In this document: in pieces, positions 1-64,000 of the stretch
Numbering within the stretch: position 1 is the stretch's first letter
Layout: each line of letters begins with the position of its first letter
From: a virus
Taxonomy: Duplodnaviria > Heunggongvirae > Uroviricota > Caudoviricetes
Virus record (IMG/VR): IMGVR_UViG_3300037423_000296
Span: 11,541 to 75,540 of that record
Length of the DNA: 64,000 nucleotides
Strand: one strand, 5' to 3'
Translations under genes and position numbers: made by a program
The notes under the pieces: generated by a model
Told to the model about the DNA's origin: nothing
What the model saw: only the letters and a program-made list of their open reading frames with translations
Database searches by the model: none

Positions 1-145
1 ACAGTCTCCTGATTACCAGGATTGGGATTGATGACGAGCCAATCCTTTGGTGCTACTCAGAGTTGACAATCTTGAGACCCGGCCTTGACTTGATTCAGCG
101 TGTTCGTGCTGTTGTTACTGAGCACTATACGTGATAGACTGAATC

Positions 146-307
146 ATGCGTAATGTTGATGAGGAGAAGGTGAAGAAACTCTTGCGGAGCATTGTTGCAC
201 AGCTTGAGTCTCTTCATGACCCCAACATGTATACCAGAATGACATTCAGTGAAGTTTACCGACTAATCGATAGGACAGATATTACAAGTGAAGAAGAAAG
301 CACTTAA
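146..307 (+). CDS. small hypothetical protein (53 aa)
   Basis: ATG-initiated ORF read manually; overlaps the GTG start of the next ORF. Confidence 0.3.
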   Translation: MRNVDEEKVKKLLRSIVAQLESLHDPNMYTRMTFSEVYRLIDRTDITSEEEST

Positions 308-692
308 GGCGGTCGCTCTAGCAGCCACCGCCTTTCTCATTTTGACAGCCGAGGGATGTCCTCCCGAGGGAAGTCAGGCGAAGCGAGCCACAACGCCGGT
401 TATCACTAGGAGTGGTGACTACAAAATCACCAATAACTTCCATCCCAACATCCAGGCTCCCAAGCCGACAAAGGATTGTGAGTGGTGGATTCTTTATGAT
501 ATTCCAGGCGGAACTGCTGGAGCAGATGCCGTACAATTGAAGCATGTCACGACAACCGTGAAGACATCAGTCAACCTTGGAAGGGAATATACATTCAACT
601 ATCCAAGTCCGAAGAATGGTACCAAGGTTACTGTAATCGGTCGTGGAACTACGTTTGTGACTAAGGGTTGCGGCCCGTGGTATAAGAAGTGA
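288..692 (+). CDS. putative secreted/lipoprotein (GTG start, N-terminal signal peptide, Cys after hydrophobic stretch)
   Basis: ORF track; N-terminus MKKKALKAVALAATAFLILTAEGC. Confidence 0.5.
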   Translation: MKKKALKAVALAATAFLILTAEGCPPEGSQAKRATTPVITRSGDYKITNNFHPNIQAPKPTKDCEWWILYDIPGGTAGADAVQLKHVTTTVKTSVNLGREYTFNYPSPKNGTKVTVIGRGTTFVTKGCGPWYKK

Positions 693-839
693 GTTACAAC
701 GACGACGAGACTTGGACTATCACCGAGGAAGGGCGGGTTCTCACCAAGAAAGCCCACGTTCTCTTGGATGAAGGATGGGAAATGGACGAGGTTGCAAACT
801 TCCTTGGCCTTCCAAGTAAGCTCCATCTAATGATTCTGA

Positions 840-1112
840 TTGCTATGGATGCTGGGTATGAGTTGTGAGCATCGAGAGAGAACTCCAAAAGCCGCCGAAA
901 TGACGCTAGAGGACTCTCTCGACCACTTTCTAACCTGCTTCACACGAGAAGAGCAATTGCATTACTGGCAGTATTTCCGTGAAGACCAGCACACTGCCAG
1001 AAGGTGCCGTCAGAATGAGCATGAATATCTTATTCGTGAGCACCAAAACTACATTACTGTTTTGAGGAACCAACTTGACAAATACAGAGAGCAATCTCTC
1101 ACAGAAGATTGA
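840..1112 (+). CDS. hypothetical protein
   Basis: ORF track; overlaps thyX-like start by 38 nt. Confidence 0.4.
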   Translation: MLWMLGMSCEHRERTPKAAEMTLEDSLDHFLTCFTREEQLHYWQYFREDQHTARRCRQNEHEYLIREHQNYITVLRNQLDKYREQSLTED

Positions 1113-1785
1113 CGTACTTGACCATGGTTATGTGCGTTACATTAAGCATATGGGCGATGACCTTGACCCTGTTAATTCGGCTAAGGTCTCATTTGCGAAA
1201 GAATCCGCCGAATTCGGTGAGCGAGAAGCAAGACTTCTCGCATTCCTAGCCCGCGAAGAGCACACATCGGTATTTCGTCACTCTGCGTTAACATTTGAAG
1301 TCTATGCACCTTTGATGGTTGCCCGACAGTGGTTTAAGTACATTGTCGCTAGCTCTCACACCGAAGACCAGCAGGGGTGGAATGAATCTAGCCGTCGATA
1401 TGTGACCGAAGAGCCTACGTTCTACGTTCCTGAAGCACATCAGTGGCGCTCAGCCCCAGATAACAGGAAGCAAGGCTCCGGGGAACCGCTGGATTATCTT
1501 GAAGGAAGAGAGCAGATGCTTTCGTTGATGGAATACATTGAAGATGGCGAGCGTAGATATGAAAGGGCTTTGGAAGTAGGAGTTTGTGCCGAGCAGGCTC
1601 GACTCTTCTTGCCAGCCTACGGAATGTATGTTCGTTGGCGCTGGACTGCAAGTCTCGGTGCCGTAATGCACTTCTTGCATCAAAGACTTGAGCATGATGC
1701 TCAAAAGGAAATTCAGGATTTCGCTAAGGCAGTTCATGCACTTACAGCGCAACACTTCCCCGTAACGATGGAGACATTGGTATGA
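1075..1785 (+). CDS. thyX: ThyX-like flavin-dependent thymidylate synthase homolog with RHR motif replaced by KYI
   Basis: Recalled alignment to T. maritima ThyX: KIDVLDHGYV.., APLMVARQWF[KYI]VAS.., SSRRY, ARLFLP.., LHQRLEHDAQKEIQ. Confidence 0.85.
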   Translation: MTNTESNLSQKIDVLDHGYVRYIKHMGDDLDPVNSAKVSFAKESAEFGEREARLLAFLAREEHTSVFRHSALTFEVYAPLMVARQWFKYIVASSHTEDQQGWNESSRRYVTEEPTFYVPEAHQWRSAPDNRKQGSGEPLDYLEGREQMLSLMEYIEDGERRYERALEVGVCAEQARLFLPAYGMYVRWRWTASLGAVMHFLHQRLEHDAQKEIQDFAKAVHALTAQHFPVTMETLV

Positions 1786-1937
1786 AAAAGTTGGGAATTC
1801 TACTCTTCCCGTTGGTTTGGCTTATGGCTAGAGCACCAGGAAAGGCCGATAAGTGCCTCATTACCTTGGCTGCAATGGTCGGGTCTATGGCACTATGGGC
1901 GGCATTGGCAACCGGAGTGGTTAAGGTATTGGTATGA
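1782..1937 (+). CDS. small membrane protein (51 aa)
   Basis: manual ORF; hydrophobic; ATGA overlap with next ORF. Confidence 0.35.
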   Translation: MKKLGILLFPLVWLMARAPGKADKCLITLAAMVGSMALWAALATGVVKVLV

Positions 1938-2110
1938 ACAACAAGCACATCTATATCGGTGGACCTGCTGATGGAGTTCGGACGGAAGTCGTAATCGATG
2001 GTCAGCCTAAAGAACTGGACAGTATTAGGCGCGATGGAACCTTGTATAGATTTAATGGAGTAGTCAATCACGACGGGTATCGAGAAATGATGTGTGAGGA
2101 AGTTGGCTAA
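1934..2110 (+). CDS. small hypothetical protein (58 aa)
   Basis: manual ORF, translationally coupled (ATGA). Confidence 0.35.
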   Translation: MNNKHIYIGGPADGVRTEVVIDGQPKELDSIRRDGTLYRFNGVVNHDGYREMMCEEVG

Positions 2111-2280
2111 TGATGAATAACTTGCGGGTATTCAATGGCAACTACAGGTTCCATGTCTACAAGGGTCGCAAGCTCGTGTACAATGGGAACAGTAGGTTCA
2201 TCGCCGGGATTTATCGGCTGATTGAACGATTCGACAAAAATTATTACGTGGGTGATTTGAATGGCACAAAAGGTAGGTAG
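2110..2280 (+). CDS. small hypothetical protein (56 aa)
   Basis: manual ORF. Confidence 0.3.
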   Translation: MMNNLRVFNGNYRFHVYKGRKLVYNGNSRFIAGIYRLIERFDKNYYVGDLNGTKGR

Positions 2281-2566
2281 CCTTCACGTACACGAACTTC
2301 CAGATAACCGCGACATCGAAATTAGGTCCGAAGTTTACCAATGTAACTGTGGTAGGGAGTTCTTCGTGGAGGAGAATAAGGAGTCCGGATGGGCTAAGCA
2401 ACCTAAGAAGTGGGTTGAGGTTGACTCGTCCTCCTTCTTGGTTGAGTATGACAGGACTGTCGAAGGACAGACCTTCATCGGACGGGCCACAGCAGAAACA
2501 GTATTCGATGAGCCTGCCTCAGAGGAGGTAATCGATGGCGGAACAGAACCAGCAACCACCGATTGA
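2261..2566 (+). CDS. hypothetical protein
   Basis: ORF track. Confidence 0.45.
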   Translation: MAQKVGSLHVHELPDNRDIEIRSEVYQCNCGREFFVEENKESGWAKQPKKWVEVDSSSFLVEYDRTVEGQTFIGRATAETVFDEPASEEVIDGGTEPATTD

Positions 2567-2744
2567 TTCGGTCTTTCATCCTGATAACATTGGGCCAGTA
2601 ACAGTCATCCAGCTAACCCGGCTTTATGATGCTGCGATGGCCTTGCTGGCTATTGCTGACCCAGAGAAGGCTCTTAAGATGGCTGAGGCTCACGCCAAGG
2701 GCATCACACTCACACCAGCCCCGGCTTTTACAGAAGAGGATTAA
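2535..2744 (+). CDS. hypothetical protein
   Basis: ORF track. Confidence 0.4.
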   Translation: MAEQNQQPPIDSVFHPDNIGPVTVIQLTRLYDAAMALLAIADPEKALKMAEAHAKGITLTPAPAFTEED

Positions 2745-3185
2745 ATGCTTACGTATTACACAGATGGTTCATGCGCTCCAACCAATCCAGGTCCGGGTGG
2801 TTTCGCCGTTATTCAAGACGGCAAGCCAGTCTATCTAGGCAAGGATGAATGGACAACCAATATCCGGATGGAGGGTGAAGCGATGCTTCACGCCATTGTT
2901 CATTCCAAAGGCAAGACGTGCACCATCTACTCAGACTCCGAATTCTGGATTAACGTCCTCACCAAGTGGGCTCCAGGCTGGAAGGGTAAGGGTTGGAAGA
3001 AGTCGAGTGGCGAAATCAAGAATCTCGACCTTGTGAAGGAGCTATACTCTGCCTACGTAGCATCTGATGCCAGGCTTGTTTGGGTCAAGGGCCACGCCGA
3101 TGATGTCGGAAATATCGCGGCTGATGAGTGGGCCAACAAAGCCAGAGAAGGTGTAACCCTTGATTTTCAAGACAATCACCGTTGA
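2745..3185 (+). CDS. rnhA: ribonuclease H (RNase HI family)
   Basis: YTDGSC N-terminal motif, overall RNase H-like sequence. Confidence 0.9.
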   Translation: MLTYYTDGSCAPTNPGPGGFAVIQDGKPVYLGKDEWTTNIRMEGEAMLHAIVHSKGKTCTIYSDSEFWINVLTKWAPGWKGKGWKKSSGEIKNLDLVKELYSAYVASDARLVWVKGHADDVGNIAADEWANKAREGVTLDFQDNHR

Positions 3186-3357
3186 ATTCTATGAGCCATG
3201 GGGTAAAGGGTTTCGGACATTCAACGGCTGGGTATATTACCTGGCAACAGTAAGTGACTACGTATTTTACGAAATTAGTCCCAGTGAGCACAAGCACAAG
3301 CCTCTTGCTACAATCGATAAGTCAAGGGTAAAGGCTATTACGGAGAAATTTCTATGA
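3160..3357 (+). CDS. hypothetical protein
   Basis: ORF track. Confidence 0.4.
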   Translation: MIFKTITVEFYEPWGKGFRTFNGWVYYLATVSDYVFYEISPSEHKHKPLATIDKSRVKAITEKFL

Positions 3358-3636
3358 ATGGCAAGGTCGCTTCATTCGTCCTAAGCGCTGTAGTCGCAGG
3401 ATTCCTTATGAGCCAATCCGACCACAAAGCATTGGACGACTGTAACCATAAGGACGGGATTTACATAAGTGGAGCCTGCCAAGAAAAGGAGGTAGTGTAA
3501 TGATTAAGGTCTATAAGGCTGGTAAGCTTGTAGCTTCATATGACCCAGCGCTGTATTATGCCGACCCAGCCGGTGGCAAGCTGAACATCCGCTTGCTCAC
3601 CACTCACGCAATTACAACCACCTATCAAATCGGTCA

Positions 3637-3828
3637 ATGGACGGACGTGAAGTGAAGAAAGTATGGATTGATATTAGCGAGGGCCATGTAGTTCTCTTTG
3701 ATAGTCATACCGGCGAGCCAATCGTCGGCTGGGCTGACGATGAGGACTGGGGTCTTAAGGAAGCCTACGCATACGTTGAACGCTACGGATTCCATGTTAC
3801 GCACGAAGTGAGGCCATTAGTTGACTGA
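3637..3828 (+). CDS. hypothetical protein
   Basis: ORF track. Confidence 0.4.
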   Translation: MDGREVKKVWIDISEGHVVLFDSHTGEPIVGWADDEDWGLKEAYAYVERYGFHVTHEVRPLVD

Positions 3829-4171
3829 CAATTGTGTATTTTGTGAAATTGTGAAAACTGGGGATGCTGAAGAGTTCTACCGGCATGACAAATTTGTCGT
3901 TTCGTTCGTCCCTCTTAACCCAGTAACGCCGGGTCACAGATTGTTTGTACCAGCAAGACATGGTGATGACATTGCCGATGACCCCACATGGGGAACTCTT
4001 GCAGTAAGAGCGGCAGCAGATTACGCTAATGCAAATGGACACGACTTCAACCTGATTACTTCTGGTGGCTCATTCGCTACCCAGACAGTGTTCCATACGC
4101 ACATTCACTATGTGCCCCGTCGAGAAAACGACGGGCTCTTCTTGCCATGGACGGAGCACTGGTGTCTATGA
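3821..4171 (+). CDS. HIT-family (histidine triad) nucleotide hydrolase
   Basis: HTHIHYVP histidine-triad motif, CVFC N-terminus. Confidence 0.85.
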   Translation: MTDNCVFCEIVKTGDAEEFYRHDKFVVSFVPLNPVTPGHRLFVPARHGDDIADDPTWGTLAVRAAADYANANGHDFNLITSGGSFATQTVFHTHIHYVPRRENDGLFLPWTEHWCL

Positions 4172-4410
4172 GACTAGTAATCGAATATCTTGATGGTACC
4201 AAGGATATTACTGGTGTTCTCGATAATGTAGAAACCTGGGAAGAATTTAACAAGATGTTCAGCGGTGGACCAGTTCACAGCATGACGGTACCTAAGTCGG
4301 ATGTCGGAATGATGTGGATTCCGGGTTCAGCTATCAAGAAAATTTACGAATACGTTCCCGTGCAAGAACCTATCAAGGTAAAGAAGGTTCCAAAATGGAG
4401 TTCGAAATGA
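4147..4410 (+). CDS. hypothetical protein
   Basis: ORF track. Confidence 0.45.
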   Translation: MDGALVSMRLVIEYLDGTKDITGVLDNVETWEEFNKMFSGGPVHSMTVPKSDVGMMWIPGSAIKKIYEYVPVQEPIKVKKVPKWSSK

Positions 4411-4562
4411 ACGATATCGACAAAAGAATCGAGAGGGCAGGAGAATATCAAGACACTCGCGGCAAATGTGTAATTTGCGGCGGCTGGTTTCAGGTCTGTC
4501 CTCACAGTATGACTCAGTGTAATCTTGCGATAGAGTACTATAGAATGAGGAGGTGTACATGA
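4407..4562 (+). CDS. small zinc-ribbon protein
   Basis: CVICGG...CPHSMTQC; ATGA overlap with upstream gene. Confidence 0.35.
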   Translation: MNDIDKRIERAGEYQDTRGKCVICGGWFQVCPHSMTQCNLAIEYYRMRRCT

Positions 4563-4888
4563 ACATCGTAAAACCAACTTTGCCAGATGGATGGACATTC
4601 TCCGTTTACTTTGACGATACCCTTGGAACTTCAGTAATCCAATGCTCAGGTCCAGGGTATAACTGGTCAGCACAGGTTGTTAAAAGCGCCGACCCAAATG
4701 CTGTCGAGCAGAATGTTAATAGCATTCTCGCGGATTACGCAGATAGAGCGGCGGCTGCCGAAAAGGTTAGAGCAGACTGGTCAAAGAAGCAGCTAGCAGA
4801 AGCACAAGACAGGATTGCTGCAAAGGCTCTGTCCGATGAAATCAAGCGGGCTCTTCCAGGCACTCCACGACAGATTCAGGGAAGATAA
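4553..4888 (+). CDS. hypothetical protein
   Basis: ORF track. Confidence 0.45.
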   Translation: MYMNIVKPTLPDGWTFSVYFDDTLGTSVIQCSGPGYNWSAQVVKSADPNAVEQNVNSILADYADRAAAAEKVRADWSKKQLAEAQDRIAAKALSDEIKRALPGTPRQIQGR

Positions 4889-4890
4889 TC

Positions 4891-5085
4891 ATGATGGAAG
4901 CATACGCAGCAGTTCACGGAGTGGATGAAGATGATAAGTTTGTCATTACAATTCATGAAAGGGATACTGATACTCTACAAGTGAAGTTCCGAATTAACAA
5001 TTGCACTAAGTTCACCGTCAAGATTATGCAGTTCGTTGAAGAGGAAGCTTCAAAAAGGAATTACAACGTAGTGGAGTGGAGATGA
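4891..5085 (+). CDS. hypothetical protein
   Basis: ORF track. Confidence 0.4.
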   Translation: MMEAYAAVHGVDEDDKFVITIHERDTDTLQVKFRINNCTKFTVKIMQFVEEEASKRNYNVVEWR

Positions 5086-5282
5086 CCGTACAAAAGGGAC
5101 CGGCTCTATGCAATGAATACCTCATCCTAGATGAGGGAACAACTCTAGCCGTATGCTACACAGAGCTTCCTTGCTCAAAGGAGCATGCAACGGAGCGAGA
5201 AATCGCGGCTTGGCGTGAGCGTGTAGAATCACGTATTGCAGAACTAGAAGCAGAGTATTGGAGATTGAAGGATTCAGAATGA
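5076..5282 (+). CDS. hypothetical protein
   Basis: ORF track. Confidence 0.4.
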   Translation: MEMTVQKGPALCNEYLILDEGTTLAVCYTELPCSKEHATEREIAAWRERVESRIAELEAEYWRLKDSE

Positions 5283-5476
5283 AAGATTTCGCCGGAAAGG
5301 AATTTGAGGTCGGCCAAACGGTAGCCTTGTGTCTTCCCTACTACAAACATCTCGTAAAAGGCCGGGTTGAGAAGATTGGTAACAAGATGGTCTCCTGTTC
5401 ATACAAAGGCCCATGGGGAGAAGACACCACAGCAAGGTATCCCAATCAGGTGATTATCATGGACGACAATGACTGA
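5258..5476 (+). CDS. hypothetical protein
   Basis: ORF track. Confidence 0.4.
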   Translation: MEIEGFRMKDFAGKEFEVGQTVALCLPYYKHLVKGRVEKIGNKMVSCSYKGPWGEDTTARYPNQVIIMDDND

Positions 5477-5660
5477 CCTAGACAAGCTAAAGAGTCTTCT
5501 CGATGAATGGGAAGTCCCATACGAAGAAGAGGATAACGCCATCACGCTCGAAGCCAATCAGTGGGATGACGATGCAAAGGTAACCGGCTATAGCGGCTTT
5601 GTAACACATGTTACTTTTGATGAAGAAGGCAAATTTCGCCGGATTGGTATTTGGGAATGA
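5469..5660 (+). CDS. hypothetical protein
   Basis: ORF track. Confidence 0.4.
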   Translation: MTDLDKLKSLLDEWEVPYEEEDNAITLEANQWDDDAKVTGYSGFVTHVTFDEEGKFRRIGIWE

Positions 5661-5817
5661 CAGAAACAGAACTAGATGAACTAAAGAACAAATGGTTCCA
5701 TCTCGGATGGGAGGCGGCTCTACGAGAGGTCGTCCTTTGCGAAGAATCTACAGATTACGGCGGTGTAGAATTCGCACGGGATTGGTTGAAGAGTCATGCC
5801 AAGGAGGTAGGTAAGTA

Positions 5818-6045
5818 ATGACAGATATCGGTCCCAAGACATATGTACTCAAGGGAGGGGCTCATGACGGATTAATTCTAAGGTCAATAAGCCCTATTAA
5901 GTCGATTGCTGTCGATGACAACGCATATGCAGATATGGGCGATGTCGATGAGAACGGATTCGTAGTACTAGAGAATGCAGTCGTCCTTGGATTGTCAAAA
6001 CTCGGCAAAGACCCTCTTGGTGGAGATGGCAAGAAGCTCTTCTGA
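5818..6045 (+). CDS. hypothetical protein
   Basis: ORF track. Confidence 0.4.
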   Translation: MTDIGPKTYVLKGGAHDGLILRSISPIKSIAVDDNAYADMGDVDENGFVVLENAVVLGLSKLGKDPLGGDGKKLF

Positions 6046-6126
6046 TGCGGCGCGAATCCTAGTCAACTAGAATTTCTATTCCCCAAATGTCCAAATTTGT
6101 GTTAGATGTATGATATGGGGTTCCTA

Positions 6127-6147
6127 AATCGAAAATGCTTTCGATTA
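6127..6147. terminator. hairpin aatcgaaaATGCtttcgatt (first of two at convergent junction)
   Basis: inverted repeat read in sequence. Confidence 0.45.
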
Positions 6148-6155
6148 GTGCGCAC

Positions 6156-6192
6156 AGAAAGGCATATAGGAATTGACCCTATATGCCTTTCT
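6156..6192. terminator. bidirectional intrinsic terminator, 14-15 bp perfect stem (agaaaggcatatagg / cctatatgcctttct)
   Basis: perfect inverted repeat between convergent gene blocks. Confidence 0.7.
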
Positions 6193-6295
6193 CCGCAATT
6201 CGCCGGATTACCCTATGACCATTCCAATGAGAACAACAATTCCCATTAGAACGAATGCCAACATAACCGCATAAACCAATAGGGTAATCACTACG

Positions 6296-6547
6296 TCACG
6301 CAATTGCCTTAGCCCAATACAGGACACCGTTGCATTCTTGCTCGAATGGCAAGGGTGAATTGCGCAAGGCAGAATAGATAGGCGCGTATATCTCATCCGC
6401 ACCCTCGCCTATCTCGTCATAGGCCTTATCCCAATTGCTTTCTACCTTGAGCAATAGTTCGGCTATGCATTCGTATGGGTTATCCCTTTTGATGATGGTA
6501 AAAGGCTCATTCCCTACAGCCTGCCATCCTGCCGCGTATCCGCTCAT
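6296..6547 (-). CDS. hypothetical protein
   Basis: ORF track. Confidence 0.4.
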   Translation of the reverse strand: MSGYAAGWQAVGNEPFTIIKRDNPYECIAELLLKVESNWDKAYDEIGEGADEIYAPIYSALRNSPLPFEQECNGVLYWAKAIA

Positions 6548-6651
6548 ATCCCTATCCCTACGGTCACAGCCCTACCCATGCGGGTAGGGCTTTAGCTGTG
6601 TGCCTAAGCCTGTCTAGCTAGGCAGTGTGCCTATGCCTAAAGGCACGGGCT

Positions 6652-6924
6652 CTATGCTGGGATAGGCCTGTAGATATCCACCCTCTCACCCTTGCCTACA
6701 GACACAGGGAAAGGCTGATTGAACGAACCGAAATAGGTCTCTACTTTCTCCCCCGACACGCTAGCTACGCGGGTATAGGTGGCAATGTCGATTCCCCGTA
6801 CGGGCACTAGTACACGCAAGTAGTCACCCTCTCGGATGCTACGCACGGTCCTGTCAGTGAGCCTGTCTACCCTGAGAGTCTGCATATTCGGGAGGGTAAT
6901 CGTCGCCTTAATTGCCTTTGCCAT
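6652..6924 (-). CDS. hypothetical protein (start moved to MAKAIKAT)
   Basis: ORF track, internal ATG chosen. Confidence 0.4.
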   Translation of the reverse strand: MAKAIKATITLPNMQTLRVDRLTDRTVRSIREGDYLRVLVPVRGIDIATYTRVASVSGEKVETYFGSFNQPFPVSVGKGERVDIYRPIPA

Positions 6925-7104
6925 AGTGCTAAATGCCTTTCTAGTGGTTTTTGGTGGGTAATTGGCATTAATTGGGCCAATATCCCTTGTTTTTCGCCAA
7001 AATCGGCGCTTTTTGCGGTGAAAACAGGAACTTGTTCCTGTTTTATTACCCATAGTAACAATGGCAGAATATTGACGTTAGTTAACATTCTGCTAGGTAA
7101 AGCA

Positions 7105-7485
7105 TTAGGCAGGCTCGACTACTGCCAAAGCCAACGGTTGCGTGTCGTCGTCGGTAATGTGCAGCTTGATAACCGCATCCGGATAGTGCTCACGCGGATA
7201 CCTGAAAAGCAGTTCCGATTCGTCTGGGCTTTCGATGGGGTCGGAGTACCAAAGCCACATCTCCGAATCCTCGCCCACATTCGGAGTCAACTTCGAATCC
7301 GGCTCACGGTTGACGTAGTCGAAATCTTGCGTCAGCCAATGTCCCGACACGTACCTATCCACCAAAGCATCTTTGGCAGCTTCAAGGGTGGGGAATGTTT
7401 CTAAGTATTCCCATGGGTAGGACATGGCGTAGTTAGTGCCTCCGTACCATTCGACCCAGACCCGCGATTTTTCGTCAGTGCTCAT
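7105..7485 (-). CDS. hypothetical protein
   Basis: ORF track. Confidence 0.5.
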   Translation of the reverse strand: MSTDEKSRVWVEWYGGTNYAMSYPWEYLETFPTLEAAKDALVDRYVSGHWLTQDFDYVNREPDSKLTPNVGEDSEMWLWYSDPIESPDESELLFRYPREHYPDAVIKLHITDDDTQPLALAVVEPA

Positions 7486-7580
7486 CCTGCCTAGACCTTT
7501 CGTGATTGTCCCTAGATTCGATTCTGAGAGACTTTGGCACAGTGAGGGTAGGTCACCCCACCCTCACCCGCCATGATGCC

Positions 7581-7790
7581 TCAGACTCGCTTGTACGCCG
7601 TCCGTGGATTCGGTAGCGGCTGACTGCCTTCCGGCCACGTGTAAATGTGGTACTGGCCTGCCGGATATTTGTCTTTGCGCAGACCAAAGCGAATGACGTT
7701 ATCGACACTCGCGTAATGCTCGAAAGACTGGTCATCCGTCCCGAGCTTTTCTCGTCCGCTCTCAGTGAGTGCGACGACTAGATAGCGCAT
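7581..7790 (-). CDS. hypothetical protein
   Basis: ORF track. Confidence 0.45.
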   Translation of the reverse strand: MRYLVVALTESGREKLGTDDQSFEHYASVDNVIRFGLRKDKYPAGQYHIYTWPEGSQPLPNPRTAYKRV

Positions 7791-7793
7791 GTC

Positions 7794-8126
7794 TCAATCC
7801 CTTTCCGCATGGTCGTATTCGAACGGGCATCGTGCGGACGGGTAAAGGTCTGGGAATGACTTGCCACACTCTCCGCAAGTCACCACATCGGAGCGGGTAG
7901 GGATTCCCTCGCCTTCCCATGTCTCTACCCATTCGCTTTGGTCACCCTCACTGAAAACAAGGGTGACGCTAAAGCGGTCCTCTCCGAAGTAATCCGGATT
8001 CATTCGGGATTTCAACTCATCCCGAATTGCCACGTAGGCCGATTCCCTTCCACCATCACGGGTAACCCCGGTAACCAGCGCGTGCCAGTTACCGAAGTTG
8101 TCAGCCCATGTCTGCACGCTAGCCAT
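7794..8126 (-). CDS. hypothetical protein (Cys-rich C-terminus)
   Basis: ORF track. Confidence 0.5.
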   Translation of the reverse strand: MASVQTWADNFGNWHALVTGVTRDGGRESAYVAIRDELKSRMNPDYFGEDRFSVTLVFSEGDQSEWVETWEGEGIPTRSDVVTCGECGKSFPDLYPSARCPFEYDHAERD

Positions 8127-8373
8127 TGGTCAATTTCTCCAATCGGTATTCGGTGTCAGTGTCAAGGAAGAAATCCTCACCCTTGACGATGATGTAAACG
8201 CTCGCGGAATTGCCGTAGGCCATGGCGTAAACCCGTCGCCAAATACCCGCGTATTTCAGCATGTAGCGGGTAGGAATCTTCCCTCCGTACCCGCTCACTG
8301 TCTGCCCGCTACGCGGAACATCGGTCACCCTCGCGTCAGTCACAAGCTGACTGTCTGTGCGCTGCACTGTCAT
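8119..8373 (-). CDS. hypothetical protein
   Basis: ORF track. Confidence 0.45.
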   Translation of the reverse strand: MTVQRTDSQLVTDARVTDVPRSGQTVSGYGGKIPTRYMLKYAGIWRRVYAMAYGNSASVYIIVKGEDFFLDTDTEYRLEKLTNG

Positions 8374-8428
8374 GTCTCATCCCTTCCAAGCCTGTAAGGC
8401 ATGGGAAAGCGGTTGCTAAGGCTCTAAC

Positions 8429-8462
8429 GGGTCCGACCCTAGGGAAGGCCTAGGGTCGGACC
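8429..8462. repeat. perfect 14-bp inverted repeat ggtccgaccctagg/cctagggtcggacc (hairpin/operator)
   Basis: read in sequence; intergenic. Confidence 0.5.
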
Positions 8463-8539
8463 TTGAAATCGTCTCTGTGAGCCCTACAGGCTCACTGCCG
8501 TAGGCACAGGCTTACAGGCCTGCCTAGCGGACACAGGCT

Positions 8540-8931
8540 CTACGCGCCTGCCGGACCCCATGACGGAGACTGGTCTACGGTGCCTCCGTCGTCACCCTCA
8601 CCCTCCCAATCGGCGTATTGGTCCTCAAGCTGCCGGTAGCGACGGATGAGGTCCGATTCCGCGTGATAGCGGGTGATGTGGATAAACCCTTGCGAGTCAG
8701 TCATCACGAGAAAGTAACCGACTGCCTCACGCAATTGCTCGTCAGTCATGCCGTAAGCGCTGATGACATCAGCGAATGAGTCTTTGATTCCTCCCGGCCA
8801 TCCGAAGACTTCCGACTCACTGTTGCTAATGCGCGCGAAATGACCGGTAGGGCTTTCAACGTCTCCGTCCGATTCGTTCGCCCACCCTCCGGTAATCATG
8901 GCGTCGAATAGGGCTTCAAGCGGAGTACGCA
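8540..8931 (-). CDS. hypothetical protein (start at MRTPLEALF)
   Basis: ORF track trimmed to internal ATG adjacent to upstream stop. Confidence 0.45.
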
Positions 8932-8945
8932 TGATGTGCTGCCTT

Positions 8946-9347
8946 TCAGTCGTCGTAACGTGCCCAGTACGGGTCACTGGTTGGAAGGGATGCCGCGAGA
9001 TTGCACATCCCTTGATAGCGAGAGGTAGTGGGCGAGTAGGACACGTCAGGGATAACCCATCCGTGAGTTTCCTTTGGTCCACCCTCGCTAGTGGGTACCC
9101 ACCATGCAATAGGCGTGTCATAGGACCACACAACGTATTGCGCTCCGGAGTGAATGAAACGGTCCTGCCATTCGGCAGGCAGTTGCGTGTCTGTCGGCAG
9201 GCTGAGGCTCGCACCCTCGCGGATGTTCTCTCCCCTGTGCGAGAGGGTGGCAGTGCGGAAATTCCGCATCATGTTCACCTCTCGTGCTACCTGCCTACGG
9301 GTGACCTTGCGAGTCATGGCAATTTCCTTTCTTGGCTTTGCCTTCAT
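8946..9347 (-). CDS. hypothetical protein
   Basis: ORF track. Confidence 0.4.
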   Translation of the reverse strand: MKAKPRKEIAMTRKVTRRQVAREVNMMRNFRTATLSHRGENIREGASLSLPTDTQLPAEWQDRFIHSGAQYVVWSYDTPIAWWVPTSEGGPKETHGWVIPDVSYSPTTSRYQGMCNLAASLPTSDPYWARYDD

Positions 9348-9416
9348 TGGTCGCTAGTGAGCACTAGCTTTCGCGTCACCCGCGATTTTTCGCACGGGTG
9401 ACACAAGAGTCATTGC

Positions 9417-9758
9417 TCACTCTGGGCTGTAACCGTCCGCATGTTCCTGCTCCGTGATTTCGTACAGCCTGCCGCTCGAATGGCGCTGTCTCGCAGTAGG
9501 TGGCTTAGGCGGGTTAGTGAACAACTCCGATTCACTCGCCCACCATCCGCACCTACGCTGCAAAGCTTCAAGCGCGCTTGCCTTAGATGCGACTCGCACA
9601 TCACTGCCCGTGGAAAACACGTAGAGCGGATTCCGGTCATCGTCAATCAGCCGGATTTCCCATCCGGCATCGATGACTGTCACGTATCGACGGGTGAAGC
9701 CTGCCTGTATCGACACGCGGAATTCAATCCGGTTGTTAATGGGCTCGAATGTCGCCAT
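9417..9758 (-). CDS. hypothetical protein
   Basis: ORF track. Confidence 0.45.
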   Translation of the reverse strand: MATFEPINNRIEFRVSIQAGFTRRYVTVIDAGWEIRLIDDDRNPLYVFSTGSDVRVASKASALEALQRRCGWWASESELFTNPPKPPTARQRHSSGRLYEITEQEHADGYSPE

Positions 9759-10018
9759 TCCTTACCACCTACTCACTCTCACTAGTGATTCCGTGAGCAA
9801 CGCATTTAGCTTGCGTCCGCTCTCCAATAAATCCCGTGCGAATGCTGCCAATCGCTTGGGGTCGGTTGTGTAAATCCCGAATTCGCTACCGATAAAAGTA
9901 GCGACTCTGATTGTGTCTGTGCGTCGATTCATTCCCTCACCCCTTTGTAAGTTCCCAGCATGAGCAACGCCATGGCAGCGCTAGGCCTGCCGTAAGGCCT
10001 AGCGTCACCAAAGGTCTC

Positions 10019-10321
10019 TCAGTCTGCCGCGTACCAACGTTCCGTCATCGGGTCCAAGACAGGCATGAGAGTGACTGTGTAGTCGTTAATGACTTCATCC
10101 GGCTCATTGCCTAGCACGAAGTAAACGAATCCTTCGTGGTCATCCTTACTGACGTAAAGGTGAGCCGAATCAAGCGCCATGATTGCAGCGATTGCCTCAC
10201 CCTCCTTTGTGACTGGGATGGACTCCTCACCATCCCAGACCGAATCAAGTTCCCACCCTGCCGCACGTAGTGCGCGGATGGTTTGGCGAATACCTGCTTT
10301 GTCGCTAGTCGGCGCTGCCAT
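10019..10321 (-). CDS. hypothetical protein (start at MAAPTSDK)
   Basis: ORF track trimmed. Confidence 0.4.
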   Translation of the reverse strand: MAAPTSDKAGIRQTIRALRAAGWELDSVWDGEESIPVTKEGEAIAAIMALDSAHLYVSKDDHEGFVYFVLGNEPDEVINDYTVTLMPVLDPMTERWYAAD

Positions 10322-10335
10322 GTCAGTAGTTCCAA

Positions 10336-10641
10336 TCAGTGAGTGACGATGAATCGGTAACCAGTGTGAATCACGCGGTAAGCCTTGAGCATGCCGAACC
10401 GACGAAATCGGTAGGCGGTTGACCATGAAAGGTGAGGCAGGGTGAATCTCACGCTATGACGTGTCCACCCTGCCGCATTGTCGTAAGGCCTATCCCATGC
10501 GACGAATGCACGCGGGTAGAACGTGCCTGCCTTTGCATTCATATCTAGGCCGAACGTCACCCGTCCGTACCCGCGAACTTTCGTCTCACAATCCACGATT
10601 AGCGCTTGTGAGAGTTTGGTGGGTTTGTTTCGACGTTGCAT
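10336..10641 (-). CDS. hypothetical protein (101 aa, C-terminal part of the longer R-rich ORF)
   Basis: ATG directly after stop of upstream gene. Confidence 0.4.
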   Translation of the reverse strand: MQRRNKPTKLSQALIVDCETKVRGYGRVTFGLDMNAKAGTFYPRAFVAWDRPYDNAAGWTRHSVRFTLPHLSWSTAYRFRRFGMLKAYRVIHTGYRFIVTH

Positions 10642-10642
10642 G

Positions 10643-11155
10643 TCAGTAACCCGCCATTTCCGCGTATTGGTCATAGACCGTGTTTCTCGGAGTCTCGCAT
10701 TCGTCAGTGCACATATAGATTTCTCTGTGCCTGTATCCCTCTTCCGTGGATTCCGACCATTCCGCTTTGTAGTCGAATTGCGAATACGGGTCACTCTGTA
10801 CCCGCATCGTTCCGTCAATCGCACAGGGTGAGGACAACCAATGCACGTGGAATGACCAAAATCCGAATGCGTCGATTTCTCCGGATTCGGCATCGATGAA
10901 ACGCTCATCGTCGCGACCCCAATAAATCCCGTGGTCACCGTGCCCACCATCACAGTCACGGGATGACTCTTCCCAGTGAATGTGAACGTTGGGGAATTGC
11001 TCGCGGTCAATCTGCAAAGCCTCTGCGTGCCGAATGTCCTCCAATGACTCAGGACCAATCGGGTGACGCCATGTCGGAATTTCGCACTCGCCATCCCAGT
11101 AGGCGAGTTCGTTCCCTGTGCTGGTCGGAGTGCAGTTTTCAAGCGTGTAACTCAT
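10643..11155 (-). CDS. hypothetical protein (171 aa, Cys/His-rich)
   Basis: ORF track trimmed to MSYTLENC; preceded by repeated upstream element A. Confidence 0.5.
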   Translation of the reverse strand: MSYTLENCTPTSTGNELAYWDGECEIPTWRHPIGPESLEDIRHAEALQIDREQFPNVHIHWEESSRDCDGGHGDHGIYWGRDDERFIDAESGEIDAFGFWSFHVHWLSSPCAIDGTMRVQSDPYSQFDYKAEWSESTEEGYRHREIYMCTDECETPRNTVYDQYAEMAGY

Positions 11156-11161
11156 GTCGGC

Positions 11162-11258
11162 ACCTTTCCTGTGTTGGCTGTATGCCGTTGTGCGTGTATC
11201 TGACACGCCATGGCTGAGACAGGGATTGCATGGTCCTGTCTCGCCAAAGTCAGTCAGC
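11162..11258 (-). promoter_or_regulatory. repeated upstream element copy A (cctttcctgtgttggctg ... hairpin gagacagg-N11-cctgtctc ... gtcagtcag)
   Basis: three-copy element with covarying stems. Confidence 0.55.
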
Positions 11259-11432
11259 CTGCCTTCACTCCGAGTCCGGGCGTCCACATACCCTCGCCCA
11301 CCTTGAATTTGAAGCCTGACGAATCGACACAGAGTCGAAATCGCCTGTCAAAGTTCCGAGCATTCGTCAGCGCTTCGAGCAATTGCGCTTGCTCGCGTTC
11401 TGACAATTCGATGATGTTCACTGCACAACCTT

Positions 11433-11738
11433 TCAGATTGTCGGAATGTCGTTAGGGTGCTGCCGTACCCATTCGGCGCAATAGGCAGTGTCCTCCATGC
11501 AATCGACCCATACCGCGTATACCGACCATGCGGATACATGCGGGTAGGCAGCCGCGATAGCGGCTAGGAACAAGGCCTGTGAAGCCTTGTATGTGTCTGT
11601 CCAGCATCCCGAAACGTCATTGCTGGGATGAGCCGAAACGATGTGGTGATGCCGCCTAGCCTCCTCCGCAATCTGCCGCGCCAAATCCTGCCGCGTGACT
11701 CCGAATGACTCCTCTGTCACTGTCTCGAAAACTGCCAT
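11433..11738 (-). CDS. hypothetical protein
   Basis: ORF track trimmed to MAVFETV. Confidence 0.5.
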   Translation of the reverse strand: MAVFETVTEESFGVTRQDLARQIAEEARRHHHIVSAHPSNDVSGCWTDTYKASQALFLAAIAAAYPHVSAWSVYAVWVDCMEDTAYCAEWVRQHPNDIPTI

Positions 11739-11745
11739 GGTGGCT

Positions 11746-11824
11746 TTCCCTTTCCTGTGTTGGCTGAGTTGCCATGGTTGCGGCAGGGAATGCATGTTCC
11801 TGCCGCACCAAAGTCAGTCAGTCA
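11746..11824 (-). promoter_or_regulatory. repeated upstream element copy B (hairpin gcggcagg-N11-cctgccgc)
   Basis: see copy A. Confidence 0.55.
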
Positions 11825-12066
11825 AGGACTCCCCTGCTCCGAAGTTCCGCCACTACGTCATCACGCCGTGCGCGTTGACGCGAGGTGTGCGACTCACCGC
11901 GAGCGCATGACATCTTGTATTCGACAAACTCTCGGACTAATTCCGGAGTCGTCATGACTTGGGGGTCCGCTCCAAGAATGTCTCCGAGCAATGTCCGCAT
12001 CATTCGCATGGTCTCAATTCCTAACGAATCGGAGGGATGGGCTTTCAGTGAGTAGAGCAACCGCAT
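11818..12066 (-). CDS. hypothetical protein
   Basis: ORF track. Confidence 0.4.
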   Translation of the reverse strand: MRLLYSLKAHPSDSLGIETMRMMRTLLGDILGADPQVMTTPELVREFVEYKMSCARGESHTSRQRARRDDVVAELRSRGVLD

Positions 12067-12232
12067 TCGAATAGGGAACGTTTATCCCTACCCGTTCCCA
12101 ATGCGTACCGTTCACGCTGTATGCCGAATAGGTCGCATAAGCGTTGAAACGGTCTGTGAGCTTCAAGCCTGACAAGGCGAGTTGAGTGTCAGTCATGACA
12201 ACCGGTCTCCTACGTAATCGCCCTCGCCCCAA
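12014..12232 (-). CDS. hypothetical protein
   Basis: ORF track; overlaps neighbour. Confidence 0.3.
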   Translation of the reverse strand: MGRGRLRRRPVVMTDTQLALSGLKLTDRFNAYATYSAYSVNGTHWERVGINVPYSNAVALLTESPSLRFVRN

Positions 12233-12399
12233 ACGACACTGTTGTAACCGGGGCCGTATTCCACGTTCACCCGAAGCGCATTCACCCGCACTCCGTAACC
12301 CTCCAAAAGCAGGGTTAGCGCGAGGGAAGTAGCCTCCTCAGCATTCGGCGCTGTAATGCCTCCGCTGAAACCGTCAATCGTAATGTGCATTTCCTGCAT
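12193..12399 (-). CDS. hypothetical protein
   Basis: ORF track trimmed to MQEMHITIDG. Confidence 0.45.
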   Translation of the reverse strand: MQEMHITIDGFSGGITAPNAEEATSLALTLLLEGYGVRVNALRVNVEYGPGYNSVVWGEGDYVGDRLS

Positions 12400-12478
12400 T
12401 CCTTTCCTGTGTTGGCTGAAATGCCATTCGGGCTGACAGCGCATGTCTGTCAGCCCTAGATGACGTGTCAGTCAGTGA
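12398..12478 (-). promoter_or_regulatory. repeated upstream element copy C (hairpin ggctgacag-N7-ctgtcagcc)
   Basis: see copy A. Confidence 0.55.
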
Positions 12479-12743
12479 CCCGCTCCGCATAGGCCAAATC
12501 CTCGCGGTACTGCAAAGCCCATTGGTCACCCGCTGCCTTAACGAACGGATGGAAGTAGGTAGACACGTTGTCATCCGCTGCCACACATCCAACGTTCCAA
12601 CCAACCGTGACCCCATCCGCTTTGAAGCTGAAAGGCTCAGCCACTACGCGGAACAACGTTCCACCTTCGTTCACTACGTCACCCGGTTTCAATTCCGAGT
12701 AGTGCACTCTGTGTGTCGTCATTGCATGTCCTCTCACAGGCAA
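12468..12743 (-). CDS. hypothetical protein
   Basis: ORF track. Confidence 0.5.
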   Translation of the reverse strand: MPVRGHAMTTHRVHYSELKPGDVVNEGGTLFRVVAEPFSFKADGVTVGWNVGCVAADDNVSTYFHPFVKAAGDQWALQYREDLAYAERVTD

Positions 12744-13559
12744 GGCCTACAGACTGTCTGTCTGCCTTGTGAGTGCTAGGCATGCGTCGGAGTCCGCTTG
12801 TTTCGAGTGACTGTCTCCGAGTAGTCACTCACCCTTACCTGTGCCCACATCATCGCGTCGGTGTCTTGCATCCGCGCTAGCGCCATGTCCTAAGGGAACC
12901 TGCCGTGAATAGCATTCCGACCTTGCACGTCAGCCGGAGTATTCCAACGGGCCTTGAGATTCAGTTGTCCTGCTTACCCTGTGCGGGTTGTCCTGCTCTC
13001 CGCGCTTCCCTCGCGTGCCCGATGGGCTGACTTGCGAGTGCCTGTGCTCCGAGCGGAGCGGCTGGCGGGGTGTTTCGGTGTTGCAATGAGGACACTACGT
13101 AGGCCGTAGAGACGCACAAAGTCGTCAAGGCCCATATCCCATCATCGTTATCATTCCGTTATCAAAAACTACGCTCTGTGCATGAAATTAGCGCTCGCTA
13201 TCTACGCAGAGTGAGATTGAGCGTAGACAGTGTGTCAGTCTGTGAGACGGATTGTCTCAGCATTCGAGAAATAACCGACAATGATGTTCAATAAGGCCGA
13301 TTCCGAGCCTGTGCCTATGCAGTGTTTATCTATATGCGCTCCGCACAGGCCTGCCGTGAGCCTGTGAGCCTGCCTAGTGACTGTGCGCCTGTCTCAGCCG
13401 CAGACACTGCCGGTAGGCCTGTCGGCATGCGCTCCGAGACTGCCTGTCAGGTGACTTCGGAGGGTGCCTGTCTGTTGCTACAGGCAACATAGTTACTCAG
13501 AGTGAAAATCGCCTGTAATCGACGTTTAGCCTTCGGTAGGTATGTGACCCTAGCTAGGC

Positions 13560-13990
13560 ACTCTCAATCGCTTAGCAAGCGCTTTCCGAGATAACGCTTT
13601 CCGTAAACAACCTTTCCGATTGAAGCGGTTGTTTGAATCTTGAGCGCAGCACATTCGAACAAATGTTCGTTCGAACAGATTTTCGAAAATTCTCAATTAG
13701 TAAAGGTCCGTTCGTTTAGTAAGTCTGAGGTTACTTAGTAAAGGTTCGTTATTAATCCCGGCGGAATTAGTAAAGAAGCCTTCTTATCTATTCGAACAAG
13801 CGTTCGATTTGGTAAGCGCTTTCCCGGTAAACGCTTTCCGACAACGATTTTCATTCCCAACTGTGGGGGCCGGGGGCCATTTACGAATGGGGCTTACGAA
13901 AGCGGGAGTTTTACGACCGGGACTTTTAAAAGCGGGAGTTACGAATTACGAATTGATTTACAAAAGAGGAAAACCCCGGCTCTTTGCCGG
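13560..13990. repeat. repeat-dense non-coding hub: CGCTTTCCG x4, TTAGTAAAGGTyCGTT x2-3, CGAACA-NN-YGTTCG palindromes x2, TTACGAA x4, AGCGGGAGTT x2
   Basis: direct reading; no ORF >=60 aa from 12780 to 13809. Confidence 0.7.
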
Positions 13991-13998
13991 GGTCTCTC

Positions 13999-14190
13999 TT
14001 AGTATCTGGGAGTCACTGATTTGATTGCACCATCTCCAGCGCCGTGATTTCCGTCAGTCAGTTGCTCAAGAGTTTGCAGCAACGTTTCACGAACGTCATC
14101 CTTGACTGCCTGAGCAGTGTTGTCGATGCCGTAACAAGAAGCCCATTCGTCCTTGTCAACCTCTACAGTGACACTGAAGATTACCTTCAT
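13999..14190 (-). CDS. hypothetical protein
   Basis: ORF track. Confidence 0.45.
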   Translation of the reverse strand: MKVIFSVTVEVDKDEWASCYGIDNTAQAVKDDVRETLLQTLEQLTDGNHGAGDGAIKSVTPRY

Positions 14191-14194
14191 TTGT

Positions 14195-14334
14195 CAGTCC
14201 TCCGAGTTACGAGTCTGGACACGAACCTCAAAGCCGCCGACATAAGTGCCAGTGTTCAGGCCTTGAGTCACCTTCCGCGCTCCGAGACGAGTGTACGTCT
14301 TACGAGCCTGCGGACGACGAACGCGCTTACCCAT
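14195..14334 (-). CDS. small basic protein (46 aa)
   Basis: manual ORF MGKRVRRPQARK.. Confidence 0.3.
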
Positions 14335-14399
14335 AGCTTACTCCTTAATACGAACTTCCAGTTGAAAATCCGGGGTTTTCCCGGCTGCTTGTGAGTACT

Positions 14400-14428
14400 A
14401 CTCTAGTGCGTGAGAGTCAGCCTGTCAA
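14400..14428 (-). promoter_or_regulatory. promoter TTGACA-N17-TAGAGT
   Basis: consensus match on minus strand. Confidence 0.55.
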
Positions 14429-14634
14429 GTCCTGATTAGATGACTTCCAGTCTTGTCTAGGTGCTTCTGGTTGATGGTCCATACGAACATGTCATAGTCA
14501 ACGTTGACAGTCACGGGCTCTTGCCTGTCCCTGAGATATACGCGGGTTGTCCCATGAGGGTCTAGCTCGTCTTCCTCAGCAAATACAATGTCGTCTGTCT
14601 CAATGAATTGAGACTTGGTTACTTGTACCTTCAT
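14425..14634 (-). CDS. hypothetical protein
   Basis: ORF track. Confidence 0.45.
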   Translation of the reverse strand: MKVQVTKSQFIETDDIVFAEEDELDPHGTTRVYLRDRQEPVTVNVDYDMFVWTINQKHLDKTGSHLIRT

Positions 14635-14887
14635 CGGCGGTCCTTGTGCTGAGCCGTGCTAATCCAGTTGAGAGAATGACGCCTGATGCTATTACCCAAT
14701 CCCTCTTCTCGGAGGGTACTCATGAGTGGCAAGAGTCCCAAGATTGAGAGTGTGGACGACCCAACGCCTCCACGCAGGAGAACACCTAGGCCTTCAGCCT
14801 CCTCGCGGGAAAGCTCCAGTGTGTAACCGCCCTTTTCGACAACGACTACCTCAGTAACGTCTTCTCGCTTTGTCAGTGTTGCCATAT
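14631..14887 (-). CDS. hypothetical protein (start at MATLTKRE)
   Basis: ORF track; longer ATG at 14909 lies inside iteron array. Confidence 0.45.
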
Positions 14888-14891
14888 TTGT

Positions 14892-14966
14892 GACCGAAAA
14901 TCCTTTCAATTATGAATGCCGACCGAAAATCTGACCGAAAATCGACCGAAATCTTGACCGAAAATC
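14892..14966. repeat. iteron-like array: 5 direct copies of GACCGAAA(A)TC, last four at about 11-12 bp spacing
   Basis: copies at 14892, 14921, 14933, 14944, 14956. Confidence 0.8.
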
Positions 14967-14984
14967 CATTTGAAATCAGATTTC

Positions 14985-15344
14985 TCACTCAATTTCAAAT
15001 TTGAGACGCTTGAGAATTTCTGAATTCCAACCCGCCGTGTATTCGTGCGTGGTGACATCGTGAGTGTTGTTATTGAAAAGGACGTGCCCCCAACCATGAA
15101 TGAATTCATCCCATCGGACCATGTACCCACATTCATCACACCAAGGCTTACGACCGTTATCTAGGTACTTTTGGTATGCCTGGTCAACATAAGGCTTACG
15201 TTCGTCCAGCAAGAGCCGGTGAATCGTCTGCCGAGTCTCCCACACCTTTTCGTCAGCGTAGAGATTGCCAGTGTGTGGACTGGGTAGATTCTCTACCTCG
15301 TTGATGAGCTTGTTTAGCAGGTTGATTGCTTCCCAGTCCTTCAC
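14985..15344 (-). CDS. hypothetical protein
   Basis: ORF track. Confidence 0.5.
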   Translation of the reverse strand: MKDWEAINLLNKLINEVENLPSPHTGNLYADEKVWETRQTIHRLLLDERKPYVDQAYQKYLDNGRKPWCDECGYMVRWDEFIHGWGHVLFNNNTHDVTTHEYTAGWNSEILKRLKFEIE

Positions 15345-15502
15345 TTGGCTTCCACCATCTCAATCTGGAAATTGTCAATGGTGAACAACTGAATAACCGG
15401 GTTGTTTCCGTCGAAGGTAATCTCCACACGCTCACCAGACGGCAAGTCAACAATTACCTTGTCGTCCTCATCGTTGATACAGCGCCGGTCGATGTTCCAC
15501 AT

Positions 15503-15700
15503 TTAGACTCCTACGAGTTGACGAGCTTCACGCTCTAGCTTCTCTACCTTTAGGGACAATGCTAGGTTCTCCTGCCGTAGCCTGTCAAGCTCAGCGAGGA
15601 CGGCAATGTGGTGCGAATCGTGCCGGGTTGTGTTGCGAACATCAACGCCACATTCGGCGCACATCTTTGCCTCTCCTACGCCAATGTAGGTAGGCTTCAT
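15503..15700 (-). CDS. hypothetical protein (CxxC, possible Zn-binding)
   Basis: ORF track. Confidence 0.4.
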   Translation of the reverse strand: MKPTYIGVGEAKMCAECGVDVRNTTRHDSHHIAVLAELDRLRQENLALSLKVEKLEREARQLVGV

Positions 15701-15909
15701 TTATACTTCACCTCTTTGTATGAAAATGGTTCGGGAACCCAGCGGACTCCCTGAATTGCATATCTAGTGTTAGGCTTGCCGTGCTGTCTAATCCAAGCTT
15801 CGGCTTCCCATTCGGTCAGGTGGTCAAGGAATACCTTAGACCAGAATGGAGTGTCAGCATTGGTCACGTATTCCCATACATGCCAGTAGCGATGAGGGTA
15901 ATTCTCCAT
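15697..15909 (-). CDS. hypothetical protein
   Basis: ORF track. Confidence 0.45.
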   Translation of the reverse strand: MENYPHRYWHVWEYVTNADTPFWSKVFLDHLTEWEAEAWIRQHGKPNTRYAIQGVRWVPEPFSYKEVKYK

Positions 15910-15911
15910 CC

Positions 15912-16136
15912 TTACTCCTTGGCCGATGGTTCGGGGTTGAGGAATAGGTCAAGATAGTCAGCAGCTTGTTCGGTGTTGCCGAGAGCCCGAATGACAACCC
16001 CGCGCTCGTGGAGAGCATCAAGCGACGGAGCAATCTCAGCCTTGAGACTGTCATCCACCTCACCAAGAAGCTTGACAGCCTTGTCAAGGGCAGCTTTTGC
16101 TCGCTCAACCTTCTGCCGGTCTGACTTCTTCATCAT
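15912..16136 (-). CDS. hypothetical protein
   Basis: ORF track. Confidence 0.45.
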   Translation of the reverse strand: MMKKSDRQKVERAKAALDKAVKLLGEVDDSLKAEIAPSLDALHERGVVIRALGNTEQAADYLDLFLNPEPSAKE

Positions 16137-16324
16137 TCCTCCGGTGGATTTCTCTCGATGTATGTTTGGATTGTCGTATAGCCACCGAGAGCACTTCTCT
16201 TTGCGAAGAATTCCATCATCCGCATGTATTCTTCGGCACCCTCAATTGGCTCTTCCATGTCCCATTCAAGGAGCATGCGCATTCGCACTCTAGCCATTAC
16301 TCTTCCGGCTTCTCGCCGGTCCAC
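16133..16324 (-). CDS. hypothetical protein
   Basis: ORF track. Confidence 0.4.
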   Translation of the reverse strand: MDRREAGRVMARVRMRMLLEWDMEEPIEGAEEYMRMMEFFAKRSALGGYTTIQTYIERNPPEE

Positions 16325-16593
16325 AATTCGTGGGCCGAAATGGTAGAAGCCTGCGGAGTCTGCCTCTGCATTGCCTCAGCTTCAATTGCCTGAGCCGCCG
16401 ATGCAAGCCCGTTGACGAATACGAATGCCTCACGCAGCGAGCGCAATTCCAAGTCCGCTCCGCTAGCCAGGTGGACAATGTATCGGTCTCCCGGCTTACG
16501 CGGGTCAAGAATCCACGAGCCAATCCGGCGCTTGTCAGCGTGCATCGTGAGAGCCCGCTCGACGGATTCCTTGCTGTAACCCTTGCCTGCCAT
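16297..16593 (-). CDS. hypothetical protein
   Basis: ORF track; RBS and promoter upstream. Confidence 0.5.
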   Translation of the reverse strand: MAGKGYSKESVERALTMHADKRRIGSWILDPRKPGDRYIVHLASGADLELRSLREAFVFVNGLASAAQAIEAEAMQRQTPQASTISAHELWTGEKPEE

Positions 16594-16628
16594 GATGTCT
16601 CCCTACCTAGTGTTCCGTTGATGTATCT

Positions 16629-16657
16629 AGACTAACAGAGTCTAGCTTGAGAGTCAA
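16629..16657 (-). promoter_or_regulatory. promoter TTGACT-N17-TAGTCT
   Basis: consensus match. Confidence 0.55.
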
Positions 16658-16828
16658 TCGTTGTCGTACGGACCAAAAGTGCGGGTGACATCGAAGGTGA
16701 AAATCCGACCTTCCTCATCCTCAACGTGAACAACGGTAGGATGAAAGGCGTCAACCCGGCAGTTGAGATTCGGGTCGTCCTCATTGAGCAGTCGGACAAT
16801 CTTGGTGGCGAGCTTGATTCTGGTCATT
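16655..16828 (-). CDS. small hypothetical protein (57 aa)
   Basis: manual ORF MTRIKLATKIV.., GGGAG RBS. Confidence 0.4.
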
Positions 16829-16839
16829 GTAACTCCCTG

Positions 16840-17130
16840 TTATCGCGGGTCTTTGTGGTATTTGTAATAGAAAGCCAGGTTCGAACGAAACCGCTCTTTG
16901 TACGAGCCGATAGCTCTCTCTAGTTCGTTCTCTGGCCCGTCAGGCAATGCCTCATCCAGCTTATTGACAATGTTTGCCATGATGGCAACTGCTTCGGCTA
17001 GGTCGGAATTCGCAACCTGCCAAGCTTTTCCCTGCTCTATTGCGTAGTCCACCTCCCAGTGAAGTCGGTTCAATGCCGAACGTGCATCGCGTGCACGGAT
17101 ATCAACTCCTACGAATTGCATCTTCGGCAT
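16840..17130 (-). CDS. hypothetical protein
   Basis: ORF track. Confidence 0.5.
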   Translation of the reverse strand: MPKMQFVGVDIRARDARSALNRLHWEVDYAIEQGKAWQVANSDLAEAVAIMANIVNKLDEALPDGPENELERAIGSYKERFRSNLAFYYKYHKDPR

Positions 17131-17143
17131 TGTGACTCCTCAG

Positions 17144-17167
17144 CTAGGGTGTATAGGTACACCCTAG
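17144..17167. repeat. perfect 10-bp hairpin ctagggtgta-tagg-tacaccctag
   Basis: read in sequence, intergenic. Confidence 0.5.
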
Positions 17168-17185
17168 CCAAGAGAGCCGGGATTG

Positions 17186-17629
17186 TCAATAGGCGGCAAC
17201 CCACCGGATTAGAAAGCGAGGGTCGAAAGAGCGAGAGCACTTGCCACAAGCCCTATTGCCACTAGGCTTACGGTGCCGCTTGATGATGTGACCATTCGGA
17301 CAAAGCCCGTGCCACTTGTAAGACACCTCTACCTTGTCAGCGCTGCAACGCTTGCCGTCACAGCCAATTGAGAGAGCCTTTCGACGCCATACCGCATCGT
17401 GGCCGTGGGAAGCTCCTACAAGCGCGTGAGCGATTTCGTGGAGCATGGTGTTTCGTACTGCCTCTTCGGTACGCTGCACCGTGAGAACCCGGCTCAGAGA
17501 GATAAGCCTGTCAGAGTGGCGGCAGCGTCCAAACCGGCTTTTGGCGTTGTCCCACTCGAATCTCCAGCCGGTCAAGCCGTGTGCGGCCATCAGCAGTTTG
17601 GCCTGTCGCTCAGCTTGGAAAAGGTCCAT
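17186..17629 (-). CDS. SprT-like zinc metalloprotease
   Basis: HEIAHAL (HExxH) followed by Cys-rich zinc ribbon (CPNGH..CGKC). Confidence 0.75.
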   Translation of the reverse strand: MDLFQAERQAKLLMAAHGLTGWRFEWDNAKSRFGRCRHSDRLISLSRVLTVQRTEEAVRNTMLHEIAHALVGASHGHDAVWRRKALSIGCDGKRCSADKVEVSYKWHGLCPNGHIIKRHRKPSGNRACGKCSRSFDPRFLIRWVAAY

Positions 17630-17696
17630 CGTCTTGCCCTTTCGGTCGATTTGCTTGGTGTAAGCTTACCAGCCTAGAGAGTGTGGGTCAAGCCCT

Positions 17697-17873
17697 AATT
17701 TGTGCGGGTACTGGGATTCGAACCCAGATATCAGTACGCTCGACATTGCTAGCATTTAGTCGAGACTAGACTGAGACTGTGCACCATCTCTGCCTAGAGA
17801 ACCATACTGCATTCGACGGAATTGCTCCCTTAGCCTTGCTCTTCACAAGCGGCTTTACCATTTGCCTATACCC
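17697..17873 (-). ncRNA. tRNA-like element (7-bp acceptor GCGGGUA/UACCCGC, D-arm, T-arm CUGGG-UUCGAAU-CCCAG) with about 100-nt insertion; identity unresolved
   Basis: manual folding; perfect acceptor pairing 177 nt apart. Confidence 0.35.
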
Positions 17874-19306
17874 GCATGAAGGGCTAGATGACCCCCGTTA
17901 AGAACCCATCTAGCCCTAGTGCTCTTCCGCACGACGGTTTGAGCAGTTAACCAATCAGGCACCTGACAAATGCTATTGGTTCTCTGTGCTTCCGGTTGTC
18001 AGCCTCACAGAGTGGGCTTATGCCTCCGTTATCTCAACCACCATTAGCACGGAAGCTACACTAATGGTGTGTAAAAGTGAAGAGAGCCAGCCGACGCATT
18101 GCATCACAGCAAAGCATTCAGTCTAAATGCCTTTCATCGTTGACTAGACGATTAAGCTCTCCCCAACTTGCGCTCCCAGCGGGAGTTGAACCCGCGCTAA
18201 TACATTGACAATGTATCGTGCTGCCGTAACACTTTGAGAGCAATCGCCGGGTTTTGTTAAGTGGCTCCCTGCTAATACCCGGCTGATTAGCAGAAATCTT
18301 GAGCCGATGAGTGAATGCGCCTACCCATTCCACAGGGCTTTAGTACGCATTCGCTAGTGGAATTCCCTAACTCGCCTTGAGCGTCGGGCTAGCCTCACCA
18401 CGTGTTTTTGTCGTTGCCATGACTAGTATTGGCTTTCCCGTCTCGCCAGACGTTCCACGCAATGAGTAACCTTTGACGTTATCGCCGGTTGCGGTCCTTG
18501 AATGCTACCCGGTAAACCGGACATCTTCACCTAACCTCACTGCCGCTCTATGCCTAAGGATGCTATTTATACTCGCATAGACGAGTGTTGAGGCGCATTA
18601 GCTGTCGTATGCTATGCGAATTGATAGGTCAGTCCGGGGCTCGTTCTACAGGTTCCAGCCTTCGCCACTTCAACCCGCTTCCACCCTAACCATTCCATTC
18701 TGGCTCTCCGCACAAGGGACTAGAACCCAAGCTCTCCTCAACGTGTCACCCCATCCGGTTAATTCCGGTCCTGCCAACCCCAGTTAAAGGCTGACTATGC
18801 TTTCCTGCTTAACGGCAGGCCTATACACTAATGGGAAGCTTATGGGGTGGACGCTAAGACCAGTGTTCTTCATTCCGGGCGTACCGGACTTCCACTTACG
18901 TCTCTTATCTAACACAAGACCCCGCAGAATTTCGAATCGGTGCCAGTTCACCCTGTGATTCTCCATTCTGACCCCGGCTTTTTCTAGCAAGCGTGACCAA
19001 GCCACCGGGGATTTGCTTTTGCTGGTGTGGGTGGCGTTTATACACTCTCCCCTAATCCGGGCGTACCCAGAAGCCACATGCCCATCTTGTCTAGTGTTAG
19101 ACCAGCAATTCGCTATTCAGTTGTCAAGGTGTTGCCTAACTTCCTTGGTTTGTATATCTTAATCTTGCCTTGATTCTCGGAGCTTGTCAAGTAGCTGTGG
19201 GAAGTTTTTCATCATCTCGGCCCACTGCTCAGACTCAGCCTTGAGACACTTGGCACACCGCTCCTCGTGCCAACCAGTAGTCTCACTACCCGGCTTGCAG
19301 TCGCAG

Positions 19307-19540
19307 TCAGTCATCCCTATACCAGTCTTTCAGGAACAGAGTCCCTACCTTGTGATACCGCCTGCCATATCGCCACTGTACTTCGCAACCGGCAGGACAT
19401 TGAAGCTTTGTTCGTGGACCAGCACCCTTGTTGGAAAGGGTTCTATGCCAAGTGGCTACAGCATGGCACTCTGGACACCTGTGAGGCTTGTCCTCGTTGC
19501 GCTTAACCCACCGCATACTGAGCCAGCTTAGCCTCTGCAA
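19307..19540 (-). CDS. hypothetical Cys-rich (zinc-finger-like) protein
   Basis: ORF track; CPEC..CPAGC. Confidence 0.4.
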   Translation of the reverse strand: MQRLSWLSMRWVKRNEDKPHRCPECHAVATWHRTLSNKGAGPRTKLQCPAGCEVQWRYGRRYHKVGTLFLKDWYRDD

Positions 19541-19698
19541 TAGCCCGCAGGCTTTGCATGTGCCAATCCATGAGGTTGTGTACGTCTTGCGGGTGCATGT
19601 TCAGCTTCTTGGCTGTCATGGTCTCAGCTTCGGTTACTTCACAACCCATGTCGTTGTGGTAATCCTCGCAAACTGGAATGTTCATGAATCCTCCATCT

Positions 19699-19935
19699 TC
19701 ATAACCAACCCCGGCTTCTCAGTCGGGCGACAGCCTCTTTCTTCGTGGGGAACTCTTCCAACTCTTCCCATTCGCCATTAGGCGTTACGGGTCGCTGAGT
19801 GATTACCCAAACGGAAGATGTGGTCTCAACATATCGCTGCTCTTTGACCGACCATCCCTCACCAAGGGAGTCAATCCTCTCGACACGGTATTGTCCGTCG
19901 TTTGTCTGATAAACCCCCGATTCAATACGCTTCAT
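19699..19935 (-). CDS. hypothetical protein
   Basis: ORF track; AGGAGGA RBS. Confidence 0.5.
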   Translation of the reverse strand: MKRIESGVYQTNDGQYRVERIDSLGEGWSVKEQRYVETTSSVWVITQRPVTPNGEWEELEEFPTKKEAVARLRSRGWL

Positions 19936-19946
19936 GGATAATCCTC

Positions 19947-20150
19947 CTAAACCTTGAGAGTCTTGTCAAGGCCTTTAGCCTTCTTCAAGGCCAAATCCGC
20001 GACTTCTTCGTAGTCCCAACAGCTAAAACTCTCAGCCTTGACAGTCTCCATGGCTTCATCCCAAAGCTCATTCAGGTGGTCTACCTCGTACTGGTCGTTT
20101 CGCCTGCGAGCCTTCCAAATGAGATTGTTGAATTGCTCAAGCCGGGTCAT
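19947..20150 (-). CDS. hypothetical protein
   Basis: ORF track. Confidence 0.45.
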   Translation of the reverse strand: MTRLEQFNNLIWKARRRNDQYEVDHLNELWDEAMETVKAESFSCWDYEEVADLALKKAKGLDKTLKV

Positions 20151-20338
20151 GTCGTCAACTGCAATTCTGAGCCGTAGGCAACAAAAGTATCTGCGCCACT
20201 CATCCAGGGGTCGGTGTACCTCACGAGAAACAGGCGACCGGTGTACGCATCCTTAACTTCAGAGACGATTTCAACCAAACCCGCTGGAAAAGCCGGGTTG
20301 TTATTTTCATGCTGAAACAACAGCGCTGGCTCAGTCAA
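20147..20338 (-). CDS. hypothetical protein
   Basis: ORF track. Confidence 0.45.
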   Translation of the reverse strand: MTEPALLFQHENNNPAFPAGLVEIVSEVKDAYTGRLFLVRYTDPWMSGADTFVAYGSELQLTT

Positions 20339-20540
20339 TTGGCACCTCTGTGTCCAATTCGAAAACCCGTGCTCCCTGGCCTCCGTCGTAATGCTTCACC
20401 GGAACGAAAACCATCTTCTTTCCGTCCTCAACGCTCCACGCTACGACGGCATCGCCGGTAGCTTTCCAGTCACCGTGAATCCGACCCCTTTCGTCGCGAT
20501 TGGTGTAGGTGTTGCCGGTCTTGATGTCCTGAGCTTTCAT
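20331..20540 (-). CDS. hypothetical protein (start at MKAQDIK)
   Basis: ORF track trimmed. Confidence 0.4.
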   Translation of the reverse strand: MKAQDIKTGNTYTNRDERGRIHGDWKATGDAVVAWSVEDGKKMVFVPVKHYDGGQGARVFELDTEVPID

Positions 20541-20541
20541 G

Positions 20542-20847
20542 TCACTCTCCAAACGTCTTGAAGTGCGATTCAAGGAATGCGATTGATTCCTCAATGGTGC
20601 TACCAATGATACTACCACCACTGTGGGGTTCGCCGGTAGTGTAGTAGTAGGCAATTGCCCAGCTTTGAGACCAAACTGGATATGCCACCAACAATTGCGA
20701 TTTCCCCTCAGGTTGAAGGTTCGCATTGCAATTGACGTAGGCCGGTGCGTATCCAATCGTTGCCCGCGTCTTGCCGCCAGACTTCCGCACTGACGACTCT
20801 TCGAATTGTTGGATAAGCTCTTGAAGTCGGTCGAATTTGGTTGTCAT
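20542..20847 (-). CDS. hypothetical protein
   Basis: ORF track; GGAGGA RBS. Confidence 0.5.
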   Translation of the reverse strand: MTTKFDRLQELIQQFEESSVRKSGGKTRATIGYAPAYVNCNANLQPEGKSQLLVAYPVWSQSWAIAYYYTTGEPHSGGSIIGSTIEESIAFLESHFKTFGE

Positions 20848-20993
20848 TACTCCTCCTCAACTTCCTGAGCCGCGATTTCCTCGTCGGTCGGCGTGCACAG
20901 ATATCCCTTCATGCCATTCGCGTACTCAACCTCTACCCGCACCATTTTTCCTCCAGAGAGTAAGAGACCCTAGCTTGACTAGGTTAGGGGTAC

Positions 20994-21022
20994 AGCTTAG
21001 CGTACCGGGAGGAGCTTGTCAA
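20994..21022 (-). promoter_or_regulatory. promoter TTGACA-N17-TAAGCT
   Basis: consensus match. Confidence 0.5.
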
Positions 21023-21193
21023 CCAGTTGATTCTAAGTACCCACTCATGATAGATATAAACCCGCCACTGAAACGGGGGTTTGAAGTGGGGGCCGGTCAG
21101 CGGGACGGACATGAGGGGTTATGGGGGTCAACGTCCCGCCGACCGGTGATTAATAGTACACCAAGCGTGATTACTGGTCAAATGTGAATTTGG

Positions 21194-21394
21194 TTACAGA
21201 CCGTCACTAAGGTCGGCATGGTCCATCATACCTCGTGCCGTAGAACCCTCGTCCAGAACCCTCAGATAGCCGTCTGCGCCACGTTTGCACATCTCCCACA
21301 GTGGTGCCTCAGGACGGCTTCCCAGAGCCTTACGGACCAGCCAGTCGCCTCGGTGCCAGCCCTCATGGTCACGAGTCCAGGTAGTCTCCATCAA
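21194..21394 (-). CDS. hypothetical protein
   Basis: ORF track. Confidence 0.4.
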   Translation of the reverse strand: MMETTWTRDHEGWHRGDWLVRKALGSRPEAPLWEMCKRGADGYLRVLDEGSTARGMMDHADLSDGL

Positions 21395-21609
21395 TGCCGT
21401 CCTCGCGTAGCCTCGCTGTACGATTCGATGATGGTTTGCGCCTCTTCCAGCCCGCCCAAATGTGCGGACAATCGGGCAATCCTCATTCGGTCAACAAGAG
21501 TGACCTTCTCCTGCGCTTCGAGGGTTCGAACTTTCTTTCGAATTTTCTCGATGCGCGCTTGCAGTGCAGCTTCGGCCACCCCGTCAGGCATGGCGCTCCT
21601 TGTTGGCAC
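21391..21609 (-). CDS. hypothetical protein
   Basis: ORF track. Confidence 0.45.
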   Translation of the reverse strand: MPTRSAMPDGVAEAALQARIEKIRKKVRTLEAQEKVTLVDRMRIARLSAHLGGLEEAQTIIESYSEATRGRH

Positions 21610-21784
21610 GAGCCTCGGCCAGCTTGCCCTTCATGTACTGAAGAGCGGCGGTTCTGTTGGTGATTACCTCATCCTGAAACACGTACTTAGTCGGACCTTT
21701 CGGGTCAGGCTGAGTTGCGTAATGGAAAAGGTCTTGCCCCGTCAGGTTTACGTACTCCTGATTCAGAGCTTGGAATTCGCTCAT
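21584..21784 (-). CDS. hypothetical protein
   Basis: ORF track. Confidence 0.45.
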   Translation of the reverse strand: MSEFQALNQEYVNLTGQDLFHYATQPDPKGPTKYVFQDEVITNRTAALQYMKGKLAEARANKERHA

Positions 21785-21823
21785 GCCACCGGCTCCCTTC
21801 GACTGATTGGTACTTAGGGCTGA

Positions 21824-21853
21824 AGCCTATCAAGCGGGATAAGCCGATGTCAA
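21824..21853 (-). promoter_or_regulatory. promoter TTGACA-N18-TAGGCT
   Basis: consensus match. Confidence 0.5.
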
Positions 21854-21875
21854 GGCCTGTCTCAGCATTCAGTCG

Positions 21876-22094
21876 TCATACAACTTCAATGGGCGGGCAG
21901 TAAATGTGTATGCCACTGCCATTTGGATACGGGGTGTGTACGCAGTGATTCTTGGTCTTGTAAATTACCGCCCGGATTTGGTCATCAATCGGACCATCAA
22001 ACGTCTCAAGGTCAACAACCGATGCAAGCATAATGAGAGCCGTAACCTCTTTTCCGGTGAATACGGTGTCTCGTGAACGATTCCAGAACATCAA
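21876..22094 (-). CDS. hypothetical protein
   Basis: ORF track. Confidence 0.45.
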   Translation of the reverse strand: MMFWNRSRDTVFTGKEVTALIMLASVVDLETFDGPIDDQIRAVIYKTKNHCVHTPYPNGSGIHIYCPPIEVV

Positions 22095-22179
22095 TCCTCC
22101 CCTTTGAATCTAGCTTGAATAAGAAGCCACATGGAAATGACGATGAGGATAATGAGAGCAATAAATCCGAGAATCCTCA

Positions 22180-22398
22180 TCAGTCACCCTTATAAGGTGA
22201 AGTCCAGCCGGGTGGAAAGTCGTATGTCTCCAGTACTACACCATCCCGAATAATCCGGATTGTCGCGTAGTAATCTGCGTCATTGCTCAGGCCGTATTCC
22301 TTGACCCATTTGATTGCCTGTGCATAGGACAGGGTTTCTCCAACCTCTGCCTTAAATCCGTCGTATTCTCGCTGTACCACAAAAGGCTTAATTGCCAT
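22180..22398 (-). CDS. hypothetical protein (start trimmed to MAIKPFVV)
   Basis: ORF track. Confidence 0.4.
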   Translation of the reverse strand: MAIKPFVVQREYDGFKAEVGETLSYAQAIKWVKEYGLSNDADYYATIRIIRDGVVLETYDFPPGWTSPYKGD

Positions 22399-22444
22399 GT
22401 TCGCCACCGCATATACTTGAGCAGTTTGCCCAGGTCCGTACAAG

Positions 22445-22684
22445 TCAACTCCTATGTTCAAACGGCCACGTTGGGTCGTAATCAAATGCCCACAATGTGA
22501 CATCTCCGACATATTCAAATACCGTACCGACTAGCAAGTCGGTTGGGCCGGATGATTGTGCGTAAACAGCATACTCCGTCTTATCGCGCTCCGCAACACC
22601 TTCGGCAGCAGCAATGCAGCCTTTCAAGGTAGGGAACAATCCCGAAGTATCTTCTGTCTTAACGTTCTCGTAGTAATATCCCAC
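22445..22684 (-). CDS. hypothetical protein
   Basis: ORF track. Confidence 0.45.
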   Translation of the reverse strand: MGYYYENVKTEDTSGLFPTLKGCIAAAEGVAERDKTEYAVYAQSSGPTDLLVGTVFEYVGDVTLWAFDYDPTWPFEHRS

Positions 22685-22700
22685 ATTTCCTCCAGGGGAT

Positions 22701-23072
22701 TTATGCAGCCGCGTAACGGCTCCTATCTAGCGTTTTGTGCTGGTCCCACTTAGTGTTTACCCAGACAGTCTTGCACCGCCAAGGCTTATCCCCGTTGGGA
22801 ATCAATACTATGCAAAGGTCACGCTGGTCGTCAAGGCGACCGCGAAAAAGAATCTTGGAAACGGTTTTACCGACCATTCCAACCTCAATTACCCGCATCC
22901 TGTGCAGGCTGAGAGTCTTGGGAAGCCGGATTTCTCCGTAGCGGTCGGCGCGAGCTTCAGCGCGAGCGTGAGAGTCAGGACTGGAACCGTAGTTGATTTC
23001 GATGCGGTGAGTCGGGGCCACAAAGCCCTTGGGGAGTCCGAGTTCAGCGTGGTAAAGCGTCTCAGTCAGCAT
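22701..23072 (-). CDS. hypothetical protein
   Basis: ORF track. Confidence 0.5.
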   Translation of the reverse strand: MLTETLYHAELGLPKGFVAPTHRIEINYGSSPDSHARAEARADRYGEIRLPKTLSLHRMRVIEVGMVGKTVSKILFRGRLDDQRDLCIVLIPNGDKPWRCKTVWVNTKWDQHKTLDRSRYAAA

Positions 23073-23079
23073 GTGTAAG

Positions 23080-23109
23080 AGACTACAGCCTGACTGAGAC
23101 GCTTGTCAA
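23080..23109 (-). promoter_or_regulatory. promoter TTGACA-N18-TAGTCT
   Basis: consensus match. Confidence 0.5.
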
Positions 23110-23372
23110 CCCTTATTCAGAGACTCAAGCCAGTCTCTTACAGCAGACTCCAGCATGTCTTCGGCGTAATCGATTTCGTCGCCTGCATGAGGATTCTCCG
23201 GACGCTCGTCGGCAGACTGCCAGGCATTCTTGAGTCGCGTGGCCCAGATTACCACAATGGACAAATCGCTTGGAGGATTGCCGGTAGAAATTCCGTAATC
23301 CTCTGCCATTCCCCTAATGAATCCCCACTCCTCTTCCTGAGTCGCAAGGCGGGTTTCGTAGAAATCACTCAT
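23106..23372 (-). CDS. hypothetical protein
   Basis: ORF track. Confidence 0.5.
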   Translation of the reverse strand: MSDFYETRLATQEEEWGFIRGMAEDYGISTGNPPSDLSIVVIWATRLKNAWQSADERPENPHAGDEIDYAEDMLESAVRDWLESLNKG

Positions 23373-24007
23373 AGTGTCTTAATCCAATCTCTGATGACCG
23401 AATGGTGAACCGGCGTGTAATCGTTCACATCCACACCGACATTGAACATATTTCCTTCAATCCGGCGCTTCTCGTGAATGTGTCCGTGAATGAGAGGCAA
23501 GTTAGAGTCAGTCGGCCTCTTGTCAACGTGCCGGTCATTCTCCTGAGAATCCCCCGAGTAAGGGAAGTGACTCAGGGTAATGTAGGACTCCAGATGCGGA
23601 ATCCACGTCTGAACAATCTCAGGCCAAATGACATTGAAGACCTTACGGTATTCAGGGTCGAAGCGATTTCGAGACTTCTCCTTTTCACCAGAGAAAACCC
23701 TATCATGGTTACCCGGCACCAATACCTTGCAGCCATTCAGCAGGCCGACCAAAGGTAGACTATCAGCAATCTTGCCCAGTGCAACATCCCCCAAGTGAAT
23801 AGCCAAATCCTCCGAACGTACAACGGTATTCCAGTTGTCAATGAGAGTTTGGTCGTGAAGGTCGATGTCCGGCTCATTGTGAGTTAAGAAAGGCCGGTTA
23901 CTCAGATTGATGATATTCCGGTGACTGAAGTGGGTATCACTGGTGAACCACACATTGTCGAATTTCATGAAAAATGCGGCAATTGCGCCAGTGTTGAAAG
24001 TAAGCAT
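23369..24007 (-). CDS. calcineurin-like metallophosphoesterase
   Basis: SDTHF.., LGDV, GNHD motifs. Confidence 0.8.
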   Translation of the reverse strand: MLTFNTGAIAAFFMKFDNVWFTSDTHFSHRNIINLSNRPFLTHNEPDIDLHDQTLIDNWNTVVRSEDLAIHLGDVALGKIADSLPLVGLLNGCKVLVPGNHDRVFSGEKEKSRNRFDPEYRKVFNVIWPEIVQTWIPHLESYITLSHFPYSGDSQENDRHVDKRPTDSNLPLIHGHIHEKRRIEGNMFNVGVDVNDYTPVHHSVIRDWIKTL

Positions 24008-24013
24008 GTGAAG

Positions 24014-24042
24014 AGCCTATCTGACTAGCTAGAGTTTGTCAA
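24014..24042 (-). promoter_or_regulatory. promoter TTGACA-N17-TAGGCT
   Basis: consensus match. Confidence 0.55.
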
Positions 24043-24050
24043 TGGAGGGG

Positions 24051-24248
24051 TCACCGGTCTTGTGCATTCTTCTTCTCCATATCAATGATGAATTGGGCAG
24101 CCTCGTCTTTGACGGACTGCGGTGATTGAAGCAATAGCTCAGCAAGCCGGTTCTTTCCCGTGCCATCCGGCAGGAAATCTAGCTGCTGAAACAGAAAGGC
24201 GAATGTCCGAGCCGCCCACTCGTTGGTCTCCATAGGAAAGTCTCCCAA
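24051..24248 (-). CDS. hypothetical protein
   Basis: ORF track. Confidence 0.45.
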   Translation of the reverse strand: MGDFPMETNEWAARTFAFLFQQLDFLPDGTGKNRLAELLLQSPQSVKDEAAQFIIDMEKKNAQDR

Positions 24249-24322
24249 AATAGTAGTGATTGTGTAACGCCATTCACAGTCTATCGTAGGAGACTTGCCA
24301 TGTCAACGAAGGAAAACCTTCT

Positions 24323-24565
24323 TCACCAGAACTTTGCAATGAAGTGGATTGCCACGTAGATAATCCCGGCTGTCAGAGCAAGGCTAAGCAGTGCCCCGAT
24401 AAGCCAGACAATCACAAAGCCAATGCCAACCTTGCGTTCAATGTCACGCAATGTAACTCCTCCCTTAATCCTCGTCATCTGGAGTGCCGAATTCAAACAC
24501 AATGAAATCCGGCAGAAATATTGAGAGTACAACCACTGCAATTCCGACCATGACCAAAGCTGCAC
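24323..24565 (-). CDS. small membrane protein
   Basis: ORF track; hydrophobic. Confidence 0.4.
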   Translation of the reverse strand: MQLWSWSELQWLYSQYFCRISLCLNSALQMTRIKGGVTLRDIERKVGIGFVIVWLIGALLSLALTAGIIYVAIHFIAKFW

Positions 24566-24656
24566 CGACGAAAAGCCCGAGCACCATCAGAGCCATTCCA
24601 ACAGAGTACCCGATTTCATCCAGCGAAATGAAGTGATGCCCAATGTTGATTTTCAT
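24465..24656 (-). CDS. small membrane protein
   Basis: ORF track; overlaps neighbour. Confidence 0.3.
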   Translation of the reverse strand: MKINIGHHFISLDEIGYSVGMALMVLGLFVGAALVMVGIAVVVLSIFLPDFIVFEFGTPDDED

Positions 24657-25400
24657 TTACCGGCCCTTCTGCTTGAGCGTACTATCCAAGGAAACCTTAC
24701 CGGAGAATGCAGCCCTCATCAAGCCGGGGAACTGATTCAAGGTAATGATTGACGCAACGGTGTTGTGTCGGAACATCTTGGAAAGCTCGTCGGCAACCCG
24801 CTCATCTGCGACAGACTCAACCCCGACATGGACAGCAGGCTCACGGAGAGCGTCAGCCAAATTTATGTCCAGAGCGAATCCCTTGGTGACCGTGAATCGA
24901 ATTGCCCTGAGAGCCCTCAGCGGGTCTTCTGACAGCCTTTCTAGTGGGTCACCTACAGCCCTAACAATCCGGCGCTTGATGTCCCTAAAGCCGTCGTGAG
25001 GGTCAATGAAGTTACCAGTGCTATCCTTGGCAATGGCATTCATGGTGAAATCCCGCCGCTTTAGGTCGTCGCCAAGCTTACCCGGCTCAACCTTGTCAGG
25101 CCTGCGTCCGTCCGTGTAATCCGACTCCTTGCGAGCCAGCACAAAGTCGGCAGCCATGCCAGGGTAAGTCGGGTGATTCTTCGGGAATTGTCCACGAGCC
25201 GTCAAGAATTCGGGGGTCGTCACGAAAATGGTGAATCCCTGCTTCTTCAGCATGTCCACCATCGTTTGAAACGGATTGAATTCCAGCCCGCCAATTGGGT
25301 TCCAATCGTACTGAGCGAGAACGCAAGTGAAATCAATGTCCTTCGATGGAATACCCAGGATTTCATCCCGAACACAACCGCCTACTTCAAAGAGTTGCAT
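24657..25400 (-). CDS. cca: tRNA nucleotidyltransferase (CCA-adding enzyme / polyA polymerase head domain)
   Basis: GGCVRDEILG..DIDF and RRDFTMNAIA motifs. Confidence 0.85.
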   Translation of the reverse strand: MQLFEVGGCVRDEILGIPSKDIDFTCVLAQYDWNPIGGLEFNPFQTMVDMLKKQGFTIFVTTPEFLTARGQFPKNHPTYPGMAADFVLARKESDYTDGRRPDKVEPGKLGDDLKRRDFTMNAIAKDSTGNFIDPHDGFRDIKRRIVRAVGDPLERLSEDPLRALRAIRFTVTKGFALDINLADALREPAVHVGVESVADERVADELSKMFRHNTVASIITLNQFPGLMRAAFSGKVSLDSTLKQKGR

Positions 25401-25403
25401 AAT

Positions 25404-25589
25404 TCAGTCCAATCCCCTAGGGTCAAACTTGGTGTAATTCAGACCGTTAGCCTCAACGAAATCAACAAGTGTATCCCAGCACTCTTGCTCAGCCCGGATA
25501 TTAGCTTCAGAGTCATCATCAATCAGACGATTACTCGCCTTGACCCACAAATCTCGTAGCCTCAAAGCTTCCTTCTCAATCTCGGTCAT
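25404..25589 (-). CDS. hypothetical protein
   Basis: ORF track. Confidence 0.45.
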   Translation of the reverse strand: MTEIEKEALRLRDLWVKASNRLIDDDSEANIRAEQECWDTLVDFVEANGLNYTKFDPRGLD

Positions 25590-25596
25590 GAGACCT

Positions 25597-25626
25597 ACTC
25601 TACCTTGAGAGTCTTGAGGTTGTCAA
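25597..25626 (-). promoter_or_regulatory. promoter TTGACA-N18-TAGAGT
   Basis: consensus match. Confidence 0.5.
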
Positions 25627-25886
25627 GAGCCTTCATCGGGCCGCGTCTCCTCGCGGTTGAAACGGCGGGCTGCCCGCTCAGCGCATTTCCGGGCGGTGCC
25701 GGGGCTGTTGTGAGCATGCGGGCAACGCTCGAATTCCAAACCTTTCTCGCCCCTTCGGACGACGACCCCTCGCCAGACATTCACACGCTGATGGACAAGG
25801 CCGCCGCTGTCCCGCCGCAACATGGTGCGTTTGTCAACGAACTGGATTGGGTCTGACGCATACCAATCGCTAGGCATCGCTCTCAC
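25623..25886 (-). CDS. hypothetical protein
   Basis: ORF track. Confidence 0.45.
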   Translation of the reverse strand: MRAMPSDWYASDPIQFVDKRTMLRRDSGGLVHQRVNVWRGVVVRRGEKGLEFERCPHAHNSPGTARKCAERAARRFNREETRPDEGS

Positions 25887-26073
25887 ATTCCTGACAGCCG
25901 TACTTAGGTTGTTCCTCGTGGTCTGGGCAGATTTCTACGACGGACAAATCGTCGGCATTCGCCGGGTCTTCCGAGATGTATTCACCAAGACGTTCCTGTG
26001 CAGAAAAGTCACTGTAGAAACCTGTCTCTACAAACCCGCCGTCGCTCGCAGTCCAAATGCCGTATTCCTGCAT
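25870..26073 (-). CDS. hypothetical protein
   Basis: ORF track. Confidence 0.45.
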   Translation of the reverse strand: MQEYGIWTASDGGFVETGFYSDFSAQERLGEYISEDPANADDLSVVEICPDHEEQPKYGCQECESDA

Positions 26074-26237
26074 TATTCGCCGTCCTCACCATCAACGTGA
26101 CCTACGACTCGCCAACCCTCGGTCAGCAATTCCTTAACCTCGTCGGTGTCAGGGTCTTCGAACAATGGGCAATGCGACACGTAGGCATAGCGGGTAGGCT
26201 CGTTCTTCTCTCGCCGTAGCATCAATCTGGTTGCCAT
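26073..26237 (-). CDS. small hypothetical protein (54 aa)
   Basis: manual ORF MATRLMLRRE..; AGGAGA RBS. Confidence 0.4.
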   Translation of the reverse strand: MATRLMLRREKNEPTRYAYVSHCPLFEDPDTDEVKELLTEGWRVVGHVDGEDGE

Positions 26238-26268
26238 TGGTATCTCCTTAGCTTGAGTTGATACTCAG

Positions 26269-26297
26269 AGTCTAGTCTGAGAATGTCGGCCTGTCAA
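26269..26297 (-). promoter_or_regulatory. promoter TTGACA-N17-TAGACT
   Basis: consensus match. Confidence 0.55.
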
Positions 26298-26587
26298 GCA
26301 TCGCCGTCCATCAGCTTCCGGAAGAAACGCTTGATACCCTCGCGTCGAGCAATCCGGCGAGAATGCCTGAGTTCCTGTTCGGTCAATGGGTAATCGGCAT
26401 GCCGACTCCGGTAATTCCGGTCGTCTTGGCAGAATTGGCATGGACAAATACTCTGAAAATGCTTCATTAGATTGACCCCGGCTTTCTGCGGGAGGTACTT
26501 AGCGACTTGGCGAGAGGAAACCTGATAGCCGTACCGGGGTCTTCCGATGTTTACTGTTACCAGCTTACCAGAAAACCCCGATTTCCG

Positions 26588-26779
26588 CTACTCCATTTCG
26601 TCGTCTCGGTTGTCCTTACCCAGAAGTTCTCGGAGGACGGCATTACGTCCTCGTTCCCACGCCAGAGCTTCACGATTCGACGGAGTGAACACATCGTCAG
26701 GCTGTGCCTCAAGCTCATCCAGCCGCGCCTCAGATGCTTCGAACAATTCCAATGCTCTGAGCTTGAATTCGTCAGCCAT
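26588..26779 (-). CDS. hypothetical protein (start at MADEFKL)
   Basis: ORF track trimmed; ATGA-type overlap with upstream small ORF. Confidence 0.4.
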   Translation of the reverse strand: MADEFKLRALELFEASEARLDELEAQPDDVFTPSNREALAWERGRNAVLRELLGKDNRDDEME

Positions 26780-27035
26780 TAGCGTCCTCCTGCTCATTCA
26801 TCATTTTGGCAGTCTTCTCAGCCTCTTGCTTGGTCATCAAATCAGTGGCGTATCCGAGATGAGTGTCTTGTACGTAGAAGCGTACGGGCGTGTCATTCTC
26901 CCACGGACCAAGCTCCTTCACCACGTATCTCATCCCTCGTGCTCCTCGTCCTTGACCATGGTAATCATGTAGACGATGTGGTCATCCACTTCCTCTTCGG
27001 TGCCTTCGAATTCACAGTATGGACATTTAGGCATT

Positions 27036-27383
27036 TTACCGACCTTCCTCGCAGAGGTACTGGGTCGCTCCGTCGTAAATCCGGCGACCGGCTCCAGGGT
27101 ACTGAAGCTCAGCCATGTTTGTCAACGTAGTCTCGGAGAAGCTGTGTAGCTCCCCGCAAATCTTGTAGCCGACAAACAGCAGGTTGCCGTTCGGCTCACT
27201 GTTTAGCTCAGGATTGTTCATCCTGACATAGTTGAGGTAGGCGTCGTTGAGCTTGGCGGATTCATCCGATGTGCGACCGTGAGCGGTCATCTCAGGCTCG
27301 CTCGCCTCGTGGATGGCCAGCCCTAGGCCGACGCCTGCAAGAGCCAGCACAACGGCTCCTACGGCCAGCCACCAGCGCTTCAT
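27036..27383 (-). CDS. secreted/membrane-anchored protein (signal peptide)
   Basis: MKRWWLAVGAVVLALAGVGLGLA. Confidence 0.5.
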   Translation of the reverse strand: MKRWWLAVGAVVLALAGVGLGLAIHEASEPEMTAHGRTSDESAKLNDAYLNYVRMNNPELNSEPNGNLLFVGYKICGELHSFSETTLTNMAELQYPGAGRRIYDGATQYLCEEGR

Positions 27384-27694
27384 GACGCGCTCAACTCCCA
27401 GCCAGGGAAGTAAGCAATCAGACCGTCGCCCAGCGGGTCAATCTGAAGGTGAGCGCCGAGCAGACCAGCGTCGTCAGGATTGACGTAATCGGAGCGAGTG
27501 TGGTTCCAGTCCATCTCCCGATACATGGAATCACCGCCCAGCTTCACAAGAAAGCTACCGAGTTCTCCGAAGGTGTCGAATTGAATTCCGAAACCCGGCT
27601 CCAAGTGGGGCTTGATGTGGCTTTTGTAGGACAGGTAGAAATCTCCCGCGTGAACCGCAGCGTTCCGAATGTCCTTGCCAGTGATGGTCAGCAT
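27380..27694 (-). CDS. paralog family A member 1 (C-terminal YFPGWEL)
   Basis: shared FGI(Q/E)FD and (V/A)YFPGW(T/E)L motifs with two neighbours. Confidence 0.5.
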   Translation of the reverse strand: MLTITGKDIRNAAVHAGDFYLSYKSHIKPHLEPGFGIQFDTFGELGSFLVKLGGDSMYREMDWNHTRSDYVNPDDAGLLGAHLQIDPLGDGLIAYFPGWELSAS

Positions 27695-27739
27695 GTTATC
27701 TCCTTCTACTAATTGTTACGGTGTGTTACTGCTACTGAA

Positions 27740-27768
27740 AGTCTAACCTAGGGTCAGACTAATGTCCA
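27740..27768 (-). promoter_or_regulatory. promoter TGGACA-N17-TAGACT
   Basis: consensus match. Confidence 0.5.
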
Positions 27769-28080
27769 GCCAGGGAAGTATACAACCGTGTGAGAAGTAA
27801 GGGCACTCATCCTTCCGGCACGGGCAAGCTCAAAAGCCCTCTCGCTGGTCAGAGACTCGTCGTCATTGTCATCAGCGTATTGGTCCATAACCCCGCCCTC
27901 AATGCCAAGAGACGTGAAGAATGCAAATACGTGCGACATGGCGTCGAACTCGATTCCGAAGCCCTCTGGCAAATCCCACCCGCCACGGTAAGCCGGGACA
28001 ATTGCGTCCTCGCCTTCGAATACATTCGCGGCTTCCAGCGCGGCCAGAACTTCCTTGCGACTGATGACCTTCTCCATCAT
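27754..28080 (-). CDS. paralog family A member 2 (C-terminal VYFPGWTLV)
   Basis: see member 1. Confidence 0.5.
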   Translation of the reverse strand: MMEKVISRKEVLAALEAANVFEGEDAIVPAYRGGWDLPEGFGIEFDAMSHVFAFFTSLGIEGGVMDQYADDNDDESLTSERAFELARAGRMSALTSHTVVYFPGWTLV

Positions 28081-28109
28081 GACTCCTTAGCTTGAGATTG
28101 TGGCTTCAC

Positions 28110-28361
28110 CTACACCATAATCAGGACAACTGTCCAGTACTTCTCCGTGCCACCCCATGCACCTCTCGGCACTGATTCGGCAATTGCGTTCATGCCCTGT
28201 TTCTGCAAACGTCGAGCTTCCCGGCGAGCTTCAATTTGTGACATCGGTCGGCCCAATGGACACTCTGGCAAATGAGCCTGCGTAACCCTCGCAAAACAAA
28301 CCGGGCATTCTGGGAAATAAACATTTGCCTCATCGTTCGGAATCATCGTCGCTCTCCGCAT
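28110..28361 (-). CDS. hypothetical Cys-rich protein
   Basis: ORF track; CPVC..CPLG. Confidence 0.4.
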   Translation of the reverse strand: MRRATMIPNDEANVYFPECPVCFARVTQAHLPECPLGRPMSQIEARREARRLQKQGMNAIAESVPRGAWGGTEKYWTVVLIMV

Positions 28362-28683
28362 CCAATAGCCTGATGTAAGCGCATCCGACAGAATGAGTCA
28401 TCGTCTTGGCACCCTTACCCACCTTCGGAGTGAGTTTGAATTTCGCGCCACAGGCTGGACAATCCTCGCCTCGTGCAATTGCTTCAAACCACTCGTCCAA
28501 TGGATTGGAGACATTGCCAGTAATGTCCAGCGGGTCACCATCGGCCTTGAGAGCCCAGCGGCGAAGCTGATGGGGAATGCCGGTCATCCCTTCGACAACC
28601 GGCTTTCCAGCCTCATCGTAGCCCAGCAATTTGACTCTCGGCGTATCGAGCACTTGTCGCTGTTGCTTAGTGAGCTTGTTCAT
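28330..28683 (-). CDS. hypothetical protein with CPACG / C..C motifs
   Basis: ORF track. Confidence 0.5.
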   Translation of the reverse strand: MNKLTKQQRQVLDTPRVKLLGYDEAGKPVVEGMTGIPHQLRRWALKADGDPLDITGNVSNPLDEWFEAIARGEDCPACGAKFKLTPKVGKGAKTMTHSVGCAYIRLLDAESDDDSER

Positions 28684-28994
28684 CAGTAGAGAGTCCAGCC
28701 CTTGAAGTACACCGTCAACTTTTCGGGGGTGTATTCCAGAGAAGCATCGTCAGCGAGCCCCTGAGCCTTCTCATCCTCGTAGTTGTACGTCTCACCGGTA
28801 CCGAGAACATATCCAGCCTCTCGACCCATCTGAGTAAAGAACCGAGCCACCTGAGCGAAGTTCTCAAAGTCAATGCAGAGGCAATCTCTCACGCCATCCT
28901 TGTTGACAATCTCGTAGGGGTTCAGGTTCGAAGAGCCCCCGGCCTTGTTCAAAGCGTAAACCACGCTGTCTCGGTCAATCTTGTTCAACGGCAT
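28683..28994 (-). CDS. paralog family A member 3 (C-terminal VYFKGWTLY)
   Basis: trimmed from ORF 28683..29111 to MPLNKIDRD; GGGAGG RBS. Confidence 0.5.
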   Translation of the reverse strand: MPLNKIDRDSVVYALNKAGGSSNLNPYEIVNKDGVRDCLCIDFENFAQVARFFTQMGREAGYVLGTGETYNYEDEKAQGLADDASLEYTPEKLTVYFKGWTLY

Positions 28995-29029
28995 GATGTC
29001 CTCCCCTAGCTCGTGATTGTTACAGGTAA

Positions 29030-29070
29030 AGCCTAACAAGAAAAGAGCCGGGGCACAATGGCCCCGGCTC
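29030..29070 (-). terminator. intrinsic terminator (gagccggggc/gccccggctc stem followed by U-run on minus strand)
   Basis: read in sequence downstream of 29077..30075. Confidence 0.65.
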
Positions 29071-29076
29071 AATTTC

Positions 29077-30075
29077 TTAGACAGCCGCCAGGAAGCGCTG
29101 CCAGACTGCATTCCGGCTGTCGTTGGTCACGTTGTCGAAACCAGCGCCAGCGGCAAACAGGTTCTCGTCCTTACCGGCGCGAACCTCACGGAACCACTGC
29201 TGGTGCTCAGTGACAGCGTTGAGACCCTTCCAGACCGTGTTGTCAAGGTTGCCCATGGACTCCGTACCGTTGCTCCAAATGGTCTCCAGAGCGTCAACCT
29301 TGAATTCCCACTTGCTCATCCGGCCACGGGTGTTGTCCTCAGGCTTCGGGTAAATGTCCTCAACAATCTTGAGGAAAGCGTCCTTGGTCATCTCGGCCTC
29401 AATCATGGCCTTGGCCTCAGCCTCAAAGGCGTCGTCGTAAGCCTGAGCGAATCCAAGGGCGGCCTGAGCGTCGGCCAGCTTGGTCTCCATACCCTGAGTG
29501 TGACGAATGCGGAATTCGTCTCCACGCTCGCCCAGAGCCACGTTGAGGGTGTTCTGACAAACAACCCTCACGTTCGTCTTCTTGGCAATCAGGGTGCCGG
29601 AACCATCGTGCGAGGAGGTCAGCATCAGATAGCGCTTGATGACATCCTTGGAACCCTTCGGGTCCAGCACGATATCGTTGGTCTCAACCAGCGTGGCAAA
29701 TACCTGAGCACCACCCTTGATAGAACCGGCAGTCTCCCAGCGGCGACGGCCATTCGTGAGCTTGTCTCCGAAGTCGAAAATCGACTCGTTGGAGAAGATG
29801 TTGTAACGCTTGCCAACCGTGCCCAGAACATCCTTCTGGCCCTTCTTGAAGGGGTTGTCACGGATGACGAGCTTGGCTTCCTTGGCAAAGTTGTAGTGCG
29901 GAAGCTCTTCCTTCAGGTCAAGGAAGCGAATGTTCCAACCGTGAAGGTGAGCGAGCTTGAGCATTTCCTCAGTGGAAACCGGCTTGTCGAAGACGGTACC
30001 GAGTCGGTGCCAGGCGGGCTCACGCAGGGAAGCGAAAGCAGCCAGGTCGCCGTAGGTCTCGATTCCTGCGGGCAT
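29077..30075 (-). CDS. hypothetical protein, 332 aa, likely highly expressed (own promoter, AGGAGGA RBS, terminator); function unknown
   Basis: ORF track; regulatory context. Confidence 0.65.
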   Translation of the reverse strand: MPAGIETYGDLAAFASLREPAWHRLGTVFDKPVSTEEMLKLAHLHGWNIRFLDLKEELPHYNFAKEAKLVIRDNPFKKGQKDVLGTVGKRYNIFSNESIFDFGDKLTNGRRRWETAGSIKGGAQVFATLVETNDIVLDPKGSKDVIKRYLMLTSSHDGSGTLIAKKTNVRVVCQNTLNVALGERGDEFRIRHTQGMETKLADAQAALGFAQAYDDAFEAEAKAMIEAEMTKDAFLKIVEDIYPKPEDNTRGRMSKWEFKVDALETIWSNGTESMGNLDNTVWKGLNAVTEHQQWFREVRAGKDENLFAAGAGFDNVTNDSRNAVWQRFLAAV

Positions 30076-30112
30076 TATGTCCTCCTAGTGTCTGTTTGAC
30101 TTGGTACCTAGT

Positions 30113-30141
30113 ACTCTACCGGAGTCTACCTAGACTGTCAA
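30113..30141 (-). promoter_or_regulatory. promoter TTGACA-N17-TAGAGT
   Basis: perfect -35, consensus -10. Confidence 0.6.
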
Positions 30142-30169
30142 GCACCCAGCCTAGGTAGACTTTGTGGCC

Positions 30170-30409
30170 TCAGTCACTCAGGGTGAGCCGACGATACTCC
30201 ACCTCTGCCTCGCGGACAGCCTGAAAGAATGCCTCAATTTCGCGGGGTTCATCCGTGAATGCGTCCACGAAATCATCAGCAGTCTGGACTTTTGTCAAGA
30301 TGACAGAGACGTAGGGCTTCCGAATTCCACCACTGATATTGTGCTCCTTTACGGTGACATCAATATCAATATTTTCGTGCCCGTAGGCATCCTCGAATTC
30401 AGCAGCCAT
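30170..30409 (-). CDS. paralog pair B member 1
   Basis: shares C-terminal (E/A)FF(Q/R)xV(R/E)EA..Y(R/Y)RL motif with neighbour. Confidence 0.5.
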   Translation of the reverse strand: MAAEFEDAYGHENIDIDVTVKEHNISGGIRKPYVSVILTKVQTADDFVDAFTDEPREIEAFFQAVREAEVEYRRLTLSD

Positions 30410-30627
30410 TACTTGTCAGCCTTGAGACGGTAGTAATCCTTCTTGGCCTCTTCGACTTGCCGGAAGAACTCTTCGATGTCCTCGTGACTGTCCGTCTGAA
30501 ACTCGATGGTCTTCCCGTCGTCACTCTCGAAAATCACCGCCATGAACAGGGTCTCATCTACCTCGCAGGTAATGTCGAATCGAACCTGTTCGCTGCCGTA
30601 ATTGACATTCTCCAGAAATGCGGTCAT
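30409..30627 (-). CDS. paralog pair B member 2
   Basis: see member 1. Confidence 0.5.
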   Translation of the reverse strand: MTAFLENVNYGSEQVRFDITCEVDETLFMAVIFESDDGKTIEFQTDSHEDIEEFFRQVEEAKKDYYRLKADK

Positions 30628-30636
30628 CGCTACCTC

Positions 30637-30984
30637 CTACATCTTGAACTGGTCGAGCGTATCCTTCAGGCGCATTGCATCTCTGGCAACATCGTCTTGA
30701 TAAACCCCGTGCTCCCACTGAGACGCATAGTGCTTGATGATGCCAATAGCAATACCAAGAATCCGCCGACGCATTTCATTGCCGCCTTCTACGGCAAGCA
30801 GGTAGGCAAATGACGAAGTATCGAATGACATCTTATCCAGAAGTCCTACAAGGGTGCGTGCAGCCTTGCCTTCTGGAGTCCTGTAGTTGGTTGTACCTCT
30901 GTCGTAATGTGCGGAGCTTGGGATGTCTGGCTGGTTAATACCTCCACCACCATAGCCACCGAATTGAAAAGACCTTCCACTCAT
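30637..30984 (-). CDS. hypothetical protein (Gly-rich N-terminus)
   Basis: ORF track. Confidence 0.5.
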   Translation of the reverse strand: MSGRSFQFGGYGGGGINQPDIPSSAHYDRGTTNYRTPEGKAARTLVGLLDKMSFDTSSFAYLLAVEGGNEMRRRILGIAIGIIKHYASQWEHGVYQDDVARDAMRLKDTLDQFKM

Positions 30985-30997
30985 TCAGTACCCCGAT

Positions 30998-31579
30998 TCA
31001 GTTGTCGTCGCTGACGGAAACTCCACCCTCAGGCCATCCCTTTCGGACTCCCCAAGAGCCGTTCACCTTAGCGTGCCACTTCTTCCCAGTCTTGTCAATG
31101 AAGTGCGTGAAACCCTCGCTGTCAGGAAACTCGCTCACAACCCTGAGAGTCATGCCCTGCGGGTTGCAGACGAAGTTACCGAAGGCGAACACCTTCTCGT
31201 ACCACGAAAGCGGCGGGTGAGTCGGCTTACCATCCTCGCCAAGCTTGACAGCGTTGGACGGCTTACCCTCAACGATGACAGCCTCACGACTATTGTTCGG
31301 GGTTGAAGCCTTGCGAATCCGCTTCGGGCCACTTTCAGCCCGCTCCTGCGCCGCAAGAACGTGCGCCGGAAGCTTAAAGACGACACCCTCAGACTCAGCC
31401 TTGGCAATAGCCTCCTTGGCAGCAGGACTCATTCGGCCCCGGCCCATCTTGGCAAGTCCGAGACTCGCGGCATACTCACGCGCAGTCATCTCCGAACGCT
31501 TGTCCATAGTTGCAGTAAGCACTTTCTCTCCTTCAGTAGGTTGTGTCTCAACCCTAACAGACTCAAGTTTGGGAGTCAA
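30998..31579 (-). CDS. protein with Lsr2-type C-terminal-domain-like DNA-binding motif (REYAASLGLAKMGRGRMSPAAKEAIAKA) near N-terminus
   Basis: spacing-identical match to REWARKNGYDINARGRIPFSVMDAFTKA of the Lsr2 at 62317. Confidence 0.55.
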   Translation of the reverse strand: MTPKLESVRVETQPTEGEKVLTATMDKRSEMTAREYAASLGLAKMGRGRMSPAAKEAIAKAESEGVVFKLPAHVLAAQERAESGPKRIRKASTPNNSREAVIVEGKPSNAVKLGEDGKPTHPPLSWYEKVFAFGNFVCNPQGMTLRVVSEFPDSEGFTHFIDKTGKKWHAKVNGSWGVRKGWPEGGVSVSDDN

Positions 31580-31732
31580 GAGCTAGCTCAAAAGAATCCC
31601 GGCGATTATCGCGAGTGCAACAATCGTAAGGATACCTAAACAGCTACCACATCCGCCAGTGTTAAGAGGCAGGGTATCTCTGATTTCCCCCGCCTCTATC
31701 CGGTCGTCTCTTGTCAGAGACCGGTAAAGCAG

Positions 31733-31978
31733 TCACCGAATGGCGACGGCAAGCTCCCGAGCGGTAGCCTTCGGCAGGCGACCCTTCGACGGAACCTCCA
31801 GACCCAGGAAGTCGCCCAGTTCGCGAGCGGTCTTCGGCTGAGTCACAAGGTAGTCAGCGATGACATCTACGGAAACCCGCCCAATGCTGCCGACAGCCTT
31901 TCCAGCCTCACGAGCGTGCTCACGAGCCGCGTTCGCGATGTTGGAGGTGTCCAGTACGAGAGTAGTGTACTTAGCCAT
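31733..31978 (-). CDS. hypothetical protein
   Basis: ORF track. Confidence 0.5.
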   Translation of the reverse strand: MAKYTTLVLDTSNIANAAREHAREAGKAVGSIGRVSVDVIADYLVTQPKTARELGDFLGLEVPSKGRLPKATARELAVAIR

Positions 31979-32030
31979 TTCAGTTTCTCCTTCTTGTTCC
32001 GGTTGTGGGCTTGTTGCCCCGTTGAGTAAG

Positions 32031-32060
32031 ACTCTAGGGCCAGACTGTCTAGCTTGTCAA
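32031..32060 (-). promoter_or_regulatory. promoter TTGACA-N18-TAGAGT
   Basis: consensus match. Confidence 0.5.
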
Positions 32061-32074
32061 CCCTACTTCCCGAA

Positions 32075-32380
32075 TTAGTTTTGGGCAGTTGCCGGAAGGT
32101 AGTAGATGTCGTTGCCTACAAGGTAGGCAGCCTGAGCCTCAGTCACAGGCTGACGAGTCTGGACATCCACATACTTACCGATAGAGCAGACGTAACGAAG
32201 CCGGTTCCACCGTGACACCTCCGCGTGAGGACGGATAACCTTCTCCGTCGCCTCTGTCACGACTCCCCGCAACTTCCCATTGATTGCTACGTCCTGTAGA
32301 ACCACAGTCTTTACCTTGACAACCTTACCCTTGATGTTGAGAGCAAGTCCATCACTGGTTTGATTCACTGCACCACGCAT
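32075..32380 (-). CDS. hypothetical protein
   Basis: ORF track; AGGAGGA RBS. Confidence 0.5.
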   Translation of the reverse strand: MRGAVNQTSDGLALNIKGKVVKVKTVVLQDVAINGKLRGVVTEATEKVIRPHAEVSRWNRLRYVCSIGKYVDVQTRQPVTEAQAAYLVGNDIYYLPATAQN

Positions 32381-32424
32381 TTACGTATCCTCCTGGGGGT
32401 TGGAGCTAATTAACTTGTAGCCAG

Positions 32425-32453
32425 ACACTATCGGTAACTCTCGTGCCTGTCAA
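32425..32453 (-). promoter_or_regulatory. promoter TTGACA-N17-TAGTGT
   Basis: consensus match. Confidence 0.55.
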
Positions 32454-32510
32454 CTCTGTGTGTCTGATTAGTCGCTACTTATCTCGGTGTAATTTCGTAC
32501 TGAGTCTACT

Positions 32511-32684
32511 CGAAAGTGCGTTCGAGTGCAATCTTTCAAACGATTGATTCAATCGAACGTTTGTTCGAATACCTCGCGGGGCTGTCGAACAGGTGTTCGG
32601 TTGCTCGCGGGCACCCGAAACCAATTTTTGCCCTTTACGAAAGGGTCCAAAAGTGTACGGGACTTTTTCGCCCTTTACGAAAGG
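32511..32684. promoter_or_regulatory. regulatory region with CGAAMR-NN-YGTTCG palindromes (32511, 32554, 32586) and two CCCTTTACGAAAGG hairpin motifs 40 bp apart (32631, 32671)
   Basis: direct reading. Confidence 0.6.
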
Positions 32685-32869
32685 TCACCGATTTCGACGG
32701 GACTTAAAATCCGAGATTCGGATTGCTCGTGTGTACGTCGTCGGAATTCCGGCTCCTCGTACTCAATCTCTTCTTCCGGCCAATCAAATTCCACAAGACC
32801 ATACCAGACTTCTGTGCTGGGGTCTACAATTAACTCGACATACATGATGCCTCCCGAGTTAATTATACC

Positions 32870-33283
32870 TCAAAGACCCTCATTATCATATCTGGCATGG
32901 GCACAACGAATCTCTTCGTTCAAGTCCTTGATTTCGTTCTCAGCGTAGGCAAGGTCTTCTTCAAGAGCCCTGATTTTCTCGTATTGAGCGTAGTTGTCAT
33001 CCATGAGAACCCCGCAGTTTTTGCACAAGGTGTCCCAGTTCAGCGCGTCCTCGTTGAGAATTAGAATGCGCGTAGCCATCTCTTCCTGAGAGAACCAACC
33101 AGCCTCATCGTACTGCTGGACAAGCCTCAGTGCCTCCTTAAATGCCGGAAGCTCACGATATCTCTCTTTGAATAGCTCTGCCATATCAGCCCCAGATGAC
33201 GACTTTGGTTTCGACCTGTGGGTCGTCGCCGTACTCGCCGTTCTCGATGTCTTCCCAGGAAGCCGGGTATTCGTCTCCGTCAA
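32870..33283 (-). CDS. hypothetical protein
   Basis: ORF track. Confidence 0.45.
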   Translation of the reverse strand: MTETNTRLPGKTSRTASTATTHRSKPKSSSGADMAELFKERYRELPAFKEALRLVQQYDEAGWFSQEEMATRILILNEDALNWDTLCKNCGVLMDDNYAQYEKIRALEEDLAYAENEIKDLNEEIRCAHARYDNEGL

Positions 33284-33410
33284 CGAACTTCTCCTCCTGA
33301 ATACACCAGATGGTGTCGAAGCCGTTACCCTCTTCGTCCTTCGATTTAATGATGGGCAAGTCCTGGTTGAACTTCAGTAGTTCCTTTACCACATCTCCTA
33401 CGGTGTTCAC
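33186..33410 (-). CDS. hypothetical protein
   Basis: ORF track. Confidence 0.4.
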   Translation of the reverse strand: MNTVGDVVKELLKFNQDLPIIKSKDEEGNGFDTIWCIQEEKFVDGDEYPASWEDIENGEYGDDPQVETKVVIWG

Positions 33411-33592
33411 TCAACACTCCTTAGCTTGTCAGCGTGCTTGATAATCCATCTGGCAAGAGAACTTTCGGCATCTACCAATGCGGCGTATTCAACGTCCTGC
33501 AATTGCCACGCCTCAAACTTCTTCCTCGCCTTGTCATAGGCCTTGCGTGCCTCGGTTGCTCGTGTTATAAGCAGAGCCAGCTTCTCGTTCAT
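33407..33592 (-). CDS. hypothetical protein
   Basis: ORF track; CCTTTCGTAAAGGG motif immediately upstream of ATG. Confidence 0.45.
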   Translation of the reverse strand: MNEKLALLITRATEARKAYDKARKKFEAWQLQDVEYAALVDAESSLARWIIKHADKLRSVE

Positions 33593-33628
33593 TTTACCCC
33601 TTTACGAAAGGTCTCCAGAAGTCATGGA

Positions 33629-33656
33629 GAAACCCGGCCTTTTTCGACCGGGTTTC
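33629..33656. repeat. hairpin gaaacccgg-N10-ccgggtttc (possible terminator)
   Basis: read in sequence. Confidence 0.45.
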
Positions 33657-33727
33657 AACCAGAATACAACCAGATGACCAGAAATGCGACCGAAAATCCA
33701 GCCAAAAGCCCCAGTGTGACTAGAATT

Positions 33728-33943
33728 CTACCCAATAACTAGCAAATCCCTCGGTGCAAACCAGAGAGTGGAAATGCTACGACCAATCTCGTCTCTCGAC
33801 TCTTCAGAGAGGACTACCTTGACGGTTCGCTCGGGGTTGATTGGCCCTCTGTCACGCATCTCGCGGACGTGGCCGAAAAGTGTCTTGGTACCCCACTGAG
33901 ATGTCCATTCTGGTGTGGTTCTGACTCTATCTCCGATGTTCAT
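33728..33943 (-). CDS. hypothetical protein
   Basis: ORF track. Confidence 0.45.
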   Translation of the reverse strand: MNIGDRVRTTPEWTSQWGTKTLFGHVREMRDRGPINPERTVKVVLSEESRDEIGRSISTLWFAPRDLLVIG

Positions 33944-34176
33944 TCTACCTCCACCCGAGTGATTGCTCCACCGTCGTCAATGTAGAAGAAGCCCCCTTCC
34001 TTAGACCCGCCGACTGCCCGGTTACCATGCAAGTCGGGGTAGGCAAGGATGTCTTGAACAGTACAGCCGTTCTCTTTGTCCTGCTCTCGACGGGCATCCT
34101 CGAAGTTCCAAAAGGCTCGTGGTCCTGAGTTCCGACCTTCATAAATCCAAACTATAGCCAAATTGTTATGCCTCAA
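33940..34176 (-). CDS. hypothetical protein
   Basis: ORF track. Confidence 0.45.
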   Translation of the reverse strand: MRHNNLAIVWIYEGRNSGPRAFWNFEDARREQDKENGCTVQDILAYPDLHGNRAVGGSKEGGFFYIDDGGAITRVEVE

Positions 34177-34571
34177 ATCTTGTCGTTATAGAAATCATCA
34201 AGTAGTGAGTCAATGTCCATTACCTCTTCGCCCTCAGGCACCAGAACGCGGGTCTGGTCAAGGAAGAGGCTCACCTCATTGAGCGGGTACAGAACGTTCT
34301 GGTAGCCGCCGTCGAATCGTAGGTGCATGCCTACCATTAGCTGTGTGACCGAAAAACTGATTGAACCTTCACCGGCATATCCCATTGCTCGTTCACGGTT
34401 CACTACCGGCTGTACAGCTTCGCTCAGTAGCTCCCGGCCAAAGATAATGTCCGCGCCGGTCACGTTCTGTAGCCTAATCTCGAATGGTCGAGTCTCGTCG
34501 TAAATGAAATTGGTAACCATTTTCTGGTCACCGCCGACGCCTACATGACCTGTAATTGGGCGTGCAAACAT
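34173..34571 (-). CDS. SsgB/SsgA-like protein (SALP family) homolog
   Basis: recalled alignment to S. coelicolor SsgB: YDETRPFEI.. vs YDTADPYAV.., IIFGRELLSEAV vs WVFARDLLAEGL, SLFLDQTRVLVPEGEE vs SFLKRTDAAVPPGTE; ATG start chosen (track used GTG upstream). Confidence 0.6.
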   Translation of the reverse strand: MFARPITGHVGVGGDQKMVTNFIYDETRPFEIRLQNVTGADIIFGRELLSEAVQPVVNRERAMGYAGEGSISFSVTQLMVGMHLRFDGGYQNVLYPLNEVSLFLDQTRVLVPEGEEVMDIDSLLDDFYNDKI

Positions 34572-34798
34572 GCCCCAGTTCCCCACCTCTCGTGTCCCCT
34601 GCTCCCCCACCTTGCCCTCTGCTGGACACGATGCTGGGAGGAATCCTACCTGTTAAACGGTTTGAGCCGCAAAGCGTTACGTAACGCTTAGGTCTCGGCC
34701 TGTCCACAGCCTGTGGACATCCTATGTCACCTGTAGTGACACTACAAGTCCACGGAGTGACAAGACCGGGTTCCTTTACGAAACCCGGTCTACGACAA

Positions 34799-35686
34799 TT
34801 ACTTACTTGGTGCTACGATGCCAACACCCGAAGAGCCAGAGCAATTCCAGCCAGCGGGAAGAGGACCATTCTTGTTCTGGTCCCAGTTATTCGTGACATC
34901 AAGGCAAAAGCGCTGGTTAGCCTGAGGAGTCAGAATGCCAGACTTCTCACGAATCTCAGCAGTCTTGGCCTCAGTCAAAGCCTTTTGACGCTCAAGCTCA
35001 GCACGAGCCAAATCCTGTTGAGCAATGACAACCTTCTCAATGCTGGCCTGCGTCTTCTCGTCCAAGCCTACATTGGTAACCCGGACATTATCAACTTCAA
35101 GACCATACTTCGCAAAGTCCAAAGAAAGCTGAGTCTTGACGGCTTCAGAAATCTCATTTCCCTTTGCCTGAGCATCAGTCGGAATGTACTTGCCAGCAGC
35201 ATCACGAACTGCTGCCTCGGCACTGTTCTGCACAAGTTCCTTCTGAACCCGCTTAAAGGACTTGTAACGCTCCCACAGAGCCTTGGCTTCCTTGTCAGAA
35301 ATCTTCCAAGAGACGGTAGCAGCAATCGAACCCTGACCGCCGCCCTTGTAAGTGACATTGACGCGGTTCACGTGCACAACGTTGTCATCATTGTCGTCAC
35401 CACCATCAAGGTAGAGAGTCTGAATCTGAGTGCTGAACTCTTCGACCGAAGAAGTCGGGTTGGTCCAGTGGAATCCGTTGTCCAGCGTCTTCTGGTACTT
35501 CCCGAAGCCGGTCTGAATTCCGACAGACCGGGCTGAAACAGTGGTAGCCGAACAGATACCAAAGACCAGCAACCAGAGCATAATAACCGCTCCAGCCGCA
35601 ATCTTACCACCGGTCGTGACGAACGCAAAGCCAATTGATACGACAAATGCAATCGCCAGGATGATGGTCAGAATGATGAACAGCAA
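34799..35686 (-). CDS. SPFH/band-7 (stomatin/prohibitin/HflK-like) membrane protein
   Basis: N-terminal TM segments then band-7 core and coiled-coil (AQQDLARAELERQKALTEAK). Confidence 0.8.
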   Translation of the reverse strand: MLFIILTIILAIAFVVSIGFAFVTTGGKIAAGAVIMLWLLVFGICSATTVSARSVGIQTGFGKYQKTLDNGFHWTNPTSSVEEFSTQIQTLYLDGGDDNDDNVVHVNRVNVTYKGGGQGSIAATVSWKISDKEAKALWERYKSFKRVQKELVQNSAEAAVRDAAGKYIPTDAQAKGNEISEAVKTQLSLDFAKYGLEVDNVRVTNVGLDEKTQASIEKVVIAQQDLARAELERQKALTEAKTAEIREKSGILTPQANQRFCLDVTNNWDQNKNGPLPAGWNCSGSSGVGIVAPSK

Positions 35687-35965
35687 TTAAAACTCCTTAC
35701 ATTTTGGGCAGGCCACTGTATAGCCGCCGATTGTTTGGGGGTCATGCTTATAACCTACGAAGGCATTCTCAGACAATAGTTCATGCTCATTGTCCCAATC
35801 TCTTCGTAGCAAATCCCGCGCCATCTTGTCGGCACGCTCCTGCTTGAGCTTCCGAGACATCTCTTTAGCTTTATCTTTGGTCTTCTTCATTTGAAGACCC
35901 CAGTATACTGCAAATCCGGTCCCGCCTGTGAGGACGACACCGAGACTCACTAGTCCTTGTCGCAT
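35687..35965 (-). CDS. membrane protein
   Basis: ORF track; N-terminal TM. Confidence 0.45.
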   Translation of the reverse strand: MRQGLVSLGVVLTGGTGFAVYWGLQMKKTKDKAKEMSRKLKQERADKMARDLLRRDWDNEHELLSENAFVGYKHDPQTIGGYTVACPKCKEF

Positions 35966-36159
35966 TATTCCTCACAGTAGTCGGGGTTATCGAGCGGCGT
36001 AGGCGTTCTCGCTTTATTGCCGCATGACACACAATACATATCTAGGGAGTACGATGCAATCTCATACTCATCAAATGTTGCCAGAATCTTCCAAGTGTCA
36101 CATCCACAGATACAAATGTGGGTAACCACGCCAAGGTCAAGAGGTCTTTCGTTGGACAC
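35965..36159 (-). CDS. small zinc-ribbon protein
   Basis: CICGCD..CVSCGN. Confidence 0.4.
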   Translation of the reverse strand: MSNERPLDLGVVTHICICGCDTWKILATFDEYEIASYSLDMYCVSCGNKARTPTPLDNPDYCEE

Positions 36160-36308
36160 TTTTCTTCTTCTGGCCTTCCTTCTTATTGTGACACTTACAG
36201 TGACACTTCAAATCCCCGTTTTGTTTGGTGCACACTTCGTGCTGATTTGTCAAGCACCAGCCGAACTTGGATTTCCCCTCAGTTACAGCAGAAACGGGCA
36301 TGATTCTC

Positions 36309-36632
36309 CTATCGGCGGATTTCGGAAGCTAGCTGAAGTGCTGTACGAGCCTTAATTTCTCGACCCTCAACACCATTACGGGCGTCCTCATAGAACCAAA
36401 CCTGTGGCACTGACATGATGCCAAATTGCTCCTTGACACCTTCAACGTGGTCAACATCAGCGTCAAGGAAAGTGTAATCAGGCATGGTCTGAGCCGCTGC
36501 CTTTACGTGTGGCGCAAGTCTCTGACAAGGGACGCACCAATCAACTGCTGAGAAGGTTACCACAACATTCGGTGTAGTATCAAGTACATCCAGCAATTCG
36601 TCTAGACTCTCTACCTTGATAACCTCACTCAA
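36309..36632 (-). CDS. trx: thioredoxin
   Basis: WCVPC active-site motif in thioredoxin-length protein. Confidence 0.85.
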   Translation of the reverse strand: MSEVIKVESLDELLDVLDTTPNVVVTFSAVDWCVPCQRLAPHVKAAAQTMPDYTFLDADVDHVEGVKEQFGIMSVPQVWFYEDARNGVEGREIKARTALQLASEIRR

Positions 36633-37035
36633 AGTGAACCCGCACCTCCTTCAGCACACCGTTCGGGAATAGCCGCTCGAAATCAGCCTTGGCGTCTTCC
36701 AACGAAGTTCCCTCGAAGGTGTACTCTACTGGAGAGTGGCCCACAAGCACAAACTTGTGAGTGTTGCTCTCGGCAGCCTTACCGGCTCCGATGAAGGTCA
36801 AGCTACTGACATTCATGAACGTGTTGAACTTTCCCTTGATATTCGTGTTGTAATAGTTACCGGCAGACCCAGCCTTGATGAATGCGTCCCAAGTCCACGA
36901 AGGAACCTTGGAATATCCATAAAGACCGTTGCCAGAGAACTTCACGAATAGATTCTGCTCGCCTCGGTGATAGTAAGCCACGCTGACAAGCGTGCTGTCC
37001 GGACTGAAGCTATCCGTGTATTTGTAATCTGTCAC
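36625..37035 (-). CDS. KTSC-domain-like protein
   Basis: VKFSGNGLYGYSKVP..AGSAGNYYNTNIKGKF resembles KTSC domain (recalled). Confidence 0.45.
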   Translation of the reverse strand: MTDYKYTDSFSPDSTLVSVAYYHRGEQNLFVKFSGNGLYGYSKVPSWTWDAFIKAGSAGNYYNTNIKGKFNTFMNVSSLTFIGAGKAAESNTHKFVLVGHSPVEYTFEGTSLEDAKADFERLFPNGVLKEVRVHFE

Positions 37036-37325
37036 TCAATTTCTCCCATTCTCAAGAATACCTCTACTTTACCAGATTCAGACTGCTTAAACAAGAGGTG
37101 TCGCATGATTACCTGCGCACTTGTGTTCTTCACATGAGAATTCACGGCTTGGTATTCTACTTCAAACTTTGCCCTGTCTAGTACTGCTTGGATGTCTTCG
37201 GCAGTAGGAACTCTTTGAGACCCGCCGATTTTCCAGGTGAGATTGTGCTTTACGAAAAGCTCCGCAATCTCACCAGCTAGAGCGGTGATGGGTTCGCTTG
37301 ACGGCATCAGATACTCCCTGTGCAA
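37032..37325 (-). CDS. hypothetical protein
   Basis: ORF track. Confidence 0.45.
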   Translation of the reverse strand: MHREYLMPSSEPITALAGEIAELFVKHNLTWKIGGSQRVPTAEDIQAVLDRAKFEVEYQAVNSHVKNTSAQVIMRHLLFKQSESGKVEVFLRMGEIE

Positions 37326-37500
37326 TGTCAGTGCTTCGTAGATTTGGAATGTTGATGACTGGCTTGGAGTCGTCTAGCTTGACACTCTTCACTCCAAAGT
37401 CAGAATCCTCAATGTTGGCAAGCAAATCTCCGAGACGAGAATATACTTCACTCTCGAATTCCGTCTCAATCTCTAGCTCAAGCGTTACTTTCTTACGCAT
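37270..37500 (-). CDS. hypothetical protein
   Basis: ORF track. Confidence 0.4.
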   Translation of the reverse strand: MRKKVTLELEIETEFESEVYSRLGDLLANIEDSDFGVKSVKLDDSKPVINIPNLRSTDIAQGVSDAVKRTHHRSSW

Positions 37501-38122
37501 TTGCGTAAATCTCCTTTAGTGGTGTTGGGCTTCCGTGGACGTTAATCAAGTGGTCGAGACCCATGCGGCCTCTGCGCTGTACCGCCTTGCAATCTTGTGC
37601 TGTCCACAAGCCTTGAACAATACCCCCGGCGAATCGAGCAGGCAGGAATCTTCCGCCCCCCTTTGCCTCGTGCTGGTGATACCTTCTGTGCTCAGCAATA
37701 GCCAAGCATTGTACGGCATACAAGAATGTCTGTGGATGAAGGCTGTCTGTCCATAGCTCACCTTCATCGCCGGGGTTTTCCGGTAGAAGGTGATATGTTG
37801 GCCTATGCCAATCAAGCTTGGCAGGGTCTTCACCAAAGACTACCTTAACGTAATCCACGAAGAATTGCTCTGTGGTGTAAAGGTCGTCGCCGCATTTCTT
37901 TTCAATGTCGTGAAAGAGGTCGTCATGAGTGAACTGGTGATTTACCCAGCCTAGTCTTTCATCACTTACCATTACGACAAAATCCCCGCCTTCCGGGGTT
38001 GTGTCTTTCTGATGTCTTCCCGGCATTGCAAGAACCACGCCATTATATGGAGTCATAGTCATGACGTGGTTCTTACCACCAGTTGCGTAGGGAATCATCT
38101 TATGCAGTGTGTCGAATTTCAA
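37493..38122 (-). CDS. hypothetical protein (209 aa)
   Basis: ORF track. Confidence 0.5.
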   Translation of the reverse strand: MKFDTLHKMIPYATGGKNHVMTMTPYNGVVLAMPGRHQKDTTPEGGDFVVMVSDERLGWVNHQFTHDDLFHDIEKKCGDDLYTTEQFFVDYVKVVFGEDPAKLDWHRPTYHLLPENPGDEGELWTDSLHPQTFLYAVQCLAIAEHRRYHQHEAKGGGRFLPARFAGGIVQGLWTAQDCKAVQRRGRMGLDHLINVHGSPTPLKEIYANA

Positions 38123-38202
38123 AATTGCCTTTTAGGTCACACGGTCGATGACTGCCCAAGCCATTTCTTGACCGAATTCAAGTACCGAACGCCAGTAGAG
38201 TT

Positions 38203-38436
38203 TCAACGGGATAACCTCAATTGAGTCTTTCTATCCATGTAGATATACTCTACCTGCTTTTTTGGTACCAACTCGTGAGCCATTCGCATGGCTCCACGGA
38301 TATTCCTATGAATCCCAGAAAATTCTGCCCTATCAGGGTCAAACGGCCAGTCGTGCGGTTCGATTGGTTGCAAATGCCAACCCCAGTACTTTGATGCCGT
38401 GTTCTGAATCAAACACAGCTTGTACACAATAGCCAT
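38203..38436 (-). CDS. hypothetical protein
   Basis: ORF track. Confidence 0.45.
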   Translation of the reverse strand: MAIVYKLCLIQNTASKYWGWHLQPIEPHDWPFDPDRAEFSGIHRNIRGAMRMAHELVPKKQVEYIYMDRKTQLRLSR

Positions 38437-38448
38437 CAGTCCTCCTTA

Positions 38449-38622
38449 GAAGAGAGCCTTAATTTCCTCTGAAATGCGGTGAGAAGCTTCTTCAATACTT
38501 TCTTCTTCACCACCGGCCAAAAACTCAAACTCTTCATCATTGAGTTCCTGACCAATTCCCCAAGTGTAGACGTTATCCGTCTCCTTGGTGATGTATACAT
38601 ATAGTTCGTAAGTATCCATTAA
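38449..38622 (-). CDS. small acidic protein (57 aa)
   Basis: manual ORF MDTYELYVYITKE.. Confidence 0.35.
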
Positions 38623-38909
38623 TTCCTCTCAACAATACGACATCCGCCGTCACACGATGACCAAAACACCTTGAACAATGAATCGGGGTAACCCAGAGTC
38701 ACTGATGCAGTTTCAGGAGCGTAAGCAATGTCCATCAACTCTAGCCTGTAAGTCTCTGGGATTTGCCCGAGTTGGTACATGTATACGTTGCCAATTAGCT
38801 CAACAAAATCATCGATGCTACGTTCAGCGGATTCATATTCACTCTCATAGAGTACCACACCTTGAGGTGTAATACTAACGATATGAAAGTGTCTATCGGA
38901 GATATCCAA
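38619..38909 (-). CDS. hypothetical protein
   Basis: ORF track. Confidence 0.45.
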   Translation of the reverse strand: MDISDRHFHIVSITPQGVVLYESEYESAERSIDDFVELIGNVYMYQLGQIPETYRLELMDIAYAPETASVTLGYPDSLFKVFWSSCDGGCRIVERN

Positions 38910-39231
38910 GTGCTCGTAGCTTCCTATTCATTTCTTCCGAACTTCTAGCTTCATAGTCTACGTAGGTAGCGTAATCTCCATCGGCAGGCATTAGCTTGCC
39001 TTCGAATACTGCCACAATCGCCAGATGAAGCCCGCGCTCTTTCGCTTCCATTTGTGCAAGGTCTTCGGCCATTTGCGGGGTCAGGCAGTCATAGTGACCG
39101 GCCCAACGCTCCCACGATTCATGCCAAAACCCTACCACAGTCCACCAGTCATGGCGGATGTCATCCTGAAGTTCATTCTCAACATAGTCACTCACCCGAA
39201 CCATCTCCAAACTTTGCATACAGGATTCCAA
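38893..39231 (-). CDS. hypothetical protein
   Basis: ORF track. Confidence 0.45.
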   Translation of the reverse strand: MESCMQSLEMVRVSDYVENELQDDIRHDWWTVVGFWHESWERWAGHYDCLTPQMAEDLAQMEAKERGLHLAIVAVFEGKLMPADGDYATYVDYEARSSEEMNRKLRALGYLR

Positions 39232-39370
39232 TGGTGACCCATGGAATCATTGCTGCTGCCCAGAGAATCGGACTGTCCATAGCTAGTGCATAAATCGACT
39301 CTACCAATGAAGTAAACGAGCCGACAATAATTGAATTACGAGCTTCCGGTGTCACAAGCCCTCCTTGTAG
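39232..39370 (-). CDS. small membrane protein (46 aa)
   Basis: manual ORF, hydrophobic. Confidence 0.3.
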
Positions 39371-39442
39371 AAGTACCAGATAGTGAAAATACCCCCGCCA
39401 ACAACAAGGCCGATAGCAAGGCCAATAATTAGTTCCTTCATT
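39353..39442 (-). CDS. tiny single-TM protein (29 aa, MKELIIGLAIGLVVGGGIFTIWYFYKEGL)
   Basis: manual ORF. Confidence 0.3.
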
Positions 39443-39498
39443 TCCCCTCCTATAAAGAAAAGAGTACCACCCTTACGAGTGGTACTCCAAATCCATAG

Positions 39499-40191
39499 TC
39501 AGCGTCGGCTGGTACGAATTCCACCGGAAGAGGAAGACTTGCTACTCCAACCGGAGCTATTCCTGCTGCTACTTCCAGTCCTGTAACCGCCGCCACTTGA
39601 GGAAGGCTTCCAACTACTAGACTTTTCCTGCTTCTTGTACCACTTGTCTGCATTATTCTTCACAGACTTGCCATTGTCACCCCGAATTCCAGAGCCGCCC
39701 TTGGAGCGAACACCGCCTCCGAATTGCGAAGTCTGAACACGGTCACCATCAACCTTGTTACCCTTGTTGTCAACGTAGACAGCCTTCTTCTGAGCAACCT
39801 TAATATCCTTTGCCCAAGTGGTCTCAAAGTCACGAACATAGACCGCATAAATCTTGCGGTTCGAAGCCGGAACGTAGTAGTCGCGGTATTCAGGGGATTC
39901 GTAATACTTTACGTAACGAACCTGCCAAGACCAAGGAGCCTGAGCCGGTCGCCAGGTGGGCTGGCAAAGACCCTCTCGAATGAGCATATCTGCTTCGGCC
40001 TGAGTCTGCATGTAGTAACACATGCCATTCTCACCGAATGATGCAGGCCGATAATAATTGGTCTTGTTCCAGTTCGGACCACAGGCCGATGCACCAACGA
40101 GAACCGCCAGAACACCGAACAATCCGAGCAACTTCTTGAGCAATTTATCCTCCTCTTTGGGGGTTATACATAGCAATAACCCCGGCTTCAT
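39499..40191 (-). CDS. secreted/lipoprotein candidate with Ser/Gly-rich C-terminal tail
   Basis: signal peptide ..LVGASAC, long S/G-rich tail. Confidence 0.55.
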   Translation of the reverse strand: MKPGLLLCITPKEEDKLLKKLLGLFGVLAVLVGASACGPNWNKTNYYRPASFGENGMCYYMQTQAEADMLIREGLCQPTWRPAQAPWSWQVRYVKYYESPEYRDYYVPASNRKIYAVYVRDFETTWAKDIKVAQKKAVYVDNKGNKVDGDRVQTSQFGGGVRSKGGSGIRGDNGKSVKNNADKWYKKQEKSSSWKPSSSGGGYRTGSSSRNSSGWSSKSSSSGGIRTSRR

Positions 40192-40217
40192 CGTTGAGAG
40201 GAAATCCGGGGTTTACG

Positions 40218-40290
40218 AGCGTATGGCCGGGTTCGAACCGGCGACATCAACGTTGGCAACGTTGCACTCTACCTACTGAGTTACATACGC
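40218..40290 (-). tRNA. tRNA-Gly (GCC)
   Basis: manual cloverleaf; loop UUGCCAA. Confidence 0.8.
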
Positions 40291-40364
40291 AAAGGCAGGA
40301 TATGTAGGCGTCATCGGTATTTAGCAATGTGAGTGATAGGTAACCGATTAACTTCGACCCTGCG

Positions 40365-40441
40365 TGGGGTGACTGACGGGGTTCGAACCCGCGTACTCTG
40401 CTTCACAGGCAGATATCTGAGACCGCTCGATTACAGCCACC
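40365..40441 (-). tRNA. tRNA-His (GUG) with G-1 and encoded CCA
   Basis: manual cloverleaf; loop CUGUGAA; 8-bp acceptor incl G-1:C73. Confidence 0.8.
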
Positions 40442-40457
40442 ATAGCGCTTACGCGCA

Positions 40458-40652
40458 TTAATCCAATGGGATTATTGTTACTTCGAATCCCTGAGCATTC
40501 AGCTTCTTCCAAGCTTCCTGTCCATGGTGATTGCAAAATACTAGCATCAATGTGCCCTTTTCTGCAACCATATACCCTCGTGCGCCGCACTTGTCACATC
40601 GTTGTGACACAGGATTGTGTTCCTGCAACTTCTCTACAACATTCATTGACAT
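40458..40652 (-). CDS. small zinc-ribbon protein
   Basis: CDKCGARG..CNHHG. Confidence 0.4.
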   Translation of the reverse strand: MSMNVVEKLQEHNPVSQRCDKCGARGYMVAEKGTLMLVFCNHHGQEAWKKLNAQGFEVTIIPLD

Positions 40653-40682
40653 AGCGCCTCCTATAGAATCGGGGGTACCGAG

Positions 40683-40753
40683 AGCGGATGACCAGAATCG
40701 AACTGGCTTCTCTAGCTTGGAAGGCTAGGGCACAACCAATATACCACATCCGC
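40683..40753 (-). tRNA. tRNA-Gly (UCC)
   Basis: manual cloverleaf; loop CUUCCAA. Confidence 0.75.
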
Positions 40754-40777
40754 AATGACATTCTTTCGAATGTCTCG

Positions 40778-40848
40778 CACTCCTACGGAGAATTGAACTC
40801 CGACTAACAACTTGAGAGGCTGTCGTACTACCCTTATACGATAGGAGC
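40778..40848 (-). tRNA. tRNA-Glu (CUC)
   Basis: manual cloverleaf; loop CUCUCAA. Confidence 0.65.
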
Positions 40849-40936
40849 AAAATCGGGTTTTTAGGAGCCCGTCTCCTGCCAGGTGTTTCACTGGCTGCCC
40901 TGATGTTTCTATTCTATCAGAGCGTTTGCACCACTG

Positions 40937-41239
40937 TCAAGCCGATGTCTCAGGGGTTGTTTGTGTTGGGGCTTTTGAGGTATCTCCCTGACCCATCTTA
41001 TACTTGATGAACTCGTCCATTAGAGCGTAGTACTTCACACGCCACTTGTCAAGCTCTTCTTCTGTCTTGGCAAGCTCTAGACGAAGTTCTTTAATGTCTG
41101 ACCGCAACTCGTTACGAAAGTCTGTTGCAGTGTCATCTTTAGATTTAGACCTGTTTAGCCAGTGCTCGATGACCTTCAGTCCGGAACCCCCGAGAAGAGC
41201 ACCAATGAGTGCTAGCCAAGCCTGATTAATTTCCGGCAT
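40937..41239 (-). CDS. membrane/coiled-coil protein
   Basis: ORF track. Confidence 0.45.
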   Translation of the reverse strand: MPEINQAWLALIGALLGGSGLKVIEHWLNRSKSKDDTATDFRNELRSDIKELRLELAKTEEELDKWRVKYYALMDEFIKYKMGQGDTSKAPTQTTPETSA

Positions 41240-41663
41240 CTTGTGTATCCATCTCCCACTTTAGTCTCAAGTGGCAAACAGCCGAGATGAGTGCCAGACC
41301 AAATGTCTGCAACCAGGATAGTCTCTGGGTTCCAAAGAGAATAACCCCGGAAAAACCATAAAAGGTCAGCAACAGAAAGGACGTGAACGTTACAATTCTG
41401 CGAACCTGCTGCCTCCTAGGCCACTTCTTACGGAGCAGAGCATACAGCATCGGTCCAGCCATCAAGATTTGCACAGTACCAAACAATATTGACAGAGTAA
41501 TTCCATCAATAATTTTCAGCTGTGAAGCCGCCCCAGGATTCGGTGTGTACCACGGTGTCATAAACCAAATCCCCGTCAAGAACAGAATGAAGGCGATGAT
41601 AGACTCGATTGCTTCCATCGGTCGCTTCGCAATGGACTTGAAAAAGGTAATTGGCTCAATCAT
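41226..41663 (-). CDS. integral membrane protein (about 4 TM)
   Basis: ORF track; hydrophobic segments. Confidence 0.5.
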   Translation of the reverse strand: MIEPITFFKSIAKRPMEAIESIIAFILFLTGIWFMTPWYTPNPGAASQLKIIDGITLSILFGTVQILMAGPMLYALLRKKWPRRQQVRRIVTFTSFLLLTFYGFSGVILFGTQRLSWLQTFGLALISAVCHLRLKWEMDTQDAGN

Positions 41664-41716
41664 GGTCTAATTATAGCCCGGAACGGATTAGGTGCCAAAA
41701 AGGTAACTCTCAGTAA

Positions 41717-41962
41717 CTAGCCCAGCAATTCTTTTGCAGTGATTTCTGGACCACAATACCGGCGATGCTTGATGTATTCACGAAAAGTCTCATCGCCGCC
41801 AATACGACCGGCCAAGATGATAAAGCTTCGTGGTTCCATCTTACTGTTAATGCAGGTCTGACACAGAAGAATCTTAGTCTTCTTCCAAAGCTTTGATTCC
41901 TTGGCATGAAGCTCAGCCTTCTGCTTGCCACAACTCTGGCACTCCATTAATTCCCCTCCCAT
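41717..41962 (-). CDS. zinc-ribbon protein
   Basis: CQSCGK..CQTC. Confidence 0.45.
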   Translation of the reverse strand: MGGELMECQSCGKQKAELHAKESKLWKKTKILLCQTCINSKMEPRSFIILAGRIGGDETFREYIKHRRYCGPEITAKELLG

Positions 41963-42213
41963 TTACGGTACGGCACCGGGTTTGTAGAGCCCTGAATGTG
42001 ACACTTGGTACCGGTCAGTCTAATTGCATCTCGCAGCTTGTATAGGTAATCAGCTAGGCCTAGTTTCTGTGGTTCGCTGAATGATTCAATATTGTCTTTG
42101 TAAACCCGCAACTCAAGGTAATCTTGGTGCTCAACCATATCAACAAAGAACCCCCGATATGGACACTTTGTTGTCTTGAAGATACGCTGAACCTCAGATG
42201 TGTAAAGGCTCAT
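41947..42213 (-). CDS. hypothetical protein
   Basis: ORF track. Confidence 0.45.
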   Translation of the reverse strand: MSLYTSEVQRIFKTTKCPYRGFFVDMVEHQDYLELRVYKDNIESFSEPQKLGLADYLYKLRDAIRLTGTKCHIQGSTNPVPYRKWEGN

Positions 42214-42548
42214 GATACCTTCCTCTCAATTGCATCCCAAATTTCTTGAGTTTTGTGTGAATTCTTGTTCTTGTCTGGCTTACCGGAGCCATTCCAGTAA
42301 ACGCCACCCCAAACGCCAAACTCGCCATTCTGGAGTCCAGCAAAAAAGCAGTCTTTAATGACTGGGCATCCGAGACACACCGCGTCGGCTGCCTTAGCAA
42401 TCTCGGTGTCAGATTCGTATTTGTCGCAGAAAATTTCCGGCTCAAGATGTTGGCAGGCAGCCAAGTGATGCCATTCGAATTCTTCCGGGTCAACTCCGAG
42501 ACTTTCTAGCAGTGAAGACATCCTTCTTGCTAACCTCCCAATTGCCAT
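42210..42548 (-). CDS. whiB: WhiB-like (Wbl) Fe-S transcription factor
   Basis: four Cys (C..C..CLGCP..C) plus GVWGG motif. Confidence 0.8.
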   Translation of the reverse strand: MAIGRLARRMSSLLESLGVDPEEFEWHHLAACQHLEPEIFCDKYESDTEIAKAADAVCLGCPVIKDCFFAGLQNGEFGVWGGVYWNGSGKPDKNKNSHKTQEIWDAIERKVS

Positions 42549-42735
42549 CCGCGTTTACCGAGACGCGCTTTTCCACGCCCCAACGTCCATCACGGAAGGC
42601 CCCGTTTACATCCTTGTAACCATAGTGGGTTGGCTTGAAGAAAACCATGTCCCATCCTTCCCAGCGAACCTTATTGCCGAGGTGACGCTGCTCCCGCATA
42701 AACTTGTGGGCAGCGGAGTAATCGAGAATCAACAT
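42490..42735 (-). CDS. hypothetical protein
   Basis: ORF track. Confidence 0.45.
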   Translation of the reverse strand: MLILDYSAAHKFMREQRHLGNKVRWEGWDMVFFKPTHYGYKDVNGAFRDGRWGVEKRVSVNADGNWEVSKKDVFTARKSRS

Positions 42736-42870
42736 TGTTAGTTAATCCTTTCATTTGTAGGAAACATCATGGTTTAATATTAACATGTGCTTAACATGAG
42801 AGTCAAGCGTTTGTTTGACGCTTTTGCCAAACAAAACCCGGCAATGTCATTTTGGTGACCATTGCCGGGG

Positions 42871-42944
42871 TGGAGCCCAATACCTGAGTCGAACAGGCAC
42901 ATCCTCATTACGAAAGAGGCGCACTGCCATTATGCTAATCGGGC
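42871..42944 (-). tRNA. tRNA-Thr (CGU), CCA encoded
   Basis: manual cloverleaf; loop UUCGUAA. Confidence 0.7.
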
Positions 42945-43056
42945 AAATTCAGCTTGACGAACTGATTACGAGATGAAGGGCCTAGAAACCTTCATCACCG
43001 GGGGTTATATGGAATACCCCTCACCAGTGTGCCGTTAGGCTTTACCTTAACACACT

Positions 43057-43131
43057 TGGAGCCCACTGTGGGAATTGAACCCACGACCTTCTCCTTACCA
43101 AGGAGACATTCTACCACTGAACCAAGCGGGC
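43057..43131 (-). tRNA. tRNA-Thr (GGU), CCA encoded
   Basis: manual cloverleaf; loop UUGGUAA. Confidence 0.8.
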
Positions 43132-43399
43132 AAATTACATAACAAAGCAATAATAGCCGGGGTTCTGTTATTTCATGCAAGCATCTGTCTCGGGTTCTTT
43201 TACGAACCCGGCGATTTCGTTGCCTCCATCGCTGCCCTCTACCCGACATCCTATGGGAATGAAACCGGATGTCTGCTTGAGGTTGCTCCCATCCTACACC
43301 CTGCTTTTTCGGTTGGGCTTAGTGGACGCACCACACGGCTTTCATTCTGGGAGCCCCGAACTTGTCCTCTGCGTTAACCGCAGCGCTCGCATCATGCTT

Positions 43400-43450
43400 T
43401 GTTAAAACTATTTTAGCAAAAGAGAGGGGACTTTGGCAAGTCCCCTCTCT
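43400..43450 (-). terminator. intrinsic terminator (agagaggggac/gtcccctctct stem, U-run)
   Basis: read in sequence downstream of 43456..43758. Confidence 0.65.
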
Positions 43451-43455
43451 TAGAC

Positions 43456-43758
43456 TCACTTCTCGTTCTTCTTGGTTGCCTCGTCTGAAGTTACAACTCC
43501 AGCGTCAGAAGCACCAACCTCACGACGGAAAGCTGCATCTGCGAAAGAGGTTCCGTTTTCACGGGCACGACGCTGCTCCAATGTCTCAACGTCTGGACGG
43601 CTCTCGTAGTTCTCAAGAGCGGCCTCGTAGTCAACGTACTCCGGGGCGACCTTACCAGCCTCAGCGGCTCGTGCAGCGGCCTCCTCGTCAACCTTGTTTC
43701 CGCGCTCCTCTGGAGCTAGAAGACCTGAGTAATCGTAGTCCTTCTTGTCATCTGCCAT
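43456..43758 (-). CDS. hypothetical acidic protein
   Basis: ORF track. Confidence 0.5.
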   Translation of the reverse strand: MADDKKDYDYSGLLAPEERGNKVDEEAAARAAEAGKVAPEYVDYEAALENYESRPDVETLEQRRARENGTSFADAAFRREVGASDAGVVTSDEATKKNEK

Positions 43759-43795
43759 ATGTGTTACACCTCCTTAAGAATAGATTGCACCCTAG

Positions 43796-44566
43796 CTAGG
43801 TACCCAATCCATTCCATTCTACCTTGAATTCGTTCCTAAAGAGAAATTCTTGTGTTTCAAGGTCAAGAATTCCCCAACTATCCCATGTTCCATCCATATC
43901 TAGACCAATTGTTTTGGTGTAATGATTGTCTGCAACAAGGTTCTCCCAGACATAGCGGGTGTGCATATGTCCGTGAAAATGCATCTCTGGCCTAACCCGG
44001 CTCAAAATCGCATCGATACGCTGCCGGTTAGCCAGACTGTCCATGTCAGGCTTGAGTCGGCCCTTCCATGGAGTCCTGTTAGAACAGTCGTGAGTGACTA
44101 AGTAGTCAATCTTACCGGTCTTGATGGAGTCAACCATCTCGTCGGTGACTTCCTCATTCCGCCACCAAGTCTGGCCCTCAACTCTCCACTGCTTATCGAC
44201 CGAGACAGCCCCAGCAACCATGAGAAACTTCTTGCCTTCCCACCCCCAATAATGGACACGTGGAGCTAGCAAGATGTGAGACCGCAGATATGCAAAGCCA
44301 TGGTAGGACTTCGGCATATTCTTTACGAACCAATCCCAGTGGTCCCAATTCTCATGGTTACCGCCGACAGCGTAAATCTTTACGCCCTCTCTTCGGGCAA
44401 CCTCGTTCAATTGGTCTAGAAAACGAATGCCATCCTCGTAGTGACTCCAGAGTCCGAAATCGCCTGTCTGGATAATCTTCTTGACCCCGGCTTTTGACGC
44501 CTCCTTCACCATGTTAATGGCGTGCTTGGTGTTGCCGTGCCAGTCGCCTGCTACGAGTACCTTCAT
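43796..44566 (-). CDS. calcineurin-like metallophosphoesterase (Ser/Thr phosphatase-like)
   Basis: GDWHG, GDFG, GNHE motifs. Confidence 0.8.
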   Translation of the reverse strand: MKVLVAGDWHGNTKHAINMVKEASKAGVKKIIQTGDFGLWSHYEDGIRFLDQLNEVARREGVKIYAVGGNHENWDHWDWFVKNMPKSYHGFAYLRSHILLAPRVHYWGWEGKKFLMVAGAVSVDKQWRVEGQTWWRNEEVTDEMVDSIKTGKIDYLVTHDCSNRTPWKGRLKPDMDSLANRQRIDAILSRVRPEMHFHGHMHTRYVWENLVADNHYTKTIGLDMDGTWDSWGILDLETQEFLFRNEFKVEWNGLGT

Positions 44567-44575
44567 TTCGCCTCC

Positions 44576-44851
44576 TTAAACCCAGTCGTTTTCGTTGATG
44601 CCTTCCTTGCCATGTTTGCACAAGTCTACATGACGACCACACCTTGAGCAAATGGCTTCCTGAGATGCGTAGTAGTGCTTAGGGGGAGCGCTAGGCGACT
44701 CCCCCATTACACTCTCAGCCTTATCAGGCTCAGTAGTCGTCATCTTCGTCGTCGTCTTCATCGTACTCTGGACACTCGTAGTACTCGTGGTCATCGTCAC
44801 CGCAATTCTCACAGTACAAAGTGTCGAAGTCGTTCTCGTCCAACTCGCCAA
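44576..44851 (-). CDS. hypothetical Cys-containing protein (true start probably internal)
   Basis: ORF track. Confidence 0.35.
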   Translation of the reverse strand: MASWTRTTSTLCTVRIAVTMTTSTTSVQSTMKTTTKMTTTEPDKAESVMGESPSAPPKHYYASQEAICSRCGRHVDLCKHGKEGINENDWV

Positions 44852-45680
44852 CTACATTGGCATAATCGGACTTGAGCAGAGGAGCGCTGACCTCTTCATC
44901 GGCAACGTCAATTACGACGTAGCGACAAACGCGAATCTTCGCCTCGTTGTGCTCAGTCGGCACAGAGACAACATCGCGAGGGTTGATAGCAACCTTCACA
45001 CGACCATTTCCGTAACCACGGGCATAGTCGAACGTTCCGGCATGCAGACCAGTCGAGCATCCCTCGGCAGGGTTGAATTCAACCTCGCTACGCGGCATCT
45101 CAACCGTGTCACCAATGCGCTGGGGAATCTGCTGGTTCTCGAACAACTCGCCATTGACGATTGCCGTACCAGAGTGCCACGACTTGTAGACCTTGCCGTT
45201 CTCATCCTCCTCAACGTAGAGACCCTTGTAGGCAACAAGGTCACCGTCAGAGGTAATCGTGATTGACGGACGAGCCTTGACCCAGCCGTAAAGCTGCTCA
45301 CGGCTGTGAGGCTCAGGGTTGAGAGACACCTTGTCTAGGAAGTTGACCAAAGGCATGAAGTCTTCGTCAGCCTCAAGCATTCGCAGAATGTGGTCAGTGA
45401 TGGCGTTGTCAACGTGGTCACCGTCGAAGTATACCTTGCCATTGGCAACGGAGATTCGGTCGGTCAGACGCTCAAAACGCTTTGCCACCTCTTCAGCCGG
45501 GTCAAAGAGTCGGACGACAGACTCATCACCGGAAGTAATCCCGGCAACAATCTGGTCCCAATTCTTGTGGTCCTGGTTTGCAACGTACATCTCACCGTCA
45601 ATAAAAGCGGTGACGCTGGACTCATTTCCAACGCTTACGAGATTATACTTGATTGTTCTTCTCCTTCTGGTAAATTGCAT
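44730..45680 (-). CDS. rIIB: rIIB-like protein (by size and position immediately downstream of rIIA-like)
   Basis: 316 aa, overlaps rIIA-like end; acidic C-terminus; no motif-level confirmation. Confidence 0.5.
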   Translation of the reverse strand: MQFTRRRRTIKYNLVSVGNESSVTAFIDGEMYVANQDHKNWDQIVAGITSGDESVVRLFDPAEEVAKRFERLTDRISVANGKVYFDGDHVDNAITDHILRMLEADEDFMPLVNFLDKVSLNPEPHSREQLYGWVKARPSITITSDGDLVAYKGLYVEEDENGKVYKSWHSGTAIVNGELFENQQIPQRIGDTVEMPRSEVEFNPAEGCSTGLHAGTFDYARGYGNGRVKVAINPRDVVSVPTEHNEAKIRVCRYVVIDVADEEVSAPLLKSDYANVVGELDENDFDTLYCENCGDDDHEYYECPEYDEDDDEDDDY

Positions 45681-47559
45681 TCATGTATAGGTAGACATGC
45701 TCTTTATTGCTACCACAGTTACCCCTGGCAAGCGGGTACTTATTGAATGGGTCGGTAATATCTTCCGACTTAATCTCTCCGTGAGCGTACTCGATTGCCC
45801 TGGCAAATTCACACGCCGCGTACCAATCCTTCATGGTGTCGGTGAGCGGTTCCTGCTTCGCATTGCATGCATTGATGAATGCGACCATCTCAGGGTCGTC
45901 AATGCGAGTGGGGTCAAGCTTCTGAGCGTTGACTCTGGAGTAGTAATCTACGTCAGTCATTCTACGCCTATCGGTCTTGGTAAGTCCAGCCTTCGCGAAC
46001 ATTACCTTGTCCTTAATCCACTGCTCCAAATCCTCAGAGTCAGGGTTGGCTTTCTTGAACCTATCAAGCTCATTCTTGTACAGAATGACGATTTCGTAAT
46101 CCTTGAGAATAGTGGTGAGGTTCTTCCACTTAATCTTCCGGCGACCCGGCACAATGTACATGACATTCTTGGTGTCATCCAAATCAGCCTTGGTTGTCGT
46201 GTATCCGTGCGCAGTCAGGGTGTTGTACTCAACAACCTTCTTGTCAGACTTGGCACGAACTAGCTTGATAGCCTTGATAGTCTCAAAGGGCACCGTCCGA
46301 ATTTCGGCCAGACGCTTCGTGTCAGGGTGCTTCTCCATCAAGAATACCTTGTACGGACGCTCGCCTGCCGGAAGATTCTCAATGTAGTGACGAATCTTCT
46401 GTCGGTAGTTCGTAGGAAGCTTCTCACCAGTAAACCCAGTGATGGTCAGATATTGAGAGAAATTCTTCCAGTCGATGTGCCTCGGGAAGGTTACTGCATG
46501 ACGCTCATGGCTGTGAGCGAAAGACATCGCTTCCGGCGCTTCACCGTAATTGAATTCCCACGTCTGCTTCAGTTCCTCACCCTTGTAGGTGTAATTGTGA
46601 GAAATCATGAATGAACGCTTGTCATGAGTCTTGAGAGCTTCAAGGTAGGTGGGCTGGGCATCAATCTCGGCCTGGATTTGGTTGGCAATTCCTGCCTTAG
46701 CCTCTGCCGACAGCTTGGAGATTGTCTCCTTGGTCTTGTCGGTGTACATCAATTCCTCGCGGTTCGGAGGAAATGCCACATCACCAATCTCGACAAAGGC
46801 TACCAAGTGATAATCGCCGTAGTGTTCGGCAAGACCGTCAGCCTTGTAGGGAACATTTCCCATAACTACGTACGATGTACCCTGACCGGGAAGAGCGACA
46901 ATGTTGTCAGTGACCCACAAAGCATCCTTGTGGTCTCCGATGAATTCCGGCTGCTTGTCGTCAACAAGAACAGTACCCGGAGTCCAGTACTTGAAGAAAT
47001 GCTCCACCCTTGCAGTGAAGTCACTAGTGTACTTGACGGGAATGATGATTTCCACACCAGACGGCTCATCGGTAATCGACGTGTCAACAATCTCCATTAC
47101 GCCAGAGCCGTACTCATCCTTGCTCACCATTACAAGAATCTTCACACCTTGGTGAATGGATACAATCTGGAATTGAGCCGTGTAAGTCAAGCCAGACTTA
47201 CTTCCAAGACCCAGCATTCCAACCTGAGAATCAGTATCTCTCTTGGTTGAATTCCAGTATTGAGAGTAGACGTTCTCAATGAAATCTACAGACATTCCAT
47301 TGCCAAAATCCCGAATTTTGAAGAACGGGCTAAGCGCGCTGGGACTGTGAATCTCGATTGGAACATTTGCCTTGCCAGCGTCAATATGAGCATCACGAGC
47401 ATTCGTGCTGTATTCTCGAATGATTGCCTTGATTGGGTCTGCGTACATATCTGTCAAGGTGCTCATGGCGAATTGTAGACTGTGCATATCCATCGTCATC
47501 TCAATACGCTTACCGCCGAGATTGCCGCTGGTTTGAATGTCTAGTGGTGCTGGACGCAT
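45643..47559 (-). CDS. rIIA: rIIA-like protein with N-terminal GHKL (HATPase_c) ATPase domain
   Basis: N box REYSTNARDA, G1 box IRDFGNGMS, G2 box GMLGLGSKSG. Confidence 0.75.
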   Translation of the reverse strand: MRPAPLDIQTSGNLGGKRIEMTMDMHSLQFAMSTLTDMYADPIKAIIREYSTNARDAHIDAGKANVPIEIHSPSALSPFFKIRDFGNGMSVDFIENVYSQYWNSTKRDTDSQVGMLGLGSKSGLTYTAQFQIVSIHQGVKILVMVSKDEYGSGVMEIVDTSITDEPSGVEIIIPVKYTSDFTARVEHFFKYWTPGTVLVDDKQPEFIGDHKDALWVTDNIVALPGQGTSYVVMGNVPYKADGLAEHYGDYHLVAFVEIGDVAFPPNREELMYTDKTKETISKLSAEAKAGIANQIQAEIDAQPTYLEALKTHDKRSFMISHNYTYKGEELKQTWEFNYGEAPEAMSFAHSHERHAVTFPRHIDWKNFSQYLTITGFTGEKLPTNYRQKIRHYIENLPAGERPYKVFLMEKHPDTKRLAEIRTVPFETIKAIKLVRAKSDKKVVEYNTLTAHGYTTTKADLDDTKNVMYIVPGRRKIKWKNLTTILKDYEIVILYKNELDRFKKANPDSEDLEQWIKDKVMFAKAGLTKTDRRRMTDVDYYSRVNAQKLDPTRIDDPEMVAFINACNAKQEPLTDTMKDWYAACEFARAIEYAHGEIKSEDITDPFNKYPLARGNCGSNKEHVYLYMNAIYQKEKNNQV

Positions 47560-47568
47560 TATGCTCCT

Positions 47569-47916
47569 TTACGCTGGTGTTTGAACTGTTGGCGGGTATG
47601 TTGTACCCAATTCAATGAGAAAGCCTTCCAATGGAAGTCCTCGCAAATTCTCGAAGACAAACCCACCAATGAAAGGCAAGTAGTTGATTCTAACAGCAGT
47701 CCATGGCTCTCCGCAACCCGGCTCACCGGAGCGCTCAGAGTATTCTGCAATCGTGATATGACCGTCTTCGCTTGGTCTGGCTCCTCTGTTACAGGCTAGA
47801 CACAGTGAGCTACTTCTGTCAATCTGAATCGTTGCCATAGTACTTTCCTTCATTCTTCTTAGCCTCAACCCAGGCTTGGTGCCGGTTCCATAGCTTCCTG
47901 GCCTCCGCAAGAACAC
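47569..47916 (-). CDS. hypothetical protein
   Basis: ORF track. Confidence 0.4.
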   Translation of the reverse strand: MFLRRPGSYGTGTKPGLRLRRMKESTMATIQIDRSSSLCLACNRGARPSEDGHITIAEYSERSGEPGCGEPWTAVRINYLPFIGGFVFENLRGLPLEGFLIELGTTYPPTVQTPA

Positions 47917-48097
47917 TGTTGTTGGTCAAGTCGTTGGAGACACCGGCCTCTTGAGGTTCCCACCAAAACCAATTCTTTTTCTCAAGAATGATGTAGTAGC
48001 AAAGAACTCCTGAGAGCTTTTCAGTAACCTCAACCTTCCAGCGGAAGTTCTTCGGCAATTCGGGGAGATTCAAGTTAGTCATTATCCTCCAATGCAA
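47819..48097 (-). CDS. hypothetical protein
   Basis: ORF track. Confidence 0.45.
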   Translation of the reverse strand: MHWRIMTNLNLPELPKNFRWKVEVTEKLSGVLCYYIILEKKNWFWWEPQEAGVSNDLTNNSVLAEARKLWNRHQAWVEAKKNEGKYYGNDSD

Positions 48098-48106
48098 AAA
48101 CCGCCA

Positions 48107-48307
48107 CTACTTAGAGTGACGGTTCTTTCGGTTCGGGTCTTTCATTAGTCTGGCAACGTGGTCAATCTCTTCCTGACCTCGCTTTGTCTTGCCCTTTGCA
48201 TGCAATAGTAGCGCAATGAGCAACGGTTCGCCAGTATGAACTAGGTCACCATCTCGAAGATAAGCTCTGTCCATCAATCGATAGCCAGGCTTGATATAAG
48301 TACTCAT
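48107..48307 (-). CDS. hypothetical protein
   Basis: ORF track. Confidence 0.45.
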   Translation of the reverse strand: MSTYIKPGYRLMDRAYLRDGDLVHTGEPLLIALLLHAKGKTKRGQEEIDHVARLMKDPNRKNRHSK

Positions 48308-48312
48308 TCTTA

Positions 48313-48342
48313 TATCATATCCTATAAGACTCTAGCCTGTCA
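48313..48342 (-). promoter_or_regulatory. promoter TTGACA-N18-TATGAT
   Basis: consensus match. Confidence 0.5.
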
Positions 48343-48423
48343 ACGTGGACGCGGCGGTGGAGGAGGTGGTGGTGCAGGTAGTTGTGACGGGTCATCATGT
48401 GGTTCCCATGGATTTCTCATAAG

Positions 48424-48506
48424 TAGCGACTGTGGGAGTCGAACCCACACCCCATTTCTGAGACTGCATTTTGAGTGCAGCGCGGCTGCCGTTACGCCAA
48501 GTCGCC
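48424..48506 (-). tRNA. tRNA-Leu (CAA), long variable arm
   Basis: manual cloverleaf; loop CUCAAAA. Confidence 0.75.
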
Positions 48507-48588
48507 AAATTCCTAGAAATCGGTCCCATTACTATTCTAGGCGGATTTCGGTTGCCACTAATGGGTTGAGCGAACCTACTTTCGTCTG

Positions 48589-48660
48589 TGGATGGTGAGG
48601 GAATCGAACCCCCGACGACTTGCGTGTCGAGCAAGCATTCTACCGCTGAATTAACCATCC
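48589..48660 (-). tRNA. tRNA with anticodon GAC (Val?) and non-canonical C33
   Basis: manual cloverleaf; loop UCGACAC; acceptor and T-arm perfect. Confidence 0.5.
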
Positions 48661-48661
48661 A

Positions 48662-48814
48662 TGGCCCCTCGTCTGGACTCGATACCAGAACCCCCGGTTT
48701 ATGAGACCGGAATGCTAACCGTGCGGGAACACGGGTTATGCCATTCGTTCAACCAGGGACTTGTACAGGTTCCCGCCCGTACAGAGGCTTAATTGAATAG
48801 AGGCATACTTACAC
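48662..48814 (-). ncRNA. unresolved tRNA-like segment (anticodon-arm-like hairpin CCGGU-CUCAUAA-ACCGG with CAU; T-like arm with 8-nt loop; no canonical acceptor)
   Basis: manual folding failed to give a canonical cloverleaf. Confidence 0.25.
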
Positions 48815-48886
48815 CATCTCGGGGTGCTCCCAGGGAATTTCGAAATCCCGGCCTTCTGTGTGTAAGACAGACGCTCTTCCTCTGAG
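48815..48886 (-). tRNA. tRNA-Val (UAC)
   Basis: manual cloverleaf; loop CUUACAC. Confidence 0.7.
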
Positions 48887-48972
48887 CTACAGGAGCTTGG
48901 AAGCGCGGTTTTAGAGCCCGCGCTACTTATCTCGTTACACTGTGTCACATTCTAGACTGCTCAACAATGCCT

Positions 48973-49046
48973 TGGCTGGGGAAGTAGGATTCGAACCCAC
49001 ACAGCAGGAACCAAAATCCTGCGTCCTGCCATTAGACGATTCCCCA
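48973..49046 (-). tRNA. tRNA-Gln (UUG), U1-A72, CCA encoded
   Basis: manual cloverleaf; loop UUUUGGU. Confidence 0.75.
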
Positions 49047-49115
49047 ATAAATGCAGAGGCTCTATTTGAGCTACACCCAACGGGGATGGGATTACACCCA
49101 CATCTCTCTGCACAG
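49047..49115 (-). pseudogene. possible tRNA remnant (acceptor/D-arm-like GGGUGUAGCUCAAAUAGAGC, no 3' half)
   Basis: manual reading. Confidence 0.25.
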
Positions 49116-49198
49116 TACGGATAACAGGAGTCGAACCTGCACGCCCTCTCGGGCACTGCGTTCTAAGCGCAGCGTGTCTGCCATTTCACCATATCCGC
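49116..49198 (-). tRNA. tRNA-Leu (UAG), long variable arm
   Basis: manual cloverleaf; loop CUUAGAA. Confidence 0.8.
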
Positions 49199-49286
49199 AT
49201 GTTCGGAGGGATGCTCAACCCTGAAGGTCTCTTGCCATTCCCTCCGAAGTACTTCTATTCTAGCACAGTCTCTCTGACTAGTGCAA

Positions 49287-49790
49287 CTACGGAAGAGCAA
49301 TCCACTTGGTGACAGTTACTTCCTTGCCGACAACCGGGAAAATCGTGCAGTTGCCGTGCCAGGGCTCAGTGCCATCGTAGGAAGAGTAGAAGTGGTCGAA
49401 CTTATAGTGCTGGTCGCCAATCTTGACGATAATCCACAACTCCTCGCCCATTCCCTCCCCACCGTAAGAATCTACCAAAGTAGCAATCCCAAGGCCGGGA
49501 AGCTCAACACCTTCCTTCGGGAAATCGTACGCCTCGTAGAAGCCTTCCGCAAGCTGGGTTGCAACATCTTCACGGTTGAACTCTTCGGGAGTCGTTGGGT
49601 AAGGAACCTTCTTAGGTTCACCCCTATAACCGCCGTAGCTGTACACCGTACGACCGCCGTACTTCTCGTTGTATTCCTTGTTATTCTTGATTGACTCGGC
49701 AATGCTAGCATCCACCTGAGACTCAGCCCAGGCATTGATGGCATTGTGAATCTGAGTGCCGGTGAAATAATTCACTTCTTGACCTTCCAA
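49287..49790 (-). CDS. paralog family C member 4 (C-terminal HYKFDHFYSSYDGTEPWHG)
   Basis: shared FFKK(T/E)G.Y.SY(D/E)G..WDG motif across four tandem ORFs. Confidence 0.5.
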   Translation of the reverse strand: MEGQEVNYFTGTQIHNAINAWAESQVDASIAESIKNNKEYNEKYGGRTVYSYGGYRGEPKKVPYPTTPEEFNREDVATQLAEGFYEAYDFPKEGVELPGLGIATLVDSYGGEGMGEELWIIVKIGDQHYKFDHFYSSYDGTEPWHGNCTIFPVVGKEVTVTKWIALP

Positions 49791-50128
49791 TCCGTAACAG
49801 TCTTCTCGAAAGGCTCGACCTCGAAAAGCTCGCCATCCCAGTTACTACCGTCATAAGACATGTAGTAACCCTCCTTCTTGAAGAACTGAGTGTTGCCTTC
49901 GCCATCCGTGACAGACCAAACCTGCCAGATGTACTCGGCAGAGCCCTCTCCACCAGTCTCACCGTCGATGTACTTGGCAAATCCGAATTCACCAAGATTC
50001 AGGTCTTCCTTGCCATAGTGAGCCTCGTGCCAGAATTCAGAGCCCTCTAGCTCGTAGTCGTCACCATCGTCAATACCCTCATCAATGAGGTTTTCGAACT
50101 GCTTTGCGGTAATCAAATCTCTACCCAT
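49772..50128 (-). CDS. paralog family C member 3
   Basis: FFKKEGYYMSYDGSNWDGE. Confidence 0.5.
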   Translation of the reverse strand: MGRDLITAKQFENLIDEGIDDGDDYELEGSEFWHEAHYGKEDLNLGEFGFAKYIDGETGGEGSAEYIWQVWSVTDGEGNTQFFKKEGYYMSYDGSNWDGELFEVEPFEKTVTDWKVKK

Positions 50129-50394
50129 TCCTCTCGTAGAACCTCGCGCTTTTCAACCTGCACGAGTGGACCGTCCCAGACAGCCCCTTCGTATGACTGG
50201 TAATAGCCGGTCTTCTTGAATGTCTGACCGTTCAAGCGGACGACCTTGTAAAGCTCGCCTTCATTGTTCTCGCCACGCTGGTTCTCTTCGACAATCTCCA
50301 CCAAGCCGTACGGAGTCGAAACTTCGTCTTCTTCGTAGTGGAGAAAGTACCAGTTAATGGCGCAATCTAGGTCTGTCAGCGTAAAGCTCATCAA
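50113..50394 (-). CDS. paralog family C member 2
   Basis: FKKTGYYQSYEGAVWDGP. Confidence 0.5.
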   Translation of the reverse strand: MMSFTLTDLDCAINWYFLHYEEDEVSTPYGLVEIVEENQRGENNEGELYKVVRLNGQTFKKTGYYQSYEGAVWDGPLVQVEKREVLREEWVEI

Positions 50395-50696
50395 TTACCC
50401 TTCGGGACAAAGACTATTACAGTCTTGGTGGTTCCGAATACCTCGGTGACTGGGCCGTCCCAACTACGGATTTCATCGTAGGAATCCATTCGACCAGTCT
50501 TCTTGAAGAACCGGTTGCCAACCTGGAAGATGACGTAAATCTCATCCTCACTCTGGAGGTAATCTCCATAGCCATCAGTTGGCCGGTTGTGAACTTCCAC
50601 AACGGTAGCCTCGGTTCCCTGAGCCAGCGGGACTACATTGTGCTTAGAGCCCAGGCCACTTCTGAACATGGCGTCCCAATTGTCTGTCGTGTACAT
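50391..50696 (-). CDS. paralog family C member 1
   Basis: FFKKTGRMDSYDEIRSWDGP. Confidence 0.5.
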   Translation of the reverse strand: MYTTDNWDAMFRSGLGSKHNVVPLAQGTEATVVEVHNRPTDGYGDYLQSEDEIYVIFQVGNRFFKKTGRMDSYDEIRSWDGPVTEVFGTTKTVIVFVPKGN

Positions 50697-50704
50697 TTTC
50701 TCCC

Positions 50705-51451
50705 TTAGAGTAGAATCAGTTTGTGTGACTTCGCCTTGTGTTGCGCTACGTAGTCAAAGTCAGGCTTGTAAAGGTCTTTGTAGTTCAAAATAATGAACAA
50801 AGCCCATTCATTCTTGAACAGCGACGTAATGGATTTCTTCATGGCCTTAGCATATGCCATGCGCGGGCTAACCCGGTAATCTGCTGGGATTACCCAGCGC
50901 TCAAGTGCTGTCGCATAGACTTCCTCGCGGATAGTCTTGAGCTTGTCCTCGTGGCTCATTGCCCAGAACTTATCGTTATCGACAAGGACATCTGAGCCCT
51001 CTTTCAGAATCCTAATATACATGGCTTCGTCGCCGTATGCAACACTGTCATGCAGAGAATCGTGGTCATACTTTCGGATAACCGCGTCTCCGAAGAAGTC
51101 TTTCTTGGTCTTGTTAAGGTTGACTCTCTTCTGGCCGTGAACTTCCATCCACACGGGATGGAGAATTTCCCACATAGCCCGGTCGAATTGTACGCCGTTA
51201 TGCTGGAAGAAGAGGATGTCATTCATGTGCTTCTCCCACGAGCCATTCTGCAATGCCCACGGAGAGTGACTGACCTTGATGGTGTAAAGCTCTCGCGGCC
51301 AGGCTACTCGATTGGTGCCCCACTCTTCCGGAAAAGACTCATGCCAGAAGTTGTCACCTGGCAAATCCGGGTCAGGAGAGAAATGGTCCTCATCCTTTGG
51401 CTCACGAAAGTCTGGATACCAACCCTTCATTGCTTTAGAACCGATTAGCAT
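50705..51451 (-). CDS. hypothetical protein (248 aa); weak nucleotidyltransferase-like GS...DED signature at N-terminus
   Basis: ORF track; IGSKAMKGWYPDFREPKDEDHF. Confidence 0.5.
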   Translation of the reverse strand: MLIGSKAMKGWYPDFREPKDEDHFSPDPDLPGDNFWHESFPEEWGTNRVAWPRELYTIKVSHSPWALQNGSWEKHMNDILFFQHNGVQFDRAMWEILHPVWMEVHGQKRVNLNKTKKDFFGDAVIRKYDHDSLHDSVAYGDEAMYIRILKEGSDVLVDNDKFWAMSHEDKLKTIREEVYATALERWVIPADYRVSPRMAYAKAMKKSITSLFKNEWALFIILNYKDLYKPDFDYVAQHKAKSHKLILL

Positions 51452-51465
51452 TTCTCTCCTAACTC

Positions 51466-51684
51466 TTAGATAAGACCCTTGGACTTTGCTGCAATTGCGG
51501 CGGCACTAAGAGCGCAAGCGCTATTCTCAGAACCCCAGCAACGAGCCTTCTTCGTAACCTTAATGCCATCACGAATTGCATCTGCAAGACTGTAGGGCTT
51601 GGTAAGAAGGTCAAGCTCGATGTTTGCCAGGTCGGCCTTCATAAGCTCAGAAAGCTCATCAGCCTTTGTCTCTCTAGTAATCAA
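51466..51684 (-). CDS. hypothetical protein
   Basis: ORF track. Confidence 0.45.
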   Translation of the reverse strand: MITRETKADELSELMKADLANIELDLLTKPYSLADAIRDGIKVTKKARCWGSENSACALSAAAIAAKSKGLI

Positions 51685-51685
51685 T

Positions 51686-52681
51686 TTAGTTCTCCTTTTC
51701 AGTGGTAGTACTATTGTCTCTCAAGGAGAGGTCTACGTCAAGACTCTCAAGCCAATCCGCGATTTCTTCTCGTGACCATTCTCCACTGCCATTCTCATGG
51801 TAACCCTTGTCATTAAGATGAATGATGATTGCCTGAATGGTATTAGATGTGCTCAGGCCCATCTTGCATCCACAGGGATACTTTACCTTCTCGTTGAGGC
51901 CGGGGCAAATCTCTCTCAGAAGGACGGCAGAGTCACCGTAGTCATCTCCTCCCATGTGCCCGCCAGTCGCCAAGTCCTTGTCAAACTTGGGAACAATGTC
52001 ACCCTTCTTCACTCCGTGATGCCACCAGTCCTTATTGACATCATTCATAATACCAAATTGGCGAGCCCGTTTATACGGATAGTAACCATTCGGGTTGTCC
52101 CAAAAGAAGTCTAGCTGGTCAAGGTAGCCCTTGGATTTTAGATATTCATAGGACTGCATGGTATGTGGGAATGTAGATGCAACCTGGTCAATGTCACCGA
52201 CATCCTTGGCAAAAATCGAATGCGCATTGTGAAGTGCATACATTATATGAAGTTTATCGTCACACGTCATGCACATCTTGCGCAGGGTGTCAAAGAAAGC
52301 ATCCTTGGTATTATTTCCAATAAAGTACTCAGAGGTAAACTTCATTGCAAAGATGGAAGTTTTTTGCATTGCCATAACACTGATAGCGAGTGAGAACATA
52401 TCAGTCTTCGGATGGTAATGCCATTCTTTGGTGACATTATCCACACCCCATAGATGAGCGGCGGCTTGTCCAAGGTAATCCGCCATTTTCTTAATGGCGT
52501 CATGTGGCAACAGCCACTCGGGCTCCGTGTATTGAAATGCAGAGATAATAGCCTCCCCGGACTCTTGTGCAGTTTTCTTCATGGCAAGCATACCGGCAGT
52601 CATACCGCCAAAATCAAAAGACACACTATCAATATCGATTTTCGAAATGATGTGTGTCTTCTTTGGAAATTCTTTTGTCAT
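51686..52681 (-). CDS. hypothetical protein (331 aa; start at MTKEFPKK because longer ORF overlaps tRNA-Ser)
   Basis: ORF track trimmed. Confidence 0.55.
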   Translation of the reverse strand: MTKEFPKKTHIISKIDIDSVSFDFGGMTAGMLAMKKTAQESGEAIISAFQYTEPEWLLPHDAIKKMADYLGQAAAHLWGVDNVTKEWHYHPKTDMFSLAISVMAMQKTSIFAMKFTSEYFIGNNTKDAFFDTLRKMCMTCDDKLHIMYALHNAHSIFAKDVGDIDQVASTFPHTMQSYEYLKSKGYLDQLDFFWDNPNGYYPYKRARQFGIMNDVNKDWWHHGVKKGDIVPKFDKDLATGGHMGGDDYGDSAVLLREICPGLNEKVKYPCGCKMGLSTSNTIQAIIIHLNDKGYHENGSGEWSREEIADWLESLDVDLSLRDNSTTTEKEN

Positions 52682-52704
52682 TACTAATCTTTCGGTCAAT
52701 GAAG

Positions 52705-52789
52705 CGGCGAGTGTGGGATTCGAACCCACGGTGGTTTTACCCACACAGACTTAGCAGGTCTGCCTAATCAGCCTCTCTAGCAACTCACC
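52705..52789 (-). tRNA. tRNA-Ser (GCU), long variable arm
   Basis: manual cloverleaf; loop CUGCUAA. Confidence 0.8.
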
Positions 52790-52912
52790 AAGTGGAAGTG
52801 GGCACATGACCGTTTGTCGTTTAAGTCAACGTGATTCCCGAATCCGGCCTTACCCGAGAGCCACCTTATCCTAGGTTGGTGGTCGGTGACACGTTAAACC
52901 CCTACTCCCAAG

Positions 52913-52995
52913 CGGTGGGTAAGGGATTCGAACCCTTGGGAGTTTCCTCCGCTGCCTTTCCAAGACAGTGCACTAGACCTCTATGCGAACCCACC
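52913..52995 (-). tRNA. tRNA-Ser (GGA), long variable arm
   Basis: manual cloverleaf; loop UUGGAAA. Confidence 0.8.
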
Positions 52996-53147
52996 AATAA
53001 GCAGCGCTCTTCCGCTGAGCTACCCGAACTTTTACATAAGGGGCTGGATTCGAACCAGCGACCTCTGCTGTCGGTAGCGCTCTGCCATTGAGCTACAACC
53101 CCGGTTGCCCGAAGCTGGCGGGACTCGAACCCGCAACCTCTACCACG
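52996..53147 (-). pseudogene. cluster of degenerate tRNA-like pieces (5' half GUUCGGG-UAGCUCAGCGGAAGAGC; near-complete tRNA-like with T-arm GCUGG-UUCGAAU-CCAGC but acceptor missing about 4 nt; T-arm GCGGG-UUCGAGU-CCCGC)
   Basis: manual folding; no canonical cloverleaf recoverable. Confidence 0.35.
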
Positions 53148-53229
53148 TGCACACAGAGAGATTCGAACTCTCACGCCACTAGGACACAGCGCCCTCAACA
53201 CTGCGCGTCTACCGTTCCGCCATGCGTGC
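53148..53229 (-). tRNA. tRNA-Leu (GAG), long variable arm
   Basis: manual cloverleaf; loop UUGAGGG. Confidence 0.75.
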
Positions 53230-53310
53230 AAATGCTACCATTCTGAGTTTCACAGTGTTTGGTAGCAGGAGTAAACTGAGCTTGATATTATCTCCTCAGC
53301 AATTACCCCT

Positions 53311-53388
53311 TGGAGCCCAGTGTCGGTTTCGAACCGACCGCCTCGAATTTACAAGATTCGCGCTCTACACCAAATGAGCTAACCGGGC
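53311..53388 (-). tRNA. tRNA-Thr (UGU), CCA encoded
   Basis: manual cloverleaf; loop CUUGUAA. Confidence 0.8.
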
Positions 53389-53481
53389 AGGACCGTACGT
53401 GCTATCTACACTACTTAGAGTCTCAGAGTTTGCAACCTCAATCAACCCTTACAGGGATTCTCACCACTGCTCTTTACGGAT

Positions 53482-53557
53482 GGCTGGCCTAATAGGACTC
53501 GAACCTATAACCGGTCGGTTAACAGCCGACTGCTCTGCCAATTGAGCTACAGACCAA
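53482..53557 (-). tRNA. tRNA-Asn (GUU), CCA encoded
   Basis: manual cloverleaf; loop CUGUUAA. Confidence 0.85.
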
Positions 53558-53936
53558 TATGTGCACCCCTCCACCAACTTAGGATGATGCACTGCTAAGT
53601 TTCCACCCGCCGTGGTAACGAATCTCAACCTAGCTTATTTATTGTATCACTCTTCTGATGTCCGCGTCAACTCTGCATTACAAGCCAGAACCATGATAAT
53701 CGCACCGAACATCAACAGGATTTCTGCCTGACACAAGAGAATAAAGCTTGAGACTGACATGCTCCAGAAGCCAAACCAGAGAGTTTTCCTATACACGATT
53801 TGCTTCTACTTCCTGCCGTAGTTGTGCAAGTCGCTCACTAAGCCGGTCGGCCTGCGACGTTTCGGCTTTTAGCACCTGCGCCTTCGGGTCTTTCAGAGAA
53901 TCGCGGTTCTTGTAACGTCTCGGGTAATACTCCACG

Positions 53937-54437
53937 TCACTCCTTAGCTAGTACCTGAAGAAGATGGTCTCCGTAACGTTCACTATCTAGACTCAGTTTA
54001 GTCTTTCTACCTAGTGTCTTTAGTTCGATAGAGACATCCTCTAGAAAGTCTTGCTTGTAGTCTACCAGAGCTACCTCTGTCGGTACAATTCTGGCGGCTT
54101 TCCGAAAGAGAGCCCGCGATGGTTCGTCATGCGGATGAGTGATGATGTTTCCCAGCTTAGCCGCTCTTTTGACCATAGCCATACCAATGCCCTTACCTCG
54201 GGCTTCCCGGCGAGTCCAGAAGCCAACTTCTCCGTCACTTCTCCTTAGACCCCAGCCAAGAAAAATGCCATCCTCTTCAACGAGAATGGCCTTAGTGTCT
54301 GCCCAATCGTCCCAGTGTCTAGCTTGATAGAGCCATTCACTGAGGTCTCCATATGACCGAAAACTGCTATTGTAGCAGTATCTTAGCTCCTGAGTGTCAA
54401 GTGACCTTGCAAGCTTAGTCAGAATCTTACGCGCCAA
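53937..54437 (-). CDS. GNAT-family N-acetyltransferase
   Basis: ARGKGIGMAMV acetyl-CoA binding motif. Confidence 0.7.
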   Translation of the reverse strand: MARKILTKLARSLDTQELRYCYNSSFRSYGDLSEWLYQARHWDDWADTKAILVEEDGIFLGWGLRRSDGEVGFWTRREARGKGIGMAMVKRAAKLGNIITHPHDEPSRALFRKAARIVPTEVALVDYKQDFLEDVSIELKTLGRKTKLSLDSERYGDHLLQVLAKE

Positions 54438-54697
54438 CTACCTCTCCTATAAGGAACTGTGTATCGGCCAAGAGTTGCCTCACGACCTGTAGGGCTGAGT
54501 CACAGTTGCGGATTACATCCTCTGTGGACCCGCCGTAAAAGAGCGGCGAAGTGTACTCAATGTTACCGTTCTTCGAAATTGCGAAGTATCGAGCATATCC
54601 CACATTCATTTCAAATGGGTTTGCTTCAACGGTGATTAATCGCACCTTCGTGTCGAGAGAGAAGAAGTCTTCCTTCTTGACAATCGTATCTGACATG
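54427..54697 (-). CDS. hypothetical protein (start at MSDTIVKK)
   Basis: ORF track trimmed to avoid tRNA-like element. Confidence 0.45.
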
Positions 54698-54712
54698 CTC
54701 TTCCTCTCTAAT

Positions 54713-54790
54713 TGTGGAGTCGCGGGGAATTGAACCCCGGTCCTTTGCATTCAATCGTACATCCGAATTACAGCCATCCCTATTCTTTAG
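54713..54790 (-). ncRNA. tRNA-like fragment (perfect T-arm CGGGG-UUCAAUU-CCCCG; no acceptor partner found)
   Basis: manual reading. Confidence 0.3.
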
Positions 54791-55108
54791 ACCTTTACGA
54801 TTGAAGGTGGTCCCAGGATAAGTCCGTCTACCTCTGGCCTTTTAAACTGATGCCGAGCAGTAGGGGGGGTGAACAGTTTGTAGGCGAAGCCACTGTTCGA
54901 TTTCCACCACTGACCTTTCTGTTCCTAGGCAGTCAGCGCCCGATGCTCAATCCTCAGACTGAAGCAAGGTCGTACTCAGCGCAAAGCGCCTCGTACTCTG
55001 CATCAATGTTGTCAGTTGCAGTTATTGTTTGTCAAGTGTTTAACGACTCTCTCAACGAAGTCGGGCTGCGTTCATACTCTCTAGTTCAAAGTCGATACCT
55101 TTCGACCC

Positions 55109-55423
55109 CTAAGGCAAATATACTTTTGCCAAGTTATTGTCTACAAGTAGTTTATTGAGACTTTCAGTACCGGCGAAAACCTCTGCCAGCCAGCGACCGT
55201 ACTTCTCTTTCTTGTAGGTATTGATTGTAACTGTTGGATTCTTTGCAAAGAAGGACTTTACGAAGGCTGTTGCCTCTGCCCATCCTACCTGACCACGCTC
55301 TGGCGTGTCAATTCCATACAATCTGAAAACCGTATCAACTCTAATATCAAATCCCAGGTCTACTGTTAGTTCTACAGTATCACCATCTACCGCTCTAACA
55401 AAGTCTGCCTTGTATTGGTACAT
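55109..55423 (-). CDS. thermonuclease (staphylococcal nuclease-like, SNase domain)
   Basis: VRAVDGDTVEL..RLYGIDTPE..KYGRWLA motifs. Confidence 0.8.
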   Translation of the reverse strand: MYQYKADFVRAVDGDTVELTVDLGFDIRVDTVFRLYGIDTPERGQVGWAEATAFVKSFFAKNPTVTINTYKKEKYGRWLAEVFAGTESLNKLLVDNNLAKVYLP

Positions 55424-55445
55424 GTTTCAATTATATCAGATTGCG

Positions 55446-55517
55446 TGTCCCTGCCCGGACTCGAACCGGGAATAGCTCCTTAGGAGGGAGCGGGTTTATC
55501 CATTAGCCTACAGAGAC
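55446..55517 (-). tRNA. tRNA-Arg (CCU)
   Basis: manual cloverleaf; loop CUCCUAA. Confidence 0.75.
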
Positions 55518-55588
55518 ATTCGCCAAGCCGTTGCAACCAGCAGGAATCGAACCCCGACTTGACTGAGCGTATTTCGAACTACGCTTTG
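55518..55588 (-). pseudogene. degenerate tRNA-like spacer with two T-arm-like hairpins (GCGUA-GUUCGAAA-UACGC; GGGGUUCGAUUCC)
   Basis: manual reading. Confidence 0.25.
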
Positions 55589-55659
55589 CTCTCCCACCTG
55601 GACTCGAACCAAGAAGACTTCGTTAACAGCGAAGCATGTTGCCATTACATCATAGGAGA
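55589..55659 (-). tRNA. tRNA-Asn (GUU), second copy with different backbone
   Basis: manual cloverleaf; loop CUGUUAA. Confidence 0.7.
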
Positions 55660-55698
55660 AAGAAAGGATTCTCATGAAAGGGGTAACTGAGAATCCTA

Positions 55699-55771
55699 GA
55701 GGTGCGTACCGGATTCGAACCGGTGTTTACAGCTTTGCAGGCTGCCGCCTAACCAGACTCGGCCAACACAC
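55699..55771 (-). tRNA. tRNA-Cys (GCA)
   Basis: manual cloverleaf; loop CUGCAAA. Confidence 0.8.
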
Positions 55772-55849
55772 CATAATGCAATCTTCTACTTTACCCATTA
55801 AGGGAGGCACTGCGCACCATTTGCTAAAGTAAAGTGACTGCAACTTGCG

Positions 55850-55921
55850 TGCCCCCAGAGAGATTCGAACTCCCGACTTACTGGTTCGAAGCCAGTTACT
55901 CTTCCGCTGAGTTATGAAGGC
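55850..55921 (-). tRNA. tRNA-Arg (UCG)
   Basis: manual cloverleaf; loop CUUCGAA. Confidence 0.75.
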
Positions 55922-56035
55922 ATTGGTGGGCGCGTGCTCAAGAAATCATCCTCAGCATCTTCCGTATAGCCGTTTCTCGGGATATTGTACAATTACCTCC
56001 GACGTACTACACGACATGTCTTTCGACGCGCCCAG

Positions 56036-56107
56036 TGGACCATACAGGATTTGAACCTGCGACTTCTTCCATGCCATGGAAGCACTCTACCGCTGAGTTA
56101 ATGGCCC
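56036..56107 (-). tRNA. tRNA-Ala (GGC) with G3-U70
   Basis: manual cloverleaf; loop AUGGCAU; G3:U70 identity pair. Confidence 0.8.
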
Positions 56108-56137
56108 ATTGCCATTTGAGGCATGGCTGCCGCGTTA

Positions 56138-56407
56138 CTATGCTTGAGTTGGAGTGAATGTTCCGAACTGTGGACCTGATACGCTTGCATATGCATATTG
56201 GAATTGCCAGCCATCGGCACCCAATAGTTCTGTCAGAGAATCAATGATTGCCTGATAACCCTCTTCCTGAGTTCCTGGCAACGTTCCAAAGCTAGGCTTA
56301 ATTTCAAGCCAATCCGCTGCCCATTCTTGAGGGTCTTGTGGGTCGTAATACCTAACAAATCTAACTGTAAGTTCCTGACCCATTGTGACAGTCTCAGTAA
56401 ATGGCAC
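56138..56407 (-). CDS. hypothetical protein
   Basis: ORF track. Confidence 0.45.
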   Translation of the reverse strand: MPFTETVTMGQELTVRFVRYYDPQDPQEWAADWLEIKPSFGTLPGTQEEGYQAIIDSLTELLGADGWQFQYAYASVSGPQFGTFTPTQA

Positions 56408-56424
56408 TTTTTCACCTCCCCTTA

Positions 56425-56805
56425 CTACGTGCGCGCTGATGGAGTCGAACCACCCGAGCCCGAAGACAACTGTTTTACAGACAGTCCCGCTACCTCTACG
56501 GAATAAGCACGCATTGCAAGTTGGTTTCTAATCAACTTGCTCTTGTAGTAGCTTACTCGACGCCTTCTCAGTCTGTCAAGCTTATCCGGCAGAGTTTCTG
56601 TAGTTTCATCTTGAACTACTTCTGTTCTTGCCGCTTGCCAGCTTGAGAATGACCCCAAGAACAAGGCTACCATGGATACTACACTTACGAAAACCACACT
56701 CTCAAGCCAGCCAATGTAGTAACTCAAGATAGTGAATGGCAACCAGAATAGTGTACACCATCCGTGGAATGCTCTCAAAACCCGTGGATTTTCGTAAAAT
56801 TTCAT
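56425..56805 (-). CDS. membrane protein (2 TM); 3' part of ORF overlaps tRNA-Tyr so true end uncertain
   Basis: ORF track; overlap with 56430..56512 tRNA. Confidence 0.35.
   Translation of the reverse strand: MKFYENPRVLRAFHGWCTLFWLPFTILSYYIGWLESVVFVSVVSMVALFLGSFSSWQAARTEVVQDETTETLPDKLDRLRRRRVSYYKSKLIRNQLAMRAYSVEVAGLSVKQLSSGSGGSTPSART
56430..56512 (-). tRNA. tRNA-Tyr (GUA), long variable arm
   Basis: manual cloverleaf; loop CUGUAAA. Confidence 0.8.
56560..56590 (-). promoter_or_regulatory. promoter TTGACA-N18-TAAGCT upstream of tRNA-Tyr
   Basis: consensus match. Confidence 0.45.
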
Positions 56806-56838
56806 GATACATCTAGCTTACCATAGTAAGCACGTGGG

Positions 56839-56906
56839 GGCAGGGCCGGATTCGAACCGGAATACGAGATTATGAGCCTCGTGTGATGCCGTTTCACTAC
56901 CCTGCA
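56839..56906 (-). tRNA. tRNA with anticodon CAU (Met or Ile2), short/non-canonical T-stem
   Basis: manual cloverleaf; loop CUCAUAA; acceptor GCAGGGU/GCCCUGC. Confidence 0.55.
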
Positions 56907-56908
56907 AG

Positions 56909-56981
56909 TAGCTGAGGTCAGAATCGAACTGACTATATAGTTCCTTATGAGAGAACTCGGATACCTTATCTCGTCCCAGCC
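56909..56981 (-). tRNA. second tRNA with anticodon CAU (Met or Ile2), atypical D-arm
   Basis: manual cloverleaf; loop CUCAUAA; acceptor GGCUGGG/CUCAGCU. Confidence 0.5.
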
Positions 56982-57056
56982 ATACTTCATTTATTCTATC
57001 ATACTTTCTTGATGCGAGTCAAGAAGGGCGGGCTTCCCCAGATAGCCCGCGCCATC

Positions 57057-58277
57057 TCACTTGTCTAGAACATTGAACTTCGTGAAGTCCCAGCGCTTGA
57101 ATACTCCCTTGGTATCAACAGGCTCAACACCATAAGAAATCTGACCAACGTGAGGGTCTGATGCGGCAGTGCGCATAATACCTCTGTTTGCCATATCCTT
57201 GGCGAATGCCTTGACATCAATTGTGCCACTGGTAATTGCTTGTGGAGCACCATCTGCCGGTACGTATGCAACGTAGTCAGGAGCACCATAATATACATCC
57301 CACTGGCGTCCATCAACTGTCACATTCTTGGCCTTGAGGTCACCATATGGTGACTGCCCCTGATTGTGAGTCCAAATCATCAACTCGGTCTGGTAATTTC
57401 CATCACCAATACCATTGAGCCAAATGTCGAATGCCTCTTCGTAAACACATCCGGCGCAATCAGTTGGGCTTTGGTGAGCAAACTCTACCTTTAGCTGTGG
57501 GAATGAGGATAGCTTAGGGTCAAGCGTGTAATCCTCTGGACCTCCCCAGTCGTGGTAAATCTTCCTAATGGAAGGGTAAGCCTGAACTGCTCCATCGCCA
57601 TGGTCGGTAGCCTTGATTTCGACGTACCAATCGTCCTTGGAGTAGGCACAGAGATTGGAGCTATAGTCATTCTTTACTGCCCACTGTTCGGCAGAAATGT
57701 CATACCCGTCTCCAATTGCGTCTGAGCCTTCTCCAGTGAAGTGGGCAATTGTGTTTGTTGGGCTGCATGACTTGTCAGCAGGAATCGTTGGACTTGCGGT
57801 TGGTGTTACCGTTGTCGTAGGAGTTGGCGTATTTGTCTCCGTTGGTGACGGAGTTGAGCTAGTCACTGTCGGTGACGGACTTGGCTCGATTGGCGCTCCC
57901 ACATAAGTGTAAACAACGTAATACTTGATGACAATTCCAGACTTGAACTTGGTGCCATCATGCCACAAGAACTTCACTGTATAGCTTGTGTCTGTGGTCT
58001 TGGATGGGTCAACCGTTGCATTCTGCCCCGGTCCTCCAGGGGTTACAACGATTGATGTTGGCTTGACTCCCAAGCCATGATTCACCGTACATGCGCTAGA
58101 AACATTGACTGTACACTGTTCGCTACGGCCAAGTGTCTGCTGAGTCGGTGGTGTTGTTGAATCATTAGCCTTTGCATTGAATGCGCTCATTAGCGCAATA
58201 ATGAAAGCTAGAGCCAGGGCGGCTACGAAAACTACTCGTACATTTGGCTTGCTAATGGCGGGCTTAGCGTGCTTCAT
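57057..58277 (-). CDS. secreted glycoside hydrolase, GH12-like catalytic domain, with N-terminal domain and Pro/Thr-rich linker
   Basis: signal peptide; PT linker; ELMIWTHNQG motif characteristic of GH12; AAGGAGA RBS before MKHAKP. Confidence 0.65.
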   Translation of the reverse strand: MKHAKPAISKPNVRVVFVAALALAFIIALMSAFNAKANDSTTPPTQQTLGRSEQCTVNVSSACTVNHGLGVKPTSIVVTPGGPGQNATVDPSKTTDTSYTVKFLWHDGTKFKSGIVIKYYVVYTYVGAPIEPSPSPTVTSSTPSPTETNTPTPTTTVTPTASPTIPADKSCSPTNTIAHFTGEGSDAIGDGYDISAEQWAVKNDYSSNLCAYSKDDWYVEIKATDHGDGAVQAYPSIRKIYHDWGGPEDYTLDPKLSSFPQLKVEFAHQSPTDCAGCVYEEAFDIWLNGIGDGNYQTELMIWTHNQGQSPYGDLKAKNVTVDGRQWDVYYGAPDYVAYVPADGAPQAITSGTIDVKAFAKDMANRGIMRTAASDPHVGQISYGVEPVDTKGVFKRWDFTKFNVLDK

Positions 58278-58352
58278 GTATTTCTCCTTATTTGTGATTG
58301 ACCTCACGGGTCTCTCACAAGCATAACATTAAGGTTACGATGAAGCAAGATG

Positions 58353-58425
58353 TACCCCTGACAGGATTCGAACCTGCATACGCGCTGGGTAGAAACCAGC
58401 CGTTCATCCTTTGAACTACAGAGGC
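58353..58425 (-). tRNA. tRNA-Arg (UCU)
   Basis: manual cloverleaf; loop UUUCUAC. Confidence 0.7.
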
Positions 58426-58678
58426 AAGACTGCCGGGTATTGTATCCCCATTTTCCCGGCAGCTTTCTATCGGGCAATTTTCCGGGTTCCCGATGGTTGT
58501 TACTGCTTCAGAGCTTTGTACAACTTTTCGAACATCGATTTAGCTCCCCGCTCACACGATGGTGAGCAGTAAACCAGCCCTCTCATGACCCACCGATGGG
58601 TGGTAATCTTTGTTCTGCACTTGCTACAATTCACATTATTGATTTATACCGTCTCTCGACGTGTGAGGTGTTACGGTA

Positions 58679-59113
58679 TCAGTAGTGATACCACCAAGAG
58701 GTGTCATTGCTGTGGTCAGCCTTCATCCTCTTCTTACCGGACTTTTTCAAGCATCCGGCGCAAATCTGAATTTCACGAGCCTCAAGCCAAGCTGCGTGCT
58801 CTTCTTGAGAATCGAACGGCATGTATCCGTGGAACATGCCGTCGTAGTTGGGGTTGTTGCGGTAGCACCACTTGTCTCGTACCTGGTCAAGGTAGATTCC
58901 GTTGTGAGTCGGCATGTAACGTGCGCCAATCCAGACGTAAACGTGGTTCTTACCGTCGTTTCCAGGGCAACCCGGCTTTTTCTTGGGTGCCTTCTTGGAC
59001 TTGTTCTTCTTGTGAGGTGTTTCCTCGTAACCGGCGCTCTTGTCGTGCCGGTTGTCTCGGGTGATGAGACTTGTTGCGTTCCAGTTGTCAGAACGTTCTT
59101 TCAATGTTGCCAT
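58679..59113 (-). CDS. hypothetical basic protein with Cys/His and aromatic-rich C-terminus
   Basis: ORF track. Confidence 0.5.
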   Translation of the reverse strand: MATLKERSDNWNATSLITRDNRHDKSAGYEETPHKKNKSKKAPKKKPGCPGNDGKNHVYVWIGARYMPTHNGIYLDQVRDKWCYRNNPNYDGMFHGYMPFDSQEEHAAWLEAREIQICAGCLKKSGKKRMKADHSNDTSWWYHY

Positions 59114-59192
59114 GTTAAGTATCCCTCCTTAGGTTACCTATACATGGCCGTCAACCTTTCGCATTACAAACCTCCTTTGAATAGAAGTTACG

Positions 59193-59266
59193 TAGGCCCC
59201 GTGGGATTCGAACCCACACTCTGACAGGGTAAAAGCCTGCGGTTTTGCCAATTAAACTAGAGACCC
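59193..59266 (-). tRNA. tRNA-Lys (UUU)
   Basis: manual cloverleaf; loop CUUUUAC. Confidence 0.8.
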
Positions 59267-59450
59267 AAAAACCTCAAGACCGCTAATCTTGAGGCTGTAA
59301 GCAATCACAGTACCTAGGATTGATTGCCCTTTGTGAGTTTTGGCTTCTCACTGCGCCACGGTTTTCTCTAACATTCAGAACCGCTCTGAACGGCTGCGCT
59401 CTGGTGTACAGCCACCATCTGTATTTTGCATCGCGTAATGCTCAACATTG

Positions 59451-59526
59451 TACTCCGGACGGGAATCGAACCCGCACCCTCTGGGGTGAAAACCCAGCGA
59501 ACCTGACCAATAGATTCTACCGGAGC
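59451..59526 (-). tRNA. tRNA-Glu (UUC)
   Basis: manual cloverleaf; loop UUUUCAC. Confidence 0.75.
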
Positions 59527-59636
59527 ATAAGCGGTAGTCCGCTAGCCAGTCGGTCTTTATACACAATAGCCCTATCCGACGACCTTGCTATTGCGTGGCC
59601 CGTTTATCTCGTGCCAAAACGGTTTCCATAAAAGCG

Positions 59637-59709
59637 TACCCCCAGACGGACTCGAACCGCCGACCCGATGATTAAGAGTCATCTGCTCTACCAACTGAGC
59701 TATAGAGGC
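59637..59709 (-). tRNA. tRNA-Lys (CUU)
   Basis: manual cloverleaf; loop CUCUUAA. Confidence 0.8.
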
Positions 59710-59725
59710 ATATTCAATTATTGCG

Positions 59726-59798
59726 TGGGTCGCCGGGGAATTGAACCCCGTCCCGAAGGGTAAGAGCCTTCTGTTGCTAACCGTTACACCCGCGACCC
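59726..59798 (-). tRNA. tRNA-Lys (CUU), second copy, different backbone
   Basis: manual cloverleaf; loop CUCUUAC. Confidence 0.65.
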
Positions 59799-60047
59799 AG
59801 AACCGGGCTGACTTCTTAACCCGGCCATCTTACTTTACAACTGTGGAAGAAGCAATAGGCAAAATACCAGACCCAATGCGAATCCAATTACTACTGCTAG
59901 CCAAAGGGGCATCATTTACCCCCTCACAGGATTAGTGATAGTAGCCATACGATTAGCAATACTACCACAACCACCATAAGAATGTAACCAATACTCATAT
60001 TACACACCTCCACTATCATGTTACCCAAGTTAGTGGAGGTTGAAACG

Positions 60048-60118
60048 TGGACCGTGTGGGAATCGAACCCCTCTTCTTCCTTGCAAGGGAAGTTTGCAAC
60101 CATTACAACTCACAGCCC
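60048..60118 (-). tRNA. tRNA-Ala (UGC) with G3-U70, imperfect T-stem
   Basis: manual cloverleaf; loop CUUGCAA. Confidence 0.55.
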
Positions 60119-60183
60119 AAAACCCGAACCACGAGGGAGCGGGTGGTTAATAACTCAAGTTTACCAGAACCCGCGCATTCTTG

Positions 60184-60390
60184 TCAACTAACAATGTGGA
60201 CGACGAACCATGCGAAGAAGATTCCAGATACAACCAACCATACCGTGCGTCCAAGGTGAGTGTCAACCCTGAACCACTTACGAAGATGCTCTGAGAGCGT
60301 GTCTTCGTCTACGTCATTGGAGATTGCTACAGCCTCAATAATAGCGAAGCTGACAATCCATAATACCCACAAGACATTCCAGATGTTCAT
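60184..60390 (-). CDS. small membrane protein
   Basis: ORF track; two hydrophobic segments. Confidence 0.45.
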   Translation of the reverse strand: MNIWNVLWVLWIVSFAIIEAVAISNDVDEDTLSEHLRKWFRVDTHLGRTVWLVVSGIFFAWFVVHIVS

Positions 60391-60629
60391 TCTTCTCCCA
60401 GGGATAGCTTATGTTCTACACTGATTAGGTCTAGACACTTCTGGCATACTGGGATAACGATTGGACCAAATTCTGTTGATGCAGTAATTTCACCAACCGC
60501 TGGATTTCCGTCAGTGAACAGTACCTCTGGGTTTTCAGAGTCAGTCCAAGTAATCCCGCACATCTGCTGAATCTGGATGTTATTACCCATTGCTTCGATG
60601 CTACTTTTGATTTGGCTTAGGTCGTTCAC
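60387..60629 (-). CDS. hypothetical protein
   Basis: ORF track. Confidence 0.45.
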   Translation of the reverse strand: MNDLSQIKSSIEAMGNNIQIQQMCGITWTDSENPEVLFTDGNPAVGEITASTEFGPIVIPVCQKCLDLISVEHKLSLGEE

Positions 60630-60780
60630 TGTCTACCTTGAAACTGTTGATGTCTACTCCGCACGTAGAGCCCTCGCCAAATGCGTCATGGACAGCATCA
60701 ATGGCATCGGCAAGGTCGAATGCTTCGACCTCAACCTCTAGGCTTACGTGCAACACATATCTTTCCATGCCTCTATTGTA

Positions 60781-60975
60781 CTACGAATTCTTTCCTCGTA
60801 GCCACCAGTCGGCCAAATCTACAGAGCAGTTTCCGCAGATTTCTCCTCTATCATCCACTGCCAGAACCGGCCCATTCTCATTGAACTGAGACTCAAGCCT
60901 TAGACTGACAATGCCAAGCGCCTTAAACTGAGAGACTACCTTGTTACAGTTCGGCCTTGCGCAAATTGTTGCCAT
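60781..60975 (-). CDS. zinc-ribbon protein (start at MATICARPNC)
   Basis: CARPNC..CGNC. Confidence 0.4.
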   Translation of the reverse strand: MATICARPNCNKVVSQFKALGIVSLRLESQFNENGPVLAVDDRGEICGNCSVDLADWWLRGKNS

Positions 60976-61516
60976 CAAGCACCTCCTTAAGATAGTTGTA
61001 TCTAACAATGTTAAACTTAGCATCTTCAAGAGCGTTGTGCAAGCCTTCCGGCTGCTTAGGCATGTCACAGTACTTAGCTAGTTTGTGTAGCTGCTTGATA
61101 TCGTAGGTCACCATCGGTACCTCGGGTGGAAGGTCAACCATCTTGCCAAAGAGTTGGGCTAGGCATACATGGTCATAGGCACTGTACCATGCCCATAGTT
61201 CTGCTGGCTGTCCTTGGCCGACAAATTCCAAGACCCCGCGCTTAATCTCCTCGCGGCTCATGGCTGCCGGGTCTGTGATGTCGAAGTCTCGATAGACAGG
61301 AAATCCTTCGGCATCGACAACAGCGTACGACTCATGGTCAATAGAAGACATAACATTCTCCATGAGCCACCAATGAGTTGCTACCCTGGAAGTGTCGAAT
61401 TCATTAGACACAGCGTAGAAAGTCTCATCTGTCTCGTAGTTCACGATTCCGATACTGATAAGGTCGATAATCTTTCCATCTTCATGGAATTCACAGTCAT
61501 AGAAAAACTTACTCAT
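60944..61516 (-). CDS. DEDDh-family 3'-5' exonuclease (DnaQ/RNase T-like)
   Basis: Exo I YDCEFHEDG, Exo II AWYSAYD, Exo III HNALEDAKFN motifs. Confidence 0.8.
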   Translation of the reverse strand: MSKFFYDCEFHEDGKIIDLISIGIVNYETDETFYAVSNEFDTSRVATHWWLMENVMSSIDHESYAVVDAEGFPVYRDFDITDPAAMSREEIKRGVLEFVGQGQPAELWAWYSAYDHVCLAQLFGKMVDLPPEVPMVTYDIKQLHKLAKYCDMPKQPEGLHNALEDAKFNIVRYNYLKEVLDGNNLRKAEL

Positions 61517-61691
61517 TACTCACAATCCAAAATAGTATTCAATTCGATGCCCTCCAGAACAAAAGTATAGCGTCTCCTGAGGAACTTCACCGGCTGCCGC
61601 GACGACTCCATTTGTAATGAATGCCAGCTTGAAAGTCCTGATACCAACCAGTCTGTCATCACAAGTAGCTCCGCACCACGCACACTCTTTC

Positions 61692-61958
61692 TCAGACATT
61701 GAAAGTCAGTGTTTCCTTTAGTGTAGTTGTGTCGATATCCCAATCAACAACCCCGGCTGTCACTGCGTTGAGAATCGCTAGGTCAGCTTGGTTGCGATGA
61801 GCCCAGTAGATTTCTGGGCAAAGTTCTAGTGCCTGCTTGATATTCAGCACGTACAGTGGCTCTCCGTTATCATCTGGTCCCACATAGTCATACACACCCA
61901 TAGTAACCAGTGCATCGAAATCTGTAACTGCGTCCATATTGTGAGACCTCCATATCAT
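61692..61958 (-). CDS. hypothetical protein
   Basis: ORF track. Confidence 0.5.
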   Translation of the reverse strand: MIWRSHNMDAVTDFDALVTMGVYDYVGPDDNGEPLYVLNIKQALELCPEIYWAHRNQADLAILNAVTAGVVDWDIDTTTLKETLTFNV

Positions 61959-61992
61959 AGAGAAAGGCCACTACCGAAGTAGTGGCCTCTTG

Positions 61993-62065
61993 CGCGCTAG
62001 AGAGGATTCGAACCTCCGACCGCTTGATTCGTAGTCAAGTACTCTATCCGCTGAGCTACTAGCGC
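61993..62065 (-). tRNA. tRNA-Arg (ACG)
   Basis: manual cloverleaf; loop CUACGAA. Confidence 0.85.
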
Positions 62066-62093
62066 ATGCTTTATACTAGCCCTTATGGGGCAG

Positions 62094-62166
62094 TGGGAAC
62101 TTAGGGAATCGAACCCTACTCTCTCGGGCTTCAACCGAGCGCATCTACCACTTCTACTTAGTCCCC
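62094..62166 (-). tRNA. tRNA-Phe (GAA)
   Basis: manual cloverleaf; loop UUGAAGC; D-arm imperfect. Confidence 0.7.
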
Positions 62167-62206
62167 TTGTAACAAGTAGTACCAGTGTAGCATCTGATTC
62201 AAACGC

Positions 62207-62235
62207 TTGTCAAGTAACGACTTCAGAACTAGTGC
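62207..62235 (+). promoter_or_regulatory. promoter TTGTCA-N17-TAGTGC upstream of lsr2
   Basis: same consensus as minus-strand promoters. Confidence 0.5.
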
Positions 62236-62316
62236 TTGACTTGCTGCGTGTTGCCCTGTACAACTGGTTGTGTACCAAGTAGTGCAACACCAACCGCAAC
62301 AGTTAGGAGAAACATC

Positions 62317-62673
62317 ATGAGCAAGCGGCAGATGGAAGTTCTCGTTGATGACATCGACGGAACCCCAATCATGGACGAGAGCCAGGGCCGGTCCATCCCG
62401 GTCAAAATCGGAGACGTGGAGACCACGCTCGACCTCACCAACGAGAACATCGCACGACTGGAGCAAACGTTCCGCGAATTCATCTCGGCAGGAGAGGGCA
62501 ATGTCGCCACTCGAAACACCGCCGCACCTCGTCGCACCGCACAGTCCACGGAAGACCTCTCAGTCATCCGCGAGTGGGCACGGAAGAATGGGTACGACAT
62601 CAACGCCAGAGGGCGTATCCCATTCTCTGTCATGGATGCCTTCACCAAGGCTCACATGGGCAAGCTCCGCTGA
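62317..62673 (+). CDS. lsr2: Lsr2 nucleoid-associated protein
   Basis: N-terminal VLVDDIDG dimerisation-domain pattern, C-terminal REWARKNGYDINARGRIP motif; AGGAGA RBS; track ORF had upstream extension. Confidence 0.85.
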   Translation: MSKRQMEVLVDDIDGTPIMDESQGRSIPVKIGDVETTLDLTNENIARLEQTFREFISAGEGNVATRNTAAPRRTAQSTEDLSVIREWARKNGYDINARGRIPFSVMDAFTKAHMGKLR

Positions 62674-62684
62674 ATTCCCAGAGT

Positions 62685-62716
62685 AAACCCCCGACCGTTT
62701 GGTCGGGGGTTTCTCG
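62685..62716 (+). terminator. intrinsic terminator aaacccccgacc-gttt-ggtcgggggttt followed by T-rich tract
   Basis: perfect 12-bp stem immediately after lsr2 stop. Confidence 0.8.
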
Positions 62717-62767
62717 TTGCCCTACCCGGCGTGTGCGACCCACCGCAAGTGCAACGGCGTAATCGTA

Positions 62768-62950
62768 TCATTCCAAAATGTTACTGTCAAGCTCTGAATC
62801 AGACTGTAGCATGTCACGTTTATGGTTGTCAAGGTCACGCAGAGCTATTGGTACGTTCTCAAAGCTGAGAGATACAACTCCATGGTCGAAGCAGTACCAG
62901 TACCAATTGTACATATCGTCATGAAACAATCGCGCCCTGCAAGTAAGCAT
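62768..62950 (-). CDS. hypothetical protein
   Basis: ORF track. Confidence 0.4.
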   Translation of the reverse strand: MLTCRARLFHDDMYNWYWYCFDHGVVSLSFENVPIALRDLDNHKRDMLQSDSELDSNILE

Positions 62951-62979
62951 ACACTTATTATTCCCAAGAATTACAAGGG

Positions 62980-63255
62980 TTAAACTAGAGCAATTCCGTA
63001 CTCGTGTTCGATGACTCCAGTATAGTTCCTGCGTTCTTCATGCCAGAAGTCGATATTGTATTCTCCAGCGGGAAGCACTGTCAACTCATCCGGCAACCCG
63101 GCTTCATCGATAAACCAGCCGACTGGACAAATCCACTCCAGATAACCCCGGCTAGCTTGAGTAGGGCATTCGGTAAGATGCTCAATTTCACACTCCCGAC
63201 CATGTTCGTCATCAACGATTGTCAGAATGTGGTGCATCATGATACCACCGGGCAT
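62980..63255 (-). CDS. hypothetical protein
   Basis: ORF track. Confidence 0.45.
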   Translation of the reverse strand: MPGGIMMHHILTIVDDEHGRECEIEHLTECPTQASRGYLEWICPVGWFIDEAGLPDELTVLPAGEYNIDFWHEERRNYTGVIEHEYGIALV

Positions 63256-63438
63256 TGTCCGGTATGGCCTCCGACCTCTCCGCAGTATTTGCAGCGTTCC
63301 GGTGTACCCTTGCCCCCAGCAAGGGTCTTATCCGTCACCAATCCCAGTACTTGCGCATCGCGGCCACCAGCTTTCATCTTCATTATATTCCCCATCCTTT
63401 CGTTAAAAAGGCGGGGTGACCAAAGCCACCCCGCTCAA

Positions 63439-64000
63439 TTACAGACGACCGGCTGAGAAGTCTGCGAAAACCTTTGGCGCGTTGCTGTCAAAGCCAACGA
63501 AATCCATCTGGTTCGCGTCCTTAGGGTCGGCCACAGTGTACTCGGTAGCAGCTACACCGAAGCTTGCCAGCTTCGCATTAATTCCCATCTTCTGGCGGTA
63601 GTCGGCCAAGGCCTGGGTAGGCTTACGACCGGTGTTAGCCTCGTTGTCGGTAATCATTGCGAACGTGTCAACCTCAATACGGTTCTTGATAGCGTAGTCG
63701 ATTGCAGCGGAAATGTTCGTTGCTCCGAAGGAACGCTGAACCCTTTGCATTGCACCTTCCAAGTTAGTCTTGGCCGTAATTCCAAGGTCAACGATGCTGG
63801 TTCCGAACCCTACAATCTCGCTGTACTTTTCAGTACGAGCAAGGTTCATTCCCATAGCCGCTGCAACCTGCGCGGCAGAAAGGTCTAGACCGTTAGCAGC
63901 GAATCCGGCCATGGAGCCAGAAACGTCAACTGCGAGCATAGTCCTCTTGCCGGAAGGCTCGACGTGCTTGAAAGCCTCGTAGAAGCCCTCGTTGAGAGCG
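63439..64000 (-). CDS. von Willebrand factor A (VWA) domain protein, 5' end beyond window
   Basis: MIDAS motif DVSGSM; reading frame stays open to the window edge. Confidence 0.7.
   Translation of the reverse strand, partial: ALNEGFYEAFKHVEPSGKRTMLAVDVSGSMAGFAANGLDLSAAQVAAAMGMNLARTEKYSEIVGFGTSIVDLGITAKTNLEGAMQRVQRSFGATNISAAIDYAIKNRIEVDTFAMITDNEANTGRKPTQALADYRQKMGINAKLASFGVAATEYTVADPKDANQMDFVGFDSNAPKVFADFSAGRL

What the first reader, a model, noticed from the sequence alone, without database searches (positions are those of the whole stretch)
40218..62166. Large tRNA array of at least 32 genes co-encoded with a CCA-adding enzyme; many tRNAs lack encoded CCA
Manual folding gave 32 tRNAs covering Gly x2, His, Glu x2, Thr x3, Leu x3, Val x2, Gln, Ser x2, Asn x2, Arg x4, Cys, Ala x2, Tyr, CAU x2, Lys x3 and Phe. 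All are on the minus strand. Only some encode CCA. The cca gene at 24657..25400 would mature the rest. Such a repertoire implies substantial independence from, or mismatch with, host codon usage. It is typical of very large virulent phages.
Basis: partly seen in the sequence, partly recalled or inferred. Interest (0 to 1): 0.55.

Follow-up and report, generated by a model that had tools for sequence, protein, structure and literature searches.

The report
Phage tRNA array with mini-RNase-P RNA
The 32 tRNA genes and the CCA-adding enzyme are real and ordinary for a large phage of actinobacteria, but the array also holds a tmRNA and an unannotated, strongly conserved miniature RNase P RNA, the ribozyme that trims tRNA 5' ends, which I found described for no phage.

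Summary
ARAGORN and Rfam recover all 32 tRNAs at 40217-62166, all on the minus strand. They include the third Lys at 59726-59798, which ARAGORN misses. A tRNA-Asp lies at 18170. Only 7 tRNAs encode CCA, but all 33 encode C74, so at most "CA" may need adding. The gene at 24657-25400 is a short, head-and-neck-only class II tRNA nucleotidyltransferase.

- a tmRNA at 54712-55109;
- two tandem YrlA-type tRNA-like modules at 53001-53144, with a Ro60 gene at the window edge;
- a 265-nt RNase P RNA homologue at 43138-43402.

The RNase P RNA homologue sits just downstream of a promoter-like site and 6 nt upstream of tRNA-Thr. It keeps CR-I, CR-V, P1-P6, P15-P18 and the GGU motif in L15. Its specificity domain is cut to about 60 nt.

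Homologues of 215-265 nt lie inside the tRNA arrays of four Microbacterium jumbo phages and eight metagenomic contigs. Covariation is strong: 30 of 56 pairs are compensatory, against 3-6 in controls.

The array itself is a known kind, as in Streptomyces BE-cluster phages. The phage-borne mini RNase P RNA appears undescribed. Catalysis is untested.

The parts
40217..40290 (-). tRNA-Gly(GCC), 3' end U73-C74-GU
   Evidence: ARAGORN; Rfam 69.1 bits; tail
40365..40440 (-). tRNA-His(GUG), CCA encoded, G-1 present
40682..40753 (-). tRNA-Gly(UCC)
40777..40848 (-). tRNA-Glu(CUC)
42871..42944 (-). tRNA-Thr(CGU), CCA encoded
43057..43131 (-). tRNA-Thr(GGU), CCA encoded; begins 6 nt after the RNase P RNA-like element
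43138..43402 (-). Miniature RNase P RNA homologue. Type-A catalytic domain with P1-P6, P15-P17 and a P18-like hairpin; CR-I, CR-V, J5/15 GCAA and L15 CGGGUA are kept. The specificity domain is reduced to about 60 nt.
   Evidence: Rfam RF00010: 50.7 bits, E 4e-13, model 1-367. Own model R1 built from Microbacterium-phage elements hits it at 66.7 bits, E 4e-17. All helices pair perfectly. Covariation.
43410..43439 (-). Promoter-like site TTGCCA-N18-TG-n-TAAAAT. It would place transcription start at about 43403, the first base of P1. It overlaps a 12-bp hairpin followed by UUUU that ends the upstream ORF.
   Evidence: sequence; same TTGACA-N18 class upstream of other tRNA groups
48423..48506 (-). 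tRNA-Leu(CAA)
48588..48660 (-). tRNA-Val(GAC)
48823..48896 (-). tRNA-Val(UAC), encodes CC then C
48973..49046 (-). tRNA-Gln(UUG), CCA encoded
49115..49198 (-). tRNA-Leu(UAG)
52704..52789 (-). tRNA-Ser(GCU)
52912..52995 (-). tRNA-Ser(GGA)
53001..53144 (-). Two tandem circularly permuted tRNA-like modules: closing helix, T arm, acceptor-like hairpin, D arm, closing helix. They resemble the tRNA-like domain of YrlA (bacterial Y RNA).
   Evidence: Rfam YrlA 33.8 and 29.8 bits, below the gathering score of 69; tRNA 34.6 bits at 53037-53102. Sequence reading and fold. The internal repeat is also present in relative L010.
53147..53229 (-). tRNA-Leu(GAG)
53311..53388 (-). tRNA-Thr(UGU), CCA encoded
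53481..53556 (-). tRNA-Asn(GUU), CCA encoded
54712..55109 (-). tmRNA, tag ATDNIDAEYEALCAEYDLASV*
   Evidence: ARAGORN; Rfam RF00023 96 bits (gathering 47); tag nearly identical to that of Streptomyces phage BillNye
55445..55517 (-). tRNA-Arg(CCU)
55588..55659 (-). tRNA-Asn(GUU), second copy
55699..55772 (-). tRNA-Cys(GCA)
55849..55921 (-). tRNA-Arg(UCG)
56035..56107 (-). tRNA-Ala(GGC)
56429..56512 (-). tRNA-Tyr(GUA), long variable arm
   Evidence: ARAGORN; Rfam only as tRNA-Sec-like, 32.7 bits
56835..56906 (-). tRNA(CAU), CCA encoded, U1-C72 mismatch; identity (Met, fMet or Ile2) unresolved
56908..56981 (-). tRNA(CAU), atypical D arm; ARAGORN only
   Evidence: no Rfam hit; same adjacent Met-Met pair in BillNye
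58352..58425 (-). tRNA-Arg(UCU)
59192..59266 (-). tRNA-Lys(UUU)
59450..59526 (-). tRNA-Glu(UUC)
59636..59709 (-). tRNA-Lys(CUU)
59726..59798 (-). tRNA-Lys(CUU), second copy, weak D arm; missed by ARAGORN
   Evidence: Rfam 43 bits; fold and sequence
60047..60118 (-). tRNA-Ala(UGC)
61992..62065 (-). tRNA-Arg(ACG)
62093..62166 (-). tRNA-Phe(GAA)
24657..25400 (-). Short (247 aa) class II tRNA nucleotidyltransferase with head and neck only; motifs GGCVRD..DID, RRDFTMNA and EDPLRALRAIRF
   Evidence: Pfam PF01743; PHROG; aligns to residues about 1-250 of 390-420 aa CCA-adding enzymes; NCBIfam hits all below full-length cut-offs; more than 2200 homologues, the 120 best listed being 242-304 aa
60944..61516 (-). 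Homologue of RNase AS (Rv2179c-like, polyadenylate-specific 3' exoribonuclease)
   Evidence: Pfam PF16473 E 1e-12; NCBIfam RNase_AS E 4e-43
63439..64000 (-). C-terminal part of a Ro60 (Rsr) orthologue (vWA_Ro60 domain); the reading frame is open to the window edge
   Evidence: Pfam PF25045 E 8e-45; frame check
43796..47559 (-). rIIA-rIIB-metallophosphoesterase block that marks the syntenic position of the RNase P RNA in relatives

Best explanation
The region is the RNA-maturation and translation island of an actinobacteriophage. The phage is distantly related to the Streptomyces BE-cluster phages (Stanwilliamsviridae).

Several TTGACA-N18-TAnnnT promoter-like sites precede short groups of tRNA genes. 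Together the groups hold 33 tRNAs that read about 87% of the codons of this roughly 50% GC phage. Those codons are presumably poorly served in a high-GC host. The same island carries a tmRNA for ribosome rescue.

The island also brings tools to mature these RNAs.
1. A miniature RNase P RNA, transcribed from its own promoter-like site together with tRNA-Thr(GGU) and tRNA-Thr(CGU). It keeps the complete catalytic core (P1-P5, P15-P17, CR-I and CR-V forming P4, the bulged U, J5/15 GCAA, L15 GGU) and has only a stub of the specificity domain. I infer that it assembles with the host RnpA protein and cleaves the 5' leaders of the flood of phage pre-tRNAs. Its GGU motif could pair with N73-C74, which every phage tRNA gene encodes.
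2. A short CCA-adding enzyme. After 3' cleavage that probably leaves C74, it would complete or repair the CCA end.
3. An RNase AS-like 3' exonuclease, and a Ro60 protein with Y-RNA-like modules, for RNA trimming or quality control.

Shown: the genes, their conservation, and the RNA fold supported by covariation. Inferred: catalytic activity, the protein partner, the C74 pairing and the order of processing.
For: tRNAs, tmRNA and cca.

Relatedness and shared architecture with BillNye (dispersed tRNAs, a tmRNA with a near-identical tag, rIIA-rIIB-phosphoesterase).

RNase P RNA identity:
- RF00010 matches the whole model at E 4e-13 in the window. It matches at E 1e-20, 4e-14, 5e-21 and 1e-15 in A3Wally, Zooman, an IMG/VR contig and the window's close relative.
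- CR-I and CR-V are 15/15 identical to the consensus in A3Wally.
- Model R1, built only from Microbacterium-phage copies, finds the window copy at E 4e-17. It also finds further copies in L013-L015 and L017-L019.

Structure:
- Alignment A4 (10 sequences): 98.8% of cells paired and 30 of 56 pairs with compensatory change, against 3-6 in slid controls. This includes pseudoknots P4 and P6, which were not in the model.
- Independent MAFFT alignment of the window lineage: 97.8% paired and 21 of 56 compensatory, against 0-4.

Context:
- The element is always inside a tRNA array on the tRNA strand.
- In the Microbacterium phages it starts right after C74 of tRNA-Arg(CCG) and ends 5 nt before tRNA-Arg(CCU).
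- In the window lineage it is syntenic upstream of tRNA-Thr.
- The promoter-like site ends 8 nt before P1.

C74 is universal in the actinophage arrays examined and is not in a cyanophage. S. coelicolor cuts between the two Cs. Codon usage.
Against: - No activity, expression or end-mapping data exist.
- The element scores below Rfam's gathering threshold (50.7 against 100) because about 110 model positions of the S-domain are missing.
- In E. coli, deletion of P18 or the S-domain lowers rates by orders of magnitude. A mini form may therefore be a poor general enzyme.
- No rnpA gene was found in the window, so a protein partner is assumed.
- The nearest cultured relatives of the window's backbone lack the element in the stretch searched: BillNye, 42 kb of tRNA and tmRNA region. 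It is therefore not required for running such an array.
- Universal C74 is also seen in BillNye, so it is a host-lineage trait, not something specific to phages with the mini RNA.
- The host is inferred, not known.
Confidence: 0.7

Rival explanations
1. This is an ordinary codon-compensation tRNA array. The RNase P-like element is a decaying fragment of a captured host rnpB gene with no function of its own.
For: The element lacks most of the S-domain and scores below Rfam's gathering threshold. Related phages such as BillNye run similar arrays without it in the region searched. tRNA arrays also contain degenerate tRNA-like pieces (53037-53102).
Against: Three diverged lineages keep it, with nearly every helix substitution compensated. 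The catalytic-core motifs are invariant. The pseudoknots P4 and P6 covary. The position is precise: its ends coincide with tRNA processing sites or with a promoter-like site. A pseudogene would not show 98% pairing across sequences that differ at 30-40% of positions.
Confidence: 0.07
2. The mini RNase P RNA is functional but is not a general tRNA 5'-processing enzyme. It could be a decoy that titrates host RnpA, shutting down host tRNA and RNA maturation. It could be a specialised or cis-acting ribozyme that frees only neighbouring tRNAs. Or it could be an enzyme with altered substrate choice because T-loop recognition is lost.
For: The S-domain, which measures the tRNA elbow, is reduced to about 60 nt. 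S-domain-less catalytic domains bind pre-tRNA weakly but still cleave other substrates such as pre-4.5S RNA. The element is always physically joined to particular tRNAs: Arg(CCG)/Arg(CCU), or Thr(GGU)/Thr(CGU).
Against: A decoy would not need an intact active site, yet the bulged U in P4, the CR-V ACAGAA, J5/15 GCAA and L15 GGU are all conserved. Titrating RnpA would also hurt the phage's own 30-70 tRNAs. The remaining S-domain stub (hairpin plus invariant CUAAGC) is the most conserved part, which suggests it still contacts substrate.
Confidence: 0.18
3. The array's main role is counter-defence rather than codon supply. Phage tRNAs, the tmRNA, the CCA-adding or repair enzyme, RNase AS and Ro60 with Y RNA would replace or repair host tRNAs that are cut, or have their 3' ends damaged, by host anticodon nucleases, by MenT-type nucleotidyltransferase toxins or by other abortive-infection systems.
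For: RNA repair and quality-control genes co-occur with the array in the window. RNA ligase, RtcB and ADP-ribosyltransferase lie next to the arrays in the Microbacterium phages and BillNye. CCA repair would counter toxins that target the 3' end. The repertoire is redundant (Asn x2, Lys(CUU) x2, CAU x2), beyond what codon need explains.
Against: The window holds no RNA ligase or polynucleotide kinase, and no defence system is known for the unknown host. The large GC3 gap between phage (0.57) and a presumed high-GC host is sufficient to explain selection for A/U-ending codon readers. The two roles are not mutually exclusive.
Confidence: 0.3

Closest known systems
tRNA and tmRNA islands of Streptomyces BE-cluster phages (e.g. 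BillNye, Stanwilliamsviridae) and of Microbacterium and Arthrobacter jumbo phages
   Same: Dozens of same-strand tRNA genes are interspersed with small ORFs. There is a tmRNA with an almost identical tag (ADNIDAEYEALCAEY...). The rIIA-rIIB-metallophosphoesterase block, WhiB and about 50% GC are shared. Most tRNAs lack CCA but all carry C74.
   Different: Protein identity is only about 36% (rIIA) and there is no DNA-level similarity. BillNye's 42-kb island has no RNase P RNA-like element. The window lacks the RNA ligase and polynucleotide kinase annotated in BillNye's island (none annotated or detected in the window), but it has a short CCA-adding enzyme closest to those of the Microbacterium phages (48%).
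Bacterial type A RNase P RNA (Rfam RF00010, e.g. E. coli M1 RNA)
   Same: P1-P5, P15-P17 (and P18 in the window lineage) are present. CR-I and CR-V form P4 with the bulged U. J5/15 GCAA (A248 equivalent) and L15 GGU, which pairs with N73-C74-C75, are kept.
   Different: The length is 215-265 nt instead of about 350-400. P7-P14 are replaced by about 60 nt: a 3-bp helix, one hairpin and an invariant CUAAGC. P6 is lengthened to 7-8 bp. The Microbacterium form also lacks P18 and has a 4-bp P3. The element is encoded by a phage, sits inside a tRNA operon, and scores below the gathering threshold.
Naturally minimised RNase P RNAs: Pyrobaculum type T and reduced organellar or Mycoplasma forms (own knowledge: Lai et al. 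2010 PNAS; not checked with the tools)
   Same: The catalytic domain is retained with the specificity domain largely lost. The size is about 200-270 nt. The natural forms are still active with their protein partners.
   Different: Those are the sole cellular enzymes of archaea, organelles or reduced bacteria. Here the mini form is an extra copy carried by a virus whose host presumably has a full-size enzyme, and it derives from the bacterial type A lineage.
Ro60 (Rsr) with YrlA Y RNAs of bacteria and mycobacteriophages (Chen et al. 2014, PMC4201824)
   Same: A Ro60 orthologue is encoded by the phage. The RNA modules have a T arm, an acceptor-like hairpin closed by a loop, and a D arm, in the permuted order typical of the YrlA tRNA-like domain.
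   Different: There are two tandem modules lying about 10 kb from Ro60 rather than adjacent to it. No Ro-binding stem was recognised. Rfam scores (about 30-34 bits) are far below the gathering score of 69.
Class II CCA-adding enzymes (e.g. Planococcus or Geobacillus enzymes, PDB 6ibp and 1miv)
   Same: The head and neck domains and the catalytic motifs A, B and D are present.
   Different: The protein has 247 aa against about 390-420 aa. The body and tail domains that hold the tRNA are missing. It belongs to a large family (more than 2200 hits at E up to 1e-20, the listed ones 242-304 aa) from metagenomes; its relatives in sequenced phages are annotated as tRNA nucleotidyltransferases. Whether it adds CCA, CA or only A is unknown.

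Membership tests
tRNA (RF00005 / ARAGORN) | Cloverleaf scoring at or above Rfam's gathering score (29 bits), or accepted by ARAGORN, with a 7-bp acceptor stem | tested here: met
   31 of the 33 reach at least 29 bits in Rfam. 32 of 33 are called by ARAGORN, with 6-7 of 7 acceptor pairs. Tyr and CAU-56908 rest on ARAGORN only.
tRNA (RF00005 / ARAGORN) | Encoded 3' CCA | tested here: not met
   Only 7 of 33 encode CCA, but all 33 encode C74. This is not a membership requirement for tRNA genes.
tmRNA (RF00023) | Score above gathering, a tRNA-like domain and a tag reading frame | tested here: met
   96 bits against 47, over the full model. ARAGORN gives the tag ATDNIDAEYEALCAEYDLASV*. BillNye's tag is homologous.
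Class II tRNA nucleotidyltransferase (CCA-adding enzyme) | PolyA_pol head domain with catalytic motifs A (GGxVRD...DxD), B (RRD) and D (EDxxR) | tested here: met
   PF01743: 68.5 bits against a cut-off of 23. The motifs are seen in the alignment to 6ibp.
Class II tRNA nucleotidyltransferase (CCA-adding enzyme) | Body and tail domains; full-length equivalog score | tested here: not met
   The protein ends after the neck (247 aa). All NCBIfam equivalogs are far below their cut-offs, for example 135.9 against 290.
Class II tRNA nucleotidyltransferase (CCA-adding enzyme) | Adds C, C and A to tRNA 3' ends | not testable with these tools
   This needs an enzyme assay on tRNA-N73, tRNA-NC and tRNA-NCC substrates.
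Bacterial RNase P RNA type A (RF00010) | Score at or above the gathering threshold (100 bits) | tested here: not met
   50.7 bits in the window; 53-72 bits in relatives. E-values of 1e-13 to 1e-21 are nevertheless highly significant.
Bacterial RNase P RNA type A (RF00010) | Catalytic core: CR-I and CR-V forming P4 with a bulged U; P1-P5; P15 with the L15 GGU; J5/15 GCAA | tested here: met
   Alignments. All helices pair 100% in the window copy. P4 and the other helices covary.
Bacterial RNase P RNA type A (RF00010) | Specificity domain P7-P14 with the T-loop binding site (CR-II and CR-III) | tested here: not met
   About 110 model positions are replaced by 16-23 nt in the Rfam alignment. Only a hairpin and a conserved CUAAGC remain. 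Homology of the stub to P12 and J12/13 is conjecture.
Bacterial RNase P RNA type A (RF00010) | Cleaves pre-tRNA 5' leaders | not testable with these tools
The precedent for active S-domain-less catalytic domains is cited from PMC11143913.
YrlA (RF02553) with Ro60 | Score at or above gathering (69 bits), a Ro-binding stem, and adjacency to Ro60 | tested here: inconclusive
   Scores are 33.8 and 29.8 bits, covering only the tRNA-like part. The permuted T-arm, acceptor-hairpin, D-arm order is seen by inspection. Ro60 is present but 10 kb away. No Ro-binding stem was identified.

The most novel reading that the evidence does not exclude
Some actinobacteriophages carry their own RNase P ribozyme. 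It is a 215-265 nt bacterial-type RNA stripped of most of its specificity domain. It is released from tRNA operons by the same cuts that mature the flanking tRNAs, or transcribed from its own promoter. It makes 5' maturation of the phage's 30-70 tRNAs independent of, or faster than, the host enzyme. If so, it would be the first virus-encoded RNase P known to me, and among the smallest natural bacterial-type RNase P RNAs. It would also come with culturable phage-host pairs (A3Wally or Zooman on Microbacterium foliorum) in which to test it.
Probability: 0.55. Interest if true: 0.8.

Novelty: new variant of a known kind. Interest (0 to 1): 0.62.

Why it matters
The tRNA array with a CCA enzyme is a textbook feature of large actinophages and teaches little by itself. 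The embedded mini RNase P RNA matters for three reasons.
1. RNase P has been regarded as a strictly cellular or organellar enzyme. A phage copy would extend the list of translation-related functions that viruses carry to RNA catalysis.
2. It is a natural, covariation-supported experiment in how little of the specificity domain a bacterial RNase P RNA needs. That question has been studied for decades with engineered deletions.
3. It is unannotated in four GenBank phage genomes that can be grown in the laboratory, so the idea is directly testable.

The universal C74 in the actinophage tRNA genes examined also gives a simple, testable prediction. The 3' processing would leave C74, and the short nucleotidyltransferase would only need to add CA.

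Tried and rejected
1. Megablast of the whole array against phage genomes found only short tRNA and tmRNA matches. There is no close sequenced relative.
2. Exact-pattern scans for the conserved hairpin motif found 2 loci in IMG/VR, 3 in metagenomes and none in 185,579 bacterial or archaeal genomes. The motif is therefore not an obvious piece of a host rnpB gene or of prophages.
3. Blastn with three lineages of the element against 50,697 phage records found only the four Microbacterium phages.
4. I looked for an RNase P protein. There was no PF00825 hit among 138 window ORFs, nine of them scanned singly and 129 in concatenated Pfam scans. The first concatenation's GS linkers produced spurious Serglycin hits, which I ignored. 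Tblastn with E. coli C5 against the phage collection found only bacterial contamination and no actinophage.
5. I considered that C74 might be selected by the phage ribozyme's GGU motif. I rejected this as a specific link, because BillNye, which lacks the element in the region searched, also has C74 in 28 of 28 tRNAs.
6. I considered that 'GAAUGAAAG' is a CR-II remnant. I rejected this because the stretch covaries with the L17 loop as P6.
7. An alternative P7 pairing (GCCG/CGGU) was disfavoured by a non-compensated change in one phage.
8. The MFE folds of the isolated elements were not informative because of the pseudoknots.
9. Nine literature searches, six of them aimed at RNase P RNA genes in phages or viruses, found no report of a phage-encoded RNase P RNA. 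The library lacks most subscription journals, so absence is not proof.

Full report
**1. Checking the observation**

ARAGORN finds 33 RNA genes in the window. Thirty-one are tRNAs between 40217 and 62166, all on the minus strand. The others are a tRNA-Asp at 18170-18241 and a tmRNA at 54714-55109.

Rfam at gathering thresholds confirms 29 of the 31 and the tmRNA (96 bits against 47). It adds a weak tRNA-like hit at 53037-53102. In E-value mode Rfam adds a tRNA at 59726-59798 (43 bits). By inspection this one has a perfect 7-bp acceptor stem, the anticodon loop CU-CUU-AC, A73 and C74.

Two members rest on ARAGORN alone: Tyr, which has a long variable arm, and the second CAU tRNA, which has an odd D arm. 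The same Met-Met pair and a Tyr occur in Streptomyces phage BillNye.

**2. CCA status**

I read the 3' end of every tRNA from the acceptor pairing. Full CCA is encoded in 7 tRNAs: His, the three Thr, Gln, Asn-53481 and CAU-56835. Val(UAC) has CC. All 33 genes have C at position 74.

The same holds for every tRNA called in the related loci:

| Locus | tRNAs with C74 |
|---|---|
| A3Wally | 16 of 16 |
| Zooman | 15 of 15 |
| Big4 | 20 of 20 |
| Fourth Microbacterium phage | 19 of 19 |
| Five environmental contigs (L003, L004, L013, L014, L015) | 49 of 49 |
| BillNye | 28 of 28 |
| Cyanophage S-CBWM1 (control) | C 15, T 17, G 2, A 2 (of 36) |

The cyanophage also has a short cca gene next to its array. 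The pattern is therefore not produced by the method. It goes with actinobacterial hosts.

RNA-seq in S. coelicolor showed that CCA-encoding tRNAs are cut between the two Cs (PMC4681348). That fits 3' processing that leaves N73-C74, with only CA added afterwards. This last step is inference.

**3. The cca gene**

The ORF at 24657-25400(-) matches PF01743 and the PHROG family 'tRNA nucleotidyltransferase' (E 7e-51). It carries the GGCVRD..DID, RRDFTMNA and EDPLRALRAIRF motifs. It aligns only to the first 250 or so residues of solved CCA-adding enzymes of 390-420 aa, so the body and tail are missing.

It belongs to a very large family: more than 2200 hits at E up to 1e-20, and the 120 best listed are 242-304 aa long. 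The nearest sequenced relatives are in Microbacterium, Arthrobacter and Synechococcus phages.

**4. What kind of phage this is**

- rIIA, rIIB and a metallophosphoesterase lie inside the array.
- rIIA is about 36% identical to those of Streptomyces BE-cluster phages.
- BillNye shows the same layout: dispersed tRNAs among small ORFs, a tmRNA and rIIA-rIIB-phosphoesterase.
- BillNye's tmRNA tag (ADNIDAEYEALCAEYALVTV) is nearly that of the window (ATDNIDAEYEALCAEYDLASV).
- WhiB and a weak SsgA-like hit point to an actinobacterial host.
- GC3 of the window's genes is 0.57. The phage tRNAs can read 87% of their codons. Ile, Pro, Trp, Ser-UCR and Leu-UUA are not covered within the window.

So far this is a new member of a well-known kind.

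**5. The unexpected part: a miniature RNase P RNA**

Rfam in E-value mode reports a match to bacterial RNase P RNA class A at 43138-43402(-). It scores 50.7 bits with E 4e-13, and covers the model end to end in only 265 nt.

The alignment keeps the following:
- P1, P2 and P3;
- CR-I (GAGGAcAAGUUCGGGGC) and P5;
- J5/15 GCAA;
- P15 and P16/17;
- the L15 sequence CGGGUA;
- CR-V (ACAGAACCCCGGCUAU).

About 110 model positions of the specificity domain are replaced by a few dozen bases.

Blastn of this stretch hit unannotated gaps between two tRNA genes in four Microbacterium jumbo phages. Rfam scores those gaps higher: 72 bits with E 1e-20 in A3Wally, and 53 bits in Zooman. There CR-I and CR-V are identical to the consensus.

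**6. How many copies there are**

Pattern scans, a covariance model of my own (R1) and look-ups of contigs encoding homologues of the neighbouring phosphoesterase brought the family to 13 copies in three lineages.

1. *Window lineage.* Members are the window, IMG/VR contig 3300037420_000101 (about 85% DNA identity over the shared region), and metagenome contigs L017, L018 and L019. All are syntenic: rIIA-rIIB-phosphoesterase-small ORF-element-tRNA-Thr(GGU)-tRNA-Thr(CGU). In L019 rIIA and rIIB were not seen in the stretch fetched.
2. *L014.* An intermediate form, also followed by two tRNA-Thr.
3. *Microbacterium lineage.* Four phages, one IMG/VR contig and two metagenome contigs. The element always lies between tRNA-Arg(CCG) and tRNA-Arg(CCU).

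R1 found nothing in four other places. These were BillNye's 42-kb island, two more distant phosphoesterase-bearing contigs (fetched with up to 4 kb on each side of the gene), and the first 50 kb of cyanophage S-CBWM1, which hold most of its tRNA genes.

**7. Evidence for the fold**

I wrote a structure from the Rfam mapping and added two pseudoknots by eye. P4 joins CR-I to CR-V and has a bulged U. P6 joins the stretch just 3' of P5 to the L17 loop and is 7-8 bp long.

| Alignment | Cells paired | Pairs with compensatory change | Slid-partner controls |
|---|---|---|---|
| Five Microbacterium-type copies, 94% identical | 100% | 13 | at most 1 |
| Ten sequences aligned to the model | 98.8% | 30 of 56 | 3-6 |
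| Window lineage, independent MAFFT, structure from the window copy | 97.8% | 21 of 56 | 0-4 |

In the ten-sequence set, P4 and P6 were not part of the model and they still covary. No shuffle out of 500 reached the observed values for any measure in the two larger sets. In the five-sequence set the same holds for four of the five measures.

In the window copy every helix pairs perfectly. P3 is replaced wholesale between relatives but stays a hairpin. The window lineage keeps a P18-like hairpin with a GNRA loop. The Microbacterium form lacks P18.

The remaining specificity-domain stub is a 3-bp helix, a GUGG/CCAC hairpin and an invariant CUAAGC. In L019 the hairpin carries a 100-nt insertion, as the variable P12 arm does in cellular RNase P RNAs. 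Whether the stub is a remnant of the T-loop binding site is conjecture.

**8. Anatomy in the transcript**

In the Microbacterium phages the element begins at the base after C74 of the upstream tRNA. It ends 5 nt before the downstream tRNA. The cuts that mature the two tRNAs would therefore release it.

In the window it follows a 12-bp hairpin with a U-run and a promoter-like site, TTGCCA-N18-TG-n-TAAAAT. The -10 element ends 8 nt before P1. Sites of the same class (TTGACA-N18-TAnnnT) lie just upstream of other tRNA groups. Promoter-like sites are enriched in the array: 31 against 18.8 ± 3.5 expected.

**9. Likely mechanism**

The following comes from the 2024 JBC review (PMC11143913):
- Type A and type B catalytic domains without the S-domain cleave pre-tRNA, with and without the protein, though they bind less well.
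- U69, A248 and G292-G293-U294 contact the substrate.
- The GGU triplet pairs with N73, C74 and C75.

The equivalents of all of these are conserved in the phage RNAs, and every phage tRNA gene offers N73-C74.

I therefore think the most likely function is a supplementary RNase P ribozyme. It would use the host RnpA protein and raise the capacity for 5' maturation of phage pre-tRNAs.

No rnpA gene is present among 138 window ORFs scanned. I found none in actinophages by tblastn with E. coli C5. That search mostly revealed bacterial contamination in the phage collection.

Activity, partner and benefit are all inferred. BillNye's tRNA island, the only part of that genome searched, has no such element, so it may be an optional extra.

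**10. Other RNA-related parts**

- *tRNA-like modules.* Between tRNA-Leu(GAG) and tRNA-Ser(GGA) lie two tandem modules at 53073-53144 and 53001-53068. Each has a closing helix, a T arm, an acceptor-like hairpin (the first with a GCAA loop) and a D arm. This is the permuted order of the YrlA tRNA-like domain.
- *Ro60.* A Ro60 orthologue (vWA_Ro60, E 8e-45) runs off the right edge of the window. Phage Ro60 with YrlA is known from mycobacteriophages (PMC4201824). Here the assignment stays inconclusive.
- *RNase AS.* ORF 60944-61516 is an RNase AS homologue.
- *Pistol.* A Pistol ribozyme match above gathering lies at 18533-18586.

**11. Novelty and caveats**

Nine full-text searches, six of them aimed at RNase P RNA genes in phages or viruses, found no paper describing a phage-encoded RNase P RNA. 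The library omits most subscription journals.

Full-size type A RNase P RNAs (252-288 bits) do occur in three 'phage' records, and a fourth record holds a copy cut off by the end of the contig. These are Microcystis phage MaAM05 and three unverified gut contigs. The gut contigs may be bacterial contamination. MaAM05 deserves a separate look.

The mini form is rare. There are four records among 50,697 phage genomes by blastn, and none among 185,579 prokaryotic genomes by motif.

**12. Verdict**

The array is ordinary for its phage group. The embedded mini RNase P RNA is a well-supported new variant of a known ribozyme in an unexpected carrier, and its function is still to be shown.

Noticed in passing
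window 18533-18586 (-): Pistol self-cleaving ribozyme match above Rfam's gathering score (37.9 against 34.5 bits). The conserved ACUCGUCU..GCGAGUAUAAAUA and UUAGGC..AGAGCG stretches are present. It lies about 290 nt upstream of the isolated tRNA-Asp.
   Followed up: partly
window 53001-53144 (-) and 63439-64000 (-): Two tandem circularly permuted tRNA-like modules resembling the YrlA tRNA-like domain, and a Ro60 (vWA_Ro60) gene that runs off the window edge. This is a possible phage Ro60 and Y RNA pair. No Ro-binding stem was found.
   Followed up: partly
all tRNA genes of the window; L001-L004, L009, L011-L015: Position 74 is C in every tRNA gene of the actinophage arrays examined, whether or not CCA is encoded: 33 in the window and 147 in ten related loci. 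A cyanophage control has C in only 15 of 36. This suggests 3' processing that leaves C74.
   Followed up: yes
window 60944-61516 (-): Homologue of the mycobacterial polyadenylate-specific 3' exoribonuclease RNase AS (Rv2179c), inside the tRNA array. It could remove poly(A) tails from tRNA precursors or trim 3' trailers.
   Followed up: no
window 54712-55109 (-) and L009 17348-17643: The tmRNA tag peptide is almost identical between the window and Streptomyces phage BillNye (DNIDAEYEALCAEY core), although rIIA proteins are only about 36% identical. The acidic tag, which ends in SV or TV rather than AA, seems under strong constraint.
   Followed up: partly
L007 1464-1863 (Microcystis phage MaAM05, MW495066.1 about 115284-115683): A full-size type A RNase P RNA (252 bits, above gathering) lies in an unannotated gap of a 274-kb cyanophage genome. 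Three unverified gut 'Bacteriophage sp.' contigs (L005, L006, L008) also carry full-size or end-truncated copies, which may be bacterial contamination.
   Followed up: partly
L001 (MZ150783.1, A3Wally): The GenBank tRNA names in A3Wally disagree with ARAGORN and with the sister phages. For example, 'tRNA-Pro(ccg)' is tRNA-Arg with anticodon CCG. The anticodon seems to have been read as a codon throughout the record.
   Followed up: no
L019 about 4590-4690: One relative carries an insertion of about 100 nt, AT-rich, in the loop of the conserved GUGG/CCAC hairpin of the mini RNase P RNA. The arm therefore tolerates expansion, as P12 does in cellular RNase P RNAs.
   Followed up: no
window 42400-62300 (-): Promoter-like sites with an unusual fixed 18-nt spacer (TTGACA-N18-TAnnnT, often with TG) sit directly upstream of tRNA groups: 62213, 60187, 57022, 53670 and 43439. 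There are 31 sites against 18.8 expected.
   Followed up: partly
'phages' collection: Several records labelled as phages contain plain bacterial genes, such as E. coli-type rnpA at 99% identity in 'Campylobacter phage A11a' and Salmonella contigs. Hits in this collection are therefore not proof of phage origin.
   Followed up: no
window 56835-56906 (-): One CAU tRNA has a U1-C72 mismatch and an encoded CCA, both reminiscent of initiator tRNAs. It lacks the three G-C pairs in the anticodon stem. Its identity (initiator, elongator or Ile2) is open.
   Followed up: no

What the first reader, a model, noticed from the sequence alone, without database searches (positions are those of the whole stretch)
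42210..42548. WhiB-like regulator alongside SsgB-like and Lsr2 proteins: a trio of host developmental and nucleoid regulator mimics
The four-Cys cluster plus GVWGG is diagnostic of Wbl proteins. Together with SsgB-like and two Lsr2-type proteins, the phage carries homologues of three actinobacterial regulatory systems: septation, redox/developmental transcription, and xenogeneic silencing.
Basis: established knowledge. Interest (0 to 1): 0.6.

Follow-up and report, generated by a model that had tools for sequence, protein, structure and literature searches.

The report
Phage WhiB-like iron-sulfur transcription factor
The flagged gene is a genuine WhiB-like regulator, but it is the ordinary, already-annotated WhiB gene carried by a whole lineage of large Streptomyces phages; the only uncommon neighbour is a divergent SsgA/SsgB-like cell-division gene.

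Summary
The ORF at 42210..42548 (-) is a real Wbl (WhiB-like) gene. It scores 46.1 bits against Pfam PF02467 (cutoff 23.6). It has the four canonical Cys and GVWGG. Its AF2 model (pLDDT 90) matches only solved Wbl structures. The true start is probably 42521, giving 103 aa. A fifth Cys is not conserved.

The window is a tRNA-rich phage (32 tRNAs by ARAGORN, plus a tmRNA) related to Streptomyces phages such as Comrade and Francob (Stanwilliamsviridae for Comrade). Those phages carry a 60-65% identical, syntenic gene annotated "WhiB family transcription factor". The gene sits in a four-gene unit behind a conserved sigma-70-type extended -10 promoter.

It belongs to a Wbl subfamily seen here only in phages and unplaced metagenome contigs, with a conserved Lys-rich C-terminal tail. 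It is no closer to developmental WhiB than to WhiB1 or WhiB3.

The SsgA-like protein (34173..34571) is real but divergent and rare in phages. One canonical Lsr2 is present (62317..62673). The other "Lsr2" candidates carry only an RGR-type motif.

The three gene types lie in separate units with different composition, so "trio" means co-residence, not a system. Phage WhiB, Lsr2 and SsgA homologues are already published. Verdict: a new member of a known kind, of low-to-moderate interest.

The parts
42210..42521 (-). WhiB-like (Wbl) gene, probable CDS of 103 aa. The longest ORF, and the finding's coordinates, run to 42548.
   Evidence: Pfam PF02467 scores 46.1 bits. There are 82 homologues, mostly 102-104 aa. 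The alignment shows invariant C23, C49, C52 and C58, with G69, G72 and G73 of GVWGG invariant and W71 at least 90% conserved. The AF2 model has pLDDT 90.3 and the top 11 Foldseek PDB hits are all Wbl proteins. A GGGAGG lies 12 nt upstream of ATG 42521.
42490..42735 (-). First gene of the unit (81 aa, function unknown). It overlaps the WhiB start by 32 nt.
   Evidence: PHROG 10869 at 1.2e-27. The same gene precedes WhiB in Comrade, Francob and L006.
41947..42213 (-). Gene immediately downstream (88 aa, unknown function). Its ATG overlaps the WhiB stop (ATGA).
   Evidence: ORF list and sequence. Genes of similar size follow WhiB in Comrade, Francob, L002 and L006.
41717..41962 (-). Fourth gene of the unit (81 aa) with CxxC...CxxC, probably a zinc ribbon.
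   Evidence: PHROG 11425 at 1.8e-19. Sequence. A further promoter-like site at 41698..41670 follows it.
42777..42806 (-). Sigma-70-type promoter-like site with an extended -10: TTGACT, 18-nt spacer, TAATAT, with TG two bases before the -10.
   Evidence: Found by the consensus scan. TTGAC and TGTTAA.AT are invariant in the aligned upstream regions of the window, L006, L002, Comrade and Francob. The pattern TTGACN{15,18}TGNTANNAT occurs 6 times, all on the minus strand, against 0.13 expected.
42829..42869 (-). Terminator-like hairpin plus U-tract, directly after tRNA-Thr(cgt).
   Evidence: Fold energy is -20.5 kcal/mol with z -3.35, followed by UUUUGUUU. The hairpin sequence recurs in L006.
34173..34571 (-). 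Divergent SsgA-like protein (SALP), 132 aa.
   Evidence: Pfam PF04686 scores 25.1 bits against a cutoff of 25. Eight homologues all start at MFA. The profile hits SsgB 3cm1 at 1.4e-5. The AF2 model has pLDDT 79.9, and the top seven Foldseek hits are SsgB structures with TM 0.66-0.73.
34799..35686 (-). SPFH/Band-7 membrane protein, upstream neighbour of the SsgA-like gene (adjacent here and in L002 and L008; one 161-162 aa gene intervenes in L004, L006 and L007).
   Evidence: Pfam PF01145 scores 103 bits. The pairing is conserved in L002, L004, L006, L007 and L008 and absent from Francob.
62317..62673 (+). Canonical Lsr2 with a dimerisation domain and an RGR DNA-binding domain, 118 aa.
   Evidence: Pfam PF11774 scores 35.5 bits and PF23359 scores 53.1 bits, both above their cutoffs. 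PHROG 1223 at 9e-24.
30998..31507 (-). 169-aa protein with an N-terminal GRGR motif resembling the Lsr2 DNA-binding domain, plus an unrelated C-terminal domain.
   Evidence: PHROG 6269 at 4e-14. The N-terminal part (residues 27-90 of the 193-aa ORF) is homologous to the gene annotated 'Lsr2-like DNA bridging protein' in Francob and four related phages. No Pfam Lsr2 hit. hhalign aligns only 29 columns at probability 3%. The start is set by homologue P0241.
31733..31978 (-). 81-aa protein with a sub-threshold Lsr2 DNA-binding-like segment.
   Evidence: PF23359 scores 23 bits against a cutoff of 26.9. The gene is conserved in L004-L008.

Best explanation
The gene encodes a small monomeric Wbl protein. 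It is the orthologue of the 'WhiB family transcription factor' found in Streptomyces phages such as Comrade and Francob (Stanwilliamsviridae for Comrade).

Shown here:
- It has the Wbl sequence signature and the Wbl fold.
- It keeps three of the four 'aromatic patch' residues that Wbl proteins use to grip region 4 of the principal sigma factor.
- It is the second gene of a four-gene unit behind a conserved host-type promoter with an extended -10.
- It belongs to a subfamily found here only in phages and unplaced metagenome contigs, with its own conserved Lys-rich C-terminal tail.

Inferred:
- It is made early by unmodified host RNA polymerase.
- It assembles a [4Fe-4S] cluster on Cys23, 49, 52 and 58.
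- It docks on region 4 of the host principal sigma factor (HrdB in Streptomyces).
- From there it re-targets the holoenzyme, probably to phage promoters through its own C-terminal tail. It also displaces host Wbl regulators from the same sigma surface.

On this reading it is a long-resident phage transcription factor rather than a recent copy of the host developmental WhiB.
For: Family membership:
- Pfam scores 46.1 bits against a 23.6 cutoff.
- PDB sequence hits are WhiB1 at 8e-9 and S. venezuelae WhiB at 1e-8, with the Cys and GVWGG aligned.
- The AF2 model has pLDDT 90.3, and the 11 best Foldseek PDB hits are all Wbl proteins at probability 0.96 or higher.

Sigma binding:
- AP1 (W17), AP2 (F31) and AP4 (W71) are present.
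- PMC13013590 reports that three tested phage Wbls bind sigma-A region 4 in a His516-dependent way. It also reports that 98.7% of 995 Wbls keep at least two patch residues.

Long residence in the phage lineage:
- 60-65% identical genes are annotated as WhiB in 38 of the 139 matching phage records (127 of the 139 are Streptomyces phage records).
- The gene order rIIA, rIIB, phosphoesterase, tRNA, small gene, WhiB, small genes matches Comrade. Francob and L006 share the immediate neighbours, and L002 also the phosphoesterase.
- GC3 is 0.49, like the phage backbone.

Subfamily restricted to phages and metagenome contigs:
- The tail motifs gave no confirmed relative in 185,579 species genomes.
- Matches to solved Wbls all end at profile positions 73-76.
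- Y74, G79, N86, H88 and K89 are 71-78% conserved across 150 representative clusters.

Early, host-type expression:
- The promoter is conserved across five phages.
- An upstream terminator hairpin is present.
- Six such promoters occur, all on the coding strand, against 0.13 expected.
Against: - No experiment bears on this protein or on any member of its subfamily. Cluster binding, sigma binding and targets are all inferred.
- AP3, which is essential in WhiB1, is Cys here rather than Phe or Tyr. This could weaken sigma binding.
- The tail is Lys-rich but lacks the Arg-rich stretch or AT-hook of host Wbls, so DNA contact is a guess.
- The only phage Wbl studied in vivo, WhiBTM4, acts as an inhibitor of host whiB2 rather than as an activator of phage genes (cited in PMC7650747 and PMC8612146).
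- 'Early' rests on promoter resemblance alone.
Confidence: 0.55

Rival explanations
1. It is a host-mimic or dominant-negative Wbl. It copies the role of the developmental WhiB (WhiB2 class). It either partners with host WhiA or competes with host WhiB on sigma HrdB. Either way it blocks or mistimes sporulation septation, as WhiBTM4 does to whiB2 in mycobacteria. It would act together with the SsgA-like protein.
For: - The family profile aligns with S. venezuelae WhiB from residue 1 to 74, including the N-terminal MxxLxxEL..D..E..W segment.
- WhiBTM4 is a precedent, and the published hypothesis holds that actinophages manipulate development with whiB, ssgA, parB and ftsK homologues.
- A SALP with an SsgB-like fold is on the same genome.
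- Infection of S. venezuelae by phage Alderaan, which encodes a WhiB-like regulator, represses whi genes early (PMC10117723).
Against: - Scores against WhiB, WhiB1 and WhiB3 are indistinguishable, at 4.3e-9 to 1.1e-8.
- The C-terminal tail differs from all solved Wbls, and its motifs gave no confirmed relative in the cellular genomes scanned.
- The SsgA-like gene is absent from Francob, a relative that keeps this WhiB. It had no tblastn match at E<=1e-5 in 50,697 phage records. The two are therefore not an obligate pair.
- The two genes lie in different transcription units 8 kb apart.
Confidence: 0.3
2. It is mainly a superinfection-exclusion or defence-related factor. Its activity changes the host envelope or host gene expression so that other phages are excluded. 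It may also be the trigger sensed by host or prophage defences.
For: - WhiBTM4 expression gave a TM4-resistant phenotype.
- The WhiB of phage Tweety is the target of a prophage-mediated defence. Both points are summarised in PMC8612146.
Against: - The syntenic position in Comrade and Francob, and in metagenome relatives for the flanking genes, fits a function in the phage's own cycle.
- The 5 kb around the gene shows rIIA/rIIB-like genes but no recognisable defence or anti-defence genes by Pfam or PHROG. Most neighbours have unknown function, and PADLOC was not run.
Confidence: 0.1
3. It is a decaying or non-functional remnant, or a chance ORF.
For: - One aromatic-patch position (AP3) is substituted by Cys.
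- The longest-ORF start is unsupported by homologues.
Against: - 17 columns are invariant across 32 homologues down to 47% identity, including all four ligand Cys.
- 149 representative clusters match at E<=1e-10.
- The structure model is high-confidence.
- The promoter and ribosome-binding context are conserved.
Confidence: 0.02

Closest known systems
'WhiB family transcription factor' of Streptomyces phages such as Comrade gp170, Francob gp174, Moab, Gilson and BillNye (Comrade: Stanwilliamsviridae, Gilsonvirus)
   Same: - It is 60-65% identical over the whole length.
- It has the same length of about 102-104 aa.
- It has the same flanking genes, and in Comrade the same position after rIIA, rIIB, phosphoesterase and a tRNA.
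- It has the same conserved promoter.
   Different: - There is no nucleotide-level match to any GenBank phage.
- The closest proteins, at 84-85% identity, come from metagenomes.
- The AP3 residue is Cys instead of Phe or Tyr.
- These orthologues are annotated but, as far as the papers read here show, uncharacterised.
Streptomyces venezuelae WhiB (PDB 8DY7/8DY9) and M. tuberculosis WhiB1 (PDB 6ONO/5OAY)
   Same: - The four Cys ligands, the GVWGG turn and the helical fold around the cluster pocket are shared.
- The aromatic residues AP1, AP2 and AP4 that contact sigma-A region 4 are shared.
   Different: - Identity is only about 30%.
- The phage protein is no closer to one host class than to another.
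- The C-terminal 27-30 residues (YWNGSGKPDKNKNSHKT plus a helix) replace the host C-terminal tail and have no solved counterpart.
- The motifs of this subfamily were not found in 185,579 species genomes.
WhiBTM4 of mycobacteriophage TM4 (Rybniker et al. 2010, as cited in PMC7650747 and PMC8612146)
   Same: It is a phage-encoded Wbl. It is the only phage Wbl for which the papers read here report an in vivo function.
   Different: - It comes from a different phage lineage and a different host genus.
- Its sequence relationship to the window protein was not tested here.
- Its reported activity (repression of host whiB2 and superinfection exclusion) cannot be assumed for this protein.
SsgB of Streptomyces coelicolor and Thermobifida fusca (PDB 6SLC, 6SUJ, 3CM1), compared with the neighbouring SsgA-like gene
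   Same: - The whole-domain fold matches, with TM 0.66-0.73.
- The Pfam SsgA match covers the full domain.
   Different: - Identity is only 18-23%.
- The Pfam score sits at the threshold.
- There is a distinctive invariant C-terminus, LDDFYND[KR]I.
- Orthology to SsgB rather than to another SALP is not established.

Membership tests
Wbl (WhiB-like) family, Pfam PF02467 | Profile score above the curated threshold | tested here: met
   46.1 bits against a cutoff of 23.6, E 7.3e-12. PHROG 472 at 1e-18.
Wbl (WhiB-like) family, Pfam PF02467 | Four conserved Cys in the pattern C-x(n)-C-x2-C-x5-C that ligate a [4Fe-4S] cluster | tested here: met
   C23, C49, C52 and C58 (103-aa numbering) align with the WhiB1 ligands. 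They are invariant in 32 homologues and 85-97% conserved in 150 representatives. Actual cluster binding cannot be tested here.
Wbl (WhiB-like) family, Pfam PF02467 | G[V/I]WGG beta-turn | tested here: met
   GVWGG is at residues 69-73. The model shows a hairpin at 68-77.
Wbl (WhiB-like) family, Pfam PF02467 | Wbl fold | tested here: met
   The AF2 model has pLDDT 90.3. The 11 best Foldseek hits are WhiB7, WhiB, WhiB1, WhiB3 and WhiB6, with target-normalised TM 0.55-0.72. Foldseek E-values are only 5e-3 to 0.15, and the next hits have probability 0.02 or less.
Wbl (WhiB-like) family, Pfam PF02467 | Aromatic patch for sigma-A region 4 binding: at least two of AP1-4 and at least one of AP2-3 (PMC13013590) | tested here: met
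   AP1 is W17, AP2 is F31 and AP4 is W71. AP3 is C32 here, but Phe in 76% of representatives. Physical binding to sigma was not tested.
Wbl (WhiB-like) family, Pfam PF02467 | Basic C-terminal DNA-contacting tail (Arg-rich, or an AT-hook as in WhiB7) | tested here: inconclusive
   The tail is conserved and Lys-rich (GKPDKNKNSHKT) but contains no Arg. It aligns with no solved Wbl. That host tails are Arg-rich rests on established knowledge of the family.
Developmental WhiB / WhiB2 subfamily | Specifically closer to WhiB/WhiB2 than to other Wbl classes | tested here: not met
   The family profile scores S. venezuelae WhiB at 4.3e-9, WhiB1 at 4.8e-9 and WhiB3 at 7.5e-9. The single sequence scores WhiB1 at 8.2e-9 and WhiB at 9.7e-9.
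SsgA-like proteins (SALP), Pfam PF04686, for 34173..34571 | Profile score above threshold, and an SsgB-type fold | tested here: met
   25.1 bits against a cutoff of 25, which is borderline. The profile hits PDB SsgB at 1.4e-5. The top seven Foldseek hits are SsgB structures at E 2e-7 to 2e-5.
SsgB orthologue, for 34173..34571 | Orthology to SsgB, the FtsZ-recruiting SALP, rather than membership of the SALP family in general | tested here: inconclusive
   Identity to the solved SsgB structures is 18-23%. No other SALP has a solved structure to compare against, and no phylogeny was made.
Lsr2, for 62317..62673 | N-terminal dimerisation domain plus C-terminal DNA-binding domain with an RGR motif | tested here: met
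   PF11774 scores 35.5 bits (cutoff 29.6) and PF23359 scores 53.1 bits (cutoff 26.9). ARGRIP is present.
Lsr2, for 30998..31507 and 31733..31978 | Either Lsr2 Pfam domain scoring above its threshold | tested here: not met
   30998..31507 has no Pfam Lsr2 hit even at E<=10. hhalign gives 29 columns at probability 3%, and the only support is PHROG 6269. 31733..31978 scores 23 bits, below 26.9.

The most novel reading that the evidence does not exclude
The gene represents a Wbl subfamily seen here only in phages and unplaced metagenome contigs. Its conserved C-terminal module (Y-[WL]-x(2-4)-G-x(6)-N-x-H-K-T-x3-W plus a helix) would be a new RNAP- or DNA-docking device.

That would make it a core sigma-appropriation factor of large, probably lytic, Streptomyces phages. 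It would be an actinophage counterpart of T4 AsiA/MotA, built on an Fe-S sensor, rather than a borrowed developmental regulator.

In this lineage it would coexist with a phage SsgB-fold protein paired with an SPFH protein. Those two could reposition host FtsZ or septa in infected hyphae.
Probability: 0.3. Interest if true: 0.55.

Novelty: new member of a known kind. Interest (0 to 1): 0.25.

Why it matters
WhiB-like proteins are the commonest regulators in actinophages, present in 24% of genomes (PMC8612146). Among the papers read here, an in vivo function is reported only for WhiBTM4. This gene adds one more member and does not open a new question.

Three modest points emerge:
- The whole Comrade/Francob-like lineage keeps this Wbl behind a conserved host-type promoter. 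That makes the cultured relatives good systems for asking what a phage Wbl does.
- The subfamily has its own conserved C-terminal tail, which was not found in cellular genomes.
- This uncultured lineage also carries a rare SsgB-fold protein next to an SPFH protein. That pair is a concrete candidate for phage interference with hyphal septation.

Tried and rejected
- Megablast of 41-46 kb against 50,697 phage records gave no match. The relationship to known phages is visible only at protein level.
- tblastn of the SsgA-like protein against phages gave nothing at E<=1e-5. At E<=5, the 15 rows shown of 23 matching records were all spurious capsid hits in Aeromonas and Stenotrophomonas phages at E 2-3. 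One Streptomyces record among the 23 was not inspected. There was no PHROG match and no confirmed relative in IMG/VR by pattern scan.
- NCBIfam gave no hit for any of the five regulators.
- A pattern scan of 185,579 species genomes for the WhiB-tail motifs found no confirmed relative. This gave no host or prophage clue. The scan only sees sequences that carry those motifs.
- A second Wbl gene in the window was sought with the family HMM over all six-frame ORFs. None was found.
- The idea that the fifth Cys is an alternative ligand was rejected. Among the 32 aligned homologues it occurs only in this protein and its closest relative. The position is Phe in 76% of 150 representative clusters.
- Classing 30998..31507 as a true Lsr2 was rejected. 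It has no dimerisation domain, and only a 29-column RGR-motif alignment at probability 3%.
- I could not read model coordinates, so the Cys geometry and the position of the tail relative to the sigma-binding face were not examined.
Full report
**What is at the coordinates**

The minus strand of 42210..42548 carries a 112-aa ORF. It scores 46.1 bits (E 7.3e-12) against Pfam PF02467 Whib, whose curated cutoff is 23.6. It scores 1e-18 against PHROG 472 'WhiB transcriptional factor'.

Against the PDB sequence set, the best matches are M. tuberculosis WhiB1 (8e-9) and S. venezuelae WhiB (1e-8). WhiB4, WhiB7 and WhiB3 follow. In these alignments Cys32, 58, 61 and 67 of the long ORF fall on the four cluster ligands, and GVWGG falls on the beta-turn.

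Two corrections apply.
- There is a fifth Cys. It sits at the position of WhiB1 F18 and is Phe or Tyr in nearly all relatives.
- The real start is most likely the second ATG at 42521, giving 103 aa. Homologues are mostly 102-104 aa and cover about 91% of the long ORF. The Comrade orthologue is 309 nt. GGGAGG lies 12 nt upstream of that ATG, whereas the first ATG has no such site.

**What the window is**

- The window has 50.6% GC, 32 tRNA genes by ARAGORN and a tmRNA.
- It has no nucleotide-level match among 50,697 GenBank phage records.
- Its proteins match large Streptomyces phages: Comrade, Francob, Moab, Gilson, BillNye, Jay2Jay and Mildred21. Comrade is classified in Stanwilliamsviridae.
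- A 35-kb JGI metagenome contig (L008) is 98-99% identical over most of 20.5-41.3 kb of the window, and 92% over one 2-kb stretch.

**Orthology and context**

tblastn finds the WhiB-like protein in 139 phage records, 127 of them Streptomyces phages. Identity reaches 65%, and the matching genes shown are annotated 'WhiB family transcription factor'.

In Comrade the gene order is rIIA, rIIB, a small gene, a metallophosphoesterase, a hypothetical gene, a tRNA, a small gene, WhiB, then small genes. The window has the same order on its minus strand:
- rIIA at 45643..47559
- rIIB at 44730..45680
- phosphoesterase at 43796..44566
- two tRNA-Thr genes
- an 81-aa gene at 42490..42735
- WhiB
- genes at 41947..42213 and 41717..41962

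Francob shares the tRNA, small gene, WhiB and following small genes. Metagenome contig L006 shares the genes flanking WhiB, and L002 also the phosphoesterase upstream.

The four small genes overlap one another by 32, 4 and 16 nt, so they form one unit. Upstream of it, just after tRNA-Thr, lies a hairpin of -20.5 kcal/mol (z -3.35) followed by UUUUGUUU.

Next comes a promoter-like site: TTGACT, an 18-nt spacer, TAATAT, with TG two bases before the -10 hexamer (42806..42777). The TTGAC and TGTTAA.AT blocks are invariant in the aligned upstream regions of the window, L006, L002, Comrade and Francob. This holds even though the proteins are only 60-85% identical.

The pattern TTGACN{15,18}TGNTANNAT occurs six times in the window, always on the coding strand, against 0.13 expected. 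I infer that this phage uses host-type principal-sigma promoters and that the WhiB unit is one of them, probably early. The timing is an inference.

**The protein**

Thirty-two homologues, down to 47% identity, share 17 invariant columns. These include W17, C23, Y35, E36, D46, C49, C52, P53 and C58, the GVWGG glycines, and Y75, G80, D83, H89 and K90.

The AF2 model built on this alignment has mean pLDDT 90.3. Its 11 best Foldseek matches in the PDB are all Wbl proteins: WhiB7, S. venezuelae WhiB, WhiB1, WhiB3 and WhiB6. Their probability is 0.96 or higher, although the Foldseek E-values themselves are only 5e-3 to 0.15. The next hits are noise.

PMC13013590 defines an 'aromatic patch' through which Wbls bind region 4 of the principal sigma factor. 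In WhiB1 the residues are AP1 W3, AP2-3 F17/F18 and AP4 W60. The paper reports that three phage Wbls bind sigma-A region 4 in a His516-dependent way. By the WhiB1 alignment, the window protein has AP1 W17, AP2 F31 and AP4 W71, with Cys at AP3. This meets that paper's criterion.

**A phage-specific subfamily**

- The family profile matches S. venezuelae WhiB, WhiB1 and WhiB3 equally well, at 4e-9 to 1e-8.
- Every match stops at profile position 73-76.
- The last 27-30 residues (VYWNGSGKPDKNKNSHKT followed by a helix) therefore have no solved counterpart.
- An exhaustive HMMER search of 1.84 billion representative proteins found 4461 Wbls at E<=1e-3. Only 149 reached E<=1e-10, and most of those align through the tail.
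- Across the top 150, Y74, G79, N86, H88 and K89 are 71-78% conserved.
- A scan of 185,579 bacterial and archaeal species genomes for the two tail motifs found no confirmed relative.
- The gene's GC3 (0.49) matches the phage backbone.

Together these results point to a long-resident, phage-adapted Wbl rather than a recently captured host developmental gene.

**The companion genes**

*SsgA-like protein.* The protein at 34173..34571 is 132 aa, with its start fixed by eight homologues.
- It sits at the Pfam threshold, 25.1 bits against 25.
- Its family profile hits SsgB 3cm1 at 1.4e-5.
- Its model (pLDDT 79.9) matches the SsgB structures first, with TM 0.66-0.73.
- It is rare. It has no tblastn match at E<=1e-5 in GenBank phages, no PHROG, no confirmed IMG/VR relative, and only eight clusters among 5.8 billion proteins.
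- It follows an SPFH/Band-7 gene in five metagenome contigs (directly in L002 and L008; after one intervening gene in L004, L006 and L007), and both genes are missing from Francob.

*Lsr2 candidates.*
- A canonical two-domain Lsr2 lies at 62317..62673 on the opposite strand. Its GC3 is 0.73 and its phage relatives are only about 32-34% identical.
- The 169-aa protein at 30998..31507 is homologous, through its N-terminal part, to the gene annotated 'Lsr2-like DNA bridging protein' in Francob and four related phages. It matches PHROG 6269.
- That protein shares only a GRGR-centred 29-residue stretch with Lsr2, at hhalign probability 3%. It has no dimerisation domain.
- The 81-aa protein at 31733..31978 is below the Pfam threshold.

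**Comparison with the literature**

- WhiB genes occur in 24% of actinophage genomes and Lsr2 in 11%. The two distributions show no link (PMC8612146).
- Hardy et al. 2020 reported whiB, ssgA and Lsr2 homologues in Streptomyces phages and proposed manipulation of host development (PMC7650747).
- Phages Ankus and Naboo, which match window proteins at the protein level, are among four phages reported to carry both WhiB-like and Lsr2-like genes.
- Luthe et al. 2023 restated the hypothesis (PMC10117723).

What is new is one more, uncultured, member, plus an uncommon SALP/SPFH pair.

**Mechanism and its rivals**

My preferred reading (confidence about 0.55) is as follows. The protein is made early from a host-type promoter. 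It binds a [4Fe-4S] cluster and docks on region 4 of the host principal sigma factor. It then re-targets RNA polymerase through its own tail, while excluding host Wbls from the same surface.

The main rival (about 0.3) is the TM4-style model, in which the protein is a dominant-negative or mimic of the developmental WhiB. An exclusion or defence role (about 0.1) and a non-functional gene (about 0.02) follow.

Only family membership, fold, conservation, synteny and promoter conservation are shown. Cluster binding, sigma binding, timing and targets are all inferred.

**Verdict**

This is a new member of a known kind, with interest 0.25.

Noticed in passing
window 18533..18586 (-): There is an Rfam Pistol ribozyme (RF02679) match at 37.9 bits (gathering score 34.5, E 0.0024). 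It lies about 290 nt from tRNA-Asp 18170..18241, in a region with few convincing ORFs.
   Followed up: no
window ~8400..14400 and ~18000..23000: GC is higher here (0.53-0.56 against about 0.48) and the space between small minus-strand genes is long. A 58-nt element with an internal hairpin is repeated at 11200..11257 and 11764..11821 (81% identity). It overlaps the first codons of the long ORF calls of two small minus-strand genes. Three of the long ORF calls in this region (including those two) share the peptide 'SQHRKG' near their called start, which points to a recurring 5' element.
   Followed up: partly
window 34799..35686 (-) with 34173..34571 (-): An SPFH/Band-7 protein lies just upstream of the SsgA-like gene (adjacent in the window, L002 and L008; one gene between them in L004, L006 and L007). 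The pairing is conserved in five metagenome contigs and absent from Streptomyces phage Francob. It may be a two-gene membrane/septation module.
   Followed up: partly
window 63439..63939 (-): This protein has a strong Ro60-type vWA domain (PF25045, 153 bits). Any TROVE part would lie beyond the window end. A phage Ro60/Rsr-like protein next to the tRNA cluster suggests an RNA-quality-control module, possibly with a Y RNA.
   Followed up: no
window 54712..55109 (-) and 40217..62166: The phage carries a tmRNA (96 bits) with tag peptide ATDNIDAEYEALCAEYDLASV. It also carries 32 tRNAs by ARAGORN (Rfam adds one more at 53037..53102), nearly all between 40 and 62 kb and all on the minus strand. A CCA-adding/poly(A) polymerase-type enzyme is at 24657..25400.
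   Followed up: no
window 62317..62673 (+), 30998..31507 (-), 31733..31978 (-): The three proteins with Lsr2 or RGR motifs have clearly higher GC3 (0.66-0.73) than the WhiB gene (0.49) and neighbouring backbone genes (0.49-0.62). This is consistent with later acquisition from a high-GC source. The canonical Lsr2 is a lone plus-strand gene among minus-strand genes and tRNAs.
   Followed up: partly
window 57057..58307 (-): This 416-aa protein has an N-terminal hydrophobic segment and a C-terminal glycoside hydrolase family 12 domain (39 bits). That is an unusual enzyme for a phage non-structural region.
   Followed up: no
window 40458..40652 (-): A small Cys-rich ORF (64 aa) lies between tRNA genes. 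The equivalent gene in the related contigs L002, L006 and L008 carries Pfam DUF7455.
   Followed up: no
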